From assembly GCA_963826005.1 (NCBI GenBank), contig CAWGVJ010000014.1, positions 14,017 through 78,016 of the forward strand: a stretch of DNA of 64,000 nt. Reading direction: 5' to 3'. The notes under the pieces are model-generated. The model was not told where the DNA came from and searched no databases. It was given only the letters and a program-made list of their open reading frames with translations. This document shows, piece after piece, positions 1-64,000 of the stretch. This DNA is from an uncultured Solirubrobacterales bacterium (GTDB lineage: Bacteria > Actinomycetota > Thermoleophilia > Solirubrobacterales > JBBDJG01). How positions within the stretch are numbered: position 1 is the first letter of the stretch; every line of letters begins with the position of its first letter. Position numbers and translations under genes: made by a program.

Positions 1-478
1 CCGAGGTGAACGGGTTGGGCGTGATCACCTCGACGCCGTCCTTGGTCAGGTCGTCCCATGACTTGATGTTCTTGGGATTGCCCTTGCGGGTCGCGAGCAC
101 GACGACCGAGTTGGTGACGAAGCCGTCGTAGTCGTCCTTGTTCCAGTCCGCCGCGACCTTCTTGGCCTCGACGAGCTTGTCGACGTCGGGCGCAAGGGAC
201 AGCGCCACGACGTCAGCCTTGAGGCCGGCCTCGACCGCCCTCGCCTGGTCACCGGAGGCACCGTAGGACTGCTTGAAGCCCACGTCCTTGCCGTCGGCGG
301 TGTTCTTGAAGGCGGGAATGATCGCCTCGTACGCCTCCTGCGGCGTCGAGTAGGCGACGAGGCTGATGTTCCCGGCGCTCCCGGATGAATCGCTGCTGCC
401 ACCGCACGCGGCGAGGCCGAGTGCGGCGAGCAGCAGGAGCGGCAGGGCCGCGGTGGTGATGCGCTTACCGACGGTCAT
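1..478 (-). CDS. sulfate/thiosulfate ABC transporter substrate-binding lipoprotein, N-terminal part (continues beyond window start)
   Basis: Own minus-strand translation from ATG 478-476: MTVGKRITTAALPLLLLAALGLAACGGSS (lipobox LAAC), then ISLVAYSTPQEAYEAIIPAFK..QSYGASGDQARAVEAGLKADVVALSLAPDVDKL..RKGNPKNIKSWDDLTKDGVEVITPNPFTS. This resembles Sbp/CysP sulfate-binding proteins. It is absent from the ORF track because it runs off the window. Confidence 0.7.
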   Translation of the reverse strand, partial: MTVGKRITTAALPLLLLAALGLAACGGSSDSSGSAGNISLVAYSTPQEAYEAIIPAFKNTADGKDVGFKQSYGASGDQARAVEAGLKADVVALSLAPDVDKLVEAKKVAADWNKDDYDGFVTNSVVVLATRKGNPKNIKSWDDLTKDGVEVITPNPFTS

Positions 479-649
479 GGGCAGAGTATCCCCCTTTGTC
501 TATCGGACCCATAGGAAAGGTTACAGCGCGGCACGATACCAGAAACCCTCTAAATCCGATTGACAAAGACTGATTTAGCTTTCGGCATGGTAGCCGGTGG
601 GCCTCTTCACCAAACCGATGGAGAAAGAAGCCACTCCTAGAATCGGCGC

Positions 650-1801
650 ATGGAGGCGCCGGAGCGCTATCGCGTCGCGCTGCTCGACTGGCTCGCTTGC
701 GCAGTCGGTGGATCGGGGCAGCCGGCGGCGCGCGCCGCGCGGGCCGTGGGCGACGGCCTGCTCGAGCGCGTGACGTGGGCCGGATGCGCCGGGCACGTGC
801 TCGACTACGACGACACGTACTCGCCCGGCCTGGTGCACTGCACCGCGCCCGTCGCGCCGGTCGCGCTGCTGCTGGGCGCGGAGCTCGGACGCGACATCGA
901 CGCCGTGCTCGACGCCCACGCGGCCGGCTTCGAGATGACCGCGGCAGTGGCACGCGCGGGCCATCCCGCGCTGTACGAGCGGGGCTGGCACCCGACGGCG
1001 GTCTGCGGGACCGCGGGCGCCGCCGTCGCGGCGGCGCGGCTGCTGGGACTCACGGCCGACCGCACGGACGACGCCGTCGCGCTGGCGCTGCTGCGCGCCG
1101 GCGGCCTGCGCGCGGCCTTCGGCTCCGACGGCAAGGCGCTGCAGGTCGGCATGGCCGCGGCCGCCGGGCTGCACGCCGCGCGGCTCGCGCAGGGCGGCGC
1201 CCGCGTGCCGCTCGATGCGGTCTCGGCCGGGCCGGCCGGTTACACGGACGTGTTCGGCGCGGCGTGGCCGCCGGAGGGCGCAGCGGCAGGCCGTGCACCA
1301 GAACTGGATCAAGGCCTACCCGTGCTGTCTCGCGACCCACAGCGTGATCGAGGCCGCGCTCCAGCTGCGCGACAGCGGACCGGTGCGGTGACGCGGTGCG
1401 AGTCGTCGTGCACCCCGTCGCGCGATCCGCGGCGGCGCTCGACGACGTGTCCGACGGCCTGCAGGCCAAGTTCTCGATCCCGTACCTGGCCGCCTTCGCG
1501 CTGCTGCGCGGAGCCCCGCGGGTGTCTGACTTCGACCGCGTCGACGACGAGGCGCGCGCGCTGGCGGGGCGGATATCCGTGCGCACCGACGCCGCGCTCG
1601 CCGAGATGGAGGCGCATGTGGAGGTCGCCGGGCTGCCGGCGGCCCGGGTCGAGTCGCCGCTCGGCTCTCCCGGCCGGCCGATGGACGCGCAGCGACTGCG
1701 CGAGAAGCTGCACGAGCTGCGCGGGCGACCGCCTGGACGGGGCGCTCGACGATCCCTCGGCGCCGGCCACCGCGCTGGTCGCGGCCGCCGGCCTCGCCTA
1801 G
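650..1801 (+). pseudogene. MmgE/PrpD family protein (2-methylcitrate dehydratase-like), frame-disrupted as assembled
   Basis: N-terminal 210 aa of ORF 650..1801 has the motifs DYDDTYSPGLVHCTAPV and GWHPTAVCGTAGAA. It continues in frame 3 (HQNWIKAYPCCLATHSVIEAALQL, about 1296-1390), then in the 1396 frame (VVVHPVARSAAALDDVSDGLQAKFSIPYLAAFALL). It returns to the first frame for the C-terminus. At least 3 frame changes. Confidence 0.7.
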
Positions 1802-1803
1802 TC

Positions 1804-2526
1804 CTACGCCGCCGGCTCGGGCTCGCCGTCGAGCAGCGCGGCGCGGAACACCCGCTCCTCCTCGTCGAACAGGGCGCCCCAGGTGCGCTCGCCGTCGAAG
1901 AGGATCCGCCGCTTCGTCTCGATGATCGCGGCTCGCGGCATGCGCGCGATCGCCTCGCCCTTCGCCAGCGCGACCTGCGACAGCGCGTCCACGTCGCATA
2001 CGTCGCTGACGATGCCGAGCCGGGCGGCCTCGGCCGCCTCCACGACCCGGCCGGTGAGGCACAGCTCCCGCGCCAAGCCCGGGCTGAGCGCCGCGCGCGC
2101 GGCCGCGTAGCTCGGCGGGATGCCGATCGGCAGCTCCGGGTAGCCGAACGTCGCCCGCTGCGAGGCGATGCGCACGTCGCACAGGAGCGCCAGCGCGAAC
2201 CCGCCCGCGAGCGCCGGGCCGTTGACCGCGGCCACGACCGGCTTCGGACAGCGCCCGACGGCGTGGAACGCACCGGTGCTCGTCTCGAACAGGCGGCGGC
2301 GGTGCTCGAGGTCGCCTCCGAACTGCGACGTGTCCATGCCCGAGCAGAAGGCGGTCCCGGCACCCGTCAGCACGATGCACGCGACCCCGTCGTCGCGGGC
2401 GAGCCGCTCGAAGGCGTCGGCCAGCTCCAGCCGCAGGTCGATCGAGAGGGCGTTGCGCTTCTCCGGCCGCTGCAGCGTGACCACGGCCACGTCGCCGTGC
2501 GGTTCGATGGAGAGCAGGCCGGGCAC
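1804..2526 (-). CDS. enoyl-CoA hydratase/isomerase (crotonase) family protein
   Basis: Intact 240-aa ORF. Crotonase motifs VVTLQRPEKRNAL, LTGAGTAFCSGMD, AAVNGPALAGGFALALLCD. Confidence 0.85.
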   Translation of the reverse strand: MPGLLSIEPHGDVAVVTLQRPEKRNALSIDLRLELADAFERLARDDGVACIVLTGAGTAFCSGMDTSQFGGDLEHRRRLFETSTGAFHAVGRCPKPVVAAVNGPALAGGFALALLCDVRIASQRATFGYPELPIGIPPSYAAARAALSPGLARELCLTGRVVEAAEAARLGIVSDVCDVDALSQVALAKGEAIARMPRAAIIETKRRILFDGERTWGALFDEEERVFRAALLDGEPEPAA

Positions 2527-2574
2527 CGCGGCCAGCCTATACAGGAGGAGGGGTGCCCGCCTCCCGCGCCAGGA

Positions 2575-4758
2575 TCAAGGGACGAAGACGCCCTGCGTCG
2601 CGAACAGCGTGTTCGGCGTCGTGGAGACGACGCCGTCGGGACCGCCGTCGTTCACCCGCACGCGGTCCAGCTGCCAGATCGCACGCTTGCCCTCGGGCAC
2701 CGACCCCGGAGTGACCGCGTCGAGGCTGGTCGCGATCGAGCACGTCGACCCGATCGTGGTGCTCGCGGTCGTCGCGCACGGCACCGTCACCGGGAACGCG
2801 ACGTCGCTGCCCGTCGCCGGCTCCGTGGTTGACGGGCCGCTGAACTTGTCCGTCATGCGCACCTGCGTGGTCGCCTGGAGCTGTCCGGCGTAGTCGGCCA
2901 GCGAACCTTGCAGGCGTACGTCGGTGAAGCTGAAGATGAATGACACATCGGAGTCGTCGACCCCGCCGGGCGCGCCCACCATCACGTCGAATTTCGCAAA
3001 GCCGGATGCGTTCGCGGTCTGGCCGTTGGCGTCCGGGGATCCGATCGTGAGCTGCGTCGACTCGAGCAGCGGCGAGGCGCAGGAGAGGGACGCGAGCGGA
3101 GGCCCGTGCGTGCGATTCGGGGACGTGCACTGCCGGTAGGTCGGTACGAGCGACACACGGATCGGTGTCGCGCCCTTCGGCCGCGGGTACCCGGCCACGT
3201 CGGCGACGTACACGTCGCGCGCCGTGTCGGTGTCGGTGGTCATCAGCGACTCGAGGGTGTCGAAGTAGATGCGGAAGCCGTTGTCGGTCGTGCCCGCGAA
3301 GAAGGCGGCGACTGCCGCGTTGCCGCCGCTCGGCCCGATCGAGATGTGCGTGGTGGTGCCCGCGTATCGCTCGTAGACGTCGGTGACCGTGTCCGTGTCG
3401 GTGCCGACCAGCGACTCGGCCGTCTCGATCAGCACCCGCCCGCCGTCGAGCGCCTCCCCCGCGAAGCTCGCGTCGATCGCGCCGTTGCCGCCGGCCGGGC
3501 CCGTCGAAAGGAGCGTCGTGGTCGTGCCGCCCGTGCGTTCGTACACGTCGAACGCGGTGTCCGTGTCGCCGGCGGCGAGGGACTCCCTGGTCTCGAAGAA
3601 CACGCGCGTGCCGTCCGCGGAGGTCCCCGCGAAGCGGGCGTCGAACCCGCCGTTGCCGGGCGTCCCCGCGGACACGAGCTTGGTGGTGCCGCCGGAGCGC
3701 TCGTACACGTCGACGAACGCGTCCGTGTCGCCGGCGACGAGCGCCTCGCGGGTCTCGAAGAACACGCGCGTGCCGAGGCTGGAGTTGCCCTCAAAGGTCG
3801 CGGCGAACGCCCCGTTGCCGGGCGTGGACACGAGCGTGGTCGTCCCGCCCGAGCGCTCGTACACGTCCTCGCTCGCGTCGGTATCGGAGGCCGACAGCGA
3901 TTCCTCCGTCGCAAAGAACACGCGGGAGCCGTCCAGCGAGGAGCCCTGGAAGGTCGCGTCGTCGGGGCCGTTGCCCCCGGGCGGGCCCGTCGACACCAGC
4001 GTGGTCGTGCCGCCCGCGCGCTGGTACACGTCGAGGACCGCGTCGGTATCGCCCGCGGTGAGGGACTCCTCCGTCTCGAAGAACACCTTGGTGCCATCCG
4101 CGGAGATCCCCGCGAAATACGTGGGCAGCTCGTCGTTCCCGGGCGTGCCGGCCGAGACCAGGGTGGTGGTCCCCGCCGAGCGCTCGTAGAGGTCGGTCTG
4201 AGTGTCGGTGTCGGCGGCGACCAGGGGCTCGTCCGTGTCGAAGAAGACACGCGAGCCGTCTTTGGAGATCGCATCGAAGTACGCGTCCACGTCGGCGTTC
4301 CCTCCGGCCGGGCCCGTCGAGACGAGATTCGTGGTGGACCCCACGCGTTCGTAGACATCGAAGACCCCGTCGGTGTCGGCGGCCACGAGCGACTCGTCGG
4401 TCTCGAAGAACGCGTGCGTGCCGTCACTCGATGCGTCGGAGGGGTACACGTCGAGCCCGCCGTTGCCGCCCGTGGGGCCGGTGGAGATCAGCGTGGTGGT
4501 GCCCCACTCGCGCTGGTAGAGGTCGTAGCTGGCGTCGGTATCGGCCGCGACCAGCGACTCGGGAGTCTCGAAGAACATGCGCGAGCCGTCGCTGGCCGCG
4601 AAATCGAAGAACACGCTCGCGTTCGCGTTGCCGCCCGTGGGGCCGATCGAAAGGTGGTCCTTGAGCGAGTGGTTGGCCCAGGCGCCCGGCGCAGCCACCG
4701 CCATGGCCACCGCCAGGGCAAGCAGCATCTGAAGGACGTTCCGTGCGCTGCGCGTCAC
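2575..4758 (-). CDS. secreted protein with nine tandem ~54-aa propeller-like repeats (PD40/TolB-like) plus a ~200-aa C-terminal domain
   Basis: Intact 727-aa ORF. Signal peptide MTRSARNVLQMLLALAVAMAVAAPGAWA. Repeat consensus DVYER.GGTTTLVSTGP.GGNG..DA.F.G.S.DG.RVFFET.ESLVA.DTD. Confidence 0.8.
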   Translation of the reverse strand: MTRSARNVLQMLLALAVAMAVAAPGAWANHSLKDHLSIGPTGGNANASVFFDFAASDGSRMFFETPESLVAADTDASYDLYQREWGTTTLISTGPTGGNGGLDVYPSDASSDGTHAFFETDESLVAADTDGVFDVYERVGSTTNLVSTGPAGGNADVDAYFDAISKDGSRVFFDTDEPLVAADTDTQTDLYERSAGTTTLVSAGTPGNDELPTYFAGISADGTKVFFETEESLTAGDTDAVLDVYQRAGGTTTLVSTGPPGGNGPDDATFQGSSLDGSRVFFATEESLSASDTDASEDVYERSGGTTTLVSTPGNGAFAATFEGNSSLGTRVFFETREALVAGDTDAFVDVYERSGGTTKLVSAGTPGNGGFDARFAGTSADGTRVFFETRESLAAGDTDTAFDVYERTGGTTTTLLSTGPAGGNGAIDASFAGEALDGGRVLIETAESLVGTDTDTVTDVYERYAGTTTHISIGPSGGNAAVAAFFAGTTDNGFRIYFDTLESLMTTDTDTARDVYVADVAGYPRPKGATPIRVSLVPTYRQCTSPNRTHGPPLASLSCASPLLESTQLTIGSPDANGQTANASGFAKFDVMVGAPGGVDDSDVSFIFSFTDVRLQGSLADYAGQLQATTQVRMTDKFSGPSTTEPATGSDVAFPVTVPCATTASTTIGSTCSIATSLDAVTPGSVPEGKRAIWQLDRVRVNDGGPDGVVSTTPNTLFATQGVFVP
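3205..4659 (-). repeat. coding tandem repeat, about 9 units of ~54 codons inside the secreted protein
   Basis: Residues ~34-518 of ORF 2575..4758 counted by hand. Each unit ends in DTD...DVYER. Confidence 0.7.
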
Positions 4759-4928
4759 TGATTCCCTGCCCTCTCCCCACGGCCGGCCACCGGTCAGCCC
4801 GGCCTCATCGCGCCAATAAACACAAGCCTGTGACCCCTGTCAAGGCCCATCGCGACTATTTCGCCGCGATCGAGGGTACCTGTATCGCAAGGACACGGGA
4901 CCCTGACCCCCTGTACTGAGGTAGCCGA

Positions 4929-5165
4929 ATGGCAGAGTGGAAGTTCCTTACCAACCATGCCCACGTGTTGCTGTGCGTCGCGCATGAGCCGCACTTCCAC
5001 CCGGACACGGTCATGCAGCACCCGAACCTCCAGAACTCGATGCTCGGCGACCTCACGCTCGGAGAGCTGGTCGCGCCGCTGATCGATCCAGGGACCCGCC
5101 TCAACGGGCACGCCGCCGGCTTGATGAACGGCGCCCGGGTGCGCGCCGCCCAGGGGCGCCGCTAG
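4929..5165 (+). CDS. hypothetical protein (78 aa)
   Basis: Very high third-position GC in this frame. The N-terminus MAEWKFLTNHAHVLLC resembles small actinobacterial winged-helix proteins, but the rest does not align to what I remember of them. Confidence 0.45.
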   Translation: MAEWKFLTNHAHVLLCVAHEPHFHPDTVMQHPNLQNSMLGDLTLGELVAPLIDPGTRLNGHAAGLMNGARVRAAQGRR

Positions 5166-5172
5166 CCCGGTC

Positions 5173-5718
5173 TCAGAGGCTCTGACGCCGGCGCTGCAGC
5201 TGGCGGATCTGGAAGCGTGCGAGGTCGGTGATGTCGCCCGACATGCGGCGCAGCTCCTCGTGGACTCCCTTGCGGCGCTCGAGCGCCGCCATCCGGATCG
5301 CGAGCCGGTGGTGAGCGATCATCGCGTCGGCGTATGCGCGGTCGAAGTCTTCGGCCTTGCGCAGCGCGGGTGGGTCGAGCGTCGTCCGGGGGACGCCCAG
5401 CGAGCCCTGCTCCACACCGCCCTCCGTCAGGACCCGCCGCACCGTGCGCAGGGTCTGCGCCTCCACCGACGTCAGCTGGATCAGGTCCCGCGCGGAGCGG
5501 CGCACGACGGGATCCCGGGCACGGCGGAGCGCGAGGTCTGCCGCATCGATCCCGCGCTCGTGGTGGTCCAGCATCTCGGCGGCGAACGCCAGGTCCGTCT
5601 CGTTCGCCTGGATCCGCCCGATATCGCTCTTGTCGTCCCCGCCTCCTCCGCACCCGGCGACCGCCAGCACGAGCACCACCGACACGAGAACGGAGATTTG
5701 CTTGAGGAGACCGCGCAT
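5173..5718 (-). CDS. DUF305-family lipoprotein
   Basis: Start at internal ATG 5718-5716 of ORF 5173..6414: MRGLLKQISVLVSVVLVLAVAGCGG (lipobox). Two histidine motifs, FAAEMLDHHERGI and YADAMIAHHRLAIRMA, are typical of DUF305. Confidence 0.8.
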   Translation of the reverse strand: MRGLLKQISVLVSVVLVLAVAGCGGGGDDKSDIGRIQANETDLAFAAEMLDHHERGIDAADLALRRARDPVVRRSARDLIQLTSVEAQTLRTVRRVLTEGGVEQGSLGVPRTTLDPPALRKAEDFDRAYADAMIAHHRLAIRMAALERRKGVHEELRRMSGDITDLARFQIRQLQRRRQSL

Positions 5719-5765
5719 CGCCGGGCAGGGTAGCTTCCCGCCGGGCCGCCGGGCGGTTTCCCGTA

Positions 5766-6197
5766 TCAGTAGCGGGCGTCGACCACGTCGGGTCGGCGAC
5801 GCCGGTCCTCGCGGAGGCCGCCCCCGAAGAACGCCTCCAGCACCGCGTTCACGAACCAGATGATGATGGTGGCCAGCACGGCCCACCAGAAGGTGTCGAT
5901 CGTGAAGTCGTCGACGATCCAGCTCGTCAGGTAGAGCATGAGGAGGTTGATGAAGAAGAGGGCGATGCCGAGCGTCAGCAGAACCAGCGGCAGCGTGAAC
6001 AGGATGACCAGCGGGCGCACGAAGATGTTGACCACGCTGAACACCAGGCTCGCGACGATCAGTACCCCGATGCCGTTGTAGTCGATGCCGCTGAGGAGCG
6101 CGGCGGCGACCCACAGCGCGACGAAGTTGGAGGCCCAGGTGGCGAGGAACCGGAGTAGCACGAACCTGAAGATAGGCCGTCCCGGCGCCGGAGGCAA
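5766..6197 (-). CDS. DUF360 / phage-holin-family-IV-like membrane protein
   Basis: 143-aa ORF with 4 hydrophobic segments, e.g. VRPLVILFTLPLVLLTLGIALFFINLLMLYLTSWIV. Confidence 0.65.
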   Translation of the reverse strand: MPPAPGRPIFRFVLLRFLATWASNFVALWVAAALLSGIDYNGIGVLIVASLVFSVVNIFVRPLVILFTLPLVLLTLGIALFFINLLMLYLTSWIVDDFTIDTFWWAVLATIIIWFVNAVLEAFFGGGLREDRRRRPDVVDARY

Positions 6198-6213
6198 TTA
6201 GGCTGCAAGGGCG

Positions 6214-6573
6214 ATGGCGAAGATGACGATCGAGGAGCTGCTGGGCGCGGCCCGCGCGCGGCTGCAGCGCCTGGATCCGCCCGCGGCGCAGGCCGCGATG
6301 GCGGCCGGGGCGCAGCTGGTCGACGTGCGCTCGGAGAGCCAGCGCCAGCGCGACGGCGTCGTGCCGGGAGCGACCTTCATCGCGCGCAACGTTCTGGAGT
6401 GGCGGGTCGAGCAAATGCAGGCCGCCCCCCGCGTGATCGTGATGTGCGACGAGGGCTACCAGTCGAGCCTCGCGGCCGCCACGCTGCGCGACCTCGGCCT
6501 GGACGCCACCGACCTGGCCGGCGGGTTCCAGGCCTGGCGCGCAGGTGGCTTCGAGGTGGTGCCCTCGGACTAG
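6214..6573 (+). CDS. rhodanese-like domain protein
   Basis: 119-aa ORF. Active-site loop VIVMCDEGYQSSLAA. C-terminal GGFQAWRAGG. Confidence 0.8.
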   Translation: MAKMTIEELLGAARARLQRLDPPAAQAAMAAGAQLVDVRSESQRQRDGVVPGATFIARNVLEWRVEQMQAAPRVIVMCDEGYQSSLAAATLRDLGLDATDLAGGFQAWRAGGFEVVPSD

Positions 6574-6681
6574 CGCCCCAGGAGCGCCGGTTGATCTGAC
6601 GGCAAACGGACTACGCAGTGACCCTCTGCACCTACCGAGACCTTAGGCTTGGCAAAGTGAGGAGCCCGTAGCATCCTTCCC

Positions 6682-8109
6682 ATGACGGATCCGAGCGAGT
6701 GGCGCGCCGAGCTGGACCAAGCTCTGGAGGTCGCCGCGGCGGAGGCGCGCGGGTTCCTCGGCCGACTGGACGACGATCCCGTGCAGCCCGCGGGCAGCGA
6801 GGACGCCGCCGTCGCGCTCGGTGGTGAGCTTCCCGAGGACGGCGAGGGTGCCCCGGTCGCGATCGGCGAGCTGGGCTCCATGGGGCGCGCTGTTGCTACG
6901 CGCTCAGCCGGTCCCCGCTTCTTCCACTTCGTGATCGGCGGCGTCACGCCGGCCGCGCTCGCCGCGGATTGGCTCACCTCGAGCTTCGACCAGAACGCCG
7001 GCGCCTGGGTCGGCTCCCCGTTCGCGAGCCGGCTCGAGAGCATCTGCCTCGAGTGGCTGCGCGACATGTTCGAGCTCCCACCGCAGTTCGGCGGGGTTCT
7101 GGTGACAGGGGGAACGATGGCGAACTTCGTCTGCCTCGCAGTCGCGCGGGACTGGTGTGCGGAGCGTCTCGGCGCGCAGGCGCGGGAAGCGGGGTTGGCC
7201 GGCCTTCCCCAGATCCCCGTCTTCTCGAGCGGATACATCCATGCGAGCGCCGTGAAGTCCCTGGCGCTCTTGGGGATTGGCACGGACCATGTGCACAAGC
7301 TCGCGCGGGATCCCGCAGGCCGCCTCGACCTTGCTGCGCTCGAGCGGAGCCTGGTCGGGCTGGAGGGAGCGCCGGCAATCGTCGTCGCGAACGCCGGCGA
7401 AGTGAACACCGGCGATTTCGACCCGATCGCTGCGATGGCGGACCTGGCAGACGAGCATGATGTCTGGCTCCACGTCGACGGTGCCTTTGGACTGTTCGCT
7501 CGCATCTCGCCAAGGTCCGCACACCTCGCCGCCGGAGCTGAGCGAGCACGGTCTGTCTCCTCGGACGGCCACAAGTGGCTCAACGTGCCGCACGACTGCG
7601 GCTTCGCTTTCGTCCGCGATCCGGAGCGTCTGGTTGCAACCTTCTCCGAGGAGGCGGCCTATCTCCCGTCTCCAGAGGAGTCACGGCCGAGCTGGGGGTT
7701 CATGGGGCCCGAGGGCTCGCGACGGGCGCGCGCACTCACCATCTGGGCGGCGCTGCGCGCATACGGTCGTTCGGGCTACCGCTCGATGGTCGAGCGTCAC
7801 CTGGAGCTCGCTAGGCGGCTCGCCGAGCGCGTCGATGCGGAACCGGAGCTGGAGCGGCTCGCCGAGGTGCCGCTGAACATCGTGTGCTTCCGATGGCGGC
7901 CCGCAGGTGCGACCGAGGTTCAGCTCGACGGGCTCAACAGCCGCCTCGGGCAGGCGCTGCTACGGGACGGACGGGTATTCGCCGGCCTGACCGTGTTCGA
8001 GGGCAAGGTCGCCTTTCGTCCCGCGATAGTCAACTGGCGCACCCGTCCCGAAGATGTCGACGCGCTGGTCGACGTCCTCCTCGAGCTCGCTCCCGGGGTG
8101 CGCGAATAG
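6682..8109 (+). CDS. pyridoxal-dependent (group II) amino-acid decarboxylase family protein
   Basis: Intact 475-aa ORF. GGTMANF, HVDGAFG and the PLP-lysine motif SSDGHKWLNVPHDCG. Confidence 0.85.
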   Translation: MTDPSEWRAELDQALEVAAAEARGFLGRLDDDPVQPAGSEDAAVALGGELPEDGEGAPVAIGELGSMGRAVATRSAGPRFFHFVIGGVTPAALAADWLTSSFDQNAGAWVGSPFASRLESICLEWLRDMFELPPQFGGVLVTGGTMANFVCLAVARDWCAERLGAQAREAGLAGLPQIPVFSSGYIHASAVKSLALLGIGTDHVHKLARDPAGRLDLAALERSLVGLEGAPAIVVANAGEVNTGDFDPIAAMADLADEHDVWLHVDGAFGLFARISPRSAHLAAGAERARSVSSDGHKWLNVPHDCGFAFVRDPERLVATFSEEAAYLPSPEESRPSWGFMGPEGSRRARALTIWAALRAYGRSGYRSMVERHLELARRLAERVDAEPELERLAEVPLNIVCFRWRPAGATEVQLDGLNSRLGQALLRDGRVFAGLTVFEGKVAFRPAIVNWRTRPEDVDALVDVLLELAPGVRE

Positions 8110-8122
8110 CTGGGATGCGCTC

Positions 8123-8533
8123 CTACGCCCGCGGACCCGCGGCTTCGAGCGCCTGTTCGAACGTCGGGAACTCCTCGATTCGCCAAATGTGTCCACCCTT
8201 GAAGCTGATCAGGCAAGCGAACGAGTCCTGAACCCACGAGTCGGCGTCGCTTCCCTTGAGCCCACGCGCCTTTTGCCGCTCCACGGTCACAACCTGGTCA
8301 CCGGCATCGACTATCTCGACGGCTTCCACACGAAACTCAGCGTAGAGGTCGGACCATGAGTCGAAGAACTCCGTGATTTCCTGGAGTCCCCGATAGCAGC
8401 CCGAAACGCCCGGAGCCGTCTTGAGCGTCTCGTATTCGATGTCCGGATGACAGAGGTCGGCCAGTGCCGCCCAGTCTCTCGCGGCGAACGCGGCGTATTC
8501 GCGTCGGACGATCTCCACTTGCTCCTGCGACAT
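8123..8533 (-). CDS. NTF2/SnoaL-like protein (singleton member of the array family)
   Basis: Last 136 aa of ORF 8123..12088 starting at ATG 8533-8531: MSQEQVEIVRREYAAFAARDWAAL...FEQALEAAGPRA. Confidence 0.8.
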   Translation of the reverse strand: MSQEQVEIVRREYAAFAARDWAALADLCHPDIEYETLKTAPGVSGCYRGLQEITEFFDSWSDLYAEFRVEAVEIVDAGDQVVTVERQKARGLKGSDADSWVQDSFACLISFKGGHIWRIEEFPTFEQALEAAGPRA

Positions 8534-10306
8534 CCGGCGCACAGTATTCCGCCTCACGCGAGATCGCTGAGGACCTGCGCGCGATTCGGCGACCGTGGCG
8601 ACTACAGCTATCCGCAGCCGGTGTTGTTGCCGCAGCTCGAGCACGTGTAGCAACTGCCCGTGCGCTGCATCATCCCTCCGCATTGCGAGCAGGCGGGGCC
8701 GAGGTCGAGACCCTCGATCTTGGCCGGCACCACCGGCGGGGTGTCCGTCAGCGCTGCAGTCGCAGGCTGTGCCTCCGCCTTCGCCTCGCCGTTCGAGTGG
8801 CCGTTGCCACCGTTCGCGTGGCCGTTCCCGCCGGCGCCCGACTCCTCGGCCATCTTCTTCGCGCGCACGTCGGCGCTCATGATGCCGAGCTCCTCGTGCA
8901 CGGACGAGTCGAGGAAACGGGATGCGAGCCAGCGCATGATGTAGTCGGGCAGCGACTTCGCGAACGGGATCTCCGGGTTCGTCGTCATGCCCTCCGGGTC
9001 GAAGCGCATGTAGCTGAACTTGCGCACGAAGGTCTCGAGCGGCACGCCGTACTGCAGTCCGATCGAGATCGCGGTCGCGAACGCGTTCATCATGCCGCGC
9101 AGCGTGGAGCCGTCCTTGCCGATGTCGGTGAGGAAGATCTCCCCGAGCTCGCCGTCCTCGTAGCGGCCGGCGGTGATGTAGCCCTCGTGGCCGGCGACCG
9201 AGAACTTGTGCGTGAGCGACTCGCGCTCGCGCGGCAGCCGCTTGCGCGCCGGGGCGGCGGCCTCGGCCGGTGCGTCCTTCGACTTCTTCGCGTCGGTGCG
9301 CAGCGCCTGCGCGGTCTTCGAGCCGTCGCGGTAGATCGCGAGCGCCTTCACGCCCAGGCGGCCGGCCTCCATGTACGCGTCGCGGATGTCGCCGACGGTC
9401 GAGTCCTCCGGCATGTTCACCGTCTTCGAGATCGCGCCCGAGATGAACGGCTGCGTCGCGGCCATCATCTGGATGTGGCCCATGGGCGAGATCGCGCGCT
9501 GGCCGACGGCCACGTCGAACACCGGCAGATCCTCGTCCCGTATCTCCGGAGCGCCGATGATCGTGCGGTGGTCGTTCACGTAGGCCTCGATCTCCGTGAC
9601 TTGCTCCTCCGTGTAGCCGAGCTTGCGCAGGGCACGCGGGCACCGTGCGGTTCACGATCGTCATCTGCCCGCCGCCCACCAGCTCCTTGAGCTTCACCAG
9701 TGAGAAGTCGGGCTCGATGCCGGTCGTGTCGCAGTCCATCAGGAAGCTGATCGTGCCGGTCGGAGCCAGCACGGTGGCCTGCGCGTTGCGGTGCCCGTGC
9801 CGCTCACCGACCTCGACCGCCTCGTCCCACGAGCGGCGGGCGGCCGCGAGCAGGCCGGCCTCGACGTGCTCGTCGATCTCGTACGCGGCGGTGCGGTGCT
9901 TGCGCATCACGCGCAGGTGCGGCTCGCGGTTCTTTGCGAACTCGTCGTACGGGCCCATCGCCGCAGCGAGCTCACCCGAGGTCCGGTACGCGCGGCCGGT
10001 CATCAGCGCCGTGATCGCGGCCGCCACGGAGCGGCCCTCGTGCGAGTCGTACGGCAGCCCGCGCGCCATCAGCAGCGCGCCAAGGTTCGCGTAGCCCAGG
10101 CCGAGCTGGCGCATCGCACGCGCGTTGCGCCCGATCTCCTCGGTCGGGTAGCTGGACGGCCCGACGACGATCTCCTGCGCGGTGAACATGACGTCCACCG
10201 TGTGCTCGAACGCGGCCGTGTCGAAGGTGCCGTCGTCGCTCAGGAACTTGAGCAGGTTGATCGACGCGAGGTTGCAGGCCGAGTCATCGACGTGCATGTA
10301 CTCGGA

Positions 10307-10792
10307 GTTGTGCACGATGACGCCCGGTCCATCACCGCCAAAGACAGCAAAGTTATGCGTGCCCTCCACCTGCATGTCATAAACGGGCACCGGATTGTTG
10401 GTCCGGATTCGAGTCACCGATGACACCGAGTCTGATGCGGTCGCATCGGCAGATGAAGGTGCCGCTCCGACAGCAACTCTCTCCAGTGCGCCCTCGCGAA
10501 GAGGCGTCCCCACGATCAGGTGCCGAGCCTCCACGTAACGGCCGTCGTGGGTGAGCCAGCGGTGCTCGGGGGTGCAGCGAACGTTATAGCCGCGGGCAGT
10601 GCGGACCTCTACGAGGTCCTGGGTGTGGCCTGCTACCCAGACATCTGAGATCGGGCGTAGAACGTGCTCATCCGCCGATACGTCAAACGAGAAGACCTCA
10701 GGCAGCTCTTCGCCGGATGTAGACCGCTCATAGAGATCATCGAAACGGACCATGCCTTCGGATGTTTGGACCAACGTCTCACCGACAAGGCA
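10307..10792 (-). mobile_element. mini-intein (162 aa, in frame) at the NPC/SEYM site of NrdJ
   Basis: Starts CLVGETLVQTSEGMV and ends THNFAVFGGDGPGVIVHN, followed by +1 Ser. No endonuclease domain. Confidence 0.85.
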
Positions 10793-11413
10793 GCACGGGT
10801 TCGAAGCGTTGATCCGCCCGGTGTTCGGGCACGTGTGCCAGTCGTTGATCGTCGTGTCGTACTGGATGCCCGGGTCCGCGCAGCGCCAGGCCGCCTCGGC
10901 GATCTCGTTCATCAGGTCGCGGGCGTTGAGCGTGTCGATCGTTTCGCCGCTCACGCGCGCGATGGTCTTCCACTCGTCGCCGCGCTCGACGGCGTCGAGG
11001 AACTCCTCGGTCACGCGCACCGAGTTGTTCGCGTTCTGGTACTGGATCGAGTGGAAGCCCTCGCCGTCGATCGACATGTCGAAGCCGGCTTCGGCGAGCG
11101 CCGCCGCCTTGTCCTCCTCGTTCGCCTTGCACCAGATGAACTCGCGGATGTCCGGGTGGTCGACGTCGAGCACGACCATCTTGGCCGCGCGCCGCGTCTT
11201 GCCGCCGGACTTGATCGTGCCGGCCCAAGCGTCGGCGCCGCGCATGAACGAGACGGGGCCGGAGGCGAGGCCGCCCTTGGAGAGCTGCTCCTTCGAGGAG
11301 CGGATCTTCGAGAGGTTGATGCCGGAGCCCGACCCGCCGCGGAAGATCATCCCCTCCTTGGTGTTCCAGGAGAGGATCGACTCCATGGTGTCGTCGACGG
11401 TCAGGATGAAGCA

Positions 11414-12576
11414 GTTGTGAACGGCGATGTTGTTGCGACAGGTACTCGCCGGACTCCGTCTGGATGTCGTAGACCTCCTGAACGCCGCAATTGTCGATCG
11501 CGACGATCTCTTCTTCGCGCAGGTCGCGGGCACACCTTCAGTCCAGGAAGCGCCAAGCGACTCGAGGAGCTTCGTTTGCTTGTCTCGCCCGACAAAGCCG
11601 ACGAGCTCCGCGAAGCGAGCTCGCTCAGAGCCGATGCCGACGATCACCTCGTGCAGGTCGTGGCGATCGTCGCGCTTCTCCTGCTTGCGAAGCCGGCGCG
11701 AGTGGATGCCGAGCATATTCAGCAGGAGCTGGACGTCTTCTGTCCAGCGCTCACCGATGACGGCGAAAGCGACCCGGCGCTCTCGAGTACCGCTCATCGT
11801 GTCGCACGCGTCACGTAGCCGTCCGCCTGGAAGATGCTTCGCAGGTAGTTGGCGACCTCTAGGTGGCTGCCGTCCAAAGGCGGGATGGGACCCGAATCTC
11901 GGTTCCGCGATCGAGCAATTCCCAGCGCTCGACGAACTCGCGAAGACCTCTCCGTACAGGCGGATGCGACGAACGCGCGTCTCCGCGGTGTCGGCCTCGC
12001 GAACCTTGCAGTGAACGTCGGGCAAGGCGATGTCGAGGTTCTCGATCACCCACTCGAACTCGTCGTCGCTTCGCGACTTGGAACTCAATCGTCAGCGATC
12101 GATTGGTTCCTGCCTCGTACTGCCCGACGAAACCGTCGGCCTGAAGCCAGCCGGCAAGCGCGGCCTCGGCAGCAGAGACACGCGTGGTCTGGTCGTCGAC
12201 GAGCTCGCGTCTCAATCTCGGCGGGATCGCATTCGCCCCCAGCGGGCCAGCAGCCACGAAGGACCGGCTGAGACGACGGCTCGGTGCGGATGCAGGTGCA
12301 TGCGCATTCCCGGCTCGAGCTGGTCGACGCGCAGCCACTGCGGCTCGGTGCGCCGCTCGCGCAACGCCTTGACGACGTGGTCAGCGGTCGCCTCGACGAA
12401 GTTCCGTTGCGAAGCCGTACGCGCTACACCGGCTTGCGGCCATTCGCCTTGACGGCGACTACGCGCGTGTACGCCGTGCGCGTCGTAGACCTCTCGGCCG
12501 ATTTGCTCCTCTCGACCATCTCCCCGATCGGAACCATGCCCTCGGAGTCGACATCGAGTGCGTGATAGGGCTGGCA
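11414..12576 (-). mobile_element. large intein with LAGLIDADG homing-endonuclease domain at the QCSA/CFIL site of NrdJ, disrupted by at least 5 frame changes
   Basis: Begins C-QPYHALDVDSEGMVPIGEMV. LAGLIDADG blocks LAGWLQADGFVG and YLRSIFQADGYV. Terminal blocks VYDIQTESGEYL and NNIAVHN, followed by +1 Cys. Length of 1163 nt is not a multiple of 3. Confidence 0.75.
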
Positions 12577-13042
12577 GGCCGAGCACTGCGGCTGTCTCCT
12601 CGAAGCCGACGTTGAACCAGACCGGCGAGTTGAAGGCCGCAAGCTGGTTGACCAGGATGTGGGTGAGCTCGGCCTCGAAGGCGTCGGCGTCGTCCGCGGT
12701 CGCGAAGTAGCGGCCCTCGCGCCCCCACTCGGCGATCGTGCCGGCGACCCGGCCGACCATCTGCTTGACGGAGTGCTCGCGCTGCGGGGAGCCCATCTGC
12801 CCGCGGAAGTACTTCTGCGCCACGATGTTGGTCGCGTTCTGCGACCAGCTCTTGGGGAACTCCACGTCGCGCTGCTCGAAGGCCGGCTTGGCCGGATCGC
12901 CGATCAAAGCGTGCCGCGTCTCCCACTCGATCTCGTCGAACGGATGAACGTCAGGGCGCGTGAAACGCCGCTCGATGGCCAGTCCTGCGTCCGCCGCGCG
13001 GACTCCATGGGTGGTGCCGATCCCGTCTCCGATTCTGGCCAT

Positions 13043-13678
13043 CTACCTACTCCTCCAACTCTCGAAATTTCCCTCGGTCAACCCCGCGAGAGCGGCTTTG
13101 GGAGCCGCATTTCCGGTCTCAGGGGGTAACAGCGCAGACTGACGCCGGGTTCGGACAGACTTGGGCTTCCGGCCGCCTCCGCGAGCCTCGTCACGCGACT
13201 GCTCGAAGAGGTGCTCGCGCTGCAGCGGCGGCTCGCTCTCGAGCCGCTCCAGCTCCTGCTCGAACTCCTCCACGTCCTCGAACTTGCGGTACACGGAGGC
13301 GAAGCGCACGTACGCCACGGCGTCCAGCTCGCGCAGGCCGCGCAGCGCCAGCTCGCCCACCTCCTCGACGCCCGGAGTGCCTCCGCGGGCGCGCAGCTCG
13401 GCGACGATCCGGTCGACGAGCGCCTCCAGGTGCTCGCGCTCGACCGGCCGCTTGATCGCGGCCCGCTCGAGGCCGCCGAGCACCTTGGCGCGGTCGAACT
13501 CCTCGCGGCGCCCGCTGCGCTTGCGGATGTACAGCGGTCCCTCGTCGTAGCGCTCGTAGGTCGTGAACCGGCGCTCGCACGAGCGGCACACGCGGCGCCT
13601 GCGGACGGTGTCCGCAGGGTCACTCAGGCGTGAGTCGACGACCTGTGAGTCGTCGTGGCCGCAGAAGGGACAACGCAT
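13043..13678 (-). CDS. nrdR: transcriptional repressor NrdR
   Basis: Intact 211-aa ORF. Zn ribbon MRCPFCGHDDSQVVDSR...RRRRVCRSCERRFTTYE plus an ATP-cone. The TAG stop (13045-13043) directly abuts the nrdJ ATG (13042). Confidence 0.9.
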   Translation of the reverse strand: MRCPFCGHDDSQVVDSRLSDPADTVRRRRVCRSCERRFTTYERYDEGPLYIRKRSGRREEFDRAKVLGGLERAAIKRPVEREHLEALVDRIVAELRARGGTPGVEEVGELALRGLRELDAVAYVRFASVYRKFEDVEEFEQELERLESEPPLQREHLFEQSRDEARGGGRKPKSVRTRRQSALLPPETGNAAPKAALAGLTEGNFESWRSR

Positions 13679-13687
13679 GTACCGAGT

Positions 13688-13703
13688 CTACAAGATGTAG
13701 TCC
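13688..13703 (-). promoter_or_regulatory. candidate NrdR box 1
   Basis: CTACAAGATGTAGTCC with inverted repeat CTACA/TGTAG. About 10/16 match to my recollection of the NrdR-box consensus acaCwAtATaTwGtgt. Lies 10 nt upstream of the nrdR start. Confidence 0.45.
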
Positions 13704-13719
13704 CTAATTCCACCTCGAG

Positions 13720-13735
13720 ACACCACATCTAGTGG
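13720..13735 (-). promoter_or_regulatory. candidate NrdR box 2
   Basis: ACACCACATCTAGTGG, 12/16 to the consensus on the minus strand. Centre-to-centre spacing to box 1 is 32 bp, the usual tandem spacing. Confidence 0.5.
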
Positions 13736-13790
13736 ATACGGAGCGGAAACTGGGCGATTAGGACACATTAGCCCCGATCGTGGGCAAATC

Positions 13791-14105
13791 GTGGTCGAAA
13801 AGCCCCTCCCTGCGGGGAATCCGGACCACGTGTACAAGTCCCGGCCCGAGATCATTGGACCGCGGGCCGTGGCGAAAAGGCCTCCCGGCCGCCACCATCG
13901 ACCCGTGGCCAGCGCTCCTCGTCCCCCTCGCTCGGCGCGCTCTGCGTCTGGCGGAGATCCTCTCCTCGGCGAGGTGCGCTGGCGCCTGTTCCGCCGCGAG
14001 GACCTGCCGGAGCGCATGCGCCGGCTGCAGCGCCTCGAGGACGTGGCGGCGGCCGAGACGCGGCGCAACGGCACCGCGCCGGAGACCGAACCGGAGGCTC
14101 GCTAG
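13791..14105 (+). CDS. hypothetical protein; only the C-terminal ~50 codons look coding
   Basis: Very high GC3 in ...GEVRWRLFRREDLPERMRRLQRLEDVAAAETRRNGTAPETEPEAR. The upstream part is ambiguous and may have a frame change. Confidence 0.25.
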   Translation: MVEKPLPAGNPDHVYKSRPEIIGPRAVAKRPPGRHHRPVASAPRPPRSARSASGGDPLLGEVRWRLFRREDLPERMRRLQRLEDVAAAETRRNGTAPETEPEAR

Positions 14106-14126
14106 CATCGGCCAATCGCCTGGGAC

Positions 14127-15434
14127 GTAGTCATATCGGGAGGTGGCTTCGGCGGCTTCTACGCCGCCCGGACGCTGGAGCGGCTCCTGCCGCCGCAGAG
14201 CGCCCGGATCACGCTCGTCAACGACGTCAACTTCCTGCTCTACACGCCGTTCCTGCCGGAGGCCGCGGCCGGCATGCTGGAGCCGCGCCACGTCGTCACC
14301 CCGCTGCGCGACGTGCTCGAGCACACGCGGCTGCGGATCGGCGCGGTGACCGCGCGCGACGCGGCGCGCCGGACGGTCACGATGGTCGACCAGGAGGGTG
14401 CGGAGCACGAGTGCAGGTACGACCGGCTGGTGGTCGCACACGGGTCGGTCTCGCGCGTGCTGCCGATCCCGGGCCTCGAGGAGCACGCGATCGGCTTCAA
14501 GTCCCTCGCGGACGCGATCTGGCTGCGCAACCACGTGATCCAGTGCCTGGAGATGGCCGACGCCACCGACGACCCGCACCGCCGGGAGGAGCTGCTCACG
14601 TTCGTCGTGGTGGGCGGCGGCTACGCCGGGCTGGAGGCCCTGGCCGAGGTGCAGGACTTCGCCGCCGACGCGCATCGAGCAGTACCCGGCGCGCGCGCCT
14701 GCACGGGATGCGCTGGATGCTGATCGAGGCGACGGATCGCGTGCTGCCCGAGATCGACGCGTCGCTGGCCGACTACGCGATCCGCGAGCTGCGCGGCCGC
14801 GGCATCGACGTCCGCCTGGGGACGACGCTCGAAGAGGCTCACCGCCAACTCGGTGCGGCTCACGACCGGCGAGGTGCTGGCGACCCGGACGGTCGTGTGG
14901 ACGGCCGGGGTGGCGGCCCATCCCTCCGTGCGCAACCTCGGGCTGCCGACCGACGCGCGCGGGCGCATCGTCGTCGACCGCTACCTGCGCGCCCAGGGCG
15001 AGGACGACGTCTGGGCGCTCGGCGACTGCGCCGCCGTGCCGGATCCACGCAAGGACGTCGAGTTCTGCCCGCCCACGTCTCAGCACGCGGTGCGCCAGGG
15101 CAGGACGGCGGGCCACAACGTCGCCGCGTCGCTCGGCGTCGGGCGAGGCGCGAGCCGTTCAGCTACAAGTCGATGGGCCAGTTCGCGAACCTCGGCCGCT
15201 ACAAGGCGGTGGCGAAGGTGTACCGCTTCCAGCTGCGCGGCTTCCCCGCGTGGTGGCTCGCCCGCACCTACCACCTGAGCCAGATCCCGGGCGCCGCGCG
15301 CAAGGTGCGGGCGGTGGTGGACTGGACCGTCGGCCTGCCGTTCGCAGCGCGACATCGCCGAGGTCGGCACGATCGGCCAGCCGCGTCCGCTGCGCGCGGA
15401 CGCATACGAACGCGCAGGCACCCACCGCACCTAG
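14127..15434 (+). pseudogene. ndh: type II NADH dehydrogenase (NDH-2), frame-disrupted as assembled, start unresolved
   Basis: VVISGGGFGGFYAARTLE...LLYTPFLPEAAAGMLEPRHVV, VVVGGGYAGLEALAE, WMLIEATDRVLPE, VVWTAGV, DDVWALGDCAAVPD and PPTSQHAVRQG are spread over three frames (ORFs 14274, 14411, 14853). At least 5 frame changes. No canonical start codon precedes the GGGFGG motif. Confidence 0.75.
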
Positions 15435-15532
15435 AGTCTCACCGGTAGGCATGGGTCCGCTTCGACGAGCCGGTGCTGGCGCGCCGCACTGGCAGAAGCT
15501 GGACGACCTCGCCGCCCGGATCTGCGACTGAG

Positions 15533-18053
<2,521 letters not shown>

Positions 18054-18057
<4 letters not shown>

Positions 18058-18479
18058 GACTCGACCTCGCCGTCCTCTTCACGCGCCGAGATCGGCACCT
18101 GGCGGGGCTCCTGCGTGTCGGCGACCGGCAGCTCGACGCGCAGGATGCCGGCCTCGTAGGTGGCGCGCGCCTGGTCGGCCACGACGTCGGCGCCGAGCTG
18201 TATCTCGCGCCGGAACGGGCCCTGCTCGACCTCGATCTGCTGGTACACGCGACCCTCGGTGTCGTGCGGCTTGCGCTCACCCGAGATCACGAGCACGCGC
18301 CCGCGGACCTCGAGGTTCACGTCGTCGAGGCCGACCCCCGCGAGGTCGGCGCGGATCACGGCCTTGGGCGGGTCGCCGCAGTAGTACACGTCGACGCGCG
18401 GGCTGAAGGCGCGCCGGTGCGGGGAAAGGCCCGCGCGGGACCACACGTCGCCGAACAGCTCGTCGATCTGCCGGCGCAT
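18054..18479 (-). CDS. Hsp20/alpha-crystallin small heat-shock protein
   Basis: 141-aa ORF with an alpha-crystallin core (PRVDVYY...AVIRADLAGV...ISGERK...GPFRREIQLG...YEAGILRVELP). In-frame DPFANFDR upstream, and an ATG at 18519 in another frame, suggest the true N-terminus is about 13 aa longer with one indel. Its TGA overlaps the lon GTG (GTGA). Confidence 0.85.
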
Positions 18480-18598
18480 GCGGTCGAAGTTGGCGAAGGG
18501 ATCTCTCGGGTGGGGTCATCTCTCTATTCCTCGATAGGCGCCGCACCGCACGCCGTCAAAAGGCACCATGTCGGCCCGTGGCAGGAACACGGCCAAGG

Positions 18599-19533
18599 TT
18601 AGCGTTTGAGCTCCGGGCTGGCCCGGGGGATCAGGATCTGCTGACGACCGGCACGGGTGCGGGCTGAGCGAGGTCCGGCGCGGGCGCTGGAGGCTTCGGC
18701 CGGCGCCGCCTCCGTCGCCTCCGCGGGCTGCGGCTCACCCATGATGAAGACGGCCCCCTCGCGGGCCACGGACACCGGCCCCGAGAAAGCGCGGGTCGCG
18801 CACTGGCGCACCCACAGCTCGTCGAGCTCGTCGGACACGTGGGTCAGCAGCACAGCCTTCACGTTCGCCCGGGTGGCGTGCTCCGCCGCCTCGGCGGGGG
18901 TGAGGTGTCCGCGGATGCCGGTGCGCTCGGGGCGCGGGAGCGTCGCTTCGACGATCAGCAGGTCGGTGTCGCGCGCGAACTCCACGAGCTTCTCGTTCGG
19001 AGAGCAGTCGGCGCCGTAGGTGATGCGCCCGCCGCCGTTCACCGACGCGATGTCGATCGCGAACGTCTCGGTGAAGTGCGGCACGTCCTGGAACGTGAAG
19101 CGCATCGAGCCGATCTCGATCACGTCGTCCGGGGAGAATTCGCACAAGCTCGAACGCGTTCTCGATCAGGTCCTCGTTGCCCCACGCGCCCACCACGCGG
19201 CGGAAGCATTCGGTCGCGCCCCGCGGCGCGAACAGCTTCGGTCGCGCCGGGCCGATCCGTTCCCGGCCACCGGTCGACGGGCATCGGCTGCTGGCGCGGC
19301 GCGTACGTGAGCGCGTACGAGAACGGGACGAGGTCGAGGAAGTGGTCGGCGTGCAGATGCGAGATCACGACCGCGTCCACCTTCGTGTAGTCGCGGTAGC
19401 GGCGAAGCTTCGAGAACACGCCGTTGCCACAATCGAGCAGTACGGTGCTGCCGTCCTCCTCGAGCAGATAGCCGCTGCAGGCACCATCCGCGTCCTGCCA
19501 GGACGGAGACTTCCCGAGCACGGTCAACCGCAT
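18599..19533 (-). pseudogene. MBL-fold metallo-hydrolase, 2 frame changes as assembled
   Basis: MRLTVLGKSPSW...LLDCGNG...VVISHLHADHFLDL (19120..19533), VGAWGNEDLIENAFEL (18735 frame), and the C-terminal part with LLIVEATL...HLTPAEAA (18599..19147). Confidence 0.7.
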
Positions 19534-19620
19534 AGTCTCGCTTCCCTCACCTCAAGTGCATTCTGACACCAAATCCCGGTCGCGAATCCACCGTGTGACG
19601 GTGATCACACAAGCGCTTGC

Positions 19621-20844
19621 ATGAGCGTCGGGTTCTCAGAGGCGCTGCTGCTGCTCGGCGCGATGCTCGCCGTGGCCGCCGTCCTGTCGGGCTGGCTGCG
19701 GACCAGCGTGCTGAGCGTGTCGGTGCTCGCCGTGGTCGCCGGGATGGCGCTGGCGTCGGGAGACGTGGTCGACGTCGACAGCCGGTCCGACGTCGTCAGG
19801 CACTCGATCGAGCTGGCGCTGATCATCACGCTGTTCTCCGACGGCCTGCTGGTGGAGCGCGAGCTGCTCGGAAGGCACTGGGGGCCCGCGGCCCGCGCGC
19901 TGATCATCGCGATGCCGTTGACGATGGGCCTGCTGGCGGTGTGCGCGCAGCTCGCCTTCCCGGAGCTCGGGTGGGCCGAGTGCTTCCTGCTCGGGGCCGT
20001 GCTCTCGCCCACCGACCCGGTCGTCACGTCCAGCGTGGTCACGATGCGCCGCGTCCCCGGGCTCGTCCGGCACACGCTCAATCTGGAGTCCGGCCTGAAC
20101 GACGGCCTCGCGCTGCCGCTGGTCCTCTTCTTCCTCGTGCTCGCCGAGCCGGGGGGCGACGCCGCGCAGTCGGCGCTGGAGCTGCTCGGCGAGGTCGCCT
20201 GGGGCGCCCTGATCGGCTTCGTGCTCGCGTACTCGGCCGGCCACGCGCTCCGGCGGCTGCCGGAGGGCGGGATCGCGCGCAACTACGAGGGCGTCTTCGC
20301 GCTCGGCCTCGCGCTGCTCGCCTACGGCCTCGCGGACGCGACCTTCGGAAACGGCCTGATCGCGGCATTCGTGGCGGGCGTTGCGCTGGGCGTGGCCGAG
20401 CACGACATCCCGGTGGCGTTCCAGCAGTTCAACGAGAACGTGAGCGCCGTGTTCCAGGTCGCGACATTCTTCCTGTTCGGGGCCCTGATCGTCGACACGC
20501 ACTGGGGCCACGGGCCCGCGGCGCTCGTGCTGTTCATCGGGTTCGCGCTGCTCGTGGCGCGGCCGGCGGCCGTGCTGGTCTCGCTGGCGGGCACGCGCCT
20601 GGCCCGGCCCGTGAAGCTCTTCATCGCGTGGTTCGGGCCGAAGGGAGTGGCCTCGATGCTGTTCTCGCTGCTGGTGCTCAACTCGGCCGCGCCCCACAAC
20701 GAGCTGATCTTCGGCGCGGCGTCGTTCGTGATCCTCGCCTCGATCCTCGCGCACGGGCTGACCGACACGGTCGGCAGCCGGTGGATCGCGCGCCGCGTCC
20801 CCGAGGAGCCCGGGCCCGACTGGGGCCCCCCGGGGACGGTGTAG
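19621..20844 (+). CDS. cation:proton antiporter (Na+/H+ exchanger family)
   Basis: Intact 407-aa polytopic ORF with LSPTDPVV and ESGLNDGLALP motifs. Confidence 0.85.
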   Translation: MSVGFSEALLLLGAMLAVAAVLSGWLRTSVLSVSVLAVVAGMALASGDVVDVDSRSDVVRHSIELALIITLFSDGLLVERELLGRHWGPAARALIIAMPLTMGLLAVCAQLAFPELGWAECFLLGAVLSPTDPVVTSSVVTMRRVPGLVRHTLNLESGLNDGLALPLVLFFLVLAEPGGDAAQSALELLGEVAWGALIGFVLAYSAGHALRRLPEGGIARNYEGVFALGLALLAYGLADATFGNGLIAAFVAGVALGVAEHDIPVAFQQFNENVSAVFQVATFFLFGALIVDTHWGHGPAALVLFIGFALLVARPAAVLVSLAGTRLARPVKLFIAWFGPKGVASMLFSLLVLNSAAPHNELIFGAASFVILASILAHGLTDTVGSRWIARRVPEEPGPDWGPPGTV

Positions 20845-20854
20845 GCGGCGTTGC

Positions 20855-21083
20855 TCATCCCTGAGCGTTGGGGGCGTCGAATGCGAAGAGGTCGGGCCGG
20901 CGGCCCTGGCGGAACACGAACGAAAGCTGGCGGGGCGGGCGCAGGCCGTCGGGGTGGGCGGGGCGGAAGGTCGGGCAGGGCTTCTTGTCCTCGAGCGCGC
21001 ACAGCATGTTCTGATGGAAGAAGCAGTCCTCGCAGCGCGGCTTGCGTGTGTTCCGCGTCCCTGCCTGAGCCCGCTTCGGGCAC
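20855..21083 (-). pseudogene. small Cys-rich conserved hypothetical protein, one frame change
   Basis: Own translation: GTG at 21083 preceded by GGGAGG gives VPEAGSGRD. A shift then leads to ..TRNTRKPRCEDCFFHQNMLCALEDKKPCPTFRPAHPDGLRPPRQLSFVFRQGRRPDLFAFDAPNAQG, stop 20857-20855. Length of 229 nt is not divisible by 3. Confidence 0.35.
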
Positions 21084-21343
21084 CGGCGCTCACCTCCCGG
21101 ACCTCAGTTTGCTGCACCGCTTGCCTCCCCTTAGTCGTAAGCATGTTCGTGACCGGGCGCCATCGTGGCCAAGCCGCGCCGGGTTGTCCAGGCGAACATA
21201 CGTACGCTTCACCCAAATCGCCGGAACTTCGCCTCCGCCCCACCGCACCGTAGTCCGCACCAAGCGGGAACGACGGCTTGTTTAGATGACGGGCGTGCGC
21301 CGTCTTCTCCCCCGCCGCTCGTGGCTGCGGCCGTGGCCGTTCC

Positions 21344-22758
21344 TTGCTGATCGTGCTCGCCACGCTCGCGGGAGCGATCGGCGCCCTCAGCGTCTACCGC
21401 TCGGACCAGGAGCTGTCGACCGGGACGGTGCGGCTCGGAGTCGATCCCGGTCACCGGGGCGCGCTCGACATCTACGTGCCGCTGGTGGACTGGGGAGCGC
21501 GCTTCCATTCCGTGCGGCTGCCCGCGCGCCTCAAGATCGAGGCGCGGACGATCGAGAGCCAGGCGATCGGCCGCGTCGCCGGCGGCCAGGTGGACGTGGA
21601 GCGGCTGCGGCTGGAGGCGCGGGACGCGATCGAGACCTACATCCGCCGCCTGGTGCTGCTGGTGGCGGGCGCCGCGCTTGCCCTCGGCGCCCTCGTGGCC
21701 CTGGCGCTGCGCGGCACCTCGCGGTACGGGGTGGCCGCAAAGCTGGGCTGCGCGGCCGCGACCGCGGTGCTCGCGGCGGGCGCGGTCGCACTGCTCCTTC
21801 CCCCGCACGAGCCCGTCGAGAACCCGGAGTACTACGCGAACGGGTCGGCGATCCCGGTCGCGCTGCGAGCCGCCCAGGACGCGACCCGGTCGGCCAACGC
21901 CCTCAGCCAGGACATCGACGACCAGCTGCTCAACCTCGCGCGCCTCATCGCGATCCCGCGCGAGCGGCCCGACCTGCGTCCCCTGCCGCGCCTGACGCTC
22001 GCCTCGGACCTGCACAACAACGTGCTGGCGCTGCCGGCGCTCGAGCGCGCCGCGCGGGGCCGCCCGCTGTTCTTCGCCGGCGACCTCACCACCAGCGGCG
22101 TGCCGCTGGAGGCGGCCCTCACCAGGGAGGTGGTGCGCGCGGGCAGGCCATTCGTGTTCGTGTCCGGCAACCACGACTCCGACACGCTCTCCCACGCGCT
22201 CGCCCGGCGCGGCGCGATCGTGTTGACCCAGCGCGGACGGCTCCTGCCCGACGGGCGGCACGGCGCGACGGTCGTGCGGGCCGGGGGCATCCGCGTGGCG
22301 GGCTACAGCGATCCGTTCGAGCGCCGCCGGGCCGACGGGTACCGCGCGCGCCGCGAGCCCGACGTGACGGAACCGCAGCAGCGCGCGTTCTGGGGCTGGC
22401 TGCGCCCGCTCGTGGGACGGATCGACGCGGTGATGGTGCACTCGCCCGCGCTTGCCGCCCTGGCGCTGGACGAGCTGCGCGCGAGCCCGCCGGCCGCGCC
22501 GCTGGTGTTCCTCACCGGCCACACCCACGAGCAGGCGCTGGTCGAGTCCGAGCATGTCGTGCTGCTGAACGGCGGCACCGTCGGCGGAGGAGGCGCGGGG
22601 AACTTCCACGAGAACCAGCCCTACGGCCTCGCGATCCTCACCTACAAGTCCCAGCCCGTCGTTCGAGCCGCTGGCCGCCGACCTCGTGCGGATCGACCCG
22701 CGCGAAGGATCGGCCAACGCCGAGCGGCACCTGCTGGAGGCAGCTAGCGGACCGGAGT
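21344..22758 (+). pseudogene. membrane-anchored metallophosphoesterase, probable frame change near 22650
   Basis: TM segments at the N-terminus. Motifs ASDLHNN, FFAGDLTTSG, FVSGNHD, LTGHTHE. The Arg-rich tail of ORF 21344..22747 is replaced in the neighbouring frame by a protein-like FEPLAADLVRIDPREGSANAERHLLEAASGPE ending at 22758. Confidence 0.6.
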
Positions 22759-23688
22759 GAGCGGGTCGCGTCCCTCGAGCACGGCGATCACGTTCTCGGC
22801 CGCGAGCCGTGCCATCCCGTTCCGCGCCTCCGTCGTGGCGGAGCCGACGTGCGGCGCGAGCACGACGTTCTCGAGCCGGGTCAGCGCGGGCGGCACCTCC
22901 GGCTCCTGCTCGTAGACGTCGAGGCCGGCCGCGAAGAGCGGTCCCTCCTCCAGCGCGCGGGCGAGCGCGGCCGTGTCGACCAGCCCGCCGCGTGACGTGT
23001 TCACCAGTACAGAGCCGGGCTTCATGCGCGCGAGCGCCGCGGCGTCGATCAGGTGACGCGTCTCCGGCGTGAGTGGCACGTGCAGGGTGACGAAGTCCGA
23101 GCGCGCCAGCAGCTCGTCGAGCGACACGTGCTCGGCGCCGAGCCGCGCCTCCTGCTCGGTGTGGCGGGAGCGCGCCGTGTACAGCAGCGTGACCTCGAAG
23201 CCGCGCAGCAACTCGGCCACGCGAGTCCCGATCCGGCCCAGGCCGACGATGCCGACCACGCTTCCCGACAGCTCCCGCCCGAGCAGCTGCGCGGGCTCCC
23301 AGCCGACCCACTCGCCGGCGCGCACCATCCGCTCTGCCTCGCCGACGCGGCGCGCGGCCGCCAGCATCAGCGCCAGCGCCAGCTCCGCCGTCGCGTTCGT
23401 GAGGACGTCCGGAGTGTTCGTGACGACGACGCCATGCTCGCGACAGGCGGCGAGGTCGATGTTGTCGTGGCCGACCGCGAAGTTCGCGACCACCTTCAGC
23501 GAGTCGCCGGCGGCCTCCAGCAGCTCCGCGTCCACCGGCACGGTCGGGTCGGCGATCAGCGCGGCTGCGCCGGCGACGCGCGCCGTCAGATCTCCCGAAC
23601 CGCCGTCCTCAACATCGAAGCGGTCGGCCAGCAGCGCGCGCCCGGCCTCGGGCAGATGGCGCGCGATCACCACCTTGGGGCGGGGCAT
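22744..23688 (-). CDS. D-isomer-specific 2-hydroxyacid dehydrogenase (glyoxylate/hydroxypyruvate reductase-like)
   Basis: Intact 314-aa ORF. GIVGLGRIGTRVA, LHVPLTPETRHLI, NTSRGGLVD, PHVGSAT. Confidence 0.85.
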   Translation of the reverse strand: MPRPKVVIARHLPEAGRALLADRFDVEDGGSGDLTARVAGAAALIADPTVPVDAELLEAAGDSLKVVANFAVGHDNIDLAACREHGVVVTNTPDVLTNATAELALALMLAAARRVGEAERMVRAGEWVGWEPAQLLGRELSGSVVGIVGLGRIGTRVAELLRGFEVTLLYTARSRHTEQEARLGAEHVSLDELLARSDFVTLHVPLTPETRHLIDAAALARMKPGSVLVNTSRGGLVDTAALARALEEGPLFAAGLDVYEQEPEVPPALTRLENVVLAPHVGSATTEARNGMARLAAENVIAVLEGRDPLTPVR

Positions 23689-24051
23689 CTAGACGCGCTG
23701 CAGGTGCGTGTCCGTGAACGCGGACGGATACTTGAGGCCGTATCCCAGCAGGCGATCGAACCCGATGTGCGTCAGCCAGATCAGCGCGACCTGGATCGCC
23801 ACGTCCGAGCCGCCCACCACTCCCACCGTGGCGAGCACGACGGGCCATGCCTCGAAATGCACGATGTCGTAGAGCAGCGCCCCGGCGCGGTCGCCGGCCA
23901 CGTATCCGAGCATCGACAGGTCGGGCGCGAGGATCAGCAGCACGAACGCCAGCGCGCTGAAGCCCTCGTGCACGTACAGCGCGATCGCGGCCCCTCCCAC
24001 CACCGCGCCCTCGAGGCGCAGGAGCGTGCCGGGCAGCCGCTCCAGGCTCAC
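23689..24051 (-). CDS. DUF4260-like small membrane protein
   Basis: 120-aa ORF with 3-4 TM segments, LILAPDLSMLGY...LYDIVH. Confidence 0.6.
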   Translation of the reverse strand: MSLERLPGTLLRLEGAVVGGAAIALYVHEGFSALAFVLLILAPDLSMLGYVAGDRAGALLYDIVHFEAWPVVLATVGVVGGSDVAIQVALIWLTHIGFDRLLGYGLKYPSAFTDTHLQRV

Positions 24052-24055
24052 CGGG

Positions 24056-25569
<1,514 letters not shown>

Positions 25570-25573
25570 AGCC

Positions 25574-26670
25574 TTAGGCCGTTACTCCCGCCTCCATCTT
25601 CTCGATCACGGCGTCGGCCACGTCTGATGTACCGACCGCGGTCGGGTCGTCGCGGCTCGGCTTCATGTCGTAGGTGACCGACTTGCCCTCCTTGATCACC
25701 TCGGCGATCGCCGATTCCATCCGGTTCGCCGCCTCGTGCTCGCGCAGGTAACGCAGCATCATCACACCGCTCAGCATCAGCGCCATCGGGATTCACCTTG
25801 TTCATCCCCTTGTACTTGGGCGCCGAGCCGTGAGTGGCCTCGAACACGGCGTACTCGTCGCCGATGTTCCCGCCGGGCGCCATGCCCGAGGCCGCCGATC
25901 ATGCCGGCGCCGAGGTCGGAGACGATGTCGCCGTACAGGTTGGGCAGCACCACGACGTCGTACTCCTCCGGGCGTGACACGAGCTGGTTGCACAGGTTGT
26001 CGATGATGCGGTCCTCGAACTCGATGTCGGGGTAGGCCTTCGCCACCTCCTGCGCGACGCGCAGGAACAGGCCGTCCGAGAACTTCATGATGTTCGCCTT
26101 GTGCGCGGCGGTCACCTTGCGGCGGCCGTTCTCCTTCGCGTACTCGAAGGCGGAGCTCACGATCCGCGTCGTGCCGTAGACCGAGATCGGCTTGATCGAG
26201 ATGCCGGCGTCCTCGCGGATCTCCTTGCCGGAGATCTCCGCGACCACCTCCCGCAGGCGGGCGGCCTCGGGCGTGCCCATCTCGAACTCGATGCCGGCGT
26301 ACAGGTCCTCGTGGTTCTCGCGCACGATCACGATGTCGGTCTCGGGGAAGCGGGTGCGCACACCCTCGTAGGCCTTGCACGGGCGCAGGCAGCAGTACAG
26401 GTCGAGGTCCTTGCGCAGCGCCACGTTGACCGAGCGAAAGCCGGACCCGACCGGCGTCGTGATCGGGGCCTTCATCGCGATCTTGTTGCGGCGGATCGAC
26501 TCGAGCACGCGGTCGGGCATCGGCGTGCCCTCCTGCTCGTAGACGTCCACGCCCGCGTCCTGCCAGTCCCACTCGAACTCGGGGCCGGTCGCCTCGAGCA
26601 CGCGCGCGGTCGCCTCTGCCAGCTCGGGGCCGGTGCCGTCGCCGCGGATGAACGTCACGGTGTAGCTCAA
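25574..26670 (-). pseudogene. icd: isocitrate dehydrogenase (isocitrate/isopropylmalate dehydrogenase family), 2 frame changes as assembled
   Basis: TTG start 26670 with a [73 protein letters not shown], then [23 protein letters not shown] (25428 frame) and [21 protein letters not shown] (25574 frame). Confidence 0.8.
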
Positions 26671-26731
26671 GTCGCTTCCTCTCGCTCGGAATATCGGTGC
26701 GGGTTCCCCGAAACATAGAGGTAGACGGCGG

Positions 26732-28428
26732 GTGCAGGTAAAGTGGGTCCCGATGGCCGTCGCAGAGCCACAGCGCGCCCGCTCCGGGCCGACGCACGAG
26801 GTGGTGAACCAGGTGCCGCCGCTCGAGCCGTACAACGTGTTCGAGCAGGACCGCGCCCTCGTCGAGGCCCTTCGAGCGCGAGGGCGGCGGCTGGGCGGCC
26901 GACCGCGTCCGCGCGCTGGGTGAGATCGCCGGCGGCGAGGCCGTCGAGTGGGGACGGCTGGCAAACGAGAACGAGCCGGTCCTGCGCACGCACGACCGGT
27001 TCGGGCACCGCATCGACGAGGTCGAGTACCACCCCTCCTACCACCGGCTGCTCGAGGTCACGATCTCGAACGGCATCCATTCCCTTCCCTGGACCGACCC
27101 GCGCCCGGGCGCCCACGTCGCGCGCGCCGCGCTGTTCATGGTCATGGGCCAGGCCGAGGGCGGGCACCTGTGCCCGATCTCGATGACCTACTCGGGCGTG
27201 CCCGCGCTGCGCGCGACTCCCGAGCTGTCGGAGGAATGGGAGCCGCGCATCACCTCCAACTCGTACGACCCGCGGCTCGTGAACGCCGACGACAAGGCCG
27301 GGTCGCTGATCGGAATGGCGATGACCGAGAAGCAGGGCGGCTCCGACGTGCGCGCCAACACGACGGTCGCGCGGCCCATGAACGGCGGCGGTCCTGGCGC
27401 CGAATACGAGATCACCGGCCACAAGTGGTTCTGCTCGGCACCGATGTGCGACGTGTTCCTGGTGCTCGCGCAGGCCGACGGCGGCCTGTCGTGCTTCGTG
27501 CTGCCGCGCATCCTGCCGGACGGCAGTCGCAACGCCTTCCACATCCAGCGGCTGAAGGACAAGCTCGGCAACCGCTCCAACGCCTCGAGCGAGGTCGAGT
27601 TCGACGGCGCCTGGGCGCGCATGCTGGGCGAGGAGGGCCGCGGCGTCCCGACGATCATCGAGATGGTCAACCACACGCGGCTCGACTGCGTGCTGGGGTC
27701 GGCCACGGGCATGCGGTCGGGTGTCGCGCGCGCCACGCACCAGGCGGCGCACCGGGCGGCGTTCGGCAAGACGCTGATCGACCAGCCGCTGATGCAGAAC
27801 GTGCTCGCGGACCTGTGCGTCGAGTCCGAGGCCGCCACGATCACGGGAATGCGGCTCGCGCGCGCCTACGACGAGGCCGGCAGCGACGATCGCGAGAACC
27901 TCTTCAAGCGGCTCGCCACGGCCGTGTCGAAGTACTGGATCTGCAAGCGCGGCGCGGCCCACGCGCACGAGTCGCTCGAGTGCTTCGGCGGCAACGGCTT
28001 CGTCGAGGAGTCCGGCATGCCGCGCCTGTACCGCGAGGCTCCGCTCAACTCGATCTGGGAGGGCTCCGGCAACGTCGCCTGCCTGGACGTACTGCGCGCG
28101 ATGGTGAAGAGCCCGGAGTCGGTGGAGATCTTCTTCGACGAGATCGAGCAGACGGCCGGGTCGGATGCGCGTGTGCGCGACGCCCTGTCCGCGCTGAAGG
28201 GCGAGCTGTCGGACTTCGAGAGCGCGGAGACGCGCGCCCGTCAGCATCGTGGAGCGGATGGCGCTCACCCTGCAGGGTGCGCTGCTCGTGCGCCACGGCG
28301 ACCCGGCGGTCGCTGACGCGTTCTGCGCGTCACGGCTGGCCGGCGACTGGGGTCACGCCTTCGGCACGCTGCCGGCGGGCGTCGACAACCGGGCGATCAT
28401 CGATCGCCACCTGCCGGTCGCGAGCTAA
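26732..28428 (+). pseudogene. AidB-like acyl-CoA dehydrogenase, 2 frame changes as assembled
   Basis: PPLEPYNVFEQDRALVEAL (26732 frame). The long central ORF 27138..28316 has MTEKQGGSDVRANTT, HKWFCSAPMCD, QRLKDKLGNRSNASSEVEF and NSIWEGSGNV. The C-terminus IVERMALTLQGALLVRHGDPAVADAF... ends at TAA 28426-28428. Confidence 0.8.
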
Positions 28429-28505
28429 GCCAAGCCGCAGCACGCGAAACGCGAAAGTTCGAGAGGGCGCCGGTCCTGGTCCGGCAACCCCTACCATCAA
28501 AGGAG

Positions 28506-29702
28506 ATGCTGGGCGGCAGATCGATACCTCTCCTGCGGATCTTCGGCATCCGCATCGGCGTGGACCCGAGTTGGTTCATCGCCCTGTTCATCTTCATCTG
28601 GTGGCTGACCGACTACTACCAGACAGCGCTGCCGGGTGGGCAGGACAGCTCCGCGTTCGGGCTGGCCACGATCAGCGCATTGCTCTTCTTCGTGTCGATC
28701 CTGCTGCACGAGCTGGGCCACGCGGTCGTGGCGATGCGCAACGGGATCACGATCGCCGGCATCGACCTGTGGCTGTTCGGCGGCGTGGCGAAGATGTCCC
28801 GCGACACGCAGTCCCCCGGGGTCGAGTTCCGCGTGGCGGTGGCGGGGCCGGTGGTGACCCTGGTGATCGCGATCGTGTGCGCCGGGCTCGGGATGCTCGT
28901 GGCCGGGAGTGCCGACGAGTTCTGGAGCTCGAGGGCATTCGACGCGCAGGGTTCGACCGGAGCACTCGTCGCGATGCTCGCGTACCTGATGAGCATCAAC
29001 GTGATCCTGCTCGTGTTCAACCTGATCCCGGCGTTCCCGCTCGACGGCGGCCGCATCGCCCGCGCGATCATCTGGAAGGTCTCGGGCGACCGCACGCAGG
29101 CCACCCAGAGCGCGGCGCTGCTCGGGCAGGGCTTCTCCTACATCCTGATCGGGCTCGGGATCGCCGTGCTCGTGGGAGTGGAGGTCCCGCTCGTGGGATC
29201 GGACTTCGTCTCGGCGCTGTGGCTGATCTTCATCGGCATGTTCCTCGGGCAGGCGGCGCGCACGGCGACCTACCAGACCGCTCTGCTGTCGCGCCTCGAG
29301 GGGATCACCGTCTCCGACGTGATGGACGCGGAGCCGGTCGCGGTCCCCGGTGACATGACGATCGGCGAGGCGCTGCACGAGTACTTCCTGCGCTATCGCT
29401 ACGACTGGTTCCCGGTCGTGGACCGCAACGGGCGGTTCCTCGGGATCGTCGATCGCGAGCGCGCCGAGCGCATCCCCGACGACCGCCAGTCGGTGTTCAC
29501 GGTGAGCGAGATACTGAGAGCCGACGACGACAACGTGCGGGTCAGCTCCGACGAGCCGCTCGAGGCGCTGCTCGGCTCCGCTGCCCTCATGCGCCTCGGA
29601 GCGCTGATGGCCGTCGACCGCGACGGGCGCCTCCAGGGGATCGTCACGTGGGACCAGGTCCGGCGTGCACTCCAGCAGCCGACCGGGGCGGCCACCCCGT
29701 AG
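28506..29702 (+). CDS. site-2 protease family (M50) zinc metalloprotease with C-terminal CBS pair
   Basis: Intact 398-aa ORF. HELGHAVVA, NLIPAFPLDGGR, then two CBS-like segments. Confidence 0.85.
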   Translation: MLGGRSIPLLRIFGIRIGVDPSWFIALFIFIWWLTDYYQTALPGGQDSSAFGLATISALLFFVSILLHELGHAVVAMRNGITIAGIDLWLFGGVAKMSRDTQSPGVEFRVAVAGPVVTLVIAIVCAGLGMLVAGSADEFWSSRAFDAQGSTGALVAMLAYLMSINVILLVFNLIPAFPLDGGRIARAIIWKVSGDRTQATQSAALLGQGFSYILIGLGIAVLVGVEVPLVGSDFVSALWLIFIGMFLGQAARTATYQTALLSRLEGITVSDVMDAEPVAVPGDMTIGEALHEYFLRYRYDWFPVVDRNGRFLGIVDRERAERIPDDRQSVFTVSEILRADDDNVRVSSDEPLEALLGSAALMRLGALMAVDRDGRLQGIVTWDQVRRALQQPTGAATP

Positions 29703-29713
29703 CTCCTTGAGGC

Positions 29714-31423
29714 GTGTGCATAGAATCCCGCGCCGTGCCCGAGCATGATGTCCTCGTCATAGGCGCCGGCCTCGCCGGCCAGCGCGCCGCCCTCAGCGCT
29801 GCTCAGGCAGGGGCTTCCGTGGGCATCATCTCCAAGGTCCACCCTGTCCGCTCCCATTCCAATGCGGCCCAGGGCGGGATCAACGCCGCGCTCAACCCTG
29901 AGGACTCCTGGGAGTCGCACGCGTACGACACCGTCAAGGGGTCGGACTACCTGGGTGACCAGGACGCGATCGAGATCATGTGCCGCGAGGCGCCGGAGGA
30001 GCTGCTGCACCTCGAGCACATCGGCGTCACGTTCCACCGCAACGAGGAGGGGCTGCTCGGCACGCGCGCGTTCGGCGGCGCCTCGGCCGCCCGCACCTAC
30101 TACGTCGCCGACATCACGGGGCAGGCGATCCTCCACGTCCTCTACGAGCAGCTCATGAAACACGACGAGGTGCACCGCTACGAGGAGTGGTTCACGACCG
30201 GGCTGGCGCTCGACGAGTCGGGCCATTGCGCGGGGGCGATCACCCGCGACCTGCGCGACGGCTCGACGGAGCTGTTCAGCGCGAAGTCCGTGATCCTGGC
30301 GACCGGCGGGAACGGGCAGTGCTTCAAGCCCACCACCAACGCGCTGATCTGCACGGGCGACGGCATCTCGATGGCATACAAGGTGGGCGCGCCGCTGATG
30401 GACATGGAGATGGTCCAGTACCACCCGACCACTCTGGCCGGGAACGGGCTGCTGATCACCGAGGGCGCACGCGGCGAGGGCGCCCACCTCTACAACGCGC
30501 TGGGCGAGCGCTTCATGGAGAAGTACGCGCCGAACAAGATGGAGCTGGCGTCGCGGGACGTCGTCTCCCGGGCAGAGCAGACCGAGATCAACGAGGGCCG
30601 CGGCTTCCCCGACGGCACCGTGTCGCTCGATATCACGGTGGTGCCGCGCAAGCGGATCCACGAGGCGCTGCGCGAGATCGTGAACGTGGGCCGCGACTTC
30701 GCCGGCGTCGACATCACCAAGGAGCCGATCCACATCAAGCCCGGCAACCACTACGTGATGGGCGGCGTGAAGACCGACGTGGACGGCCAGACCGAAGTCC
30801 CGGGGCTGTACGCGGCGGGCGAGTGCGCGTGCGTCTCGGTCCACGGCGGCAACCGCCTGGGCGCGAACTCGCTGCTCGACACGCTCATCTTCGGCCGCCG
30901 CTCCGGCGCGCACGCCGCCGAGCGTGCCACCGAGCACGCGCTCAACCCGCCCTCGGCCGCGGTGCTCGCGGACGAGGAACGCCACGTGGGCGAGCTGATC
31001 CGCCGCGAGCCCGGCCAGGCGCGGCGGGTCTCCGAGCTCAAACTGGAGCTTGGGACCACGATGGACAAGCACTGCGCCGTGTTCCGCGAGGAAGCGGGCC
31101 TCCAGCAGGCGCTCGAGACGGTGCAGCGCCTGAAGGAGGAGTACCAGGGAGTCGCGATCGACGACCACGGCTCGGTCTTCAACCAGGACCTGATCGGCGC
31201 GATCGAGCTGGGCTACATGATCGACTGCGCCGAGGCGACGGTGATGTCCGCGATCCACCGCAAGGAGAGCCGCGGCGCGCACTTCCGCACCGACTTCCCG
31301 GAGCGCAACGACGAGGAGTGGCTGAAGCACATCAACCTCACGCTCGGCGGCGACGGCGAGCCGCACATCAGCTACTCGCCTGTGACGATTACACAGTGGC
31401 AGCCGGAGGAACGGAAATACTAG
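29714..31423 (+). CDS. sdhA: succinate dehydrogenase/fumarate reductase flavoprotein subunit
   Basis: Intact 569-aa [68 protein letters not shown]. Confidence 0.9.
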
Positions 31424-31433
31424 ACTATTTCCC

Positions 31434-32496
31434 ATGGCTGACTACACCCTTCGAATCCGCCGCTACGAGCCCGAAACGGGCAATGCGCCCTACTGGCAGG
31501 ACTACAAGGTCGACCTCGAGGGGCACCGCAGCGTGCTCGACGGCATCCTCCAGGCCAAGGACCGCGAGGACGGGTCGATCGGCATCCGCTGCTCCTGCCA
31601 GGCCGCGATCTGCGGCTCCTGCGGGGTGCGCGTCAACGGACAGGCGAAGCTGGCGTGCAACACCAAGCTCCAGGATGCGGTCGAGCGCGCGGACGACGGC
31701 GCGATCCTGGTCGAGCCGATGGGCAACATGCCGGTGCTCAAAGACCTGATCGTGAACATGGACGCGGTCCACTGGAAGAAGGTGCAGCGCGTCGTGCCGT
31801 GGCTGTTGCCCGAGGGCCCTCCGCCGGAGCGCGAGTACGTCGTGCCCCCGGAGTCGATGATCGACATCACCCAGTCGATGGCGTGCATCCACTGCGGAGC
31901 GTGCAACTCCGACTGCCTCTCGCTCGAGGTGGACCCGCTGTTCATCGGCCCCGCGGCGCTCGCGAAGGCATACCGCTTCGTGGGCGACCCGCGCGACGGC
32001 CAGACCGAGGAGCGGCTGCGCGACCTCGCCGAGGACCCGCACGGGATCTACGACTGCACGCACTGCTTCAGCTGCATCGAGGTGTGCCCGAAGGGCGTCG
32101 CGCCGATGAGCCAGATCATGCGGCTGCGCCGCAAGGCCGTGCACGACGCAAAGATCAACGACCAGAACAACGGGGCGCGGCCACGAAGGGGCGTTCACGA
32201 ACATCATCCGCAAGAAGGGCACCCTCGACGAGCGCAAGCTCCTCCAGGACAGCCTGGGGCCGCTGCGCCCGCAGGGCGGCATCGCCCTGCTGAAGGCGCT
32301 CCCCACCGGCCTGCGCGGGTTTGCGCGCGGCAAGATCGCGCCGAAGACCGCGCTGTTCCACGAGAAGCTCCCGGGAATGGAGAACGTGCAGCGCATCTAC
32401 GACCACGCCGAGCAGCACCGCATCGAGCTGAACCTCTACATCGTGGGCGAGGGCGGCGAGGAACCAGAGCCGGCCGAGGAGGAGCAGCTCGCATGA
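31434..32496 (+). pseudogene. sdhB: succinate dehydrogenase/fumarate reductase iron-sulfur subunit with ~100-aa C-terminal extension, one frame change near 32175
   Basis: [43 protein letters not shown]. After NDQNNG the reading continues in another frame ([27 protein letters not shown]...EEEQLA) to TGA 32494-32496, overlapping the next ATG (ATGA). Confidence 0.8.
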
Positions 32497-33386
32497 AAGT
32501 CGCCTACTGGCCCGGCTGCGTGTCGCGCGGCTTCACGCCCGAGCTGCACGGCTCGATGGCGCTGGTCGCGGAGCGGCTCGGGATCGAGCTGGTCGAGCTG
32601 GACCGCGCCAACTGCTGCGGGGCCGGCGTGATCGCCGAGCACAACCCCGAGCTGGCCGACACGCTGAACGCGCGCACGTTCGCGATGGCGCAGAAGACGG
32701 GGCACATGATGATGAACATCTGCTCCACCTGCCAGGGCTCGCAGTCGGAGTGCCAGGAGCGGCTCGACGCTGATACCGGTTACCGGGACCACATCAACGA
32801 GGTGCTGGCCCAAGAAGACTTGCACTACGAGCCCGGCGTCACCAACAAGAACTTCCTCTGGCTGCTGATCGAGGACTACGGGCTCGACCAGCTCGTGACG
32901 CACATCAAGCGACCGCTCGCGGGCCTGCGCGTGGGGCCGTTCTACGGCTGCTATGTGCTGCGCCCCACGACGCGGCTCGGATACCAGGAGCACCCCGAGC
33001 GTGACCTCTACATGGAGTGGCTGATCGAGTCGCTCGGCGGCGAGGTCGTGGAGTACGACGGCTCGCGCAAGTGCTGCGGCTTCCCCGTGATCACGATGAA
33101 CCGCGAGACGTCACTGAAGCAGGCCGGCCGCCACATCGGCGACGCCATCGACGAGGGCGCGGACGCGCTCGTCACGCCGTGCCCGCTGTGCCACCTGAAC
33201 CTCGACCTGCAGCAGCCGGACGCGTCCAAGGTCGTCGGCCGCGACCTCGGCCTGCCGGTCCTGCACCTGCCGCAGCTCGTGGGCCTGGCGCTCGGCCTCG
33301 AGCCGAAGGAGCTGGGGATGAACAAGCACGTCGTGCGCACGACCGACGTCGAGCGCAAGCTCGCCGCGGTACCGACGGCCGCGTAG
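32493..33386 (+). CDS. HdrB-like CCG-domain protein (type-E SdhE-like subunit)
   Basis: [13 protein letters not shown]...NCCGAG and a second CCG motif KCCGFPV...[11 protein letters not shown]. 297 aa within ORF 31434..33386. Confidence 0.8.
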
Positions 33387-33391
33387 CGCCG

Positions 33392-33580
33392 TTGCCGCGC
33401 CGCCGGATCGTCTTCCTCAAGGACCTCGCCGCCGACCTGCGCCAATCGGTGCGGCGCCGCCCGGAGCGGCCGCCGGACGCGGACGCTCCCGACCGCCGGA
33501 CCGCGGAGGAGCTGGAGCGCCGGCTGGACGCGACCCGCGAACGCCTGCGCCGCGAGATCCCACCGCCGGACGATCCCTAG
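33392..33580 (+). CDS. hypothetical small charged protein (TTG start)
   Basis: In-frame tail of ORF 33017..33580: LPRRRIVFLKDLAADLRQSV...EELERRLDATRERLRREIPPPDDP. Sits directly after the sdh cluster. Weak evidence. Confidence 0.25.
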   Translation: MPRRRIVFLKDLAADLRQSVRRRPERPPDADAPDRRTAEELERRLDATRERLRREIPPPDDP

Positions 33581-35744
33581 CGCCGCTTCGCGCGCACGAC
33601 GAGCGGGACTGAGCCGTCGCCGGCGCTGTTCTCGTCACCCGCCCACTGGGCGACGAAGGCCGCGGTCTTGACCAGCTTCCAGTTGGTGGTGAAGGTGCCG
33701 TTGGATGCCACGGTGGCCGTCAGGGAGACCCAGCCCCGCTCCCCCCGCTCGCGCCGCGAGACCACCACGGTGGCGCCACCCTTGGCCCCGGAGACCCGAC
33801 CGGTGATCCTGATCACGGCGCGTCGCCGGACGGTACGGCGGCTGGTCCGCAACGTCACCTTCGAGGGGTCGCCGCGGTCACCGCCGCTGGTCGTGAAGAG
33901 CAGCGCGCGGCTGTCCGCGAGCAGGAACGCGCTGTTCGAGCCCGTCGCGACAAGCCCATCCGGGGAGGGCTCGTCGGTGCCGACGAGCTGCGGGCGCCAA
34001 GTGCGGCCTCCGTCGGTCGTGCGCAGCACGTAGCCCCCAGGTTCGGAGTCGAACCGCTTGAGCGTGAGGAAGCCTGCCGACGTCGTCGAGAACGACAGGC
34101 CGGTCGCGTCGTCGTTGCCCACGCCCGACAGGTCGAGCCAGTGATCGCCGCGATCACGGGTCTTGTACACCTGACCGTCCTGGCCGAGCGCGAATCCGGT
34201 GCGCGCCGAGACGAAGTCGACCGCCTGGATCAGCGTCTTGCGTGGCAGCCGCACCTTCTGCCAGGTCCGCCCGGCGGTGGTCGAGACGAGGATGTTCTTC
34301 GAGCCGTAGACGAACACGGATCCCCCACCGCGGTCGACGTTGAAGAGCTTGGACCGGTTCAGCAGCCGGCCGCGGATGCGTGTGAACGTGCTGCCTCCGT
34401 CAGTCGACCGCAGCACTCCCTTGGGCCCGACCAGCAGGACGGTCTGCGTGCCGAGCGCGAGCACCGCCTGCGGTCGTGCCGCGGTGCCCGTGTTCAAGAT
34501 CTGCCACGACTCGCCCGCGTTGTCGGTGCGCAGCAGCGTGCCCGCCGCGTCAAGGACGTAACCCGTCTCCTCGTCGATGAAGGACACGTCGATCACGTCC
34601 TCCGACGTCGACACGCCGACCTCGGACCATGTGACGCCACCGTCGTCAGAACGTGCAAGCGCACCGCTCGGCCCGGTCGCGAACACCACCGAGCCGGAGA
34701 GCGCACGGATCCGCTGGAAAGTCGGGCTGAGCCGCTTGCCGACCGGACGCCACGTCGCGCCCGAGTCATCGGTGAGCACCGTGGTCCCGCCGTCTCCGAC
34801 CGCGACCGCGTTGTTGGGCGAGCTGAACGACGCCGCCAGGATCTTCTGGGTCGAGGCAGTGACCGACGACCAGCGTCGCACCCCCGTCGATGGTACGGAG
34901 CACGGCCTGGCTGCCGTTCGCCAGCAGACAGACGAGCGCCGTGGCGCAGCGGATGCCTCGTAGCCCTGACACGCCAGGCGGGCGCCGCTGGCGTCCAGGT
35001 CAGACCGCCGTCGGTGGTGCTCAGCACGACGCCGCCGGTGCCCACGGCGTAGCCCACGAGTCGGTGGGGAAGTGGACGCTGTTGAGCGGTGGGTCTGCCC
35101 GCGTGAACCTGCGTCCAGGAGCTCGCCCCGTCGATGGTCCGGTAGATCCCGCCGGACAGGCTCACGGCCACCCCGGTGTCCGGCGTGAGGAAACTGACAT
35201 CCGTCGGCTTGTATGGCTGGCTGCCCGCACCGGTGACCGGTACCGATGTCTTGCGTGACCAGGTGCGCCCCCCGTCGGCAGTGCTCAGCACGGAGCCGTC
35301 CTCGAGCACGAGATACCCGGTCTGGTCGGTGGGAAAGTCGAAGGCCGCAAGCTGGGAGGAGCAGCGCAGGTCGGTTGCCGTCCACGGGAGCCGCGTGAGC
35401 GTCTGGCCGCCGTCGTCCGAACGGCGCAACGCGCAATCTCCGCCGATGACGACCGAGTCCGCGTCGATCAGGCTGATGCGGTCCAGCGGAACCGTCAGCC
35501 CCGTGGCCGAGCCGCGCCAGGTCGTGCCCCCGTCATCGGTGCTGAGCAGCGTCCCGAAAAAGCCCGCGGCATACCCGCTCGCCCCATCGAACTCGAGTGC
35601 CTGGATCGTCTGGCCCTGCGGGTTGGGGTTGCCCCACTCCCAGCCCGAGTGACCGACGGTGACCGCGGCCGGGGTGGAGGCCGGGGTGACACAGATGATC
35701 GCCGCCACCACTGCCAGTGCAAGAGCTGTTCGACTCGTGATCAT
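33577..35744 (-). pseudogene. secreted BNR/Ycf48-like beta-propeller protein, frame changes around 34900-35060
   Basis: Signal peptide MITSRTALALAVVAAIICVTPASTPAA (start 35744). Many S.D.G.TW repeats (STDDGGTTW, RSDDGGQT, STADGGRTW, TTDGGLTW, SDDGGVTW, TDNAGESW, STDGGSTF, TTDGGRTW). N-terminal part in ORF 34593..35804, remainder in ORF 33577..35436. Confidence 0.7.
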
Positions 35745-35825
35745 CCTCGCACCCCCAAAGCTCGATCGGTCGATCGGTCCGGCGGCTTTAACTCGCCGGG
35801 GCACGAGGAGTTGCGCTTCGCGCCG

Positions 35826-37214
35826 CTAGGGAGCGATGTTCTGGTTCACCCGGAACAGGTTGTCCGGGTCATAGCGGCGCTTGACCTCGACGAGCCGGTC
35901 GTAGTTCCCGCGATACGTGGCCCGCACGCGCTCCGGTCCCTCGTCGTGCATGAGGAAGTTCACGTACGCGCCTCCAGCCGAATGCGGGTGCAGCGCATCG
36001 AAGTAGCTCTTTGTCCAATCGGTGATGGCGGCCGCGTTCGCCGGCTCGGGGTCGACGCCCACGATCACCTCCGCCCAGCGCGAGTCGCGGTAGGCGAAGG
36101 CGGTCTCGTCCTGTCCGACGTCGTGGACCGCTCCGTCGATCGGGTACAGGTGCATGGTCGAGTGCATCTTCGGCATCTGCCGTCCGTACTCGGCGTGAGC
36201 CGCGATGGCCTCGTCGGGCAGCGAGTCGACGAAGTCGGCCCTCCAGTACCACTGAAGTCCCGACGGGTAGACCGCGTCGAAGGCAGACTGAATACCGGGG
36301 AAGGGCACCGGCGCGACGCCGTCGAGCAGCGGCGGGCCGAACTCGCGCGCCGGGCGTAGGGCCTCCTCCGCCTCGTCCAGATCGCCCGTGCAGCACCACA
36401 CCACGCCGCACACCTTCTGCAGGTGCAGCTCCGCGGGAAACGGATCCCCGGGCGGGACCGTCAGGAAGGCGAAGAAGCCGTTGACGTCGCGCGGCGCATC
36501 CGCCATGAAGTCGTCGTAGAAGCGCAGCAATTCTTCGGACTGCTCGAGTGGCCAGAACATCGGGCCGGCCAGCACGGTGTCAACAGGGTTTGCCCGGAAC
36601 TCGAACGAGGTCACGGCGCCGAAGTTGCCGCCTCCCCCGCGGACCGCCCAGAACAGGTCCTCGTTCTGGTCCTCGCTGGCCGTCACGCTGCTGCCGTCGG
36701 CCAGCACCATGTCCGCCGACAGCAGATTGTCCAGCGCAAGCCCGTACTTGCGGCTGAGGTGGCCGATCCCACCGCCGAGCGTCAGGCCACCGACACCCGT
36801 CGTGGAGATGATGCCGCTCGGCACCGCGAGCCCGTGCTCGTGCGTGGCCCGGTCAACCTCACCCCACGTCGCGCCGCCCTGTACGCGCACCGTCTTCCGC
36901 TTTGGGTCGACCTCGACCTCGCGCATCCCCGAGAGGTCGATCACGAGGCCGTCGTCCACCACGCCCAGCCCGCCCGCGTTGTGACCGCCACCCCGGATCG
37001 AGACCAGAACGCCCTCGCCGCGTGCGAAGTTCACCGCCGCGGTCACGTCGCCTGCGCCGGCACAGCGGGCGATCAGCCCCGGCCGGCGGTCGATCATGGC
37101 GTTGTAGACCTTGCGTGCCTCGTCGTAGCGACCGTCGCCCGGGGCGATCAGGTCACCACTGAAATCCGACTCCAACCGACTGCTCGCCGCTTGATCGAGA
37201 GTGCCCGTCGCCAT
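35826..37214 (-). CDS. FAD-linked oxidase (PCMH / berberine-bridge-enzyme-like)
   Basis: 462 aa from ATG 37214: MATGTLDQ...VSIRGGGHNAGG...GGATWGEVD...TTGVGGLTLGGGIGHLSRKYGL...FWAVRGGGGNFG...YVNF...LVEVKRRYDPDNLFRVNQNI. Confidence 0.85.
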   Translation of the reverse strand: MATGTLDQAASSRLESDFSGDLIAPGDGRYDEARKVYNAMIDRRPGLIARCAGAGDVTAAVNFARGEGVLVSIRGGGHNAGGLGVVDDGLVIDLSGMREVEVDPKRKTVRVQGGATWGEVDRATHEHGLAVPSGIISTTGVGGLTLGGGIGHLSRKYGLALDNLLSADMVLADGSSVTASEDQNEDLFWAVRGGGGNFGAVTSFEFRANPVDTVLAGPMFWPLEQSEELLRFYDDFMADAPRDVNGFFAFLTVPPGDPFPAELHLQKVCGVVWCCTGDLDEAEEALRPAREFGPPLLDGVAPVPFPGIQSAFDAVYPSGLQWYWRADFVDSLPDEAIAAHAEYGRQMPKMHSTMHLYPIDGAVHDVGQDETAFAYRDSRWAEVIVGVDPEPANAAAITDWTKSYFDALHPHSAGGAYVNFLMHDEGPERVRATYRGNYDRLVEVKRRYDPDNLFRVNQNIAP

Positions 37215-37325
37215 AGTTCGCCCCTTTCGAGCACGACCACCGAGAGGGTCGTGCGGTCGAGTGTCAGGAAGAGAAGATACGCCCACTAGAATTCCGCACG
37301 CCGGTAGACCGTCGGGAGGCCAGCC

Positions 37326-37748
37326 CTGGGCAACGTCGAGGTTATTCAGCAGTTCCTCAGAGCCACGACCCGCAGAGACGCGGAGGGCATGGTCGCGCTC
37401 AGCGCTGAGGACATCCAGTTCGTGCCCATCACCTCCGCGATGGAGGGCCGCGAGTACTCCGGTCATGCGGGGGTCCGCCAGTTCCTCGAGGACCTCGGCG
37501 ACCATTGGGAGTTCTTCGAGACGATCCAGCACGAGTGGCACGACCTCGGGGACCGTGTGGTCGCGCTCGGTTGCTGGCATGCCCGGGGGCGGGCCAGCGG
37601 CGTCGAGATCACCGACCAGCCGGCAGTGTGGCTGGCCTGCATCACGGACGGCAAGATCACGCGCTGGCGCACGTACACCGACGTGGCCGAGGGTCTCGAG
37701 GCGGCGGGTCTGTCGAAAGACTCGCGCGAGCCCTGGCTGAACAGCTAG
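37326..37748 (+). CDS. NTF2/SnoaL-like protein (singleton)
   Basis: ORF 37389..37748 extends in frame upstream (NVEVIQQFLRATTRRDAEG) to a CTG at 37326, 6 nt after GGGAGG. The first ATG is at 37389. Ends ...TYTDVAEGLEAAGLSKDSREPWLNS. Confidence 0.65.
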   Translation: MGNVEVIQQFLRATTRRDAEGMVALSAEDIQFVPITSAMEGREYSGHAGVRQFLEDLGDHWEFFETIQHEWHDLGDRVVALGCWHARGRASGVEITDQPAVWLACITDGKITRWRTYTDVAEGLEAAGLSKDSREPWLNS

Positions 37749-39157
37749 CCCGGCCGGCAGGGCACCCTGAAACGATCGCGCGTATTCCCGCCCGCGTCGA
37801 TCGCGCTCCCGTGGAACTCGTGGCCGGCGACCCTGATGCGCAGGCGGTGGTAGAAGAGGCCGCGCCGCGCGGACCACTTCGGCCGGCGGCGCGTGACGAA
37901 CCCGTTGAGGTGCGCGCCCCCGCCTCCGCTGACTATGTAGACGATCCCCTTGCGGCTGCGACGCCCGGAGCGCAGCGGCTTCGAGCGCTCGTAGTTCTGC
38001 ACGTGGCCGTTGAGCACCAGGTCGACGCCGCCGCGCTGCAGGATCGGGACGAACCGGCCGCGGCGCAGGTGCCGTGTGTGGCCGCCGTAGCCACGCCCGC
38101 TCGACCACAGCGGATGGTGGAAGTAGGCGACCTTGCAGCGGGCCTGTGAGGTGCTCAGCTCGTTGCGCAGCCAGCGCCGCTGGGCGCCGTCGAACCTGTT
38201 CGAGTCGAGCGACACGAACAGCACGCCCCCGTAGGTGAAGCTGTAGTAGAGCTTGCCATTGGGCGTCGCGAAGAAGCGCTTGTAGTTCTCGAGGTTGTAG
38301 TAGTCGTGGTTGCCCACGCTGGGCCAGAAGGGCTTCGTCCCGATCAGGCGGCGCAGCGGGCCCAGCACGAAGCTGCGGTACTCCTCCTCGGTGCCGTAGA
38401 TCTGAGCGTTGTCGCCGGTCGTGATCGCGAACGACAGGCGCGGGTCCTCGGACAGGCGGCGCAGGTTGGCACGCGCCGCCGGCGTGCCGATGCCGTAGTC
38501 GCCGATCACGCCGAAGGAGAAGTCGCCCGGGGAGGCCGGCGGAGTCGTGAAGCGTGAAAGCTCCCCCACCTTCCCGTCGGACTCCCAGCGGTACTCGTAC
38601 GTCGTGCTCGGCGCGAGCGGGCCGACCGGCACGGCGTGCCGCCGCGTCAATGTCGCGTCGCGCTTGACGACCGCGAGCGGCCCGCCGGCCGGGCCGAAGG
38701 CGAGCGCCGTGGTGGCGGGCTCGTAGGTCTGCCAGACCACGGACGTGCCGGTCGCGGTGAGCTGTTGCAGGTAGGGGCCGATCTCGAACGCACGCGACGG
38801 CGGAGTGGTGATGCGCGCCGGCGGCGAGTCAGCGCTCTCGCCGTCCGGGCCGATCGCGCGCACGACGTATTGGTAGGTCTTGCCCGCGAGCAGCCACTCG
38901 TCCTCGAAGCGGGGCTCGGCGATCTCGCCGAGCTTGATGCCGTCGCGATAGACCGCGTACAACTCGAGCGGCGGCGCCGGGTCCGACCCCGACTTCCACG
39001 TGAGCACCACTTCGTCGGGGCGCTTCGCCTCGGCATACGTGTCGCGCGGAGCCGCCGGGACGTCGGCGTGGGCCGGCAGTGCCGGCCACAGCAGCGCGAA
39101 GGCGACGATCAGTGCGCGGGTCAGCCGGCGAATGCGCTGGGCCCTGGTGCCGACCAG
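37745..39157 (-). CDS. secreted FN3 + purple-acid-phosphatase-like metallophosphoesterase (C-terminal ~470 aa of the fused 805-aa ORF)
   Basis: Signal-like RIRRLTRALIVAFALLWPALPAHA/DVP. Motifs GVIGDYG, TTGDNAQIY, SVGNHDY, YFHHPLW, LNGHVQNYERS. No ATG/GTG/TTG before the signal peptide; the only candidate is a CTG at 39157. Confidence 0.7.
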   Translation of the reverse strand: MVGTRAQRIRRLTRALIVAFALLWPALPAHADVPAAPRDTYAEAKRPDEVVLTWKSGSDPAPPLELYAVYRDGIKLGEIAEPRFEDEWLLAGKTYQYVVRAIGPDGESADSPPARITTPPSRAFEIGPYLQQLTATGTSVVWQTYEPATTALAFGPAGGPLAVVKRDATLTRRHAVPVGPLAPSTTYEYRWESDGKVGELSRFTTPPASPGDFSFGVIGDYGIGTPAARANLRRLSEDPRLSFAITTGDNAQIYGTEEEYRSFVLGPLRRLIGTKPFWPSVGNHDYYNLENYKRFFATPNGKLYYSFTYGGVLFVSLDSNRFDGAQRRWLRNELSTSQARCKVAYFHHPLWSSGRGYGGHTRHLRRGRFVPILQRGGVDLVLNGHVQNYERSKPLRSGRRSRKGIVYIVSGGGGAHLNGFVTRRRPKWSARRGLFYHRLRIRVAGHEFHGSAIDAGGNTRDRFRVPCRPG

Positions 39158-40162
39158 CTTCCGCGCGACGAGCTGCTCGGCCACCTGCACCGCGTTCGTC
39201 GCGGCGCCCTTGCGGAGGTTGTCGCCGACGATCCACATGTTGAGACAGCGCTCGTGCGAGGGATCGCGCCTGATCCTGCCCACGAAAACCTCGTCGTGCC
39301 CCGCCGCGTCGATCGGCATCGGGTAGCGGCCCGCGGCCGGATCGTCCACGACGACGACTCCGGGGAACGAGCTCAGGACCTCGCGGCAGCGCTCCGGCGA
39401 GAGATCCTCGCGCGTCTGCACGTTGACCGACTCGGAGTGCGCGTTGTAGACCGGCACGCGCACGCACGTGGCGGAGATCGCGATCTCCTCGTCGCCGAGG
39501 ATCTTGCGCGTCTCGGCCATCATCTTGCGCTCCTCGGTCGTGTAGTCGTCGCCGTCCTTGAAGACCTCTACCTGGGGCACGATGTTGAACGCGATCTGGT
39601 GGGGGTACACCGCGGCCTCGACGTCGCGCTCGCCCAGCACGGCCTCGGCCTGGGAGCGCAGCTCCTCGACCGCTTTCTGCCCGGTGCCCGACGTGGATTG
39701 ATACGTGGACACGATCACGCGCTCGATCCCGACCGCGTCGAGGATCGGCTTGAGCGCCATCACCATCTGCATCGTGGAGCAGTTGGGGTTCGCGACGATG
39801 CCCTCGTGGCGCTCCAGCGCGTCGCCGTTCACCTCGGCCACGACCAGCGGCACGTTCGGCTCCATGCGCCAGGCGCTGGAGTTGTCCACGACCACGCAGC
39901 CGGCGTCCTTGAACTTCGGCGCCCACTCGCGTGACACGCTGCCGCCGGCGGAGAAGATCGCGATGTCGAAGCCATCGATCGCGTCGTCGGCCAGGGCGCG
40001 CACCTCGAGCTGCCCCTTGCCGTACGGGACCTTCTTCCCCGCGGATCGGGCGGAGGCGAGCGGGACGACCTCGGACGCGTCGAACCGTCGCTCGCTCATC
40101 ACCGCGAGCATGGTGGAGCCGACGGCGCCGGTCGCTCCCACGACCGCCACGCGCACGCTCAT
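39158..40162 (-). CDS. asd: aspartate-semialdehyde dehydrogenase (no stop codon before the downstream phosphoesterase reading frame)
   Basis: [15 protein letters not shown]...[10 protein letters not shown]...[13 protein letters not shown]...[18 protein letters not shown]. The ATG overlaps the ask stop (ATGA). The C-terminal boundary is unresolved. Confidence 0.85.
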
Positions 40163-41421
40163 CGCGGCCCACCGTCCTCGCGCTGGACCTCGTCCTTGCC
40201 CAGCTCGAACGTGTCGTGCAGCGCTCTCACGGCGTCGGGCACGCGGTCGGCCGCGATCACGCAGGAGATCTTGATCGGGGATGTAGAGATCATCTCGATG
40301 TTGATCTCCTTCTCACCGAGGGTCGCGAACACCTTTGCGGCGACACCGGGATGGCTGCGCATTCCCGCTCCCACGACCGAGACCTTGCCCATCTGGTCGT
40401 TCGTGATCACGGCATCGAGGCCCAGGTCACCGGTCAGCGCCTCCAGCGAACGCCGCGCGACGTTGACATCCGACTTCGGCACCGTGAAGGAGATCTCCGC
40501 GCTGCGGTCGCTCGACACCGGCTCGTTCTGCACGATCATGTCCACGTTCACGTCGGCCGCCGCCAGCGCGCCGAAGATGCGCGCCGCGATGCCCGGCCGG
40601 TCCGGCACGCCCGTGACGGTGACGCGAGCGTCCTCGGTCGAATGGGTGACAGCTGTGATGAGAGGTCGCTCCATGGTCTCGTGCTCGCCGAGAACGAGGG
40701 TACCGGAGCCGTCGCCGTAGCTCGGCTTCACGTGGATCCGCACTCCGTAGTTGCGCGCGTACTCGACCGAGCGCAGCTGCAGCACCTTGGCGCCGGAAGC
40801 CGACATCTCGAGCATCTCCTCGAACGAGAGCACCGGCAGCTTGCGGGCATCCGGCACGATGCGCGGGTCGGCCGAGAAGACGCCGTCGACGTCCGTGTAG
40901 ATCTGGCACACGTCCGCACCCAGCGCCGCCGCCAGCGCGACCGCGGTGGTGTCCGAGCCGCCGCGCCCGAGCGTCGTCACGTCGCGGGAGGTCGAGACCC
41001 CCTGGAAGCCCGCGACCAGCACGATGCGGCCCTCCTCGAGGCCGGCGCGGATGCGGTCGGCGCGCACGTCCACGATTCGCGCCTTTGTGTGCGAGGTGTC
41101 GGTCACGATCCCGGCCTGCGAGCCCGACAGCGAGATCGCCTCGATGCCCAGGTCGTTGAGCGCCATCGCGCACAGCGCGCACGAGATGCGCTCGCCGGTG
41201 GACAGCAGCATGTCCATCTCGCGCGGGTGCGGCTCGGGCGAGATCTCGTGCGCCATCTCGACCAGCTGGTCGGTCGTGGCACCGCGCGCCGACAGCACGG
41301 CAACGACCGAGCTGCCCTCCTGGCGCGCGCGCACCATGCGCTTCGCGGCGCCGATCAGGCGCTCGGCATCGGCGACGGAGGTGCCGCCGAACTTCATCAC
41401 GACGATGCCGTTGGAGCTCAT
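40159..41421 (-). CDS. ask: aspartate kinase
   Basis: Intact 420-aa [29 protein letters not shown], two ACT domains. Confidence 0.9.
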
Positions 41422-42080
41422 GGCCGATCAGGATAGGCGAGAGCCTCGAGCGCCTCGTCCTTTGCACGGAAGGCCTGGAACCGTACGAGCCGTCCGCCCT
41501 GCTGCGTGTATACGTGCGCCCAGTGCTCCTCGATCACGATGCCGCTGCCCTGCGCCGTGCCCCTCACGTCGAGCTCGACAAGCACGGCATCGCCGATCGG
41601 GACGAAAGCCATCGGCACGAAGGTGAATTCCTCCCATACCTCCATCGAGGCGTCGAAGAACTGCCGCATGCCCTCCGGGCCGGTGAAGGTCTGCATCATC
41701 GACTGCTCGAGCGGAACGAACTCGGCGTCCGGCTCCAACATCTTCACCAGCGAATCGACGTCGCTCCGGTTCCAGGCCGCGTAGCCGGCGAGGATCGTCT
41801 CGATCGCGGTGCGCCAGCTCTCCCCCTCGGTGAGCCCCGCGTCCTCGAGCGCTTCGGCGCGCAGGGTGTAGGGCCGGTGGAGCACGATCTTGCCGGCGCA
41901 CACCTCCACGAGCAGCGCGCCGCGCTGGTTGAGCTCGATCCCGCTGCCCTTCGCGCGGCCCACGTGGTGCTGGAAGAGCACGACACGGTCGCCGACCTCG
42001 ACCAGCGCCTCGATCTCGACATCCCCCCGTGCCCACGCATCGGTTCCGCGCCGCACGACTTCGATGCTCGGGGAGGGCAT
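41418..42080 (-). CDS. two-module NTF2/SnoaL-like protein (truncated first module fused to a complete second module)
   Basis: 220-aa [23 protein letters not shown] joins directly to a C-terminal half ...[14 protein letters not shown] full module follows: [20 protein letters not shown]...[17 protein letters not shown]. Its stop overlaps the ask ATG (ATGA). Confidence 0.75.
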
Positions 42081-42086
42081 TGGTCC

Positions 42087-42686
42087 TTACAGCGCGCGAC
42101 GGCCCGACAGTGCCTTGCCGAGCGTGATCTCGTCCGCGTACTCGAGGTCGGCGCCGACCGGCAGCCCGCTCGCGAGGCGCGTGACCACTACCTCCTTGCC
42201 GAGCGCGCGCAGCGCCTCGGCGATGAAGAAGCCGGTCGCCTCGCCCGAGGTGGTGGGGTTGGTCGCGATCACGACCTCGCTCACGTCGCCGTCGCGCACC
42301 CTGTCGACCAGCTGCGCGATCTTGAGGTGCTCTGGGTCCACTCCGTCGATCGGCGACAGCGCACCGCCCAGCACGTGGTACAGGCCGCGAAATTCGTGCG
42401 TGCGCTCGATCGGCACCACGTCGGCCGGCTCCTCCACCACGCAGATCACCGATCTGTCGCGGCGCTCGTCCTGGCAGATCCCGCAGCGCGGCCCCTCCGC
42501 GAGGTTGAAGCACACCTCGCACAGGCCGATGCGCTCCTTCACCTCCTTGATCGCGGCACTCAGCGCGAGCGCGTCCTGCTCCGGCACGCGCAGGATGTGG
42601 AAGGCGAGCCGCTGCGCCGTGCGCTGGCCGATGCCCGGCAGCTTTGCCAGCTCGGTGATCAGCCTGTTGACGGGAGGAGCGAACAA
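42087..42686 (-). CDS. recR: recombination protein RecR
   Basis: Intact 199-aa ORF. LPGIGQRTAQRLAFH, C4 zinc motif CEVCFNLAEGPRCGIC, Toprim. Confidence 0.9.
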   Translation of the reverse strand: MFAPPVNRLITELAKLPGIGQRTAQRLAFHILRVPEQDALALSAAIKEVKERIGLCEVCFNLAEGPRCGICQDERRDRSVICVVEEPADVVPIERTHEFRGLYHVLGGALSPIDGVDPEHLKIAQLVDRVRDGDVSEVVIATNPTTSGEATGFFIAEALRALGKEVVVTRLASGLPVGADLEYADEITLGKALSGRRAL

Positions 42687-43037
42687 CTACATGCCCGGGA
42701 GGCCCAGGCCACCCAGGTCCAGCCCGCCGGTGAGGCCACCGAGCTTGCGGTTCGCCAGCTCCTGCGCGGAGCGGATCCCCTCGTTCACCGCCGCCAGCAC
42801 CATGTCCTGGAGCATCTCGAAGTCCTCTGGGGAGGGAGCCTCACCCTCGCCGCCCAGCGCGTCGGGGCTGATCACGATCTCCTTCACCTCGAGGTCGCCC
42901 GTGACCTTGACCGTCACCATGCCGCCCCCGGCCGAGGCCTCGACGACCTCATGCTTGAGCTGCTCCTGGGCCTTGACCATCTCGGCCTGCATCTGCTGCA
43001 CCTGCTTGAGCATCTTGTTCATGTTGGGTTGAGGCAT
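42687..43037 (-). CDS. ybaB: YbaB/EbfC family nucleoid-associated protein
   Basis: 116 aa from ATG 43037: MPQPNMNKMLKQVQQMQAEMVKAQEQL...GMVTVKVTGDLEV. Overlaps the dnaX stop by 1 nt. Confidence 0.9.
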   Translation of the reverse strand: MPQPNMNKMLKQVQQMQAEMVKAQEQLKHEVVEASAGGGMVTVKVTGDLEVKEIVISPDALGGEGEAPSPEDFEMLQDMVLAAVNEGIRSAQELANRKLGGLTGGLDLGGLGLPGM

Positions 43038-44662
43038 CAGTCCTCCTGGACCTCTTCGGCGTCGAAGGTGCTCTTCATGCGCTCGTACGCCTCGTCCTCG
43101 GTGAGCCGGGGCGCAGCTGCGTCGGCCTGCTCCTCGTCGCTCAGCTCGAACCGCACCGAGTAGGGACGCCCGGCGACCAGCTCGAGCGCGCGGCCGAGCC
43201 GCTGCCCGTTGGCGCGATCCTCGATCTTGCGCTTGCTGAACGATGCCGAGGCGGGATAGGCCAGCACGAGCACGTCCTCCTCGAGCGCCACGGGCCGCGC
43301 GTCGGCGAGCAGCGCGGCGAGCATCTCGCCTCCCTCTCCTTCGCCCACGCGCTCGAGCACCGCGGGCCACAGCGTGTGCAGCTCAGGCGTCGGGCTCGGT
43401 GACGGCGCGGGCGCCGGCACAGGTCCGGGCGCGGGAGCAGCCGCTTCCACGGGTGCGGCCGCGCGCGTCGGGGCCCTGGTCACGCGCGGCTCGTCGGGCG
43501 GAGGCTCGGCCGATCCCCGCTCCAGCCGCTCGATCCTCGTCAGCAGCGCGTCCACCGACGCGTCGGCGCTGGGCCGCGCCGCCTTCAGCAGCGCGACCTC
43601 GAGCTGCGTGCGCGGGTCGGAGCCCTCCTTCACCTGGGCGATCGCGTCGGCGAGCAGGTCGATGGTGCGCACGGCGTCCGCCTGGGTGAGGTCGCGCGCC
43701 TGGTCCTCCAGCCGGGAAACCTGGTCCGCCGTGACGCTGAAGGTGTCGGGCGGCTCGCCGAGCGTCTGCACCACGATCAGCTGGCGCAGGTGGGCGGTCA
43801 GGTCCCGCATGAACTGGACCGGGTCGCGGCCGGACTCGCTCAGCTCGCGCACGCGCCGCAGCGCGGCCGCCGGGTCGCGCGCGACCACCGCGTCGGTCGC
43901 GGAGAAGATCAGGTCCGCATCCGCGACGTCGAGCAGCTCCAGCACGTCGTCGAAGGAGACCTGCTTTCCGCCGTAGGTGACGAGCTGGTCGAGCGTCCCG
44001 ATCGCGTCGCGGAAGCTGCCGCCCGCGGAGCGCGCGATCATCATCAGCGCGCGTCCGTCCGCCTCGATGCCCTCGGCCGCGGAGATCCGCTCGAGCACGG
44101 TGGAGATCTCCTCGAGCGAGGGCCGCTGGAAGTCGAAGCGGTGACAGCGGTCGACGATCGTGGGAAGCACCTTGTGCGCCTCGGTGGTCGCGAGCACGAA
44201 GATCGTGTTGGGCGGCGGCTCCTCCAGCGTCTTCAGGAAGGCGTTCCACGCCTGTGTGGAGAGCATGTGCGCCTCGTCCAGGATGTAGACCTTCCAGCGG
44301 TCCATCGCGGGCGCGAAGCCGACCTTCTCGCGCAGGTCCCTGATGTCGTCGACGGAGTTGTTTGAGGCGGCGTCCATCTCGATCACGTCGAGCGACGTCG
44401 AGCTCGCGATCGTGGTGCACGATTCGCACTCGCCGCACGGCTCGAGGGTGGGGCCGTTGATGCAGTTGAGCGAGCGGGCGAGGATCTTCGCGACCGACGT
44501 CTTGCCGGTCCCGCGGGCGCCCACGAACAGGTAGGCGTGATGCACCTGGCCGTTCATGACCGCATTGCTCATGGTGCGCACGATCGCCTTCTGGCCGACG
44601 ACGTCGGCGAAGGTCTGCGGGCGGTGGCGGCGATAGAGGCTGGTCATGGGCGGCGGCTTCAT
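43037..44662 (-). CDS. dnaX: DNA polymerase III subunit gamma/tau
   Basis: Intact 541-aa ORF. GARGTGKTS, Zn module CGECESC, YILDEAHMLS. Confidence 0.9.
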   Translation of the reverse strand: MKPPPMTSLYRRHRPQTFADVVGQKAIVRTMSNAVMNGQVHHAYLFVGARGTGKTSVAKILARSLNCINGPTLEPCGECESCTTIASSTSLDVIEMDAASNNSVDDIRDLREKVGFAPAMDRWKVYILDEAHMLSTQAWNAFLKTLEEPPPNTIFVLATTEAHKVLPTIVDRCHRFDFQRPSLEEISTVLERISAAEGIEADGRALMMIARSAGGSFRDAIGTLDQLVTYGGKQVSFDDVLELLDVADADLIFSATDAVVARDPAAALRRVRELSESGRDPVQFMRDLTAHLRQLIVVQTLGEPPDTFSVTADQVSRLEDQARDLTQADAVRTIDLLADAIAQVKEGSDPRTQLEVALLKAARPSADASVDALLTRIERLERGSAEPPPDEPRVTRAPTRAAAPVEAAAPAPGPVPAPAPSPSPTPELHTLWPAVLERVGEGEGGEMLAALLADARPVALEEDVLVLAYPASASFSKRKIEDRANGQRLGRALELVAGRPYSVRFELSDEEQADAAAPRLTEDEAYERMKSTFDAEEVQED

Positions 44663-44716
44663 CCTAGCTGGCAGGTCCAGAGCCTCCGGGGCCTTCGGAG
44701 ATATCGTCCGCGCTCC

Positions 44717-46153
44717 GTGCGCGCCCTTTCACGCCTCCCATCCTGGCTGCTCGACGCGGCCGCCGCGGCGGCGATCGGAGGGGTCACGTGGCTGATTTTC
44801 AGCCGCGCCTTCCTGAATTACGACACCCTCTACGGGCTGATCTGGGGGCGCGACGTGGCGAGCGGGCGCACGCCGGACTACGAGGTCACGCTCGCCCCCA
44901 CTCCACATCCGCTCCTGGAAGCCGTGGCGGTGCCGGTGTCTTGGCTCGGCGAGGACGGCGGCTACACGGCGATGCTCGCGCTCGCGATGTTCGCGTGGGG
45001 CGCGCTCGTCTGGGGAGTGTTCCTGCTGGGCCGCGAGTCGTTCGGGTGGGCAGCCGGAGCGCTGGCGGCGTTCGTGGTGGCGACGCGCGACCCGTTCCTC
45101 TCGCAGGCGGTGCGGGCGTATGTGGACATCCCCTATCTGGCGCTGATCGTGAGCGCGGCCGTGCTCGAGATCCGGCGGCCGCGGCGCGGGCTGCCGGTGC
45201 TGGTGCTGCTCGGCCTGGCCGGACTGCTGCGGCCGGAGGCGTGGCTGCTGAGCGGCGTGTACTGGGTGTATGTCGCGCGGGAGCTGCCGCGCGCGCGTGC
45301 CATTGCGCTGGCCGCGGTGGCGATCGCGCCGCCCCTGCTGTGGGCGCTGAGTGATCTCGCCGTGACCGGGGATCCCCTCCATTCGCTCACGTTCACGCGC
45401 GACACCGCGGAGACGCTCGGCCGGCCGCACGGCGTCGGGAACGTGCCGGAGATCATGCCGCGGCGGCTCGGCGAGATCCTGCGCTGGGTGCCGCTCGTGG
45501 GCGGGACGGCCGGCTTCTTCCTCGCTCTGAAGTATGCGCGCGAGCGTGCGCTGGTGCCCGCCGCGCTGGCGGTGCTCGGCGGCGTCGCGTTCGTCGGGAT
45601 CGGGATCGCGGGTCTGTCGCTCCTCGGCCGCTACCTGTTCCTGCCGGCGGCGATGATCGCGATCTTCTTCGGGTACGCGGCGCTCGGCTGGATCGGCATG
45701 CCGCGCGATCGCGTGCGCAGTTTCTGGCTCGGGGGCGCGGCGGTTCTGATGATCGCGTTCGTCGGCTCCACGATCTCCCATCAGACGGATCGGCTCGACC
45801 GGCTGCGCGACGGGATCCAGCTGCGCGGGGCGATCCAGGACGACCTGCGCGACCTCACCCGCGACGACGCGGCGGAGCCACTGCTCGAGCGCTGCGCACC
45901 CGTGTACGTGCCCAACCACCGGCCCGTGCCGATCCTCGCCTGGTATCTCGACCGCGACCCGGACGTCTTCGTGTCGGCACAGCTGGAGCGGCCCGTGCGC
46001 GGCCTCTACGTCGCGCCGGCGAATCGCGTGGTGGAGCAGAAGTTCGTGCTCGACCCGCGCGACCCCAAGCGGGTGGAGGCCGCGGTGCCGCCCGGCTTCA
46101 CGTCCGTGGCTCGCAACGAGTCATGGGTGCTCTACGCGCGCGGCTGCGAATAG
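44717..46153 (+). CDS. polytopic membrane protein, possibly GT-C-type glycosyltransferase
   Basis: The frame of ORF 44537..46153 is used from GTG 44717, because the upstream part is antisense to dnaX. About 10 hydrophobic segments. The functional call is weak. Confidence 0.5.
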   Translation: MRALSRLPSWLLDAAAAAAIGGVTWLIFSRAFLNYDTLYGLIWGRDVASGRTPDYEVTLAPTPHPLLEAVAVPVSWLGEDGGYTAMLALAMFAWGALVWGVFLLGRESFGWAAGALAAFVVATRDPFLSQAVRAYVDIPYLALIVSAAVLEIRRPRRGLPVLVLLGLAGLLRPEAWLLSGVYWVYVARELPRARAIALAAVAIAPPLLWALSDLAVTGDPLHSLTFTRDTAETLGRPHGVGNVPEIMPRRLGEILRWVPLVGGTAGFFLALKYARERALVPAALAVLGGVAFVGIGIAGLSLLGRYLFLPAAMIAIFFGYAALGWIGMPRDRVRSFWLGGAAVLMIAFVGSTISHQTDRLDRLRDGIQLRGAIQDDLRDLTRDDAAEPLLERCAPVYVPNHRPVPILAWYLDRDPDVFVSAQLERPVRGLYVAPANRVVEQKFVLDPRDPKRVEAAVPPGFTSVARNESWVLYARGCE

Positions 46154-46224
46154 TGGCCACTAGATAAATGGACCGTGCACCCGTCGTCGAAAACGGGCCC
46201 CCAGGCGTGTCAGCTGCGTTGTGG

Positions 46225-46325
46225 CTCCAGCCAGGCTGTTCCGCGGCGCATAGAGAAGACCGCTTAAGGCTGCTTCCTTCCGGATCTGACCTGGTTCACG
46301 GGACTCCATCGCGCGGGACCTGGCC
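46225..46325 (-). ncRNA. ffs: signal recognition particle RNA (small 4.5S type)
   Basis: Minus strand reads ..GTGAACCAGGTCAGATCCGGAAGGAAGCAGCCTTAAGCGG.., the conserved domain-IV motif with GGAA tetraloop. The flanks GCCAGG...CCTGGC can pair. Ends are approximate. Confidence 0.7.
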
Positions 46326-46451
46326 ATCAACGCCTCGCGCGGCGTACTGGCCCTGAAAGCCGAACCCTCGGACGGGAATTCAGCCCCGCTAGAGCGGATT
46401 ACGGGTGCAGGGCACCGCTAGCGCCCCGCCTAGCACGGTCCGGTGCGAACT

Positions 46452-46916
46452 CTAGCGCTCACGGGCCTGCGCCCGCAGGCTCTTGATGCTGCGTTGCAGT
46501 ACGTGGTACGCGACTGTGTAGATGATCAGGGCGTTCACTACGTGGATCGCCTGGACGTAGCCGTCGTTTGCTTCGGGGAGGCTGAACTGGATCGTGGTGA
46601 TCACGAACAGCGTGATCACGAGCGTCAGGTCGACGCGGTTGCGGCGCACCAGCAGCGCGATGATTATCAGCAGCAGCCCCCACAGGTGGAAGACGCCGCC
46701 GAAGTCCTTGTGCGCCTTGAAGCTCTCGGCGCCGAAGACGCCGAGCCCGGCGAGGAAGAACTGCACGAACACCGACAGGATGAACAGCGCCGCGACCACC
46801 ACGTAGGCGATCCCGGCGCCGCGCCGCCAGCCCGTGCCGGGATCGGGGGCGGCGGCCGGCGTTGGCGAGGCGGTGGTCATGCGAGGCGGCACCCTATCCA
46901 GTCCACCGGGCGGCAA
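46452..46916 (-). CDS. small integral membrane protein (about 4 TM), uncharacterised
   Basis: 154-aa ORF. IAYVVVAALFILSVFVQFFLAGLGVF, HLWGLLLIIIALLV and others. A start at MTTASP (46880) is also possible. Confidence 0.55.
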   Translation of the reverse strand: MPPGGLDRVPPRMTTASPTPAAAPDPGTGWRRGAGIAYVVVAALFILSVFVQFFLAGLGVFGAESFKAHKDFGGVFHLWGLLLIIIALLVRRNRVDLTLVITLFVITTIQFSLPEANDGYVQAIHVVNALIIYTVAYHVLQRSIKSLRAQARER

Positions 46917-47001
46917 TCTGCCGCAGTTGCCCCGACCGTGACTGCGCGATTAGGGTGTACTCACGAGCACCGGAGGCAAATCACACACGGGGAAGCAACC
47001 C

Positions 47002-49659
47002 TGGCAGGCATGGATCGCCGTCCTGGGGGTCTGCGCAGCGCTGGCGCTGGCACCTGCGCTCGGTCACAGCGAGGCCGGCTCGCCGCGCGCCCCCCACGCG
47101 GGCACGGCGGACACGCCCGCCGGGGAGCGGTGGCTGCGCGACGTCGAGACGCGCACGCTCGGACCGGAGCACGCAGCCGAGCACGCGCGCATGCGTGAGC
47201 TCGCAAGGCAGGAGGCCGCGGCCGACAAGGGATCCGGCTCCGCGTCCGCCGCGGCGAACGAGGGCGGCGCGACCAGCGGGCCCATCCGGACCGCGGCCGT
47301 CAGCACCGATCCCGCGCAGGTCGGCCAGTGGACGCCCAAGTTCGCGATTCCCGGCGTGGCCGTGCACGCGGTGATGCTGCACACCGGCAAGATCCTCTAC
47401 TTCACCGGCACCACTTCCGGCCGCGCGTACCTGCTCGACCCGGTCACGAAGACCACGCGGTCGGTGTACCCGCCGAAGATCCCGGGCGGCGAGGACGAGC
47501 CCGCCAACCTCTTCTGCGCGGGCCAGTCGTTCCTCGACGACGGCACCGTGATCGTGATGGGCGGCACCGTCGGGCGCCGGGAGGGACTCAAGACCATCTT
47601 CCTGTTCGACCCGGTGACCGAGACCTGGCGGCAGGGAGCGAACATGCAGCACGGGCGCTGGTACCCGACGCAGGTGCTGCTCGCGGACGGGCGCACGGTC
47701 GTGATGGACGGCCTCGACGAGCGCGGCGAGCCGCACGTCAACTCGCAGATCGAGAGCTACACGCCCGACCTCGACTTCGTGACGATGCTGAGCGTGCGCG
47801 GCCAGGCGGACCATCCCCCGGCGGGCGGTCTGTACCCGCACATGTTCCAGATGCCGAGCGGGCGAGTGCTGGTCGCGGGACCGACGCCGAGCGACAGCTG
47901 GTTCTTCCGGGTGAGCAACATCGGGTCGCTGTCGTGGGAGGACGCGCCCGACCCGGTGCGCCACACGTTCGGGAGCGGCGTCCTGCTGCCGGGCACGCCG
48001 AGCGGCTCGACACGGGTCGCGCTGATCGGCGGCGTCGACCGTGACGCTCTGCCCGACACGGGCACCTCTATTCCGCTGCCCATCGTGCAGACGTTCGACG
48101 AGGCCAACCCGTCCGCGGGCTGGGCCACCGCACCGCCGCTCAACTACGGGCGGGCGCACCACAACACCGTCGAGCTGCCGGATCGCTCGATGGTCACGGT
48201 GGGCGGCGGCTACGGGATCCTGAACGGCAACCGGCGCGCAGGCGACCCGGCGATACACCGCAACATCGAGATCTACGACCCGGCGAGCGAGCAGTGGACC
48301 CTCGGTCCCGCGCAGGACGAGCTGCGGACCTATCACTCCACCGCGCTGCTGCTGCCGGACGCGCGCGTGCTGTCCGCCGGCGACGACGGCTACGGCGGCA
48401 GCACCAACGACACCGCGGAGATCTACGAGCCGCCCTACCTGTTCCGCGGCGCCCGCCCGACGATCCAGTCGGCGCCGGACTCGATCGAGTACGGCCAGTC
48501 CTTCACGGTCGACACGTCGACCGACGCGACCAAGGCCGTGCTGATGGCGCCCGCGGCCGTCACCCACGCGAACGACATGAGCCAGCGCAACGTGCCGCTG
48601 ACCGCCACCGTCGGACCCGCGGGAAGGCTGACCGTGACGGCGCCGGCGAGTCCCGATCTCGCTCCCCCCACCTACTACATGCTGTTCGTGCTGAACGACA
48701 ACGGCGTCCCGTCGGTGGCGAGGTTCCTGCGCCTGAAGTTCGGCGCCGGCAACGGCCCGCCGAACACGGTGATCGACTCGGGTCCGCCGTCCGTCACGCA
48801 GTCGAAGTCGGCGACGTTCCGCTTCCGCTCGACCGAGCAGGGCTCGACGTTGCGCTGCAAGCTGGACGGTGGGACCTCGGCCCCGTGCGCCTCGCCCTGG
48901 CCGCTCTCCAACCTGTCCGCGGGGCCGCACACGTTCGAAGTCACGGCGATCGACGCGGGCGACAACGCGGACCCGACTCCGGCCACGCACGGCTGGACGG
49001 TCGACCCGTCCGTCCCCGACACCACGCCGCCGGAAACCACGATCACGTACGGCCCGGTGTCGACGACCGCGAACACGGCGCGGTTCGAGTTCGCCTCGAG
49101 CGAGCCGGGGTCCGGCTTCTCCTGCCGGCTCGATGCCGGCGCCTGGGGTACCTGCTACTTCCCCACCCACTACTCGGCGCTGGCCGTCGGCTCCCACACA
49201 TTCTCCGTGCGCGCCACGGATCTCGCGGGCAACGTCGACCCGAACCCGGCCACCTGGAACTGGGAGGTCCTTGCGGCCGGAACAACCGCCCTCGCCGTGG
49301 CTCCAACTGCCGCGGGCCTCGCCGACTCGACGTCGCCGGCGGTCAACCTGCGGGTGAAGCGCAAGCGCGGGCGCGTCGTGCTGGAGGTCAACTGCTTCAC
49401 GGAGGCCTGCACCGCGACCGCCTCGGGGCGGATCGTCGTGTCGGGCGCGGCGCGGGGGTTCAAGCTACGGCCGGCGTCCGCGCAGATCGCAAAGGGCGGC
49501 CGCGCGAAGCTCGAGCTGCGCTTCCCGAAGAGGGTCTCCCGCACGGTCCGTCGCGCGTTGGGCAGGCGCCAGAAGGTTCGGGTCAGGATCGTCGTGACTG
49601 CACGGGACCTGGCCGGCAACGCGACCACCGCACGGCGCAGCTTCAGGCTCATTCGCTGA
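47002..49659 (+). CDS. secreted galactose-oxidase/glyoxal-oxidase-like protein (Kelch propeller + DUF1929-like domain + C-terminal Ig-like repeats)
   Basis: ORF 47191..49659 extends in frame upstream through a signal-like WQAWIAVLGVCAALALAPALGHS with no canonical start. An out-of-frame ATG at 47010 suggests one indel. Motifs FCAGQSFLDDGTVIVMGG, RWYPTQVLLADGRTVV, YHSTALLLPDARVLSAGDD, THANDMSQR, YYMLFVLNDNGVPS. Confidence 0.8.
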   Translation, partial: WQAWIAVLGVCAALALAPALGHSEAGSPRAPHAGTADTPAGERWLRDVETRTLGPEHAAEHARMRELARQEAAADKGSGSASAAANEGGATSGPIRTAAVSTDPAQVGQWTPKFAIPGVAVHAVMLHTGKILYFTGTTSGRAYLLDPVTKTTRSVYPPKIPGGEDEPANLFCAGQSFLDDGTVIVMGGTVGRREGLKTIFLFDPVTETWRQGANMQHGRWYPTQVLLADGRTVVMDGLDERGEPHVNSQIESYTPDLDFVTMLSVRGQADHPPAGGLYPHMFQMPSGRVLVAGPTPSDSWFFRVSNIGSLSWEDAPDPVRHTFGSGVLLPGTPSGSTRVALIGGVDRDALPDTGTSIPLPIVQTFDEANPSAGWATAPPLNYGRAHHNTVELPDRSMVTVGGGYGILNGNRRAGDPAIHRNIEIYDPASEQWTLGPAQDELRTYHSTALLLPDARVLSAGDDGYGGSTNDTAEIYEPPYLFRGARPTIQSAPDSIEYGQSFTVDTSTDATKAVLMAPAAVTHANDMSQRNVPLTATVGPAGRLTVTAPASPDLAPPTYYMLFVLNDNGVPSVARFLRLKFGAGNGPPNTVIDSGPPSVTQSKSATFRFRSTEQGSTLRCKLDGGTSAPCASPWPLSNLSAGPHTFEVTAIDAGDNADPTPATHGWTVDPSVPDTTPPETTITYGPVSTTANTARFEFASSEPGSGFSCRLDAGAWGTCYFPTHYSALAVGSHTFSVRATDLAGNVDPNPATWNWEVLAAGTTALAVAPTAAGLADSTSPAVNLRVKRKRGRVVLEVNCFTEACTATASGRIVVSGAARGFKLRPASAQIAKGGRAKLELRFPKRVSRTVRRALGRRQKVRVRIVVTARDLAGNATTARRSFRLIR

Positions 49660-49920
49660 AGATGTCAACTCCTAAATAGGGCGGCCGCGGCGTACACGTC
49701 GCTTGAAAGGTTCTCGCTCGCGGGCGTTATCCATTTGCGTTCGAGTCCTTCCATGACGAGCCTCGACAAACGAGGGGCCCAACCCGTGCCGTCCTTCGGG
49801 GAGGAGGTTAAAGGCCGGCGAATGGTCCCATTGCATGTCGCGACCGCTCGATCACCATACTCCCGCAATCCGGATAAGGGAAGGGCGACACGCCATTCCG
49901 GTTCTAGAATCCCCGTTCCC

Positions 49921-49992
49921 GGGCGCGTAGCTCAGCGGGAGAGCGCTCGCTTCACACGCGAGAGGTCGCTGGTTCGATCCCAGCCGCGCCCA
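49921..49992 (+). tRNA. tRNA-Val (anticodon CAC)
   Basis: Hand-folded cloverleaf: acceptor GGGCGCG/CGCGCCC, D arm GCTC-AGCGGGA-GAGC, anticodon arm CTCGC-TTCACAC-GCGAG, variable AGGTC, T arm GCTGG-TTCGATC-CCAGC, discriminator A. CCA is not encoded. Confidence 0.95.
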
Positions 49993-50006
49993 TCGACGAC
50001 GATGCC

Positions 50007-50435
50007 TCAGGAGGAGTCGGCGTGAGCGTCTTGCTCCGACAGCCCCACGGCTTCGAGGGCTTCCGAGCGCTCGCGGAACACCGCGACCCGAACGATCTTG
50101 TTCTGCCGAATCCAGACCGCGTTGTAGGAACGCCTCGTTACCTCGACTCCGCTGCGCCGACCGACCCCTCGGTGATCGACAGCCGCGACCACCGCCTCAT
50201 TGACCGGGATCAGCTCGACAACGTCGAGTCGATAGTTCGGAGCAAAGGTGCGAAACCAGCTTCCGAACCACTCGCCTACGGCGTCGGCTCCACGGTAGAC
50301 GCCTGGATCGACTGCCACGTCCTCCGACACGACGAGCTCGATGCTCGGGTCGAAACTTTGCATGGCCACGTTGAATCTCCGAGCGTTGGTGTTCTCGAAA
50401 TGCTCGCGCACGATCTCCACGTTCTCCTGCGACAT
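50007..50435 (-). CDS. NTF2/SnoaL-like cassette A (intact, 142 aa)
   Basis: MSQENVEIVREHFENTNARRF...RSEALEAVGLSEQDAHADSS. The stop lies 14 nt after the tRNA-Val 3' end. Confidence 0.8.
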   Translation of the reverse strand: MSQENVEIVREHFENTNARRFNVAMQSFDPSIELVVSEDVAVDPGVYRGADAVGEWFGSWFRTFAPNYRLDVVELIPVNEAVVAAVDHRGVGRRSGVEVTRRSYNAVWIRQNKIVRVAVFRERSEALEAVGLSEQDAHADSS

Positions 50436-50438
50436 CGC

Positions 50439-50834
50439 CTACTCCAAGAGCCCGAGGGCTTCGAGGGCTTCGTCCCTGGCCCAGAAGGCCTGACGCCTCG
50501 TGATTAGGCCCTCCGCGAACCCGACCACCCACCAGTCGCGGAGCTCGGCGGGCAAGCCGCTGCCTTTACCGCGCCCGGTGCGAACGAATGCAACCAGGAG
50601 CCGGTCATCACCCAAGTCCGTTATCTCCCCGACCTCGATGCGGATGTCCTCGATGACGTCGAATAACTCCGCGACCCACTCGCGCACCTCCGCCCGTCCG
50701 CGGTACACATCTCTAAACCCGGGGAAGGGGGAGCTGCTCCGGGACTCCCATACGACGTCAGGGCTGAGAAAAGCCACGAAGGCATCGAAGTCGCGGCGGT
50801 TGACAGCGTCGGTCGCTTCACGTAGTAGCTCCAC
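50439..50834 (-). CDS. NTF2/SnoaL-like cassette B (131 aa from GTG; canonical ATG replaced by ATT)
   Basis: In-frame ISEQN-VELLREATDAVNRRDFDAF...RDEALEALGLLE. The TAG stop is 3 nt before the cassette A ATG (J2). Confidence 0.7.
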   Translation of the reverse strand: MELLREATDAVNRRDFDAFVAFLSPDVVWESRSSSPFPGFRDVYRGRAEVREWVAELFDVIEDIRIEVGEITDLGDDRLLVAFVRTGRGKGSGLPAELRDWWVVGFAEGLITRRQAFWARDEALEALGLLE

Positions 50835-50928
50835 GTTTTGCTCAGAAATACGCCTTCACCCGGCCCTCAAATGGCTATTTCATGGGTCGCGTGTGACGAC
50901 GCCGTCGTCATGGTCTCTCCTGCGACAT
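50835..50928 (-). pseudogene. truncated cassette remnant (start module only)
   Basis: The J1 start half gives ATG at 50928 and MSQERP-stop, then about 70 nt of unrelated filler before cassette B. Confidence 0.6.
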
Positions 50929-50951
50929 CGCCCGCGCAGTATCCCGCAGGC

Positions 50952-51367
50952 TCAGGAGTCGGCGTGAGCGTCTTGCTCCGACAGTCCCACGGCTTCGAGG
51001 GCTTCGTTGTGTTCGCGAAAGATTCGGATGCGCCTGATCTTGCCCTCGGCAAAGTCATAGACATTTGCGCTATGCAGGTCAACGGCCAGGCCGCTGGTTC
51101 GCCCAGTCGCGGTGGCGTGCAGAAAGGCGAGGACTTGGGTCCCGCCATCGCCTCCAAGCGTTTGATCTCGACTCGGAAGTCGAGAGCGAGTCCTCAACGT
51201 CGCCCAGAACCGCCGAATAGCGCCCTGTCCGTGGTACAGGCCCCCGATCGCCGCCCACGGCGTTCGCAACTCGAAGTCTCGGTGCAGCAGCTGAGATAGC
51301 GGTCGAGGTCCCGCTCATTGAGCGCCGCAACAGCTCGCTCCACAAGTTCCACGTTCTCTTGCGACAT
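50952..51367 (-). pseudogene. NTF2/SnoaL-like cassette D, frame-disrupted
   Basis: MSQENVELVERAVAALNERDLDRYLSCCTE, then a shift to ..TPWAAIGGLYHGQGAIRRFW...VYDFAEGKIRRIRIFREHNEALEAVGLSEQDAHADS. 416 nt. Confidence 0.65.
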
Positions 51368-51390
51368 CGCCCGCGCAGTATCCCGCAGCG

Positions 51391-51812
51391 TCAGGAGTCG
51401 GCGTGAGCGTCTTGCTCGGACAGCCCCACGGCTTCGAGGGCCTCGGCCCTGCTTGTGAATCCCTGGCCCCGCATGAGCCTGCCGTCTCGCACCGCAACTA
51501 CGTGCCAGATGTGCCAGCTGACATCCACGCCGCTCTGCTTGCCACGGCCCCGCATGGTCACAGAGACGAGCAGCTGATCGCCCGCCTCGATGATCTCGTG
51601 GACCTCGATGTGGGGCTCGTCGAACTCTTCCCTGAACCAGCTTAGGAACCGCCTGAGTCCCTCATGCCCCCGTACGCACCCGCGAAGCCGGGGATCGTCC
51701 CCGTTGAGAGGTACTCGGCATCTGGAGCGATGTCCGCAACCACGGCGTCGAGATCGCCCCGGTTGAACGCCTCGTAGACTCGCTGCACCACCTCCACGTT
51801 CTCCTGCGACAT
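51391..51812 (-). pseudogene. NTF2/SnoaL-like cassette E, one frame change near 51670
   Basis: MSQENVEVVQRVYEAFNRGDLDAVVADIAPDAEY..., then ...FLSWFREEFDEPHIEVHEIIEAGDQLLVSVTMRGRGKQSG...AEALEAVGLSEQDAHADS. 422 nt. Confidence 0.65.
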
Positions 51813-51816
51813 CGCC

Positions 51817-52218
51817 TTACTCCGACAGCCCGGCGGCTTCCAGGGTCTCTTCGCGGGTTGCGAAGGACTGGATGCGCACGAACTTGCTCGCGCGAAGCGT
51901 GTACAAGACGGCCCAACGCCGCTCAAACGGCGCACCGCTTCCCCTCCCGTGTCCTCGCTCGTGATGGACGACGAGGACCCGATCCTCACCGGCGTCGACG
52001 ATCTCGATCGGCTCCAGCGAGTACTCGTCCCAAGTGCCCCAGTAATCGCGGTAGTAGTCGACCACGGCGCTCTTGCCATGCATGTGCTCGGGGTGGTCGG
52101 GGAAGAGCGAGGACAGCGAAGCGTCGAGCTCGACCTCCTCGTCGAGCACATCGAAGAACCCGCTCGGATCGCCCGATCGGTAGATGCTCCGCACGATCTC
52201 CACGTTCTCCTGCGACAT
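51817..52218 (-). CDS. NTF2/SnoaL-like cassette F (intact, 133 aa)
   Basis: MSQENVEIVRSIYRSGDPSGFFDVL...TREETLEAAGLSE. TAA, then a 4-nt spacer before the cassette E ATG. Confidence 0.8.
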   Translation of the reverse strand: MSQENVEIVRSIYRSGDPSGFFDVLDEEVELDASLSSLFPDHPEHMHGKSAVVDYYRDYWGTWDEYSLEPIEIVDAGEDRVLVVHHERGHGRGSGAPFERRWAVLYTLRASKFVRIQSFATREETLEAAGLSE

Positions 52219-52241
52219 CGCCCGCGCAGTATCCCGCAGGC

Positions 52242-52657
52242 TCAGGAGTCGGCGTGAGCGTCTTGCTCCGACAGCCCCACGGCTTCGAGGGCCTCGTCGC
52301 TGGTCGTTGTAGAGTCGATCCGCGTGACCTTGCCGTCTCGGATGGTCGAGACCATGGCGTCCCGGCGTTCGACGCTAACGCCGCTACCGCGTCCGATGGC
52401 CCGCATGAGAAAGAGCGAGACCACCTGATCGCCCGCGTCAACGAGGCGCTCCAACTTCATCGCATAGCTCCCGAACGTCTCGCCCCAGTTGGTCAGCCAC
52501 TCCGTGTACCCGGCCAGACCGTGATAGCGTGCCCGCGTCCGGGATGTCGTGGTCGTAGACCTCGATCTCGCGGTCGAATGACGTCCCAGAGAGGCTCGCC
52601 GGTCTCGTCAAAGTGATCGTGGAATCGGCGCGCAATCTCGACGTTCTCCTGCGACAT
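52242..52657 (-). pseudogene. NTF2/SnoaL-like cassette G, at least 2 frame changes
   Basis: MSQENVEIARRFHDHFDETGEPLWDV.., FDREIEVYDHDIPDAGT.., MKLERLVDAGDQVVSLFLMRAIGRGSG...SDEALEAVGLSEQDAHADS. Confidence 0.65.
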
Positions 52658-52680
52658 CGCCCGCGCAGTATCCCGCAGGC

Positions 52681-53097
52681 TCAGGAGTCGGCGTGAGCGT
52701 CTTGCTCCGACAGCCCCACGGCTTCGAGGGCCTCGGCCCGCGTCTCGAAGGTGCGCCACCAGACGCACTTCCCGCGCCGCCACCGGCCCACGTACCAGAC
52801 CGTCTCGTCCAACGGCACGTCGCTACCCGCGCCGTGGCCGCGCAGGTGCAGAGTCGCCACCGTCAGGTCCCCAACGTCGCGGACTTCGCCAACCTCGATG
52901 GTGAAGTCGGGGATGGCGCTGAGCAGGTCGTTCCACCAGCGGCGGACTCCTTCGTGACCGTGATAGCTGCCCTCCATGCGAGCCGCCCGCGGGACGCCCT
53001 CCACGTCATCGTCCGTCAGCGCCAGACTGGCGTCGAGGTCGCGCCGGTTGAAGGCGTCGAAGGCTCGGTAAGTCAGTTCCACGTTCTCCTGCGACAT
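52681..53097 (-). CDS. NTF2/SnoaL-like cassette H (intact module; read through from cassette I)
   Basis: MSQENVELTYRAFDAFNRRDLDASLALTDDDV...MEGSYHGHEGVRRWW...RAEALEAVGLSEQDAHADS. Confidence 0.8.
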   Translation of the reverse strand: MSQENVELTYRAFDAFNRRDLDASLALTDDDVEGVPRAARMEGSYHGHEGVRRWWNDLLSAIPDFTIEVGEVRDVGDLTVATLHLRGHGAGSDVPLDETVWYVGRWRRGKCVWWRTFETRAEALEAVGLSEQDAHADS

Positions 53098-53505
53098 CGC
53101 CCGCTCCGACAGCCCCACGGCTTCGAGGGCCTCGGCTTTGTCGTTGTAGGTCGCTACCCGCACGGCCTTTCCGTCGCGGACGGTCCACACCTGGGTCAGT
53201 TGAGCCTCAACCTCGGCACCACTTCCCTTGCCGCGCGTGTGTACACGCAAGACGACGACAACGCGATCCCCACCTACTTCGATGAAGTCCTCAGGTTCCA
53301 TCCGCACGTATTCCCAGAGTCTCGAAGAATCCGCAAGGAGATTTCGGATGGCTGCACGGCCGTAATACGTTCCGGCGTAGGGGCCAATCGCAGCCGTGAT
53401 GTCGTATTCGGCGTCGGGATGGACATGTTCGAGGAGGGCGTCCAAGCCTGCGCGGCTGAACGCCTCAAGGGCCCGGCGCACAAACTCCACGTTCTCCTGC
53501 GACAT
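53098..53505 (-). CDS. NTF2/SnoaL-like cassette I (intact module lacking a stop, fused in frame to H)
   Basis: MSQENVEFVRRALEAFSRAGLDALLEHVHPDAEY...KAEALEAVGLSE-RA-MSQENVELT. The J2 TAG is replaced by CGG at 53101-53103. Confidence 0.75.
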
Positions 53506-53528
53506 CGCCCGCGCAGTATCCCGCAGGC

Positions 53529-53958
53529 TCAGGAGTCGGCGTGAGCGTCTTGCTCCGACAGCCCCACGGCTTCGAGCGCTGCCGCTCGGTCCTCTCCGAA
53601 GTACGTCCACTCGACGGGCTTGCCGTCTCGGAACGTCGTATACGTTCCAGACGTATGCCTCAACCTCGACGCCGCTCGCCTTCCCCCGACCGCCCGTCCG
53701 GATGAACGCCAGCACCTTGTCGCCTGCGTCGATCAGTTCCTTGGGTTCGCCAACGGGTGCGTCCCCCTTCGCACCAGCTCCATCTCGCGCTTCGAACCAG
53801 GCCCGCGCCTTGTCGCGACCACGCAGAAGCACCGGGTCATGAGCCGCCGCGAGAAGTCGAACGACGGCCTCGGGCGGGATCAGGTCCCAAATCGCCTCGT
53901 CCCCTTGGTCGGCCAACGCGTACATGCGCCGCACGACCTCCACGTTCTCCTGCGACAT
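53529..53958 (-). pseudogene. NTF2/SnoaL-like cassette J, frame change near 53640
   Basis: MSQENVEVVRRMYALADQGDEAIWDLIPPEAVV...ELIDAGDKVLAFIRTGGRGKASGVEVEAYVWNVY, then a shift to ..DRAAALEAVGLSEQDAHADS. Related to the cassette at 63356..63775. Confidence 0.65.
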
Positions 53959-54031
53959 CGCCCGCGCAGTATCCCGCAGGCTTCAGAAGTCGGCGTGAGC
54001 GTCTTGGGACCGCCCTCTAAGCCGTCGCGTC

Positions 54032-54217
54032 TCAATCGCCGTCATGGATGCTCCGAAAAGCAGCCCAGAGACCACACCTTCCAGCAGGCTGAAGGAATCG
54101 TCCCAAAGCACCACCTGGAGGAGTTGCGTAAGGCCTCCAAAGAGGACGGCGTAAGAGAAACAACAGCCAGGGGTGGTCCAACAGGTAGTCGCGCAGGTCC
54201 TTTCGCATCTGCGACAT
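54032..54217 (-). CDS. non-NTF2 61-aa ORF carrying the array start module (MSQ...)
   Basis: MSQMRKDLRDYLLDHPWLLFLLRRPLW.... Preceded by the J1 start half and followed by a degenerate J1 end half (..QDAHADF stop at 53983-53985). Locally lower GC. Coding status is uncertain. Confidence 0.35.
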   Translation of the reverse strand: MSQMRKDLRDYLLDHPWLLFLLRRPLWRPYATPPGGALGRFLQPAGRCGLWAAFRSIHDGD

Positions 54218-54415
54218 CGCCGCGCAGTATCCCGCAGGCTCAGGAGTCGGCGTGACCCGTCCGCTCGAGCCGATCCAGTCGACCCGTGAGGCCTTGCGTA
54301 TTGCGCTTCGGACCGCGTCTCAAGGTCACGAAGGCGGGCCGAATGTCCCGCAGTCTCGGTACGGCCAACGGTCCAGTCGGCTGCCCTAAAAGCACGTCGG
54401 AGGGAGGCCGACTGT

Positions 54416-54712
54416 CTACATGCTGCTCGGCGCCCTCGGTCCCTCTCTGCCCCTGATGACCCAGCGTGCCACGACGAGCACGATGATGACCCCGATGATC
54501 GCGCCGACGATGCCGCCCCAGTCGAACACGTTGGTGTCGCCGATACCGAGACCGACCGTGAAGATCAGGAAACCCATGAGCGCTCCGCCCAGCCCCACGA
54601 GTAGCGACACGCCCCACGATCGCGGGCCAGCCATGTGCTCGAACGGGTCACCAGGCATCAGCACCCTCCCGATCACTCCGGCCACAAAACCGACTAGCAG
54701 CGCTCCGATCAT
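54416..54712 (-). CDS. GlsB/YeaQ/YmgE-family (transglycosylase-associated) small membrane protein
   Basis: Start at ATG 54712 with GGAGGAGGGAG upstream. MIGALLVGFVAGVIGRVLMPG...GLGGALMGFLIF...GGIVGAIIGVIIVLVV. Confidence 0.75.
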   Translation of the reverse strand: MIGALLVGFVAGVIGRVLMPGDPFEHMAGPRSWGVSLLVGLGGALMGFLIFTVGLGIGDTNVFDWGGIVGAIIGVIIVLVVARWVIRGREGPRAPSSM

Positions 54713-54801
54713 TGCGTCTCCCTCCTCCTGCGCGGAGTCCAATCATCGCAGGGCGCCCGTCTCGGACCCAGCGGCGGGCGCGATCTTTCAGAGTCGCAGG
54801 C

Positions 54802-55220
54802 TCAGGAGTCGGCCTGAGCGTCCTGCTCCGACAGGCCTACGGATTCGAGAGCTTCGGCGTGATCTTGGAAGATCTCTTGGTAGAAGATCCTCCGCCTGCG
54901 CCCGTCACGACGTTCGTCATCTCCATGTTCGACTCGGGACCACGGCCTGCGCCGTGCCAGGCGTACCTGAGGACGACTCGGTCGGCAGCGTCAATGAAGT
55001 CGCCGATCGGATGAAGTGTGTCCGTCTCCCAGATCTCGCGGGTCTGCTCGAAGAAGCGCATTACGGCTTCCCGGCCTACGAGGGGCCCCGGTTCCGGCCA
55101 CATGCTGGGAGGCCGCAAGATGACCTCTTTTGGACGGTAAAACGCGCTGAAGGCCTCCATGTCTCCTGCGTTCCACGCAGCGTACGCGGCACGGACGATC
55201 TCCACGTTCTCCTGCGACAT
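54802..55220 (-). pseudogene. NTF2/SnoaL-like cassette K, frame change near 54890
   Basis: MSQENVEIVRAAYAAWNAGDMEAF...WPEPGPLVGREAVMRFFEQTREIWETDTL.... C-terminus ..IFQDHAEALESVGLSEQDAQADS lies in another frame. Confidence 0.65.
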
Positions 55221-55223
55221 CGC

Positions 55224-55617
55224 CTACTCCTGCAGCCCCACGGCTTCGAGGGCCGCGTCCCGGCTGTTGAAGTTGCGCCACCAGATGCCTTCCCGTCCCG
55301 CCACCTGTGCACCAGCCAAACCATGTCCTCGGTGGGGACGTCGCTACCGGCGCCATGGCCGCGAAGAATCACGGCTGCGACGTCAGGTCTCCAAGGTCGC
55401 GCACTTCGACGACCTCGCCCGTGTAGTCGGGGAAGACGTCGAACAGGCTTTTCCACCACCGGCGGATTCCGCCGTGGCCGTCGTAGTTGCCCTCCATGGC
55501 GGCAACCAGGGGGAAGGCCTGCACGTCATCGTCCATCAGCGCCAGAGAGGCGTCGAGGTCCTGCCGGTTGAAGGCGTCAGCGGCTCGGTAAACCAGCTCC
55601 ACGTTCTCCTGCGACAT
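55224..55617 (-). pseudogene. NTF2/SnoaL-like cassette L, 2 frame changes
   Basis: MSQENVELVYRAADAFNRQDLDASLALMDDDV...MEGNYDGHGGIRRWW..., AAVILRGHGAGSDVP.., ..RDAALEAVGLQE. Confidence 0.65.
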
Positions 55618-55620
55618 CGC

Positions 55621-56019
55621 CTACTCCGACAAGCCGACGGCCAGGAGGGCTTGATCAGGGTCTGGAACGCCCGCATGTAGACCATCCTTCCATGGCGGAA
55701 CTGGGCCACATAACCCGCCGCCGACTCGGTTTCGACGCCGCTGCCCTTGCCGCGGTAGCGCAGCCGCCAACGACAACCACGACATCGCCCGCCGCGAGAA
55801 CGTCATCGATGTCGGTTCGCAGAAACTCCCACGCATCGCTGAGGTCGTTCACGTATCGCCTCAGCCCGTCGTGGCCGTGGTAGACGCCCCCTTCGCCAAG
55901 TTGAGCCAAGAACGAATGCCACTCGATTTCCGGATCGGTCAGCTCGATCAGACGCGCGACGTCCTGTCGGGCGACAGCATCTATGACGGCCGACGCAGCT
56001 CCACGTTCTCCTGCGACAT
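55621..56019 (-). pseudogene. NTF2/SnoaL-like cassette M, several compensating frame changes
   Basis: MSQENVE, shift, AASAVIDAVARQDVARLIELTDPEIEWHS...YHGHDGLRRYV...VVVVG, shift, ..GKGSGVETES.., shift, ..DQALLAVGLSE. Confidence 0.6.
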
Positions 56020-56022
56020 CGC

Positions 56023-56417
56023 CTACTCCGACAGGCCGACGGCTTCGAGGGCTTCCGGTGATCCCAGAAGAACTCAACCAGGATGGTCTTGCCCTTGCGC
56101 ACCGTAATGACGGAGGTGACCTCGATCTTCAGGTCAGGACCACTGCCTTCGGCACGCCAGACGAACCTCGTGACGACTCGGTCACCCAGGTCGAGGAGTT
56201 CGATCAGTTCAAGGGTGTCGGCGTCGAAGGGCTCACGTTGCTGCTCCCATAGGCGCATGACTGCATCTCGGCCCGTGAAAGGCTCGGATCCTTCCGGCCA
56301 GCCATCCGCATACCGCACGACGACGTGCGGGTCGAACGAGTCGCCGAACGCGCCCATGTCTCCGGCGTTCCAAGCCTCGAAGGCGGCCCGCACGATCTCC
56401 ACGTTCTCCTGCGACAT
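56023..56417 (-). pseudogene. NTF2/SnoaL-like cassette N, one frame change near 56060
   Basis: MSQENVEIVRAAFEAWNAGDMGAF...VITVRKGKTILVEFFWDH, then a shift to ..EALEAVGLSE. Confidence 0.7.
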
Positions 56418-56420
56418 CGC

Positions 56421-56818
56421 CTACTCCGAGAGGCGGGCGGCTTTGAGGGCTTCGTCACGGTCGCGGAAGAAGTCCACGCGTACGGCCCTGCCGTGGCGGA
56501 GCGTGACGACCTGGTAGAGGAAGTCCTCTCCTCCGGCCCGCTGGCCCTTCCGCTGCCCCGGAGGTGCATGAGGGTGAACAGTCTGTCGCCGCCGTCGATG
56601 AGCTCTTCGGGGTCGATCCGAAAATCACCAAATACGTCGCGAAGCATCCGCCAGAACGTTTTCACGCCCTCATGGCCGTGATGGATCTCGCCATCGGGTG
56701 CAACGCGCGTCAGGTCGAACACCACATCCGGGTCCATCGTTGCGAGGGCGGCATCCCAGTCGCCTCGGTTATAGGCCGCTTGAGCACGCATGAGCGTTGC
56801 CACGTTCTCCTGCGACAT
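56421..56818 (-). pseudogene. NTF2/SnoaL-like cassette O, frame change near 56540
   Basis: MSQENVATLMRAQAAYNRGDWDAALATMDPDVVFD...LMHLRGSGRASG, shift, ..VVTLRHGRAVRVDFFRDRDEALKAARLSE. Confidence 0.65.
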
Positions 56819-56841
56819 CGCCCGCCCAGTATCCCGGAGGC

Positions 56842-57271
56842 TCAAGAGTGGGTGCGAGCGTCCTGCTCCGACAGGCCGAGTGTTCCGAGGGCTTCGGCGT
56901 GATCCCGGATGACCTCCACGCCGACGATCTTGCCCTTGCGCACGGTAAGGACGTGCGTAGGACCGAATGTCTCGACTCCGGGCCACGGCCTGCGGCCCGC
57001 CAGACGTGACCGCACCGCAACGCGGTCGCCAGGCGTCGATGAAGTCGCTGGATTCAGTTCCAGGGTGTCGGCGTCCCAGGTGTCGCGGAGTTGTTTGACC
57101 TGGCGCATGACCGCGTCCCGACCCATCGAAGCTCGCGGCCGCTGCTCCGGCCAGATCGTCCGGCATCCGCACGACGACGTGGGGTCGTACAGCTCACAGA
57201 GGGCGTCCATGTCCCCTGCGTTCCACGCCTCGAAGGCGGCTCGCACGACTCTCCACGTTCTCCTGCGACAT
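56842..57271 (-). pseudogene. NTF2/SnoaL-like cassette P, several frame changes
   Basis: MSQENVE, shift, RAAFEAWNAGDMDALCELYDP...GRDAVMRQVKQLRDTWDADTLE...LTVRKGKIVGVEVIRDHAEALGTLGLSEQDARTHS (variant J1). Confidence 0.6.
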
Positions 57272-57294
57272 CGCCCGCGCAGTATCCCGCAGGC

Positions 57295-57743
57295 TCAGGG
57301 GTCGGCGTGAGCGTCTTGCTCCGGCAGCCCCACGGCTTCGAGGGCCTCATCCGGGTCCCGAAACGACCGGAAGTGAATGATTTTCCCATCTCGGAACGTC
57401 CAGACGTAAGCGACCGGCCCCTCCAACTCGATGCCGGTGTACCGCGCCTTCGATCGCGTTCGGTGGACGGAGACGAGGCGATCACCCTCGCCAACGATTT
57501 GCTCCAACTCGACCAGCAGCCACTCCGAGCCCTCGACCCAGCGTTTCGCTGCCCGAGCGACACCCTCATGGCCGCGATACGACTCGCCAATGTGGTCCGG
57601 CAAAGTCGTGTCCTCGTAAACGACATCGGGGTCCAGGAAGGACATATCGATGATCGATCCCTGTTGCCATGCATCGAGCGTCCATGGCTCCCGAGGCCAC
57701 GTCTCCAAGAATGCTCGAAGGTTCTCCCCTTCTCCTGCGACAT
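57295..57743 (-). pseudogene. divergent NTF2/SnoaL-like cassette Q, one frame change near 57725
   Basis: MSQEKG, shift, ENLRAFLETWPREPWTLDAWQQGSIIDMSFLDPDVVYED...YRGHEGVARAAKRW...FRDPDEALEAVGLPEQDAHADP. First gene after R-element copy 1. Confidence 0.65.
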
Positions 57744-58010
57744 CGCCCGCGCAGTATCCCGCCTTGCGGTGCTCCGGCCGATGGCACCCACGTCCGTCCT
57801 ATTGCCGACCGGACTCGGTTTTGGGCACTGGCGGCTTCAGTGCCCATATCCGCATACATCCAGCCGTATCCGGCCCCATTTCGGTCGGGCGGCGCGGATC
57901 GTTCCGTGCCTCAGGTTCGCGGTGTAGAGCGGGAAAACGGCGGCTTCGTCCCTTCCCGGTCGTCGCGCTTCACACGCGAGAGGTCGCTGGTTGGATCCCA
58001 GCCGCGCCCA
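57744..58010 (+). repeat. R element copy 1 ending in a direct repeat of the tRNA-Val 3' part
   Basis: 57958..58010 is ggtcgtcgcgcttcacacgcgagaggtcgctggttGgatcccagccgcgccca. The last 45 nt equal tRNA positions 49948..49992 with one mismatch. The preceding degenerate D-arm-like gtagagcgggaaaac cannot form a cloverleaf. Hairpin GGGCACTG-gcggctt-CAGTGCCC at 57823..57845. Confidence 0.85.
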
Positions 58011-58056
58011 TCGAAGAAACGCCTGCGAGGCGTCCGTCTCCGATGCAGGACCGTTC

Positions 58057-58161
58057 TCAGCCGACCCTCGTCGGCGGGAGCGTTTGGGCATCAGCCCCGA
58101 CTGCTCGGCTAGAGATGCGGCCTGAAGGCGGCTGCTGGTAGGCCACGTTCTGCTGCGACAT
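58057..58161 (-). pseudogene. truncated cassette remnant abutting tRNA repeat 1
   Basis: MSQQNVAYQQPPSGRISSRAVGADAQTLPPTRVG stop. Only the start module is family-like. Confidence 0.5.
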
Positions 58162-58596
58162 CGCCTGCTCCGAGAGGCCCGCGGCTTCAAGGGCCTCGCG
58201 CGTGTCGAGATAGTGCCGTTGATCGATGATCTGGCCGTCCTTGAGCGTGTAGACGATAGTGAACTGAAGGTCGACAGAAGCACGGCTCCCCTTGCCTCTC
58301 GCGGACTGACGCACGACTGCGACGACACGGTCATCGCCAGCGTCAATGATCTTCTCGAGCCCGATTCTCCATTCCACGAAATCCTCGAGCCAGGCGCGAA
58401 GGAACTCGGCGAAATCCTTCTCGGCCAACGTAGGTCTTGTAGGGCGGATGCTTCACGCGCGGGCGAGGGTGGACGCGCAGGCATCGAGGCCCTGGTCGAA
58501 GACGGCGTCGGAGGCAATGGCCGGATCGCCCTGGTCAATGCCTTCCGTGAACAGGTCCCAGGCTCGCCGCACGATCTCCACGTTCTCCTGCGACAT
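58162..58596 (-). pseudogene. NTF2/SnoaL-like cassette S, 2 compensating frame changes and no stop (TAG replaced by CAG)
   Basis: MSQENVEIVRRAWDLFTEGIDQGDPAIASDAVF.., ..VKHPPYKTYVGREGF.., AEFLRAWLEDFVEWRIGLEKIIDAGDDRVVAVV...TREALEAAGLSE-QA-MSQQNV. Confidence 0.6.
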
Positions 58597-58599
58597 CGC

Positions 58600-59058
58600 C
58601 TACTCCGACAGCCCGACGGCTTCGAGGGCCTCGGCGCGTTCCAGATAGTCGTCCAATCGGATGATCAGGCCGTCCTCCACGGTGACGATCGTGAAGATCG
58701 TTGCGTTGACTTCGATGTCGCTTGTCTTTCCCTTCATCGCCAGTCGCAGCACCGCGAGAACTTGGCTGTCGCTGAGATCGGTGACCTCAAGGACGGTGAC
58801 CCGGGAGTCCTGGGCGGCATCCAGCATCTGATCGACACCACGCGCTGCGTCCTCGCAACCGCGGGCGGTGATACCGATAAGGGCCGACTTCCACTCGATA
58901 TTCGGATGCAAGTAGCGCATCGCGTCCGCGAACTCGGGCGAGACCTCACCCGCCCTCAGGCTGTCCGCAACGGAACGAGGGGCTTGCCAGTAGGCGGCAA
59001 AGGCTCGTTCCACTGCCTCGAAGTAGCGCCGCACGATCTCCACGTTCTCCTGCGACAT
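58600..59058 (-). CDS. NTF2/SnoaL-like cassette T (intact, 152 aa, long subfamily)
   Basis: MSQENVEIVRRYFEAVERAFAAYWQAPRS...LERAEALEAVGLSE. Confidence 0.8.
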   Translation of the reverse strand: MSQENVEIVRRYFEAVERAFAAYWQAPRSVADSLRAGEVSPEFADAMRYLHPNIEWKSALIGITARGCEDAARGVDQMLDAAQDSRVTVLEVTDLSDSQVLAVLRLAMKGKTSDIEVNATIFTIVTVEDGLIIRLDDYLERAEALEAVGLSE

Positions 59059-59103
59059 CGCCCGCGCAGTATCCCGCAGCCTCAGGAGTCAGTCGTGAGC
59101 GTC

Positions 59104-59502
59104 CTACTCCGACAGCCCCACGGCTTCGAGGGCATCCTCGCGCCAGGGAAGAGTTCGAAACGGACAGCTTGCCGTCCCGCATGGTCCGAAGATGTGCGAC
59201 ACGTATCTCGACGTCACGTGCCACTGCCCCTGGGTCGGGAATCGTACCCGCACGAATACCACGATCGATCGCCACGCAGGAGAACTGTTCTGGCTCTCAG
59301 GGACCACTTCGTCGAACGCGGCCAGTTCATCCTCAAGGGCGCGCCTGACTTCCTGGCCCCCGCGATACGTTCCGATCCTAGGGTCCCGATCCGGATCCGA
59401 TATTCGAAGTCCGGGTGCGTATCACGGAAGACGGCGTCACAGTCGTCCGCGACCGATGGCCTCGTACACCCCGCGGAGCGTCTCAACGTCTGCCTGCGAC
59501 AT
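59104..59502 (-). pseudogene. NTF2/SnoaL-like cassette U, several frame changes
   Basis: MSQADVETLRGVYEAIGRG.., DAVFRDTHPDFEYRI.., ..VAIDRGIRAG.., ..REDALEAVGLSE followed by TAG inside an otherwise J1-type junction. Confidence 0.55.
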
Positions 59503-59525
59503 CGCCCGCGCAGTATCCCGCAGGC

Positions 59526-59944
59526 TCAGGAGTCGGCGTGAGCGTCTTGCTCGGACAGCCCCACGGCTTCGAGGGCTTCCGCGTGATCCCAGAAGAACTC
59601 CATGGTCGAAGATCTTGCCCTTGCGCACCGTGTAGACGCCCGTCATCTCCAAGTTCGACGTCAGGACCGTGGCCTGCGCCACGCCAGATGAACCTCACGG
59701 CAACTCGGTCGGCGCCGTCGATGAAGTCGCTGATCGGTTCCAGGGCGTCGGCGTCCCAGGTCTCGCGCAGTTGCTCCAACTGGCGCATGACCGCCTCCCG
59801 ACCCACGAACGGCCCCGGCTCCGGCCAACCCTCCGCGGCCCGCACGATGACGTCCGGGTCGTAGAGCTCGCGAAGGGCATCCATGTCCCCCGCGTTCCAC
59901 GCCTCGAAGGCGGCTCGCACGATCTCCACGTTCTCCTGCGACAT
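59526..59944 (-). pseudogene. NTF2/SnoaL-like cassette V, 2 frame changes near the C-terminus
   Basis: MSQENVEIVRAAFEAWNAGDMDALRELYDPDVIVRAAEGWPEPGPFVGREAVMRQLEQLRETWDADALE..., then ..LEMTGVYTVRKGKIF.., then ..FFWDHAEALEAVGLSEQDAHADS. Confidence 0.7.
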
Positions 59945-59947
59945 CGC

Positions 59948-60343
59948 CTACTCCGACAGCCCCACGGCTTCGAGGGCGAGCCGCTTCGACATGTAGCCGA
60001 CCGCGCGCGTGATGCGGCCACCTTTGACGGTCACCACCGATGCCCAGGGAGCATCGAATCGGATCCCGGTCTGCCGGAAATGACCGATGAAGCGCTGCAC
60101 GGTGAGGAAGTTCTCGCCGTCCACCGGGCTGATCTCCTCGACCCGCATCGCAAAATCGGAGAACGCCTCCTCCAGATCGCTCCACCAGCGCCGCAGGCCC
60201 TCGTGACCGTGATACGTCGCTTCGAGCGCCCAACCTTTGGCGTTCACGATCTCGAGGTCCGGAGCCCAGAGCGCCTCAGCGAATTCCCCGCGCTCGATTG
60301 CCTCTCCCCAGCGCCGGACTATCTCCACGTTCTCCTGCGACAT
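59948..60343 (-). CDS. NTF2/SnoaL-like cassette W (intact, 131 aa)
   Basis: MSQENVEIVRRWGEAIERGEFAEALWAPDLEIV...YHGHEGLRRWW...KRLALEAVGLSE. First gene after R-element copy 2. Confidence 0.8.
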   Translation of the reverse strand: MSQENVEIVRRWGEAIERGEFAEALWAPDLEIVNAKGWALEATYHGHEGLRRWWSDLEEAFSDFAMRVEEISPVDGENFLTVQRFIGHFRQTGIRFDAPWASVVTVKGGRITRAVGYMSKRLALEAVGLSE

Positions 60344-60607
60344 CGCCCGCGCAGTATCGCCGCCTAACGGTGCGCCTGCCTATGGACCGCGTCCGTCTAT
60401 TGCGAACCAGACTCGGTTTGGGCACTGGCGGCTTCCAGTGCCCATATCCGCATACATCCAGCCGTATCCGGCGGCATTTCTTCAAGCGGCGCGGTTCGTG
60501 TCCCGCGCCGCGTTCGGCAGCGCAAAGCGGGAAACGACGACTGTGCGCCTTTCGGGTCGTCGCGCTTCACACGCGAGAGGTCGCTGGTTCGATCCCAGCC
60601 GCGCCCA
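60344..60607 (+). repeat. R element copy 2 ending in a direct repeat of the tRNA-Val 3' part
   Basis: 60555..60607 ggtcgtcgcgcttcacacgcgagaggtcgctggttcgatcccagccgcgccca, with 45/45 identity to the tRNA 3' part. Hairpin GGGCACTGG-cggctt-CCAGTGCCC at 60420..60443. Confidence 0.85.
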
Positions 60608-60622
60608 TGTCGGGTCGCCTAT

Positions 60623-61980
60623 TTACGCCGGCAGGCGACGTTCATGCACTGCAGCGGGTCGCCATTGCCGAAGGCCCTGTTCCCGCCGCCGTCGAGCACG
60701 CCCGCGATCGCCTCGATGCCGAGATCGAAGTTCGAGCTAGCCCTGTTCGCCACCAGGGCGACCTTGTCGCTCCTCACGTCGATCCCGTCGTCACCGTTTC
60801 GATCCGTGCGGTTGCCGCGCAGCTCGGAGACCTGGATGTGCGTATCCGGATCCGATCATCTCCCGGCCGAAGTGGATGCCGTCCACGCCATTCTTAACCG
60901 AGCGGTTTCCGGCGATGACCATGCCGCCCTGCGTCCTCGTACAGGATCTCGATGAAGATCCCGTGTCCAGAGTTGCTGCGAAGAAGGTTCGATGCGACGG
61001 CGTTGCGGCGGCTCTCGCCGCTGATCACGATCCCGCCGAGACCGCCGTTCTCGACGATCCGGTTTCCGGCAATCCGGTTGTCCTCGCTCTCCCCCACCGT
61101 GATTCCGCCCGACCAGTTGATCGGATGTGGAGGCCGTCGGGGCATTGCGAGAAATGATGTTCCGCTCCACCCGGTTTCGTCTGCGCTCCCTCGCTCATGT
61201 CTATGCCGGTGGAGCCGTTGTCCCACACACGATTGCCCTCGATGGAATTCTCGGAGGCCCCGTCCACGAGGCTGATCCCGGCACCGCGATTCGCGAAGGA
61301 GCGATTTCCCCTGATCGACAGGTTTCTGGTGCTAAAGAGGAACAGGCCGATGCCGTTGCCGAACGCGACATTGTCCTCCAGTCGGTCTCCAGCGACACCG
61401 CCGGCAAGCTCGATCCCGAAGCCGGAGTTTCGGCCTATGACGTTCCCGGTGATCGTCGTGCGCCCCTGAGGCTCGTAGACCGCGATGCCGGCGCTGTTGT
61501 TGTCCAGCGCGCGGTTGCCCTCTATTCGGCCATTCGACATGAGAGAGGTCGACGATGCCGCCGAAGCCGCTGTTGTCGTGGAGCCGAAGTCGGAGCAACG
61601 AGTTGTGATCCGCGATGATGACCTGAACGCCGTGCGCGAACTCGCGCACGGTGCCGTCTCGGATGGTTACCCCGTCGTGCCCTGCCTCTTGGCCGACTGC
61701 AGCTGTCGAACCGACCGTTCCGAATGCCCGTGTCGCAGCCAAGACCAGGACGAGGATCGCCGTCGCCGTCGACGGTGTGACCGTTCAAATCGAGGGTGAC
61801 GTTGTCGGCCCCGATCACGAGGCCATCGCCGGGGCAGTCGACCAGGTCCGAGTCGAGCGTCGTGTCCTGCGTGATCACGTCGCCGCACTGGACGTGGTTC
61901 GCGAGCGCCTGGCTGCCGTTCGCGAGAAGCGCCGTCACCGTGAGCGCCGTTAGAAGGCCTGGCCAATTGAGTCTGGGCAT
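60623..61980 (-). pseudogene. secreted right-handed parallel beta-helix repeat protein (NosD/CASH-like), multiple frame changes
   Basis: SD GGAGGG plus ATG 61980. MPRLNWPGLLTALTVTALLANGSQALA signal. Repeated ..GN.I..N...GI.. units spread over ORFs 61522..61980, 61332..61742, 61025..61540 and 60894..61226. C-terminus NRASSNFDLGIEAIAGVLDGGGNRAFGNGDPLQCMNVACRRK, TAA at 60625-60623. Confidence 0.7.
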
Positions 61981-62039
61981 CCGTTCCCTCCGTTCGCGAT
62001 CCGACCCTACCGGCGCGGGTAGCGCTGCGGCAAGGGGTC

Positions 62040-62235
62040 AGGCCTTGGGCACTGGCGGCCGTCCGGTGCCCATATCCGCGTAGATCCAGCCGTATCCGGC
62101 ACCATTTCGGTGGGGCGGCCCGGATCGTCCATTGCGTCAGGTTCGCGGCGTAAAGCGGGAAACGGCGACTTCGGGCCTCGTAGGTCGTCGCGCTTCACAC
62201 GCGAGAGGTCGCTGGTTCGATCCCAGCCGCGCCCA
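62040..62235 (+). repeat. R element copy 3 ending in a direct repeat of the tRNA-Val 3' part
   Basis: 62183..62235 has 45/45 identity. It is followed by tcgacgacgatgcctcaggaggagtcggcgtgagcg, the same string that follows the genuine tRNA at 49993. Hairpin GGGCACTGG-cggccgt-CCGGTGCCC at 62047..62071. Confidence 0.85.
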
Positions 62236-62249
62236 TCGACGACGATGCC

Positions 62250-62669
62250 TCAGGAGGAGTCGGCGTGAGCGCCTTGCTCCGACAGCCCCAGAGTTTCGAG
62301 CGCCTCCGTGTGGTCCCAGAAGAACTCCAGGTAGCGGATCTTGCTTTTGCGCACCGTAAACACCGCTGTCATCTCCATGTTCGCCTCAGGGCCATGGCCA
62401 ACCCCACGCCAAACCATCCTCACCACTACCCGGTCGCCGGCGTGGATGAAGCTGATCGCTTCCACGGCGTCGGCATCGAAGGCCTCCCGCTGCCGCTCGA
62501 ACTGGCGCATGACCGCCTCTCGACCTATCAAGGGCCCCGGCTCTGGCCAACCTTCCAAGTCGGTCAGGGTCATGGCGTTCGGGTCGTACAGCTCACGAAG
62601 AGCATCCGTGTCTCCGCTATTCCACGCCTCGTAGGAGGCTCGCACGATCTCCACGTTCTCCTGCGACAT
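62250..62669 (-). CDS. NTF2/SnoaL-like cassette X (intact, 139 aa)
   Basis: MSQENVEIVRASYEAWNSGDTDALRELYDPNAM...WPEPGPLIGREAVMRQFERQREAFDADAVE...FFWDHTEALETLGLSEQGAHADSS. Confidence 0.8.
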   Translation of the reverse strand: MSQENVEIVRASYEAWNSGDTDALRELYDPNAMTLTDLEGWPEPGPLIGREAVMRQFERQREAFDADAVEAISFIHAGDRVVVRMVWRGVGHGPEANMEMTAVFTVRKSKIRYLEFFWDHTEALETLGLSEQGAHADSS

Positions 62670-62672
62670 CGC

Positions 62673-63131
62673 CTACTCCGACAGCCCCACGGCTTCGAGG
62701 GCGTCTCGCCGGTCGAGGTAGTCGTGGATTCGCCACACCAATCCATCGCGCAGGGTCACCACAGTCGACATCCGCGCGCTGACCTCGATTCCGCTGCCCT
62801 TGCCCTTGAGAGCACCATCGACCACGGCGATGACTTGATCGTCATCGCCAGCGATCAGTTCGGCGATCGTCAGGACGTAGCTCTCGGCCGCTTCCAGGAA
62901 CTCATCCCAGGCTTGCGCCACGCCGAGATAGCCTCGGTAGGTCTTGGTCGAAAAGGCAGGCGTCCATTCGAGTTCGGGGTGCACATAGGTCATCAGATCC
63001 TCGGCCTCTGGCGGAAGCGTGCCTGCCTGGAACGTGGCGGCATAGGAGTAGGGCTTCTTCCAGTAGGCCTCCCCGACTCGGGCAGAGGCGTCGAAGAAGC
63101 GCTTCACGATCTCCACGTTCTCCTGCGACAT
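62673..63131 (-). CDS. NTF2/SnoaL-like cassette Y (intact, 152 aa, long subfamily)
   Basis: Start at ATG 63131 within ORF 62673..63218. MSQENVEIVKRFFDASARVGEAYWKKPYS...LDRRDALEAVGLSE. First gene after R-element copy 4. Confidence 0.8.
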   Translation of the reverse strand: MSQENVEIVKRFFDASARVGEAYWKKPYSYAATFQAGTLPPEAEDLMTYVHPELEWTPAFSTKTYRGYLGVAQAWDEFLEAAESYVLTIAELIAGDDDQVIAVVDGALKGKGSGIEVSARMSTVVTLRDGLVWRIHDYLDRRDALEAVGLSE

Positions 63132-63349
63132 CGCCCGCGCAGTATCCCGCCTATCGGTGCGCCTGCCGATGGCGCCCGCGTCCGTCCTGTTCCGGGACGC
63201 AGCCTTATCCAGCCCCATTTCGGTCGGGCGGCCCGGATGCCTAATTGCGCCGCAGTGCCCGGTGCCAAGCCGGAAACGGTGATTTCGTGCCTTTCGGGTC
63301 GTCGCGCTTCACACGCGAGAGGTCGCTGGTTCGATCCCAGCCGCGCCCA
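63132..63349 (+). repeat. R element copy 4 (hairpin segment missing) ending in a direct repeat of the tRNA-Val 3' part
   Basis: 63297..63349 has 45/45 identity. The upstream part shares ccatttcggtcgggcggcccggat and ..ccggaaacggtgatttcgtgcctttcgggtcgtc with the other copies. Confidence 0.8.
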
Positions 63350-63355
63350 CCTCGG

Positions 63356-63775
63356 TCAGCGACCGTCGTCTGACTTCTTCAACCCGGCAGCTTCCAGGGC
63401 CGCCGTTCGATCATCCCCGAAGTACTCCTGTGCGATGGGCTTTCCATTACGGAATGTCCACACGTGCGCGACATGGGCCTCGACTTGGGCCCCACTCTCT
63501 TTGCCCTTGCCGCTTGTCCTCATGAACGCGACCACTTTGTCGTCTGCGTCGATCAGCTCTTCGGGTTCCCAGCGGTTCGTCCCCTCCTCCCATGCCTCAC
63601 GCCCACTGTTGATGTAGGCACGCACCTGGTCACGACCGCGCACCACTGTCGGCTCTATCTGGCGGCGCGAGGCGTCCATGACGAATTCCGGCGTGACTAG
63701 GTCCCAAACTGTTTCGTCCCCGCGATCAATTAAGGCGTAGACACGCCGCACGATCTCCACGTTCTCCTGCGACAT
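63356..63775 (-). CDS. NTF2/SnoaL-like cassette AA (intact, 139 aa)
   Basis: MSQENVEIVRRVYALIDRGDETVWDLVTPEFVMD...VWTFRNGKPIAQEYFGDDRTAALEAAGLKKSDDGR. The stop lies 6 nt after tRNA repeat 4. Confidence 0.8.
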   Translation of the reverse strand: MSQENVEIVRRVYALIDRGDETVWDLVTPEFVMDASRRQIEPTVVRGRDQVRAYINSGREAWEEGTNRWEPEELIDADDKVVAFMRTSGKGKESGAQVEAHVAHVWTFRNGKPIAQEYFGDDRTAALEAAGLKKSDDGR

Positions 63776-63778
63776 CGC

Positions 63779-64000
63779 CTACTCCGACAGCCCCACGGCT
63801 TCGAGGGCTTCGGCCCGCGTGTCGGAAGGTGCGCCACCAGACGCACTTCCCGCGCCGCCACCGGGACGTTCCACGGGGATCGTCCTCTGCAAGGGATGTC
63901 GCTACCCGCGCCGTGGCCGCGTTGGCGCAGGGCGCGAGCGTCGATGTCTCCGAAGGTCCTGCACTCTCGACGACCTCGACGGTGAAGTCGGGAAAGATTT
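63779..64000 (-). pseudogene. NTF2/SnoaL-like cassette AB, C-terminal part only (window end), with indels relative to cassette H
   Basis: Ends ..AEALEAVGLSE TAG (63781-63779), 3 nt before the cassette AA ATG. The nucleotide sequence is alignable to 52720..52920 with gaps. Confidence 0.55.

Follow-up and report, generated by a model that had tools for sequence, protein, structure and literature searches.

SnoaL_2 gene cassettes with conserved ends at tRNA-Val: a possible lineage-wide cassette pool in Solirubrobacterales

What keeps the ends of neighbouring genes nearly invariant along a tandem array while the proteins encoded between them diverge? The window analysed here, a stretch of 64,000 nucleotides, raises this question beside a tRNA-Val(CAC) gene (49921-49992, plus strand; found by ARAGORN, Rfam tRNA at 69.7 bits), the presumed anchor and attB/attL of an island. 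The ~14 kb from 50007 to 64000 carry 25 SnoaL_2 units on the minus strand: the head motif ATGTCGCAGGAGAACGTGGA occurs, with at most 4 mismatches, in 24 minus-strand copies (50435-63775) and at one other place in the window (8533), and a further head, at 50928, is interrupted by a 79-nt insertion. All seven intact units scanned exceed the Pfam SnoaL_2 gathering score, in agreement with the earlier family assignment. A preliminary description of this DNA counted at least 27 tandem NTF2/SnoaL cassettes filling these 14 kb. A count of ~27 is reached when the non-SnoaL ‘MSQ’ ORF at 54032-54217 is included together with the incomplete unit where the window ends, but only 10 of the 25 SnoaL_2 units read through in a single frame, the remainder being frameshifted, stop-containing or truncated (HMM frames). 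Nor are the 14 kb filled with units: four tRNA-Val fragments, a NosD-like gene and a membrane-protein gene interrupt it. The array differs from the backbone in composition (GC 64.4% and GC3 0.79, versus 69.6% and 0.93) and continues past the window end at 64000.

Every unit is framed by a 40-nt head (GCGGGATACTGCGCGGGCG plus the first seven codons) and a 30-nt tail (the last ten codons), optionally followed by a 32-nt T extension, and units are joined through one of two junction types, J1 or J2. A representative J1 junction (52198-52295; repeat D14, logo) consists, all on the minus strand, of the tail EALEAVGLSE (52266-52295), the T extension QDAHADS with its stop (52242-52265), a 23-nt spacer containing GGGATACTGCGCGGGCG (52219-52241) and the head ATGTCGCAGGAGAACGTGGAG (52198-52218). 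Repeat family D14 has 11 copies, five of which match the reference copy at 100%. J2, exemplified at 62649-62705 (minus strand; repeat D7, logo), comprises only tail, TAG, GCG and head. The 11 J1 spacers, ten J2 junctions and two stop-less J2 sites listed previously were all recovered at their positions. The H module places a -10-like GATACT 9 nt 5' of the ATG, and in J2 the tail's GGAG precedes the following ATG by 6 nt, which is Shine-Dalgarno spacing. Conservation sets in at about -19 in 119 heads with unrelated upstream DNA. The junction contains no stable hairpin (z-scores -0.2 to -1.1), attC-like or otherwise, and the promoter role of H is unproven because an E. coli-type promoter scan returned no site.

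The cores are strongly diverged, as had been estimated by eye, with a median amino-acid identity of 25% (range 14-54%) among intact window units. We scored codon identity on same-amino-acid pairs in 245 full-length cassettes that an HMM delimited in the window and at other loci, and derived the expected values from core codon usage. The 17 terminal columns average 0.78 observed against 0.45 expected, and the 89 core columns 0.46 against 0.44. Single positions are more extreme: TCG for Ser2 (0.96 versus 0.28) and Ser133 (0.91 versus 0.28), CTC for Leu127 (0.87 versus 0.30) and the minor codon GAA for Glu128 (0.94 versus 0.65). Junction identity is therefore above protein-level constraint, with synonymous sites far better kept at the ends than in the cores, as the preliminary description supposed. 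Its term “concerted evolution” does not apply in the classical within-genome sense: junction identity is 0.79-0.80 within genomes and 0.79 between them, and the same junction occurs in many species.

Four 45-nt copies of the tRNA-Val 3' part, perfect or with one mismatch, divide the array into at least five mini-islands. All are on the plus strand: the copy at 57966-58010, an att-type direct repeat, runs from the anticodon stem to the 3' end with one mismatch, while those at 60563-60607, 62191-62235 (repeat D11, 92%) and 63305-63349 match at 45/45 positions. Rfam reports a partial tRNA at 62174-62235 (25.9 bits), overlapping the third copy, and the 36 nt that follow this copy are also identical to the DNA downstream of the true tRNA-Val. 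The leader of the first sub-array (57744-57965), with a hairpin GGGCACTGGCGGCTTCAGTGCCC (57823-57845) and the motif GCCATCGGCCGGAGCACCGCAAGGC directly upstream of H, aligns with leaders at 60344-60562, 62000-62190 and 63132-63304, and its type recurs in L018, L025, L052, L087 and L088; one leader subtype carries TAGGCA 17 nt upstream of GATACT. The leaders beside the fragments are just 73-84% identical, compared with the 0-1 mismatches of the 45-nt copies.

Mini-island 1 (50007-57743, minus strand; HMM frames, Pfam) holds 17 SnoaL_2 units and two non-SnoaL ORFs. Its heads, on the minus strand, lie at 50435, 50928 (split), 51367, 51812, 52218, 52657, 53097 and 53505 in the first half and at 53958, 55220, 55617, 56019, 56417, 56818, 57271 and 57743 in the second, and the tail of its last unit stops 14 nt short of tRNA-Val. 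Mini-island 2 (58057-60343, minus strand) has heads at 58161, 58596, 59058, 59502, 59944 and 60343, the unit of the first being truncated after ~35 codons. Mini-island 4 (62250-63131, minus strand; Pfam, HMM) is a J2-joined pair of intact cassettes (62250-62669 and 62673-63131), and mini-island 5 (63356-64000, minus strand; Pfam, HMM) comprises a cassette at 63356-63775 and then the tail of another unit.

A tRNA gene is present at 38 of 97 loci, an enrichment. Comparable repeats occur in other genomes: tRNA and repeat match over 39-47 nt, beginning at the anticodon stem or loop and reaching the 3' end, and the tRNA species are Val-cac, Arg-ccg, Ala, SeC, Arg-cct and Arg-acg. The repeat-bounded segments measure 1.1-8 kb, with no integrase found in them. 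The 45-nt repeats are the footprint of site-specific, integrase-type integration. The proposal that the system is integrase-independent is doubtful, because these repeats delimit modules of the array and have equivalents at five other tRNA species.

The array also contains genes from outside the SnoaL_2 family. A small membrane-protein gene (54416-54742, minus strand), which from its sequence has only weak TctB/PRK10457-type matches, carries its own Shine-Dalgarno sequence and sits as a cassette inside a J1 spacer, between two copies of CA(C/G)GCCGACTCCTGAGCCTGCG. The 61-aa ORF at 54032-54217 (minus strand), for which no family match was found, begins with an H module and ATGTCGCAG, and a complete T+H module then follows. 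A frameshifted NosD/right-handed beta-helix gene (60856-61980, minus strand; Pfam) encodes a protein with a signal-peptide-like N-terminus; NosD-like cargo recurs beside tRNA-Val fragments in relatives (L040/L025/L031/L081, L098 and L099). In L025 and L092 a foreign gene is bounded by short end pieces, H+ATGTCGCAGG on one side and CCTGTCGGAG+T on the other, and heads in four loci are truncated at one point, ATGTCGCAGG|G(A/T)TAG. The 79-nt insertion (50837-50915, minus strand) splits its head after ATGTCGCAGGAGA; in other genomes this insertion is also found at the same position of unrelated cassettes, and it is present in one and absent from the other of L005 and L022.

Searches for the same junction DNA returned 93 stretches of species-representative genome contigs, almost all from MAGs of Solirubrobacterales or other Thermoleophilia, and at least 120 soil metagenome contigs; L001 and L002, which were reached via proteins rather than DNA, contain it too. 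The exchange of cassettes that had been proposed is supported, with cassettes moving as units. Thirty-eight pairs of cores with 88-99% nucleotide identity lie on different contigs in unrelated flanks, with a different upstream junction class in 26 pairs and a different downstream class in 19, and a 98.5% identical copy of the window's 62669 cassette lies in L097, where both the head context and the downstream gene are different. Where cores in unrelated flanks of different species-level genomes are 95-99% identical, they must have moved recently. The arrays of L005 and L022 are mosaic (93% identical): blocks of 92-95% identity are broken by replaced cores. Since the ends are identical, the breakpoints can be given only as bounds, at +24 to +28 of the head and 32-41 nt before the next head. 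Sister loci likewise differ in the presence of cassettes: among five relatives that share the dnaX-recR-ask-asd...GO-like-tRNA-Val backbone, content at tRNA-Val ranges from none to about six, with no array in L220, ~4 cassettes in L221, a 5.6-kb island in L040 and, in L098, a rearranged locus that lacks an intact tRNA at this position.

We put at about even chances the reading that the region is a hypervariable tRNA-Val island, drawn from a lineage-wide pool of mobile, homology-flanked cassettes that spans uncultured Solirubrobacterales and other Thermoleophilia, and shaped by two layers of recombination; this would apparently be a mobile gene-cassette system of a previously undescribed kind. 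In the first layer, modules of a leader and 2-17 cassettes would be inserted successively into the tRNA-Val 3' half by site-specific recombination, with crossover at the anticodon stem-loop. Each insertion would leave a 45-nt tRNA 3' copy, the footprint present in the DNA, and an integrase, which we infer to be encoded out of view, would act in trans. In the second layer, single cassettes would be gained, lost and replaced by recombination inside the conserved ends, within and between arrays; the outcome is visible in the arrays, and the mechanism is most likely RecA-type homologous recombination or gene conversion following DNA transfer between cells. The GATACT of the H module may give a near-leaderless transcript, and the tail GGAG before the next ATG may couple translation at J2. 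With such a role in expression, and with repeated exchange with the common pool, the ends would stay the same in paralogs and in different species as the cores drift apart. Against this reading, no recombination event was directly observed, and the identical head stretches (21-28 nt of coding sequence, 40 nt if H is counted) are close to the minimum length for RecA-dependent exchange. New sites cannot acquire a first array by homologous recombination, yet there are 119 different upstream contexts; two non-SnoaL genes with only short end pieces fit a short specific site better than long homology; and no integrase turned up in the window, in the fully visible islands (L005, L027, L040, L080 and L087) or among the neighbours.

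A short specific site is what an integron-like system would use, an alternative we hold to be unlikely but deserving of some weight. A dedicated site-specific recombinase encoded elsewhere in the genome would move cassettes one by one, acting at GGGC(GA)TGTCG(CAG)GAG in the head and GGGGC-TGTCG-GAG in the tail of every cassette. It would explain the direct-repeat motif common to both ends, with the minor Ser codon TCG kept at 0.96 and 0.91, the foreign genes framed by short motifs and H/T only (L025/L092; window 54032-54217 and 54416-54742), the common cut point of truncated heads, and the sharp 5' conservation edge across 119 unrelated contexts. The L002 array has a large serine recombinase immediately upstream, and the tRNA att footprints demonstrate site-specific recombination at these loci. 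However, no recombinase recurs among 194 ORFs neighbouring the arrays, and the 30 scanned backbone ORFs of the window include neither a recombinase nor a toxin, as first described. The junction is without attC-like or other stable structure, the array ends and the left edge of the T module fall at differing positions between loci, unlike a fixed crossover point, and the motif is a direct repeat, whereas core sites of tyrosine and serine recombinases are usually inverted.

The synonymous conservation of all ten tail codons, minor codon included, extends far past a Shine-Dalgarno sequence and weighs against an ordinary ancient tandem paralog family, as do the recent movement of 95-99% identical cores, the composition of the array, the tRNA att repeats and the empty promoter scan. 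This explanation, to us rather improbable, sees the ends as expression or regulatory signals under purifying selection (a promoter with near-leaderless start, a coupling Shine-Dalgarno sequence, a common operator or sRNA target) and the rearrangements as incidental. It accommodates the retention of H, with its GATACT, at first genes with unrelated upstream DNA, the spacing of GGAG in J2, the TAGGCA leader subtype, and the single junction consensus in all genomes, which has no genome-specific variants, as selection on a shared signal predicts. That a chimeric or collapsed metagenome assembly joined paralogs through the junction repeats is very improbable: over 200 independent contigs, from soil metagenome assemblies as well as separate long MAG contigs, show the same architecture, among them a 426-kb JGI contig with 12 intact cassettes in a row, and syntenic relatives also carry cassettes at tRNA-Val. 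Repeats of 60-100 nt can nevertheless mislead assemblers and polishers, and ~15 of the 25 units have frameshifts or stops (~1.4 per kb) compared with few broken genes in 49 kb of backbone. When a unit is counted, crudely, as intact if the frame stays open for at least 115 codons from its head, the intact share is 65% in the window, 70% in genome contigs and 87% in short-read contigs. The backbone genes Lon, RNR and asd are likewise broken, so the array frameshifts may in part be assembly errors; with so many units broken, part of the array may also be decaying rather than functional.

Integrons and CALINs (attC cassette arrays that lack an integrase) resemble these arrays in being long and one-directional, with a repeated element at the boundaries between small genes, most of them promoter-poor, in framing cassettes of unrelated content alike and in having cassettes common to several genomes; NTF2-like proteins are also known products of soil integron cassettes (Bal32a, PDB 1tuh). 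Neither an IntI-type integrase nor an attC-like imperfect hairpin was found here. The repeated element of our arrays also includes coding sequence, from the first 7 and the last 10 codons, and almost every cassette is of the same protein family; the hosts belong to Actinomycetota, and their genomes carry arrays at many loci each, frequently at tRNA genes. tRNA-integrated islands include CIME-type elements, which are integrase-less, cis-mobilizable and accrete in tandem. They share with this locus the intact tRNA at one end, tRNA 3' direct repeats from the anticodon stem-loop, tandem small elements without internal integrase and non-host composition, but the elements here are tiny (1.1-8 kb), carry cargo of almost one gene family, with the same kind of cargo at six or more tRNA species, and are subject to a second layer of exchange, that of the cassettes. 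Gene-conversion families with silent cassettes (Borrelia vls, Neisseria pilS, Anaplasma msp2 pseudogenes) likewise combine a variable centre with conserved 5' and 3' recombination handles, tandem arrays and many pseudogenes. Here, by contrast, expression does not evidently go through one site, many cassettes come with an apparent promoter and a start of their own, the products are cytoplasmic NTF2-fold proteins rather than surface antigens, and exchange also occurs between genomes. The Neisseria ‘minimal mobile elements’ swap gene content by homologous recombination through conserved flanks, with no mobility gene. Exchange through conserved flanking sequence without a dedicated mobility gene is common to both, but their flanks are housekeeping genes at one locus, whereas ours are portable cassette ends of 40-100 nt. 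The recombinase-associated rAID-1 arrays of Bacteroidales hold up to ~30 small immunity genes, homologues of diverse immunity families, with repetitive intergenic sequences, G+C skewed relative to the host and signs of active gene gain (bioRxiv 10.1101/471110). Small genes, repetitive intergenic DNA, skewed G+C and signs of active gene gain recur here, but in a single SnoaL_2 family in which toxin/immunity homology was not detected.

The suggestion of an immunity array has so far gained no support, as a PADLOC defence search gave no match and no toxin neighbour was found. The products are cytoplasmic NTF2-cone (SnoaL_2) proteins, and tentatively we think it most likely that they form a diversified repertoire for binding or transforming small molecules. 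Their closest structures are small-molecule proteins of the SnoaL/epoxide-hydrolase type. AlphaFold predicts an NTF2 cone (pLDDT 88) with a disordered T-encoded tail, and Bal32a is a close structural match (1.5 Å rmsd).

The cassettes occupy the minus strand from 50007 to the end of the window, in units of ~400 bp, beside the tRNA-Val(CAC) gene (49921-49992, plus strand). Each opens with a conserved 40-nt head (the H module and the first seven codons) and closes with a ten-codon, 30-nt tail, which is optionally followed by a 32-nt extension, T, encoding QDAHADS and a stop. The 20-mer ATGTCGCAGGAGAACGTGGA has 24 matches between 50435 and 63775 and one elsewhere in the window, at 8533, with up to four mismatches allowed. 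Inspection of the sequence upstream of each start located two junction classes where the preliminary description had placed them: the long J1 (...GLSE-QDAHADS-TGA, a 23-nt spacer, ATG) and the short J2 (...GGAG-TAG-GCG-ATG), the latter without its stop at 53098 and 58162.

The expected SnoaL-type assignment was confirmed: all seven intact window units that were scanned match Pfam PF12680 (SnoaL_2), with scores of 31-63 bits against a gathering cut-off of 27. An AlphaFold2 model of the unit at 62250-62669 displays the NTF2 α+β cone (pLDDT 88, pTM 0.82), in which helix 1 opens with the conserved N-terminus, the conserved C-terminus folds as a short final helix, and the residues encoded by T are predicted to be disordered. 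The nearest solved structures by Foldseek and a PDB profile are uncharacterised NTF2-like proteins, the polyketide cyclases IdmH and SnoL, TerC, limonene epoxide hydrolases and Bal32a, the protein of a soil integron cassette. These neighbours favour a predicted role as a diversified small-molecule-binding or enzymatic repertoire over one in immunity. PADLOC returned no defence system and NCBIfam only weak ketosteroid-isomerase and SnoaL names, the Pfam families of the window units are exclusively SnoaL-type, and the linked toxin of polymorphic-toxin immunity arrays is absent: no toxin gene or toxin-domain fragment was found in the window or among the neighbouring ORFs of other loci. Nor do the ORFs scanned beside the arrays include a recurrent counterpart of the XerD-like recombinase that stands at the 5' end of rAID-1 arrays, whose genes are homologous to interbacterial-toxin immunity genes (bioRxiv 10.1101/471110).

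Three solitary SnoaL_2-type genes lie in the backbone, outside the array (8135-8533, minus strand; 37332-37718, plus strand; 41418-42080, minus strand). The one at 8533 starts with ATGTCGCAGGAGCAAGTGGAG, like a cassette head, and has a diverged H-like sequence, GGAATACTGTGCGCCGG, upstream, so the head of the family is found on solitary backbone genes too.

The cores of intact window units share a median of only 25% identity (range 14-54%), and the preliminary description held that the junctions are conserved beyond what the protein requires. We measured this in 245 full-length cassettes from the window and other loci, gathered with a protein HMM rather than a DNA motif, as the per-column frequency of the same codon among sequence pairs with the same amino acid. 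Codon identity is 0.46 in the 89 core columns, compared with 0.44 expected from codon usage, and 0.78 in the 17 terminal columns, compared with 0.45 expected. The contrast is therefore real and above protein constraint, and the cassette ends are constrained as DNA or RNA. Ser2 and Ser133 are nearly always encoded by TCG, whereas the commonest serine codon in the cores is AGC, and Glu128 is nearly always encoded by the minor codon GAA. Junction identity is the same within genomes (0.79-0.80) as between them (0.79), which rules out classical concerted evolution inside one genome, the explanation that had also been offered for the conserved ends.

Both ends contain a short direct repeat, GGGCG-A-TGTCG-CAG-GAG in the head and GGGGC-TGTCG-GAG in the tail (for example at window 62649-62705), and because the two are similar, a J2 junction amounts to two tandem copies 2 nt apart. 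Heads truncated after ATGTCGCAGG, at the boundary with G(A/T)TAG, recur in four of the homologous loci fetched from other genomes and metagenomes (L004, L024, L025 and L092).

Exchange of cassettes at the conserved junctions is borne out by comparison with these loci. The window cassette that starts at 62669 is also present in another metagenome (L097) at 98.5% identity, with an H-type head in place of J2 and a different downstream gene; identity is lost at GCG-ATG at one edge of the shared segment and within the T module at the opposite edge. There are 38 pairs of cores with 88-99% identity on different contigs, mostly from different species-level genomes: the upstream junction class differs in 26 pairs and the downstream class in 19, and the flanks are unrelated. 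In L005 and L022, two arrays assigned to one MAG bin, blocks of 92-95% identity alternate with segments in which one core is swapped for another core or for four cores; the breakpoints fall at +24 to +28 of a head and 32-41 nt short of the following one. Relatives in which the backbone is syntenic (dnaX-ybaB-recR-ask-asd ... galactose-oxidase-like gene - tRNA-Val, 75-91% nucleotide identity), which we used in place of the sequence beyond 64000, differ in array content, with no identical syntenic array among them: one has no array adjoining the tRNA (L220), one has about four cassettes (L221), one has a 5.6-kb island of four to six cassettes and a NosD-like gene (L040), and in the last the region is rearranged and lacks an intact tRNA (L098).

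The arrays are widespread in this lineage. The protein homologues of a single cassette pointed to two unrelated contigs from metagenomes, whose arrays have the same junction DNA, one with 18 heads after a tRNA-Trp (L001) and one with 12 intact cassettes (L002). Among contigs of species-representative genomes, 93 stretches contain an exact 34-mer spanning H and the start, nearly all of them from MAGs of Solirubrobacterales or other Thermoleophilia, and an exact J2 30-mer occurs on at least 120 soil or rhizosphere metagenome contigs. Seven 8-kb segments of one complete 3.88-Mb chromosome together contain at least 45 heads. The fetched loci hold 451 heads, of which 184 follow J2, 115 follow J1 and 121 are H-only: upstream of these last, the DNA is unrelated and conservation starts sharply at about -19. 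The exact head motif was also met on contigs labelled Ilumatobacteraceae (L010), Chloroflexia (L032) and Mycobacteriales (L054). The cassettes on the first are 94-98% identical to Solirubrobacterales cassettes; either mis-binning or cross-class transfer accounts for these labels.

Four copies of the last 45 nt of the tRNA-Val gene, the part from the anticodon stem onward, lie within the array in direct orientation with the tRNA (57966-58010, 60563-60607, 62191-62235 and 63305-63349). One copy differs at a single position and the other three are perfect; together they divide the region into at least five modules. The ~200-nt leaders between these fragments and the first cassettes are only 73-84% alike. 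Elsewhere, 38 of 97 loci include a tRNA gene, the distance to a head often being 110-280 nt, and in nine loci besides the window the 3' part of the tRNA is directly repeated 1.2-6.6 kb away. The repeated species are Val-cac, Arg-ccg, Ala-cgc, SeC, Arg-cct and Arg-acg, and in each case the 39-47 nt of similarity start at the anticodon stem or loop and cover the remainder of the tRNA. In elements that integrate into tRNA genes, such repeats mark integrase-mediated insertion with crossover in the anticodon loop. The repeats seen here are the footprint of such insertion, and the integrase independence suggested in the preliminary description is doubtful. The repeat-bounded segments contain cassettes and sometimes a NosD-like gene, but no integrase. 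The array also differs from the backbone in composition (GC 64.4% vs 69.6%, GC3 0.79 vs 0.93), so that it has the tRNA 3' location, far-end direct repeat and divergent composition of a tRNA island. It differs from one in the integrase expected inside: none was found in the visible part of the window island or in five fully visible islands (L005, L027, L040, L080 and L087).

The arrays resemble integrons in that individually mobile cassettes are shared between genomes, and differ from them in two respects. There is no intI integrase beside the array among the ORFs scanned: as the preliminary description had also noted, no recombinase is present among 30 window backbone ORFs, and no recurrent recombinase among 194 ORFs beside arrays in other loci. 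These neighbours (148 + 46 in a Pfam census) are diverse housekeeping and accessory enzymes; one large serine recombinase is encoded, along with phage genes, directly beside the L002 array. The flanks of that array are a prophage end with portal, TerL and the recombinase on one side and comM/dprA-type genes on the other (L002 1-7610 and 13722-16357). Likewise, the attC hairpin that stands at each integron boundary is absent: junctions folded as RNA and as DNA, on both strands, gave z-scores of -0.2 to -1.1 against shuffled sequences. The junction sequences themselves barely vary.

Other candidate signals were searched for. A genome-wide uptake sequence or Chi-like motif was rejected, as junction k-mers are not above the GC-rich background in the 49.9-kb backbone. 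Rfam families in the array, the leaders and 16 other loci are limited to tRNAs and one SRP RNA. A scan for E. coli-type promoter consensus gave no sites, and terminators are no commoner than in shuffled sequences. The head has no match in IMG/VR, which holds little or nothing of this lineage, and a 1.1-kb mini-island has none in INPHARED or PLSDB, both of which are poor in it. The window encodes a "mycobacterial 4-TMS phage holin" family protein (PF04020; 5766-6197, minus strand) amid housekeeping genes, with no further phage genes seen near it.

The best-supported model has two layers. A trans-acting integrase, which we infer from its footprint, would insert cassette-bearing modules into tRNA genes; recombination inside the conserved ends, the outcome of which is seen in the exchanged cores, would then swap cassettes within and between arrays and genomes. 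Homologous recombination fits this second layer, given that there is no linked recombinase and no hairpin, that the array ends and the left edges of the T module are ragged, and that the identical blocks measure 40-100 nt. The cassette ends plausibly serve in expression as well: at H and J1 the sequence GATACT stands 9 nt upstream of the start codon and would yield a near-leaderless mRNA, and at J2 a GGAG sits 6 nt upstream of the start codon. The disordered QDAHADS tail at J1 would result from translation of the upstream ORF running on into the promoter module that follows it. A dedicated site-specific mechanism is a serious rival: the motif GGGC..TGTCG..GAG is present in both head and tail, each time with a conserved minor serine codon, foreign genes are bounded by only short pieces of the ends, and there are at least 119 different contexts into which arrays have been seeded.

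There is a real chance that the mechanism itself is new. We put forward tentatively, and think rather unlikely, an integron-independent system of Solirubrobacterales and related Thermoleophilia in which the TGTCG...GAG repeats in the first and last codons and the portable H and T modules would be the sites of some recombination machinery, and in which an integrase that uses the anticodon stem-loop region of several tRNA species would start arrays at many different tRNA genes. Gene cassettes would then be captured and shuffled in a second way, an actinobacterial one.

The gathering and reshuffling of small adaptive genes in cassette arrays has been described chiefly for integrons, which are found mostly in Proteobacteria. 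It looks as though an abundant soil actinobacterial lineage does something similar with different parts, namely conserved coding ends and spacers in place of attC hairpins, tRNA landing sites and no linked integrase, its repertoire of NTF2-fold proteins being large and fast-turning. Full-text literature searches gave no description of such arrays. They explain the fragmentation of these regions in short-read assemblies, and primers in head and tail are a ready PCR handle for harvesting the soil cassette pool.

Only ten of 25 window units read through in one frame, and breaks are much denser in the array (~1.4 per kb) than in the backbone. A crude test that counts a unit as intact if its head opens an ORF of 115 codons or more passes 87% of units on short-read metagenome contigs vs 65-70% in the window and genome contigs. 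The breaks may be real decay or assembly error. In the backbone, Lon protease is in about three pieces (15533-18057), the class II ribonucleotide reductase region is split into several over 4.4 kb (8608-13042), through frameshifts or an intein, and asd is fused to a metallophosphatase in one 805-aa ORF (37745-40162), the two being separate genes in L220 and L221; these broken or fused genes suggest indel errors in the assembly.

Several array segments are not SnoaL-type genes. Two copies of CA(C/G)GCCGACTCCTGAGCCTGCG flank a membrane-protein gene (54416-54742) that interrupts a J1 spacer, and a 61-aa ORF (54032-54217) starts with H and ATGTCGCAG and has a full T+H module behind it. The most recurrent non-enzyme neighbour in the Pfam census is a NosD-like right-handed β-helix protein, encoded in the window by a frameshifted gene (60856-61980, minus strand) and elsewhere at L040 1490-2833, L025 71-1516, L005 1539-2291, L098 10001-11287 and L099 1065-2648. 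The gene, whose product looks secreted, repeatedly adjoins tRNA-Val 3' fragments in several genomes, and in L099 it is preceded by the only HTH_17 (excisionase-type) domain met.

A 79-nt insertion follows ATGTCGCAGGAGA in the head at 50837-50915 (minus strand) and is also found in L024, L055 and L005, at the same head insertion point in non-orthologous cassettes of several genomes; at an equal array position, L005 has it and L022 does not. It yields the tiny ORFs MSQERP* and MTTASSHATHEIAI*, the cassette start then being GTG, and may represent a head-targeting miniature insertion element or a module for a leader peptide. The leaders that separate the tRNA-Val fragment from the first cassette contain a perfect 8-bp hairpin, GGGCACTG-N7/8-CAGTGCCC, at 57823-57845 and 60420-60443, with a variant near 62080 and further copies in L025 and L080, where chance predicts none. 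A second leader motif, GCCAT(A/C)GGCAGGCGCACCG(C/A)TAGGC, stands directly 5' of H and recurs in other genomes in arrays that follow Arg, SeC and His tRNAs. This second motif may be a regulator site or the -35 region.

Follow-up and report, generated by a model that had tools for sequence, protein, structure and literature searches.

The window, the whole 64,000-nt stretch of DNA that was analysed, carries a one-directional array of small genes on its minus strand. By junction type, the unit starts divide into 11 long junctions (J1), 12 short junctions (J2), and 3 "head" junctions. The units are 400–450 nt long, and their regular cargo belongs to the SnoaL_2/NTF2-like superfamily (Pfam PF12680, 31–63 bits, above the gathering cutoff of 27); the closest solved structure is the polyketide cyclase IdmH (E = 2e-7). 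Each unit is a full-length ORF that has its own start codon, and half of them also have a start module of their own (described below). The GC content of the array is 64%, compared with ~70% outside. About half of the units are frameshifted. Sequencing errors may account for this, since the related MAGs were assembled from Nanopore reads and contain many indels, and split core genes also occur in the window. An exact-protein look-up of one NTF2 gene of the array returned no record, and no description of these NTF2 arrays was found in the literature. PADLOC gave no match for the NTF2, yeaQ-like, or two-helix protein, so its library does not point to an island for defence or immunity. The features are listed by position.

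49921–49992, plus strand: tRNA-Val(cac), directly adjoined by the final array gene with its 3′ end
50007–64000, minus strand: whole array, ~26 unit starts, extending past the window end
53959–53982, minus strand: spacer with 1 extra A and module before the next NTF2 unit (ATG at 53958)
53983–54217, minus strand: two-helix membrane protein gene (MSQ-MRKDL...SQDAHADF), ~79 aa, frameshifted, ending in the J1 tail
54218–54235, minus strand: promoter-like module GCGGGATACTGCGCGG-CG, G-run 1 nt shorter, before the two-helix gene
54233–54255, minus strand: right copy of a 23-nt direct repeat, TCACGCCGACTCCTGAGCCTGCG, an incomplete J1 end half not preceded by an NTF2 gene
54256–54794, minus strand: inserted segment (82-nt leader, yeaQ-like ORF, terminator-like hairpin, ~160 nt unassigned), no NTF2 HMM match
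54396–54412, minus strand: terminator-like hairpin and T-run directly past the yeaQ stop
54416–54712, minus strand: gene for a small membrane protein (98 aa) of the GlsB/YeaQ/YmgE type, preceded by its own SD GGAGGAGGGAG
54795–54817, minus strand: left copy of the 23-nt direct repeat, TCA[G/C]GCCGACTCCTGAGCCTGCG, with the J1 break after GCCTGCG, as read from the sequence
54802–54825, minus strand: J1 end half closing the NTF2 unit that starts at 55220, tail CAGGACGCTCAGGCCGACTCCTGA, encoding QDAQADS and stop
57743, 60343, and 63131, minus strand: head junctions
57966–58010, 60563–60607, 62191–62235, and 63305–63349, plus strand: 45-nt copies of the tRNA-Val 3′ end, each preceded by a conserved arm of ~110 nt
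Short junction J2: pattern GGAG-TAG-GCG-ATG (..TCGGAG TAG GCG ATG)

J1 is composed of two gene ends placed back to back, namely the tail of an NTF2 gene and a shared start module. The tail encodes QDAHADS and a stop codon and is part of the upstream NTF2 gene; the end half CAAGACGCTCACGCCGACTCCTGA corresponds to the 3′ terminus of the "long-form" members of the family, which add this tail. A spacer of 8 nt separates the tail from the start half, or module, GCG[AG]GATACTGCGCGGGCG-ATG(TCGCAG), which consists of 19 nt and the start codon. A 5-bp inverted repeat, CTGCG..CGCAG, can be read around the AUG. The 47-nt J1 core gave 7 matches with ≤3 mismatches (0 expected), the 18-nt module 13 (0.01 expected), and the start motif 23 (0 expected). 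Chance is excluded for all three.

Across species, J1 is conserved at 97–100%, more strongly than the coding ends around it, and an identical 50-mer was found in six species. The tail and spacer (97–98%) are as strongly conserved as the module. Copies within a genome differ by 2.9 of 50 nt, about the same as the 3.5 of 50 nt between genomes. A promoter role would not predict this nearly equal divergence together with a conserved tail and spacer, nor would simple concerted evolution. Such near-perfect conservation hints at a specific binding factor.

The first-pass annotation had described the junction as separable from its NTF2 cargo, and inside the array it does flank both the GlsB/YeaQ-type and the two-helix membrane gene. 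The yeaQ-like gene, with its own SD, was confirmed at the position given there. Against Pfam Transgly_assoc (PF04226) its product scored below threshold (14.7 bits versus a cutoff of 25.3, E = 0.038). It has 785 homologs with E values down to 1e-48, many of them named GlsB/YeaQ/YmgE and some with PF04226. By homology to these named proteins, the ORF belongs to the GlsB/YeaQ/YmgE family. An exact-protein look-up with two start choices returned no record, and no NTF2 remnant was found in the 160 nt after the gene. Its relatives (79–94% nucleotide identity) are stand-alone genes in ordinary loci and carry no J1. The two copies of the 23-nt repeat flanking the segment (54255–54233 and 54817–54795) differ by 1 mismatch. 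The short J1 end half reported to close the segment is present, but its length is 23 nt rather than ~17 nt.

In regards to the 61-aa ORF of the first reading, the J1 start half in front of it was found as described, with GATACT at 54231–54226, the shortened G-run GCGCGG-CG, and the ATG at 54217–54215. The ORF is the front of a gene of ~79 aa broken by a 2-nt shorter T-run near 54153–54154; Illumina soil contigs contain an intact homolog (P0121) that is 94% identical. The degenerate J1 end half noted after the ORF is present at 54006–53983 and is the end of this gene, CAAGACGCTCACGCCGACTTCTGA. The gene retains the module in three contexts and the tail in only two.

The element also occurs far beyond this locus, and in other genomes it adjoins unrelated genes. 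Exact copies of the module with ATGTCGCAG are present in at least 119 stretches of Solirubrobacterales/Thermoleophilaceae MAGs from many species, and metagenomes contributed 82 more matches with non-MSQ starts. The ORF following the module is NTF2 in 211 of 264 cases; cupin, cation-efflux, RTX, SRPBCC, GNAT, and glyoxalase genes also stand behind it. The module precedes deeply divergent SnoaL subfamilies as well as unrelated genes; these occurrences span many species and the soil metagenomes of several projects. The "60-nt element" is not a single entity, however, and falls into two independent halves. In 223 of the 261 copies (122 sequences) the start half stands alone behind unrelated sequence, with conservation ending abruptly ~4 nt upstream of GATACT, and the end half or tail occurs without the start half at array ends and beside tRNA-Val. 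Some copies continue as ATGTCGCAGGAG into a stop codon followed by an SD-led start, so in these copies the module also serves as a leader. Viral contigs contained neither the module nor J1, which gives no link to phages. In one locus (L089), an apparent non-NTF2 sequence before the J1 end half proved to be a divergent NTF2 gene ending in ..AAHGG-AHADS and is not extra foreign cargo.

Homology breakpoints were expected always to fall at the same nucleotides if a cassette were moved; they are scattered over ~25 nt. Depending on the genome, either end of an orthologous unit (89–94% nucleotide identity) is formed by J1, J2, or a solo module. Two orthologous tRNA-Trp arrays (L002 and L026) have heads that are 88.5% identical and no unit in common, and the best match of each unit interior in the window falls in a different genome. 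The arrays turn over fast. Every unit has ~20–30 nt of near-identical coding sequence at both ends, whereas no two interiors in the window exceed 79% identity and bodies beside identical junctions are 60–79% identical or not alignable. Because the units share these ends, the junctions and ends together form identity islands of 75–100 nt between diverged bodies. Recombination inside the conserved coding ends, as read from the patterns of sequence arrangement, best explains the turnover.

Our preferred reading, to which we assign a probability of approximately 55%, is that J1 is a gene tail plus a shared leaderless promoter/start module that is reshuffled by ordinary homologous recombination. 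It starts from the anatomy and distribution of J1, its separability from the cargo, and the scattered breakpoints, reassortment, and array turnover described above. Homologous recombination or gene conversion in the identity islands would reassort gene bodies and junction types and would also duplicate and delete units. Between the stop codon and the −10 box a few bases tolerate an insertion, and foreign genes would occasionally be trapped there, as yeaQ in the window and DUF202 and GNAT in L002 may have been. RecA-type recombination is the probable driver; at 23 nt, the repeat flanking yeaQ barely reaches the length that such exchange requires, which is a point against the recombination model.

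We infer promoter activity and leaderless initiation at the start half, which would combine promoter and start in one compact module for mRNA that is leaderless or nearly so, made up of a −10-like GATACT, a GC-rich 9-nt discriminator, and the start codon. J1 and head junctions would start new transcripts within the array, and J2 would couple translation, with the GGAG of the last codons as the SD. GATACT lies 9 nt before the ATG, which matches the spacing of leaderless-type −10 boxes in core genes of the genome: among 34 core genes, 8 TANNNT boxes were located no more than 60 nt from the first start codon, and 7 of these sit 6–9 nt from it. In leaderless-gene promoters of Actinobacteria, a TANNNT box typically ends at this distance from the start codon and there is no SD. 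Against a promoter, the first base of GATACT is G, unlike the T of the core-gene boxes. A −10-only promoter requires neither an invariant 9-nt discriminator nor nucleotide-level conservation of the first 21 coding bases, and a more specific factor (a regulator, sigma factor, or RNA feature) may be involved. A sigma-70 scan requiring a −35 box found nothing in the array. In the coding start, TGTCGCA-N15-CGTG resembles the ECF41 promoter TGTCACA-N16-CGTC, but its orientation is wrong for expressing the gene.

Putative mobile promoters, a form of promoter reuse in prokaryotes, have been described by Nijveen, Matus-Garcia, and van Passel (PMC3575422). Like these, the module is a near-identical short upstream sequence that recurs many times per genome, and in different species, before genes that are not homologous. 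Unlike them, it comprises only 19 nt and the first 3–7 codons, serves mainly one protein superfamily, lies within tandem arrays, and is not accompanied by a transposable element; its promoter role is predicted. Highly similar sequence upstream of non-homologous genes, by which mobile promoters are recognised, was nevertheless what we found.

If a leaderless promoter and a homology island coincide at J1, the gene family would gain cassette-like plasticity by ordinary recombination alone. The module would then be a compact 19-nt promoter for Solirubrobacterales, and the NTF2-like genes would form a large co-regulated set in an abundant uncultured soil order. These soil actinobacteria hold long, fast-changing arrays of small genes with an almost invariant junction, despite the absence of integrons that, to our knowledge, has been reported for Actinobacteria.

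Short conserved flanks are known to let general recombination swap variable segments in the orphan cdiA-CT/cdiI and rhs tip arrays, the "minimal mobile elements" of Neisseria, and the pilS/vls silent cassettes, whose arrays hold many alternatives. The J1 array likewise has conserved sequences on either side of variable parts. Unlike pilS/vls cassettes, its units are complete genes with their own start signals and not silent partial copies feeding one expression site, and a silent-cassette archive was rejected as an explanation on this ground. No toxin or surface-antigen role is evident, in contrast to the cdi, rhs, pilS, and vls systems.

A bolder version, which we consider unlikely, holds that selection favours the junctions as recombination handles, within a gene-shuffling platform widespread in Solirubrobacterales. 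Here a 50-nt promoter and homology island would allow any small gene to be captured, expressed, and moved between tRNA-linked arrays and species, either with no integron integrase or with an as yet unknown recombinase or regulator. Such a platform would be a Gram-positive functional counterpart of integrons.

An opposite and similarly doubtful view is that the junction has no function and is simply young, having spread by tandem duplication, gene conversion, and horizontal transfer among related soil bacteria. The star-like variation of J1 around one consensus, the local variants common to neighbouring copies in L002, the lower GC content of the array, and its position in a tRNA-linked island are consistent with this view. 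However, the divergence of bodies beside identical junctions indicates that the junctions are not merely of the age of the genes. The range of subfamilies, unrelated genes, species, and soil projects in which the module occurs and the similar differences within and between genomes also speak against a recent spread.

It is rather improbable that the module acts at the RNA level, either as a processing site that cuts polycistrons into leaderless mRNAs or as a translational regulator or sRNA site for the whole family. Conservation over the discriminator and first 21 coding bases, beyond promoter needs, would suit such a role, as would the inverted repeat around the AUG and the regulon-like occurrence of the module before a set of small detoxification- or stress-type genes. 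On the other hand, the predicted RNA or DNA folds of J1 (either strand), J2, and the solo module were no better than those of shuffled sequences (z = −0.4 to −1.0), and at the gathering level Rfam recognised only tRNA and SRP RNA in the window, with no match in the array. Furthermore, where a solo copy follows unrelated sequence or a terminator-like hairpin (L058 and L204), it needs a transcription start of its own, and the −10 geometry fits the leaderless genes of the genome.

The junction had been put forward as the strongest argument for a cassette mechanism, and our results do not support a dedicated one. We give little credence to J1 being the site of an integron-like system in which an unseen site-specific recombinase moves units at a point in the J1 spacer. 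We compared the array with integron cassette arrays as described in the IntegronFinder papers (PMC4889954 and PMC9024848). Like integron arrays, especially sedentary chromosomal ones with near-identical attC sites, the J1 array is long and one-directional, consists of small genes with a conserved repeat, differs wholly in content between related genomes, and holds occasional unrelated cargo. The 23-nt direct repeats of the J1 end half around the yeaQ segment, the complete turnover at an orthologous locus, and the near-identity of J1 across species also fit this view, and a distal recombinase is conceivable because the window ends inside the array. Three independent foreign inserts start within 5 nt of one another, at TGAGC^ or TGAGCCTGCG^. 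This clustering in the 8-nt spacer is, however, what selection alone would produce: nowhere else can an insert leave the stop codon and the −10 box both intact.

In contrast to integrons, the breakpoints vary in position, and the two halves of a junction are reassorted without regard to the cargo; a fixed cassette boundary forbids one unit from having different halves in different genomes. The start half stands mostly alone behind unique sequence, and the yeaQ relatives carry no site. At its 3′ end, behind a promoterless ORF, each integron cassette has an attC site, an imperfect inverted repeat of 57–141 nt that folds into a hairpin, whereas J1 contains a start codon and a promoter-like box and has no hairpin or dyad. 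An attC-like hairpin was dropped as a candidate given the folding and Rfam results. No IntI-type recombinase was found among the window ORFs scanned, of which ten unassigned large ones belong to housekeeping or other families, and the array part holds only small ORFs; among 150 neighbour ORFs of module loci, no recombinase family was matched by two or more.

A mis-joining of long reads across the repeat family, giving repeated junctions and a mosaic order, is scarcely credible: the related Nanopore MAGs do have many indels and about half of the units are frameshifted, but the same junctions, including the two-helix gene with its module and tail, occur in independent Illumina contigs of other samples and in more than 100 loci of other MAGs, and the units are far shorter than the reads.

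Apart from the junctions, the tRNA-Val 3′ end (from the anticodon stem to the end) occurs in five 45-nt copies with 0–1 mismatch, the first within the intact tRNA-Val. Tandem accretion at tRNA genes is known from CIME-type elements, as in ICESt1/ICESt3-type accretion and actinomycete integrative elements. The tRNA-Val blocks resemble integrase-less accretion of this type in that an intact tRNA is followed by direct 3′-end copies with conserved arms, which bound the inserted DNA. No integrase was seen near tRNA-Val in the window or in three 8-kb loci (L008, L097, and L112). The repeats show what appears to be integrase-type block accretion, which is separate from J1 and concerns whole blocks, not junctions. 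They delimit blocks of 1–8 kb, and the same pattern recurs in other species.

J1, the junction of approximately 60 nt between array units (each unit being one small SnoaL_2/NTF2-like gene, named by its start coordinate), is best read from its sequence as a composite in which the tail of an NTF2 gene precedes a shared, putatively leaderless promoter/start module, probably reshuffled by general recombination in a tRNA-linked island. No description of this arrangement was found in the literature searched; among published concepts, promoter reuse (PMC3575422) comes closest. The DNA of the window is chromosomal and from a high-GC actinobacterium, and nrdR, lon, recR, dnaX, ask, and asd were read by sequence among its core genes. 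The array has a GC content of 64% versus approximately 70% outside, and it extends past the window edge. Soil metagenomes and MAGs of Solirubrobacterales and Thermoleophilaceae were the sources of the homologs and matching loci. The main features are as follows.

46173–46438: SRP RNA
49921–49992, plus strand: intact tRNA-Val(cac)
50007 to window end, minus strand: NTF2 array, approximately 26 unit starts of small SnoaL_2/NTF2-like genes

NTF2 genes without the exact module also occur, solo or paired, in the core genome (8135–8533, 37332–37721, and 41439–42059), one of them directly 3' of a gene for ribonucleotide reductase and a second between recR and ask. The NTF2 family is dispersed as well as arrayed. 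Approximately half of the array units are frameshift-split, often at homopolymers, and lon is likewise split (16133–18057). Given such splits in core genes like lon and the Nanopore origin of the related MAG assemblies, the array frameshifts need not be real and may be sequencing errors rather than pseudogenes.

Three kinds of junction were distinguished in the array: J2, J1, and head. The short junction J2 (n = 12) reads ..GGGCTGTCGGAG TAG GCG ATGTCGCAGGAGAACGTGGAG. In J1 (n = 11), the TAG of J2 is replaced by CAAGACGCTCACGCCGACTCCTGA GCCTGCGG GATACTGCGCGG, which extends the upstream protein by the peptide QDAHADS and thus yields the 131-aa and 138-aa length classes of the 2775 homologs. J1 comprises an end half (this tail and its stop), an 8-nt spacer, and a start half, the module (19 nt with a −10-like GATACT, then ATG). 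The head junctions (n = 3; 57743, 60343, and 63131) have only GCGGGATACTGCGCGGGCG-ATG in common with J1. The J1 layout agreed with the first-pass annotation to within 1–2 nt and the motif counts were far above chance, which indicates that the features described there are present. J2 variants with the stop codon replaced lie on the minus strand at 53098–53103 (GAG CGG GCG ATG) and 58162–58170 (GAG CAG GCG ATG), and would fuse two adjacent NTF2 domains into one protein. On the minus strand at 50847–50928, ATGTCGCAGGAGA comes after one J1, and approximately 66 nt of different sequence separate it from a degenerate second start (..TCTGAGCAAAACGTGGAGCTA) that belongs to the next NTF2 gene; this looks like a small insertion within the conserved start.

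At 53938–55220, J1 adjoins genes outside the NTF2 family. On the minus strand, the unit starting at 55220 ends with CAGGACGCTCAGGCCGACTCCTGA followed by GCCTGCG (to 54795), where the junction stops. It picks up again at 54255 with TCACGCCGACTCCTGAGCCTGCG, so that a 23-nt direct repeat (1 mismatch) flanks the intervening segment on both sides. The junction then continues with GGATACTGCGCGG-CG and ATGTCGCAG, after which non-NTF2 sequence runs as far as a degenerate tail.

54794–54256, minus strand: foreign segment, 539 nt
54712–54416, minus strand: 98-aa ORF, GlsB/YeaQ/YmgE-type
54412–54396, minus strand: terminator-like hairpin
54006–53983, minus strand: degenerate tail
53982–53938, minus strand: intact spacer, module, and NTF2 start

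The foreign segment consists, in order, of an 82-nt leader, an SD, the 98-aa ORF, the hairpin, and approximately 160 nt without any match. The ORF product is a GlsB/YeaQ/YmgE-type membrane protein; its Pfam match was below threshold, but many of its 785 homologs bear these names. The ORF annotated as 61 aa is the front part of a two-helix membrane protein of approximately 79 aa, an intact version of which (P0121, 94% identical) is present in Illumina contigs. Compared with P0121, the T-run of the window copy is shorter by 2 nt and its G-run by 1 nt, and a single A is added. The two-helix gene retains the module and its MSQ codons in three contexts; in one of these loci, L207, the gene has its own stop and no tail, and the neighbour order is permuted relative to the window.

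The two halves of J1 were traced separately. Species-representative genomes had exact matches to the 24-mer GATACTGCGCGGGCGATGTCGCAG in at least 119 stretches, and among the matches listed nearly all were from Solirubrobacterales, Thermoleophilaceae, or unclassified "Actinomycetes" MAGs. In the 261 module copies (matches listed plus window), the J1 end half lay upstream in only 38, and unrelated sequence in 223 (solo modules); in the alignment, information content falls to zero approximately 4 nt 5' of GATACT. Conversely, the end half occurred 52 times, 46 of them behind an NTF2 3' end, and no module followed in 18, which include array ends and two genes abutting tRNA-Val sequence. These results indicate that the "60-nt element" is two units, each able to occur alone. 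NTF2 genes made up 211 of the 264 ORFs opened by the module; the others included short or frameshifted ORFs and genes truly of other kinds, namely cupin, cation efflux, RTX-repeat, and SRPBCC genes, with GNAT and glyoxalase genes from metagenomes. When metagenomes were scanned for the module plus ATG and a non-T base, 82 matches were obtained, mostly divergent SnoaL subfamilies with quite different N-termini. The proposal of a portable boundary holds in that J1 is separable from NTF2 cargo, flanking the yeaQ-like and two-helix genes here and opening non-NTF2 genes elsewhere through its module, but it is not supported for the element as a single entity.

The start half resembles a leaderless promoter, with GATACT 9 nt 5' of ATG and no SD in between. 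The 34 window core genes yielded 8 TANNNT boxes at most 60 nt from the first start codon, and 7 of these 8 were 6–9 nt before it (e.g., starts at 6214, 6682, 13678, 28506, 31434, and 41421). Leaderless-type gene starts thus appear common in this organism, and the module would share their geometry. A promoter scan of the array that required a −35 box gave no match. In several module copies, a stop and then an SD-led start come after ATGTCGCAGGAG, or its AGGAG lies 5–7 nt ahead of another ATG; the module would there act as a short leader. At J2, the last codons contain a GGAG 6 nt before ATG, which reads as probable translational coupling.

J1 had been offered as an argument for a dedicated cassette mechanism, an inference left unsupported by tests of structure, breakpoints, linkage, cargo, and recombinase. 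J1, J2, and the solo module folded no better than shuffles on either strand, and an Rfam search gave no match in the array. The breakpoints do not always fall at the same nucleotides: foreign or terminal sequence begins at several positions, after TGA, TGAGC, TGAGCC, TGAGCCT, TGAGCCTGCG, or TGAGCCTGCGGGATAC. Inserts concentrate in the 8-nt spacer, the only site at which an insertion leaves the upstream stop codon and the −10 box both intact. As to linkage, the junctions of units with bodies 89–94% identical differ among genomes. For the 59944 unit, the window shows J2 at the front and J1 at the rear, and L001 shows a solo module at the front and J2 at the rear; the tail of the 53097 unit is present in the window and absent in L052; and the front junction of the 59058 unit is J1, a solo module, or J2, depending on the genome. 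A fixed cassette boundary inside J1 cannot yield this pattern, whereas exchange in the conserved coding ends can. The closest yeaQ relatives (79–94% nucleotide identity) lie in ordinary loci with neither J1 nor module, and their homology ends within approximately 46 nt of the ORF. An NTF2 array in L007 holds a yeaQ-like gene (60% amino acid identity) whose boundaries are quite different. No recombinase was found in the window ORFs scanned or among the families matched by at least 2 of 150 neighbour ORFs, which were methyltransferases, short-chain dehydrogenases, hydrolases, and the like; viral contigs gave no match to the module or J1.

The array does have cassette-like features. Within the window, no two unit bodies exceed 79% identity and they often cannot be aligned, and the junctions between them are identical. 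Each unit finds its best external match in a different genome, with an alignment that ends at the unit borders. The tRNA-Trp-adjacent arrays of L002 and L026 have heads 88.5% identical and zero units in common. The head between tRNA-Trp and the first module (L002, 259–444; L026, reverse complement, 3033–3222) holds the short repeats ACCGCCTGAGA and TTTTTCCCGCG and hairpin-like stretches. J1 is the most conserved stretch, with 97–98% identity over tail, spacer, and module (31 copies, 9 sequences); an identical 50-mer occurs 14 times in six species, and differences within genomes approximately equal those between genomes. In general recombination, the junction and conserved coding ends would form identity islands of 75–100 nt, in which homologous recombination or gene conversion would reassort units, with the diverged gene bodies acting as barriers to exchange. 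Such exchange does not fully account for the constancy of the islands across species, which may involve a specific factor that binds DNA or RNA, or else a function of the QDAHADS tail. The tail keeps the rare codons CAA and GCT and varies only at the third base of CAA.

A second layer of repeats derives from tRNA-Val, the last 45 nt of which recur downstream in four further direct copies with 0–1 mismatch.

57966–58010, plus strand: tRNA-Val 45-nt copy
60563–60607, plus strand: tRNA-Val 45-nt copy
62191–62235, plus strand: tRNA-Val 45-nt copy
63305–63349, plus strand: tRNA-Val 45-nt copy

Each copy is preceded by a conserved arm of approximately 110 nt that runs on into a head junction, and the copies split the array into blocks of approximately 1–8 kb. 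Such a pattern is classically left by successive site-specific integrations at a tRNA, and indicates tandem accretion of integrase-less blocks at tRNA-Val; no integrase was found in the window, which ends inside the array, or in L008, L097, and L112. The same repeat pattern occurs at tRNA-Val in five other module-bearing loci (L008, L097, L112, L063, and L082). Loci L003–L121 carry approximately 46 tRNA genes of many specificities in approximately 1 Mb. A 4-Mb genome has an estimated 45–50 tRNA genes, from which the density in the module loci is roughly 4 times that expected; the arrays tend to lie in tRNA-linked islands. One block between two tRNA-Val fragments (61025–61980, minus strand) carries a frameshift-split gene for a secreted right-handed beta-helix/NosD-like protein in place of NTF2 genes, and a related beta-helix copy adjoins tRNA-Val in L008. 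In L089, an IS-type transposase gene (2182–3579, 465 aa) lies inside an NTF2 array and truncates one unit.

Follow-up and report, generated by a model that had tools for sequence, protein, structure and literature searches.

Probable attachment sites derived from tRNA-Val, each with a conserved arm, divide an integrase-less cassette island in an uncultured Solirubrobacterales bacterium

Repeats of tRNA fragments that lack an integrase are usually written off as dead scars, and the Solirubrobacterales are an abundant but little-studied soil order. The closest described systems are tandem islands with CIMEs, for example the ICESt1/ICESt3-related elements of Streptococcus thermophilus and the ssrA islands of Dehalococcoides (PMC5704250, PMC3146451). 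Islander defines an island by a tyrosine integrase gene inside it and a minimum length of 2 kb; attP sites in the literature measure ~250 bp, anticodon-centred sites are the commonest class, and tandems of three or more are rare (4 of 3919 islands) (PMC4383910). In Prochlorococcus, partial tRNAs are read as older integrations that pushed earlier cargo inward (bioRxiv 10.1101/2020.12.28.424599). Here we describe an island 3' of tRNA-Val in a stretch of 64,000 nt from an uncultured Solirubrobacterales bacterium, the whole of which is called the window. It is compared with five further assemblies from the Solirubrobacterales and with three contigs from metagenomes; the assemblies compared are MAGs with indel errors.

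The intact tRNA-Val(CAC) gene at 49921-49992 on the plus strand is the sole tRNA-Val call by ARAGORN and Rfam. Its upstream neighbours encode a galactose-oxidase-like protein, a DUF6220 protein, a membrane protein and dnaX. Synteny with five relatives breaks off at the tRNA 3' end, and the GC content drops from ~70% to 64% exactly at tRNA-Val. The 3' 45 nt of the gene (49948-49992), the putative att core, recur on the plus strand at 57966-58010 (copy 1, one mismatch in the T-loop), 60563-60607 (copy 2), 62191-62235 (copy 3) and 63305-63349 (copy 4), the last three with no mismatch to the tRNA. Five copies including the tRNA are thus present in the window, compared to 0 expected from 100 shuffles. 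In the alignment, the match begins 3 nt 5' of the anticodon loop and stops at the tRNA 3' end. At its left boundary the tRNA reads GAGCGCT before CGCTTCACAC, while the repeats read GGTCGTCG before CGCTTCACAC. The first-pass annotation had reported both the four same-orientation repeats and the abrupt stop of identity, and both hold; the 35-nt flank match that it saw between repeat 3 and the tRNA extends further, to 131 nt including the core at 92%. Displaced 3' tRNA fragments downstream of the intact gene in the same orientation are the pattern by which Islander recognises a tDNA island.

SnoaL_2/NTF2-like cassettes fill the region 49993-64000 completely, together with two small membrane-protein ORFs, a single beta-helix gene and the R elements described below. 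All four cargoes lie on the minus strand. Segment 1 (50007-57791) holds ~18 SnoaL_2/NTF2-like cassettes, several of them frameshifted, and the two small non-NTF2 membrane-protein ORFs at ~54000-54840. Segment 2 (58011-60343) holds ~6 SnoaL_2 cassettes, some frameshifted. A secreted right-handed beta-helix (NosD-like) gene, frameshifted in the assembly, fills segment 3 (60619-61980), and two SnoaL_2 genes are found in segment 4 (62250-63131). More cassettes follow core copy 4 from 63356 to the window end. The segments between cores measure 1.1-8 kb. Each is bounded by two cores with an R arm on the distal one, as a CIME is bounded by attL and attR, and, again as in CIMEs, the segments lack integration, excision and transfer genes. 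Since none carries recombination genes, they are structurally cis-mobilizable (CIME-like). The cassettes are joined by 3-nt or ~70-nt direct-repeat modules, or by R and core. The ~70-nt module is conserved and flanks NTF2 genes and unrelated genes alike. In relatives, the cassettes carry other accessory genes too.

Element R, 150-210 nt long, stands 5' of all four repeats on the plus strand with a pairwise identity of 61-82%. The earlier proposal that these copies derive from one another holds. R1 (57763-57965) contains a palindrome at 57823-57845 and three ATCC repeats phased by 10 nt at 57848-57871. The same features are found in R2 (60363-60562; palindrome 60420-60443, ATCC repeats 60446-60469) and R3 (61981-62190; palindrome 62047-62071, ATCC repeats 62074-62097). 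Owing to a deletion of ~50 nt, R4 (63151-63304) has no palindrome and has kept only one of its three ATCC repeats. Most R copies have three ATC[CG] repeats at -118/-108/-98 from the core, and these 10-nt-spaced repeats would be of the arm type that the first-pass annotation had suggested looking for. The palindrome is conserved in sequence with a variable loop. The leftmost ~60 nt are common to R1, R2 and R4 and absent from R3. An nhmmer profile of R matches only beside cores, apart from one weak case in L016, where an R-like start is interrupted by an IS at the contig end. Between genomes, R is 63-87% identical, with core DNA at 77-84%; between the window and L009, no alignment was obtained for the non-coding DNA on the upstream side of the tRNA. 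Seven loci (L001-L007) were retrieved by a pattern that combined GTCGTCG with the 15 nt at the start of the core, so the conservation of those bases in L001-L007 is ascertainment. We therefore dropped GTCGTCG as an invariant motif; L018, which was found independently, has GGCCGTCG and GTGCCATCG. With its palindrome and phased ATCC repeats confined to the sides of cores, R looks as expected for a protein-binding arm, and these motifs are putative binding sites of an integrase or an accessory protein.

R together with the core could instead be a functional gene or regulator, either a small RNA resembling a tRNA or else an insulator or leader for cassette operons. R is kept across genera in constant orientation to the core, its hairpin is conserved, and core copy 3 gives a sub-threshold tRNA match without D-arm (25.9 bits, with the cut-off at 29). 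We nevertheless regard this reading as very improbable. The Rfam scan of R plus core returns no family besides tRNA, RNAalifold finds no covariation in R (covariation term +0.44), and changes in the hairpin stem break pairs without compensation; a structured RNA was rejected on these grounds. Furthermore, in the window R lies beside the start of a gene on the minus strand, whereas in L006, L007 and L016 it comes after a plus-strand gene, at the 3' end of the latter. Because the neighbouring gene end and strand differ in this way, R has no fixed link to a promoter role, and its candidacy as promoter or 5' leader of a minus-strand operon was rejected as well. Pure constraint would also not copy lineage-specific tRNA changes into the fragments, as seen below.

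Assembly duplication, which the first-pass annotation had listed as an outcome that would overturn its reading, would mean that reads from the tRNA region had been collapsed or duplicated. The assembly does have indel errors, with the Lon and NrdJ genes broken over several frames. However, the R copies are 18-39% different, their neighbours differ, and homologous multi-copy arrangements exist in four other independent assemblies. The probability of such an artefact is negligible, and we reject it.

The flanks to the right of the cores connect the fragments with genuine tRNA genes of other genomes. In the window, the P'-type flank at 49993-50033 (plus strand), consisting of TCGACGACGATGCC and an NTF2 gene 3' end, recurs after core 3 at 62236-62276, and it is also present behind fragments in two other genomes. 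Three flank classes stand behind the genuine tRNA in one genome and behind a fragment in another, so that the same flank is joined to tRNA elsewhere, the sign, in the Islander definition, of an insertion at a site that is unoccupied in other genomes. The class starting with TCGACGACGATGCC includes the window tRNA, window copy 3, fragment A of MFD05674 and, with one substitution, one L018 fragment. The class TGTC.G.TCGCCTATTTACGC is shared by the L018 tRNA and window copy 2, and the class TTG.CAAA.CCGCC by the L011 tRNA and an L009 fragment. The idea that L011 shows the insertion site of the L009 cassette in a clean, empty state was set aside; just 15 nt past the core are in common, which is suggestive only. 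A conserved P' arm is present at some sites only.

Whole cassettes also differ in position. The unit of core, beta-helix gene, R3 and core (60563-62237) is colinear with L018 at 82.6% over 1710 nt. The left core of this cassette is the genuine tRNA in L018 and L009 and copy 2 in the window. R2 is 87% identical to its L018 orthologue (L018_d), with unlike right flanks. The order of the cassettes changes from genome to genome, the breakpoints falling exactly at the core, and exactly at the final core base the right flanks diverge into at least 12 different versions. The permuted arrangement spans genomes that are ~77-84% identical in core DNA and, judged by this, is old; it is therefore not the product of recent serial insertions of autonomous elements. 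Serial integration at tRNA-Val, as first proposed, thus stands as far as site-specific att cores are concerned, with the permuted order, shared flanks and tRNA-matched cores in its favour, but not as recent autonomous insertions.

These same comparisons bear on the idea that the locus is a dead scar. Here one ancient integration would have left a single R plus core, the integrase being silent ever since, and the later copies, the permutation and the core identity would come from RecA-dependent events, namely crossing-over among NTF2 paralogues and conversion among R, the cores and the tRNA. Several observations fit. Dozens of near-identical 20-70-nt junction sequences occur in the array, and R1, R2 and R4 have one left junction with an NTF2 gene start in common. 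The extended match between the tRNA and copy 3 points the same way, as do the mosaic R copies, two contigs of one bin differing only in a ~450-nt patch over R. In addition, cassettes are seen in both orientations in relatives, and the window and the related loci viewed yielded no integrase. Yet crossovers in NTF2 genes would duplicate both flanks, while the observed flanks part at the core end. The move of a distal cassette to the tRNA requires re-insertion at a 45-nt identity. The L009 tRNA and its fragment have four T-arm changes in common, yet nothing beyond the 45 nt is alike. R is also conserved like a functional sequence, and the R-less fragment of MFD05674 has decayed. We consider a purely dead scar unlikely. 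Judging from the mosaic R elements, homologous recombination among NTF2 repeats and R copies clearly also acts, and it could explain part of the pattern.

Among 14 distinct fragments compared, 12 belong to loci in which the resident tRNA is visible (the window, MFD05674, MFD05567 and L018). Ten of the 12 are exactly identical to the tRNA of their own genome; of the other two, one differs from it at a single position and the second has decayed. The decayed one is the only R-less fragment of MFD05674. The tRNA of MFD05567 carries four T-arm changes, and the same four are found in both fragments. The R elements of MFD05567 side with window-type R (~70-82%) and not with those of L006/L007 (53-63%), despite which its cores are identical to the L006/L007 cores. 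In the window, R pairs are 73% identical, compared with 3 differences in 270 positions for the cores (binomial P ~5e-32). R and orthologous flanks are only 60-90% alike, while the cores follow the resident tRNA. On these alignments, the cores evolve in concert with the resident tRNA.

A source of the recombinase was sought in and around the island. No integrase or excisionase is encoded in the array at 49993-64000 or among the 38 ORFs of window positions 1-49700. Because the array is fully tiled by cassettes and R, it has no room for such a gene, and the earlier remark that the segments encode neither is confirmed. The tyrosine integrase gene that Islander demands inside an island is thus absent from this one. 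No recombinase domain was found among the genes called in the 1.7-15 kb of sequence visible 3' of tRNA-Val in seven related loci. The sequences examined contained no excised circle and no empty site within one population, and the viral, phage and plasmid collections no intact parent element (phage, plasmid or ICE) carrying R. For a CIME proper, the parent would be an ICE or IME that has decayed, with accretion to a related functional element allowing mobilization in cis. The viral collection gave no R/core junction, no tRNA core and no relatives of the NTF2 cassettes; its three hairpin-pattern matches, in unrelated low-GC phages, were discarded as chance. BLAST of R plus core against phages and plasmids returned only a tRNA-like 45-nt match in a Methylobacterium replicon.

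Taken together, the units of R plus 45 nt are probably att sites of a tRNA-Val-specific tyrosine-integrase system, and the segments integrase-less, CIME-like cassettes. Each unit of ~200-250 bp would be an attachment site with R as its P arm, and this size and the site class fit the published attP length and the commonest, anticodon-centred class (PMC4383910). Strand exchange in the anticodon loop would rebuild the tRNA from element DNA, and the displaced old 3' part would move downstream, now with R in front. Repeated integrations, combined with the excision of segments lying between cores and their re-insertion, would then produce the hypervariable island 3' of tRNA-Val, split into small cassettes with SnoaL/NTF2-like paralogues, the beta-helix protein and, in relatives, other accessory genes. 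The recombinase is presumably a tyrosine integrase, either lost by now or supplied in trans from another place in the genome, and the sites may still be active.

A bolder version, which we hold only tentatively and think unlikely, is a living cassette platform anchored at the tRNA. It would be integron-like but with tDNA-type sites: the tRNA-Val 3' end would serve as docking site, each cassette would bring its own ~250-bp R plus core, and a tyrosine integrase in trans would reorder the cassettes. Through excision, capture and reordering in trans, every core would stay identical to the tRNA. The ~70-nt junction module might provide for cassette exchange at a second level.

Side by side, the genomes show that these sites have been held identical to the resident tRNA, retain a conserved arm and mark the exact points at which small accessory cassettes have been reordered over a long evolutionary span. 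If an integrase acting in trans is found, the locus would represent a simple natural system in which cassettes are captured at a tRNA gene, and it would supply a new integrase/att pair. If there is none, it would be a well-documented case of homologous and site-specific processes shaping a paralogue-rich island.

The island resembles integron arrays in being one-ended, in its small, mostly single-function cassettes that have no recombinase of their own and each end in a recombination site, and in an order that varies between relatives. Unlike integrons, it has no intI beside the array and no attI with a Pc promoter at its head; by inspection, no attC-like palindromes close the cassettes, and the sites are tRNA-derived cores with an arm of ~200 nt. 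Prochlorococcus islands with tycheposons are likewise tRNA-anchored, hypervariable and scattered with partial tRNAs. Tycheposons differ in having their own tyrosine recombinase and replication module, and the available part of that preprint describes neither a conserved arm beside every partial tRNA nor fragment-tRNA identity (bioRxiv 10.1101/2020.12.28.424599). The sites are similar to the Islander 'A' class, with a downstream, co-oriented 3' tDNA fragment whose identity block spans the anticodon stem-loop and everything up to the 3' end, and with R taken as the arm they measure ~250 bp (PMC4383910); unlike Islander islands, the segments do not combine an integrase with a length of at least 2 kb. 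Compared to the published CIME examples, the segments are very small and most of their content belongs to one paralogous gene family, a parent ICE, IME or phage or an integrase was seen in none of the genomes examined here, and the permuted arrangement persists across diverged lineages. As in tandem tRNA/tmRNA islands with CIMEs, several direct repeats of the 3' part of the target gene stand downstream of its intact copy; between them, the segments keep att sites without integration or transfer genes, and growth would proceed, as in accreted islands, via repeated site-specific events at one target. The locus is a clear example of this known kind of island scar.

The only tRNA gene in the window is tRNA-Val(CAC) at 49921-49992 (+). 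Its last 45 nt (49948-49992, here called the core) recur four times downstream on the tRNA's own strand, while none is expected by chance. Copy 1 lies at 57966-58010 with one mismatch, copy 2 at 60563-60607, copy 3 at 62191-62235 and copy 4 at 63305-63349. Alignment of the four copies with the tRNA region shows that identity starts 3 nt 5' of the anticodon loop and ends at the discriminator base. Each copy is preceded by an element of ~150-210 nt (R1-R4 in order), and the four elements share 61-82% pairwise identity. The sequence 3' of copy 3 matches that 3' of the genuine tRNA at 92% over 131 nt, core included. The first-pass annotation had described the repeats, their abrupt 5' limit, the R elements and the copy 3 flank. 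Since all of these are confirmed, its description of the repeats is accurate.

Upstream, positions 1-49700 are ordinary chromosome, encoding an intein-containing class II ribonucleotide reductase, NrdR, Lon, malate, isocitrate and succinate dehydrogenases, asd/ask, recR, dnaX, SRP RNA and a galactose-oxidase-like protein. A recombinase domain is found in none of the 38 ORFs there. The GC content falls from ~70% to 64%, and the step coincides with the tRNA. Between 50007 and the end of the window, ~30 SnoaL_2/NTF2-like cassettes on the minus strand form an array, which also holds two small membrane-protein ORFs (~54000-54840) and a beta-helix (NosD-like) gene (60619-61980). The array offers no candidate gene for an integrase or excisionase, which bears out for the window the earlier statement that the segments lack both. 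Many cassettes appear frameshifted. Assembly indels are a likely cause, because the genes for Lon (15536-18078, -) and the reductase NrdJ (8126-13042, -) are also spread over three and two reading frames, respectively. Thus, apparent frameshifts do not necessarily make pseudogenes of the cassettes or of the beta-helix gene.

The cassettes are near-identical in DNA over their 5' 20 nt and 3' 27 nt, with far more diverged interiors. Cassettes with such ends occupy the window from 50007 to 64000 (-), as well as 2100-3900 of L002 and 1000-6400 of L018, two related loci. Neighbouring cassettes are joined either by a 3-nt spacer or by a module of ~70 nt, CTGTCGGAG-CAAGACGCTCACGCCGACTCC-TGA-GCCTGCGGGATACTGCGCGGGCG-ATGTCGCAGGAG. 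The module behaves like a cassette boundary because it also brackets unrelated genes, namely the two small membrane-protein genes at ~54000-54840 and, in L002, a 91-aa ORF without significant Pfam match. R and core are located exactly in its intergenic part. Outside the array, a lone SnoaL-like gene (8123-8533) follows the reductase and shares the MSQE.VEIVRR start of the array cassettes; more SnoaL_2 genes lie at 37308-37745 and 41421-42086. The reductase intein (within 8126-12091, -) comprises an intein splicing domain and LAGLIDADG. The gene at 2578-4839 (-), distant from the tRNA, encodes a large protein with internal repeats and no Pfam match; a homologue in the closest relative (L008, 12827-15238, +) lies directly downstream of tRNA-Val.

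A profile search finds R matches beside cores only. R4 has a deletion of ~50 nt, and R3 is without the leftmost part common to R1, R2 and R4. A palindrome is kept in R, with conserved sequence and a variable loop. Aligning the R copies and searching for arm-type repeated sites, as had been suggested, yields three ATC[CG] repeats, which start at -118, -108 and -98 relative to the core and are thus spaced by one helical turn. By its sequence R looks like a functional arm, and the ATCC repeats are putative integrase arm sites. In the contiguous locus of assembly MFD05674, the sole fragment (displaced tRNA-Val 3' part) that lost R has decayed; this is an argument from a single case, since L018 has an R-less core that remains perfect. 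Reading R and core as an RNA is a weak alternative: Rfam reports no family besides tRNA, RNAalifold finds no covariation, and substitutions in the hairpin stem disrupt pairs. A fixed promoter or leader role of R is ruled out because the neighbour of R is the start of a minus-strand gene in the window and the end of a plus-strand gene in L006, L007 and L016. In L016 (15590-15852), three phased AATC repeats accompany an R-like palindrome 3' of a plus-strand NTF2 gene, and this element is broken off at the contig end by an apparent IS transposase start (MPSRYPAEVRRQVVDL..). Two contigs of one MAG bin (L004 1-1535, L009 12801-14344) are 97-100% identical outside one ~450-nt patch of 52-84% identity, which spans the beta-helix gene 5' end and R and stops at the R/core boundary. 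This indicates that one R variant has recently been replaced by another.

Related loci were collected by several routes. An exact-pattern scan of a genome collection found R and core in two uncultured Solirubrobacterales MAGs, and a metagenome scan in three short contigs. Orthologous loci in seven assemblies were obtained with two anchor proteins, the galactose-oxidase-like one encoded upstream of the tRNA and the beta-helix one; for L009, L010 and L018 the route was an independent one, through proteins. For L001-L007, GTCGTCG and the core's first 15 nt were set by the search pattern, so only bases outside it, especially in the T-arm, are evidence. All assemblies are metagenomic, with indel errors; an artefactual origin of the repeats is a weak explanation. 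In all fetched orthologous loci, synteny with the window reaches the tRNA-Val 3' end and no further. L008, L011 and L012 carry a B12-binding/carbamoyltransferase gene pair on the far side of the variable region. The number of segments, which we had been advised to compare between strains, differs among the related loci: there is no tRNA-Val fragment in these three loci, one in MFD05567 (L009), two with R plus a decayed one without R in MFD05674 (L010, L003 and L002), and four in L018, three of them with R. The R-less core of L018 (6465-6535, -) is called a 71-nt tRNA-Val by ARAGORN; in the 5' half it bears no relation to the genuine tRNA, and it is probably a pseudo-tRNA from chance upstream pairing. 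Judged by eye, two small ORFs directly after the L005 fragment (403-920, -) resemble a DUF2442/DUF4160 pair and a 180-aa ORF after the L007 fragment is SRPBCC-like; these add to the small accessory cargo beside cores.

The cores vary with the resident tRNA. The MFD05567 tRNA has four T-arm differences, and both its fragments carry the same four. Its R elements group with the window type (~70-82%), away from those of L006/L007 (53-63%), even though MFD05567 and L006/L007 have identical cores. Orthologous alignments of the window with MFD05674 (77% over 509 nt) and L018 (82.6% over 1710 nt) both keep the core at 45/45. Window R pairs are 73% identical, while their cores differ at 3/270 compared positions (P ~5e-32). 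At the sequence level, the cores follow the host tRNA, not R.

Flanks were tabulated for every tRNA and for each of the 14 distinct fragments. Right flanks diverge from the first base 3' of the core onward, with at least 12 variants. Three right-flank classes (TCGACGACGATGCC..; TGTC.G.TCGCCTATTTACGC..; and TTG.CAAA.CCGCC.., with only 15 nt in common) each occur 3' of the genuine tRNA in one genome and 3' of a fragment in a different one. Window 60563-62237 (core, beta-helix gene, R3, core) is the segment colinear with L018. Copy 2 forms the left core of this cassette in the window, whereas in L018 and L009 the genuine tRNA takes that place. At the last site of the L018 array lies an orthologue of window R2 (87%), followed by a different right flank. 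Shifting the block ending in R2 and core from a distal site to the tRNA would interconvert the two orders. Homologous recombination certainly contributes to the locus: the NTF2 cassettes share near-identical 20-70-nt ends, R copies are mosaic, the L004/L009 pair differs only in its patch, and both cassette orientations are present in relatives. A purely homologous history, however, fits poorly with breakpoints that fall precisely where the core ends, with re-insertion adjoining the tRNA, and with the L009 fragment that co-varies with its tRNA though only 45 nt are common.

An origin of the core sites by site-specific recombination is well supported. The identity block, from anticodon stem-loop to 3' end, has the anatomy of the commonest class of tDNA att sites, with an attP of ~250 bp (PMC4383910). 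In the best-supported account, the recombining enzyme is presumably a tyrosine integrase. Strand exchange in the anticodon loop would join chromosomal tRNA-Val to an element site consisting of R and core, which regenerates the tRNA and leaves its former 3' part displaced, with R in front of it. Recombination repeated at the tRNA, and from one core to another, would build and reshuffle the array, with the recombination genes located outside the cassettes, and the integrase may still act in trans. That the array is an active integron-like cassette platform served by such a trans-acting enzyme seems doubtful.

Direct repeats of tRNA 3' parts in variable islands, with or without an integrase, are well known. 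Precedents include Islander tandems (PMC4383910), CIME accretion in streptococci and ssrA islands of Dehalococcoides (PMC5704250, PMC3146451), and partial tRNAs in Prochlorococcus islands (bioRxiv 10.1101/2020.12.28.424599). Islander islands require an internal integrase, which is absent from the window locus; this locus also has none of the features of integrons. We file it with the already known tRNA-fragment islands. Somewhat unusual are the very small cassettes, the full arm kept at nearly every site, the strict core identity with the resident tRNA, and the persistence of the system, permuted, across lineages with only ~77-84% core identity.
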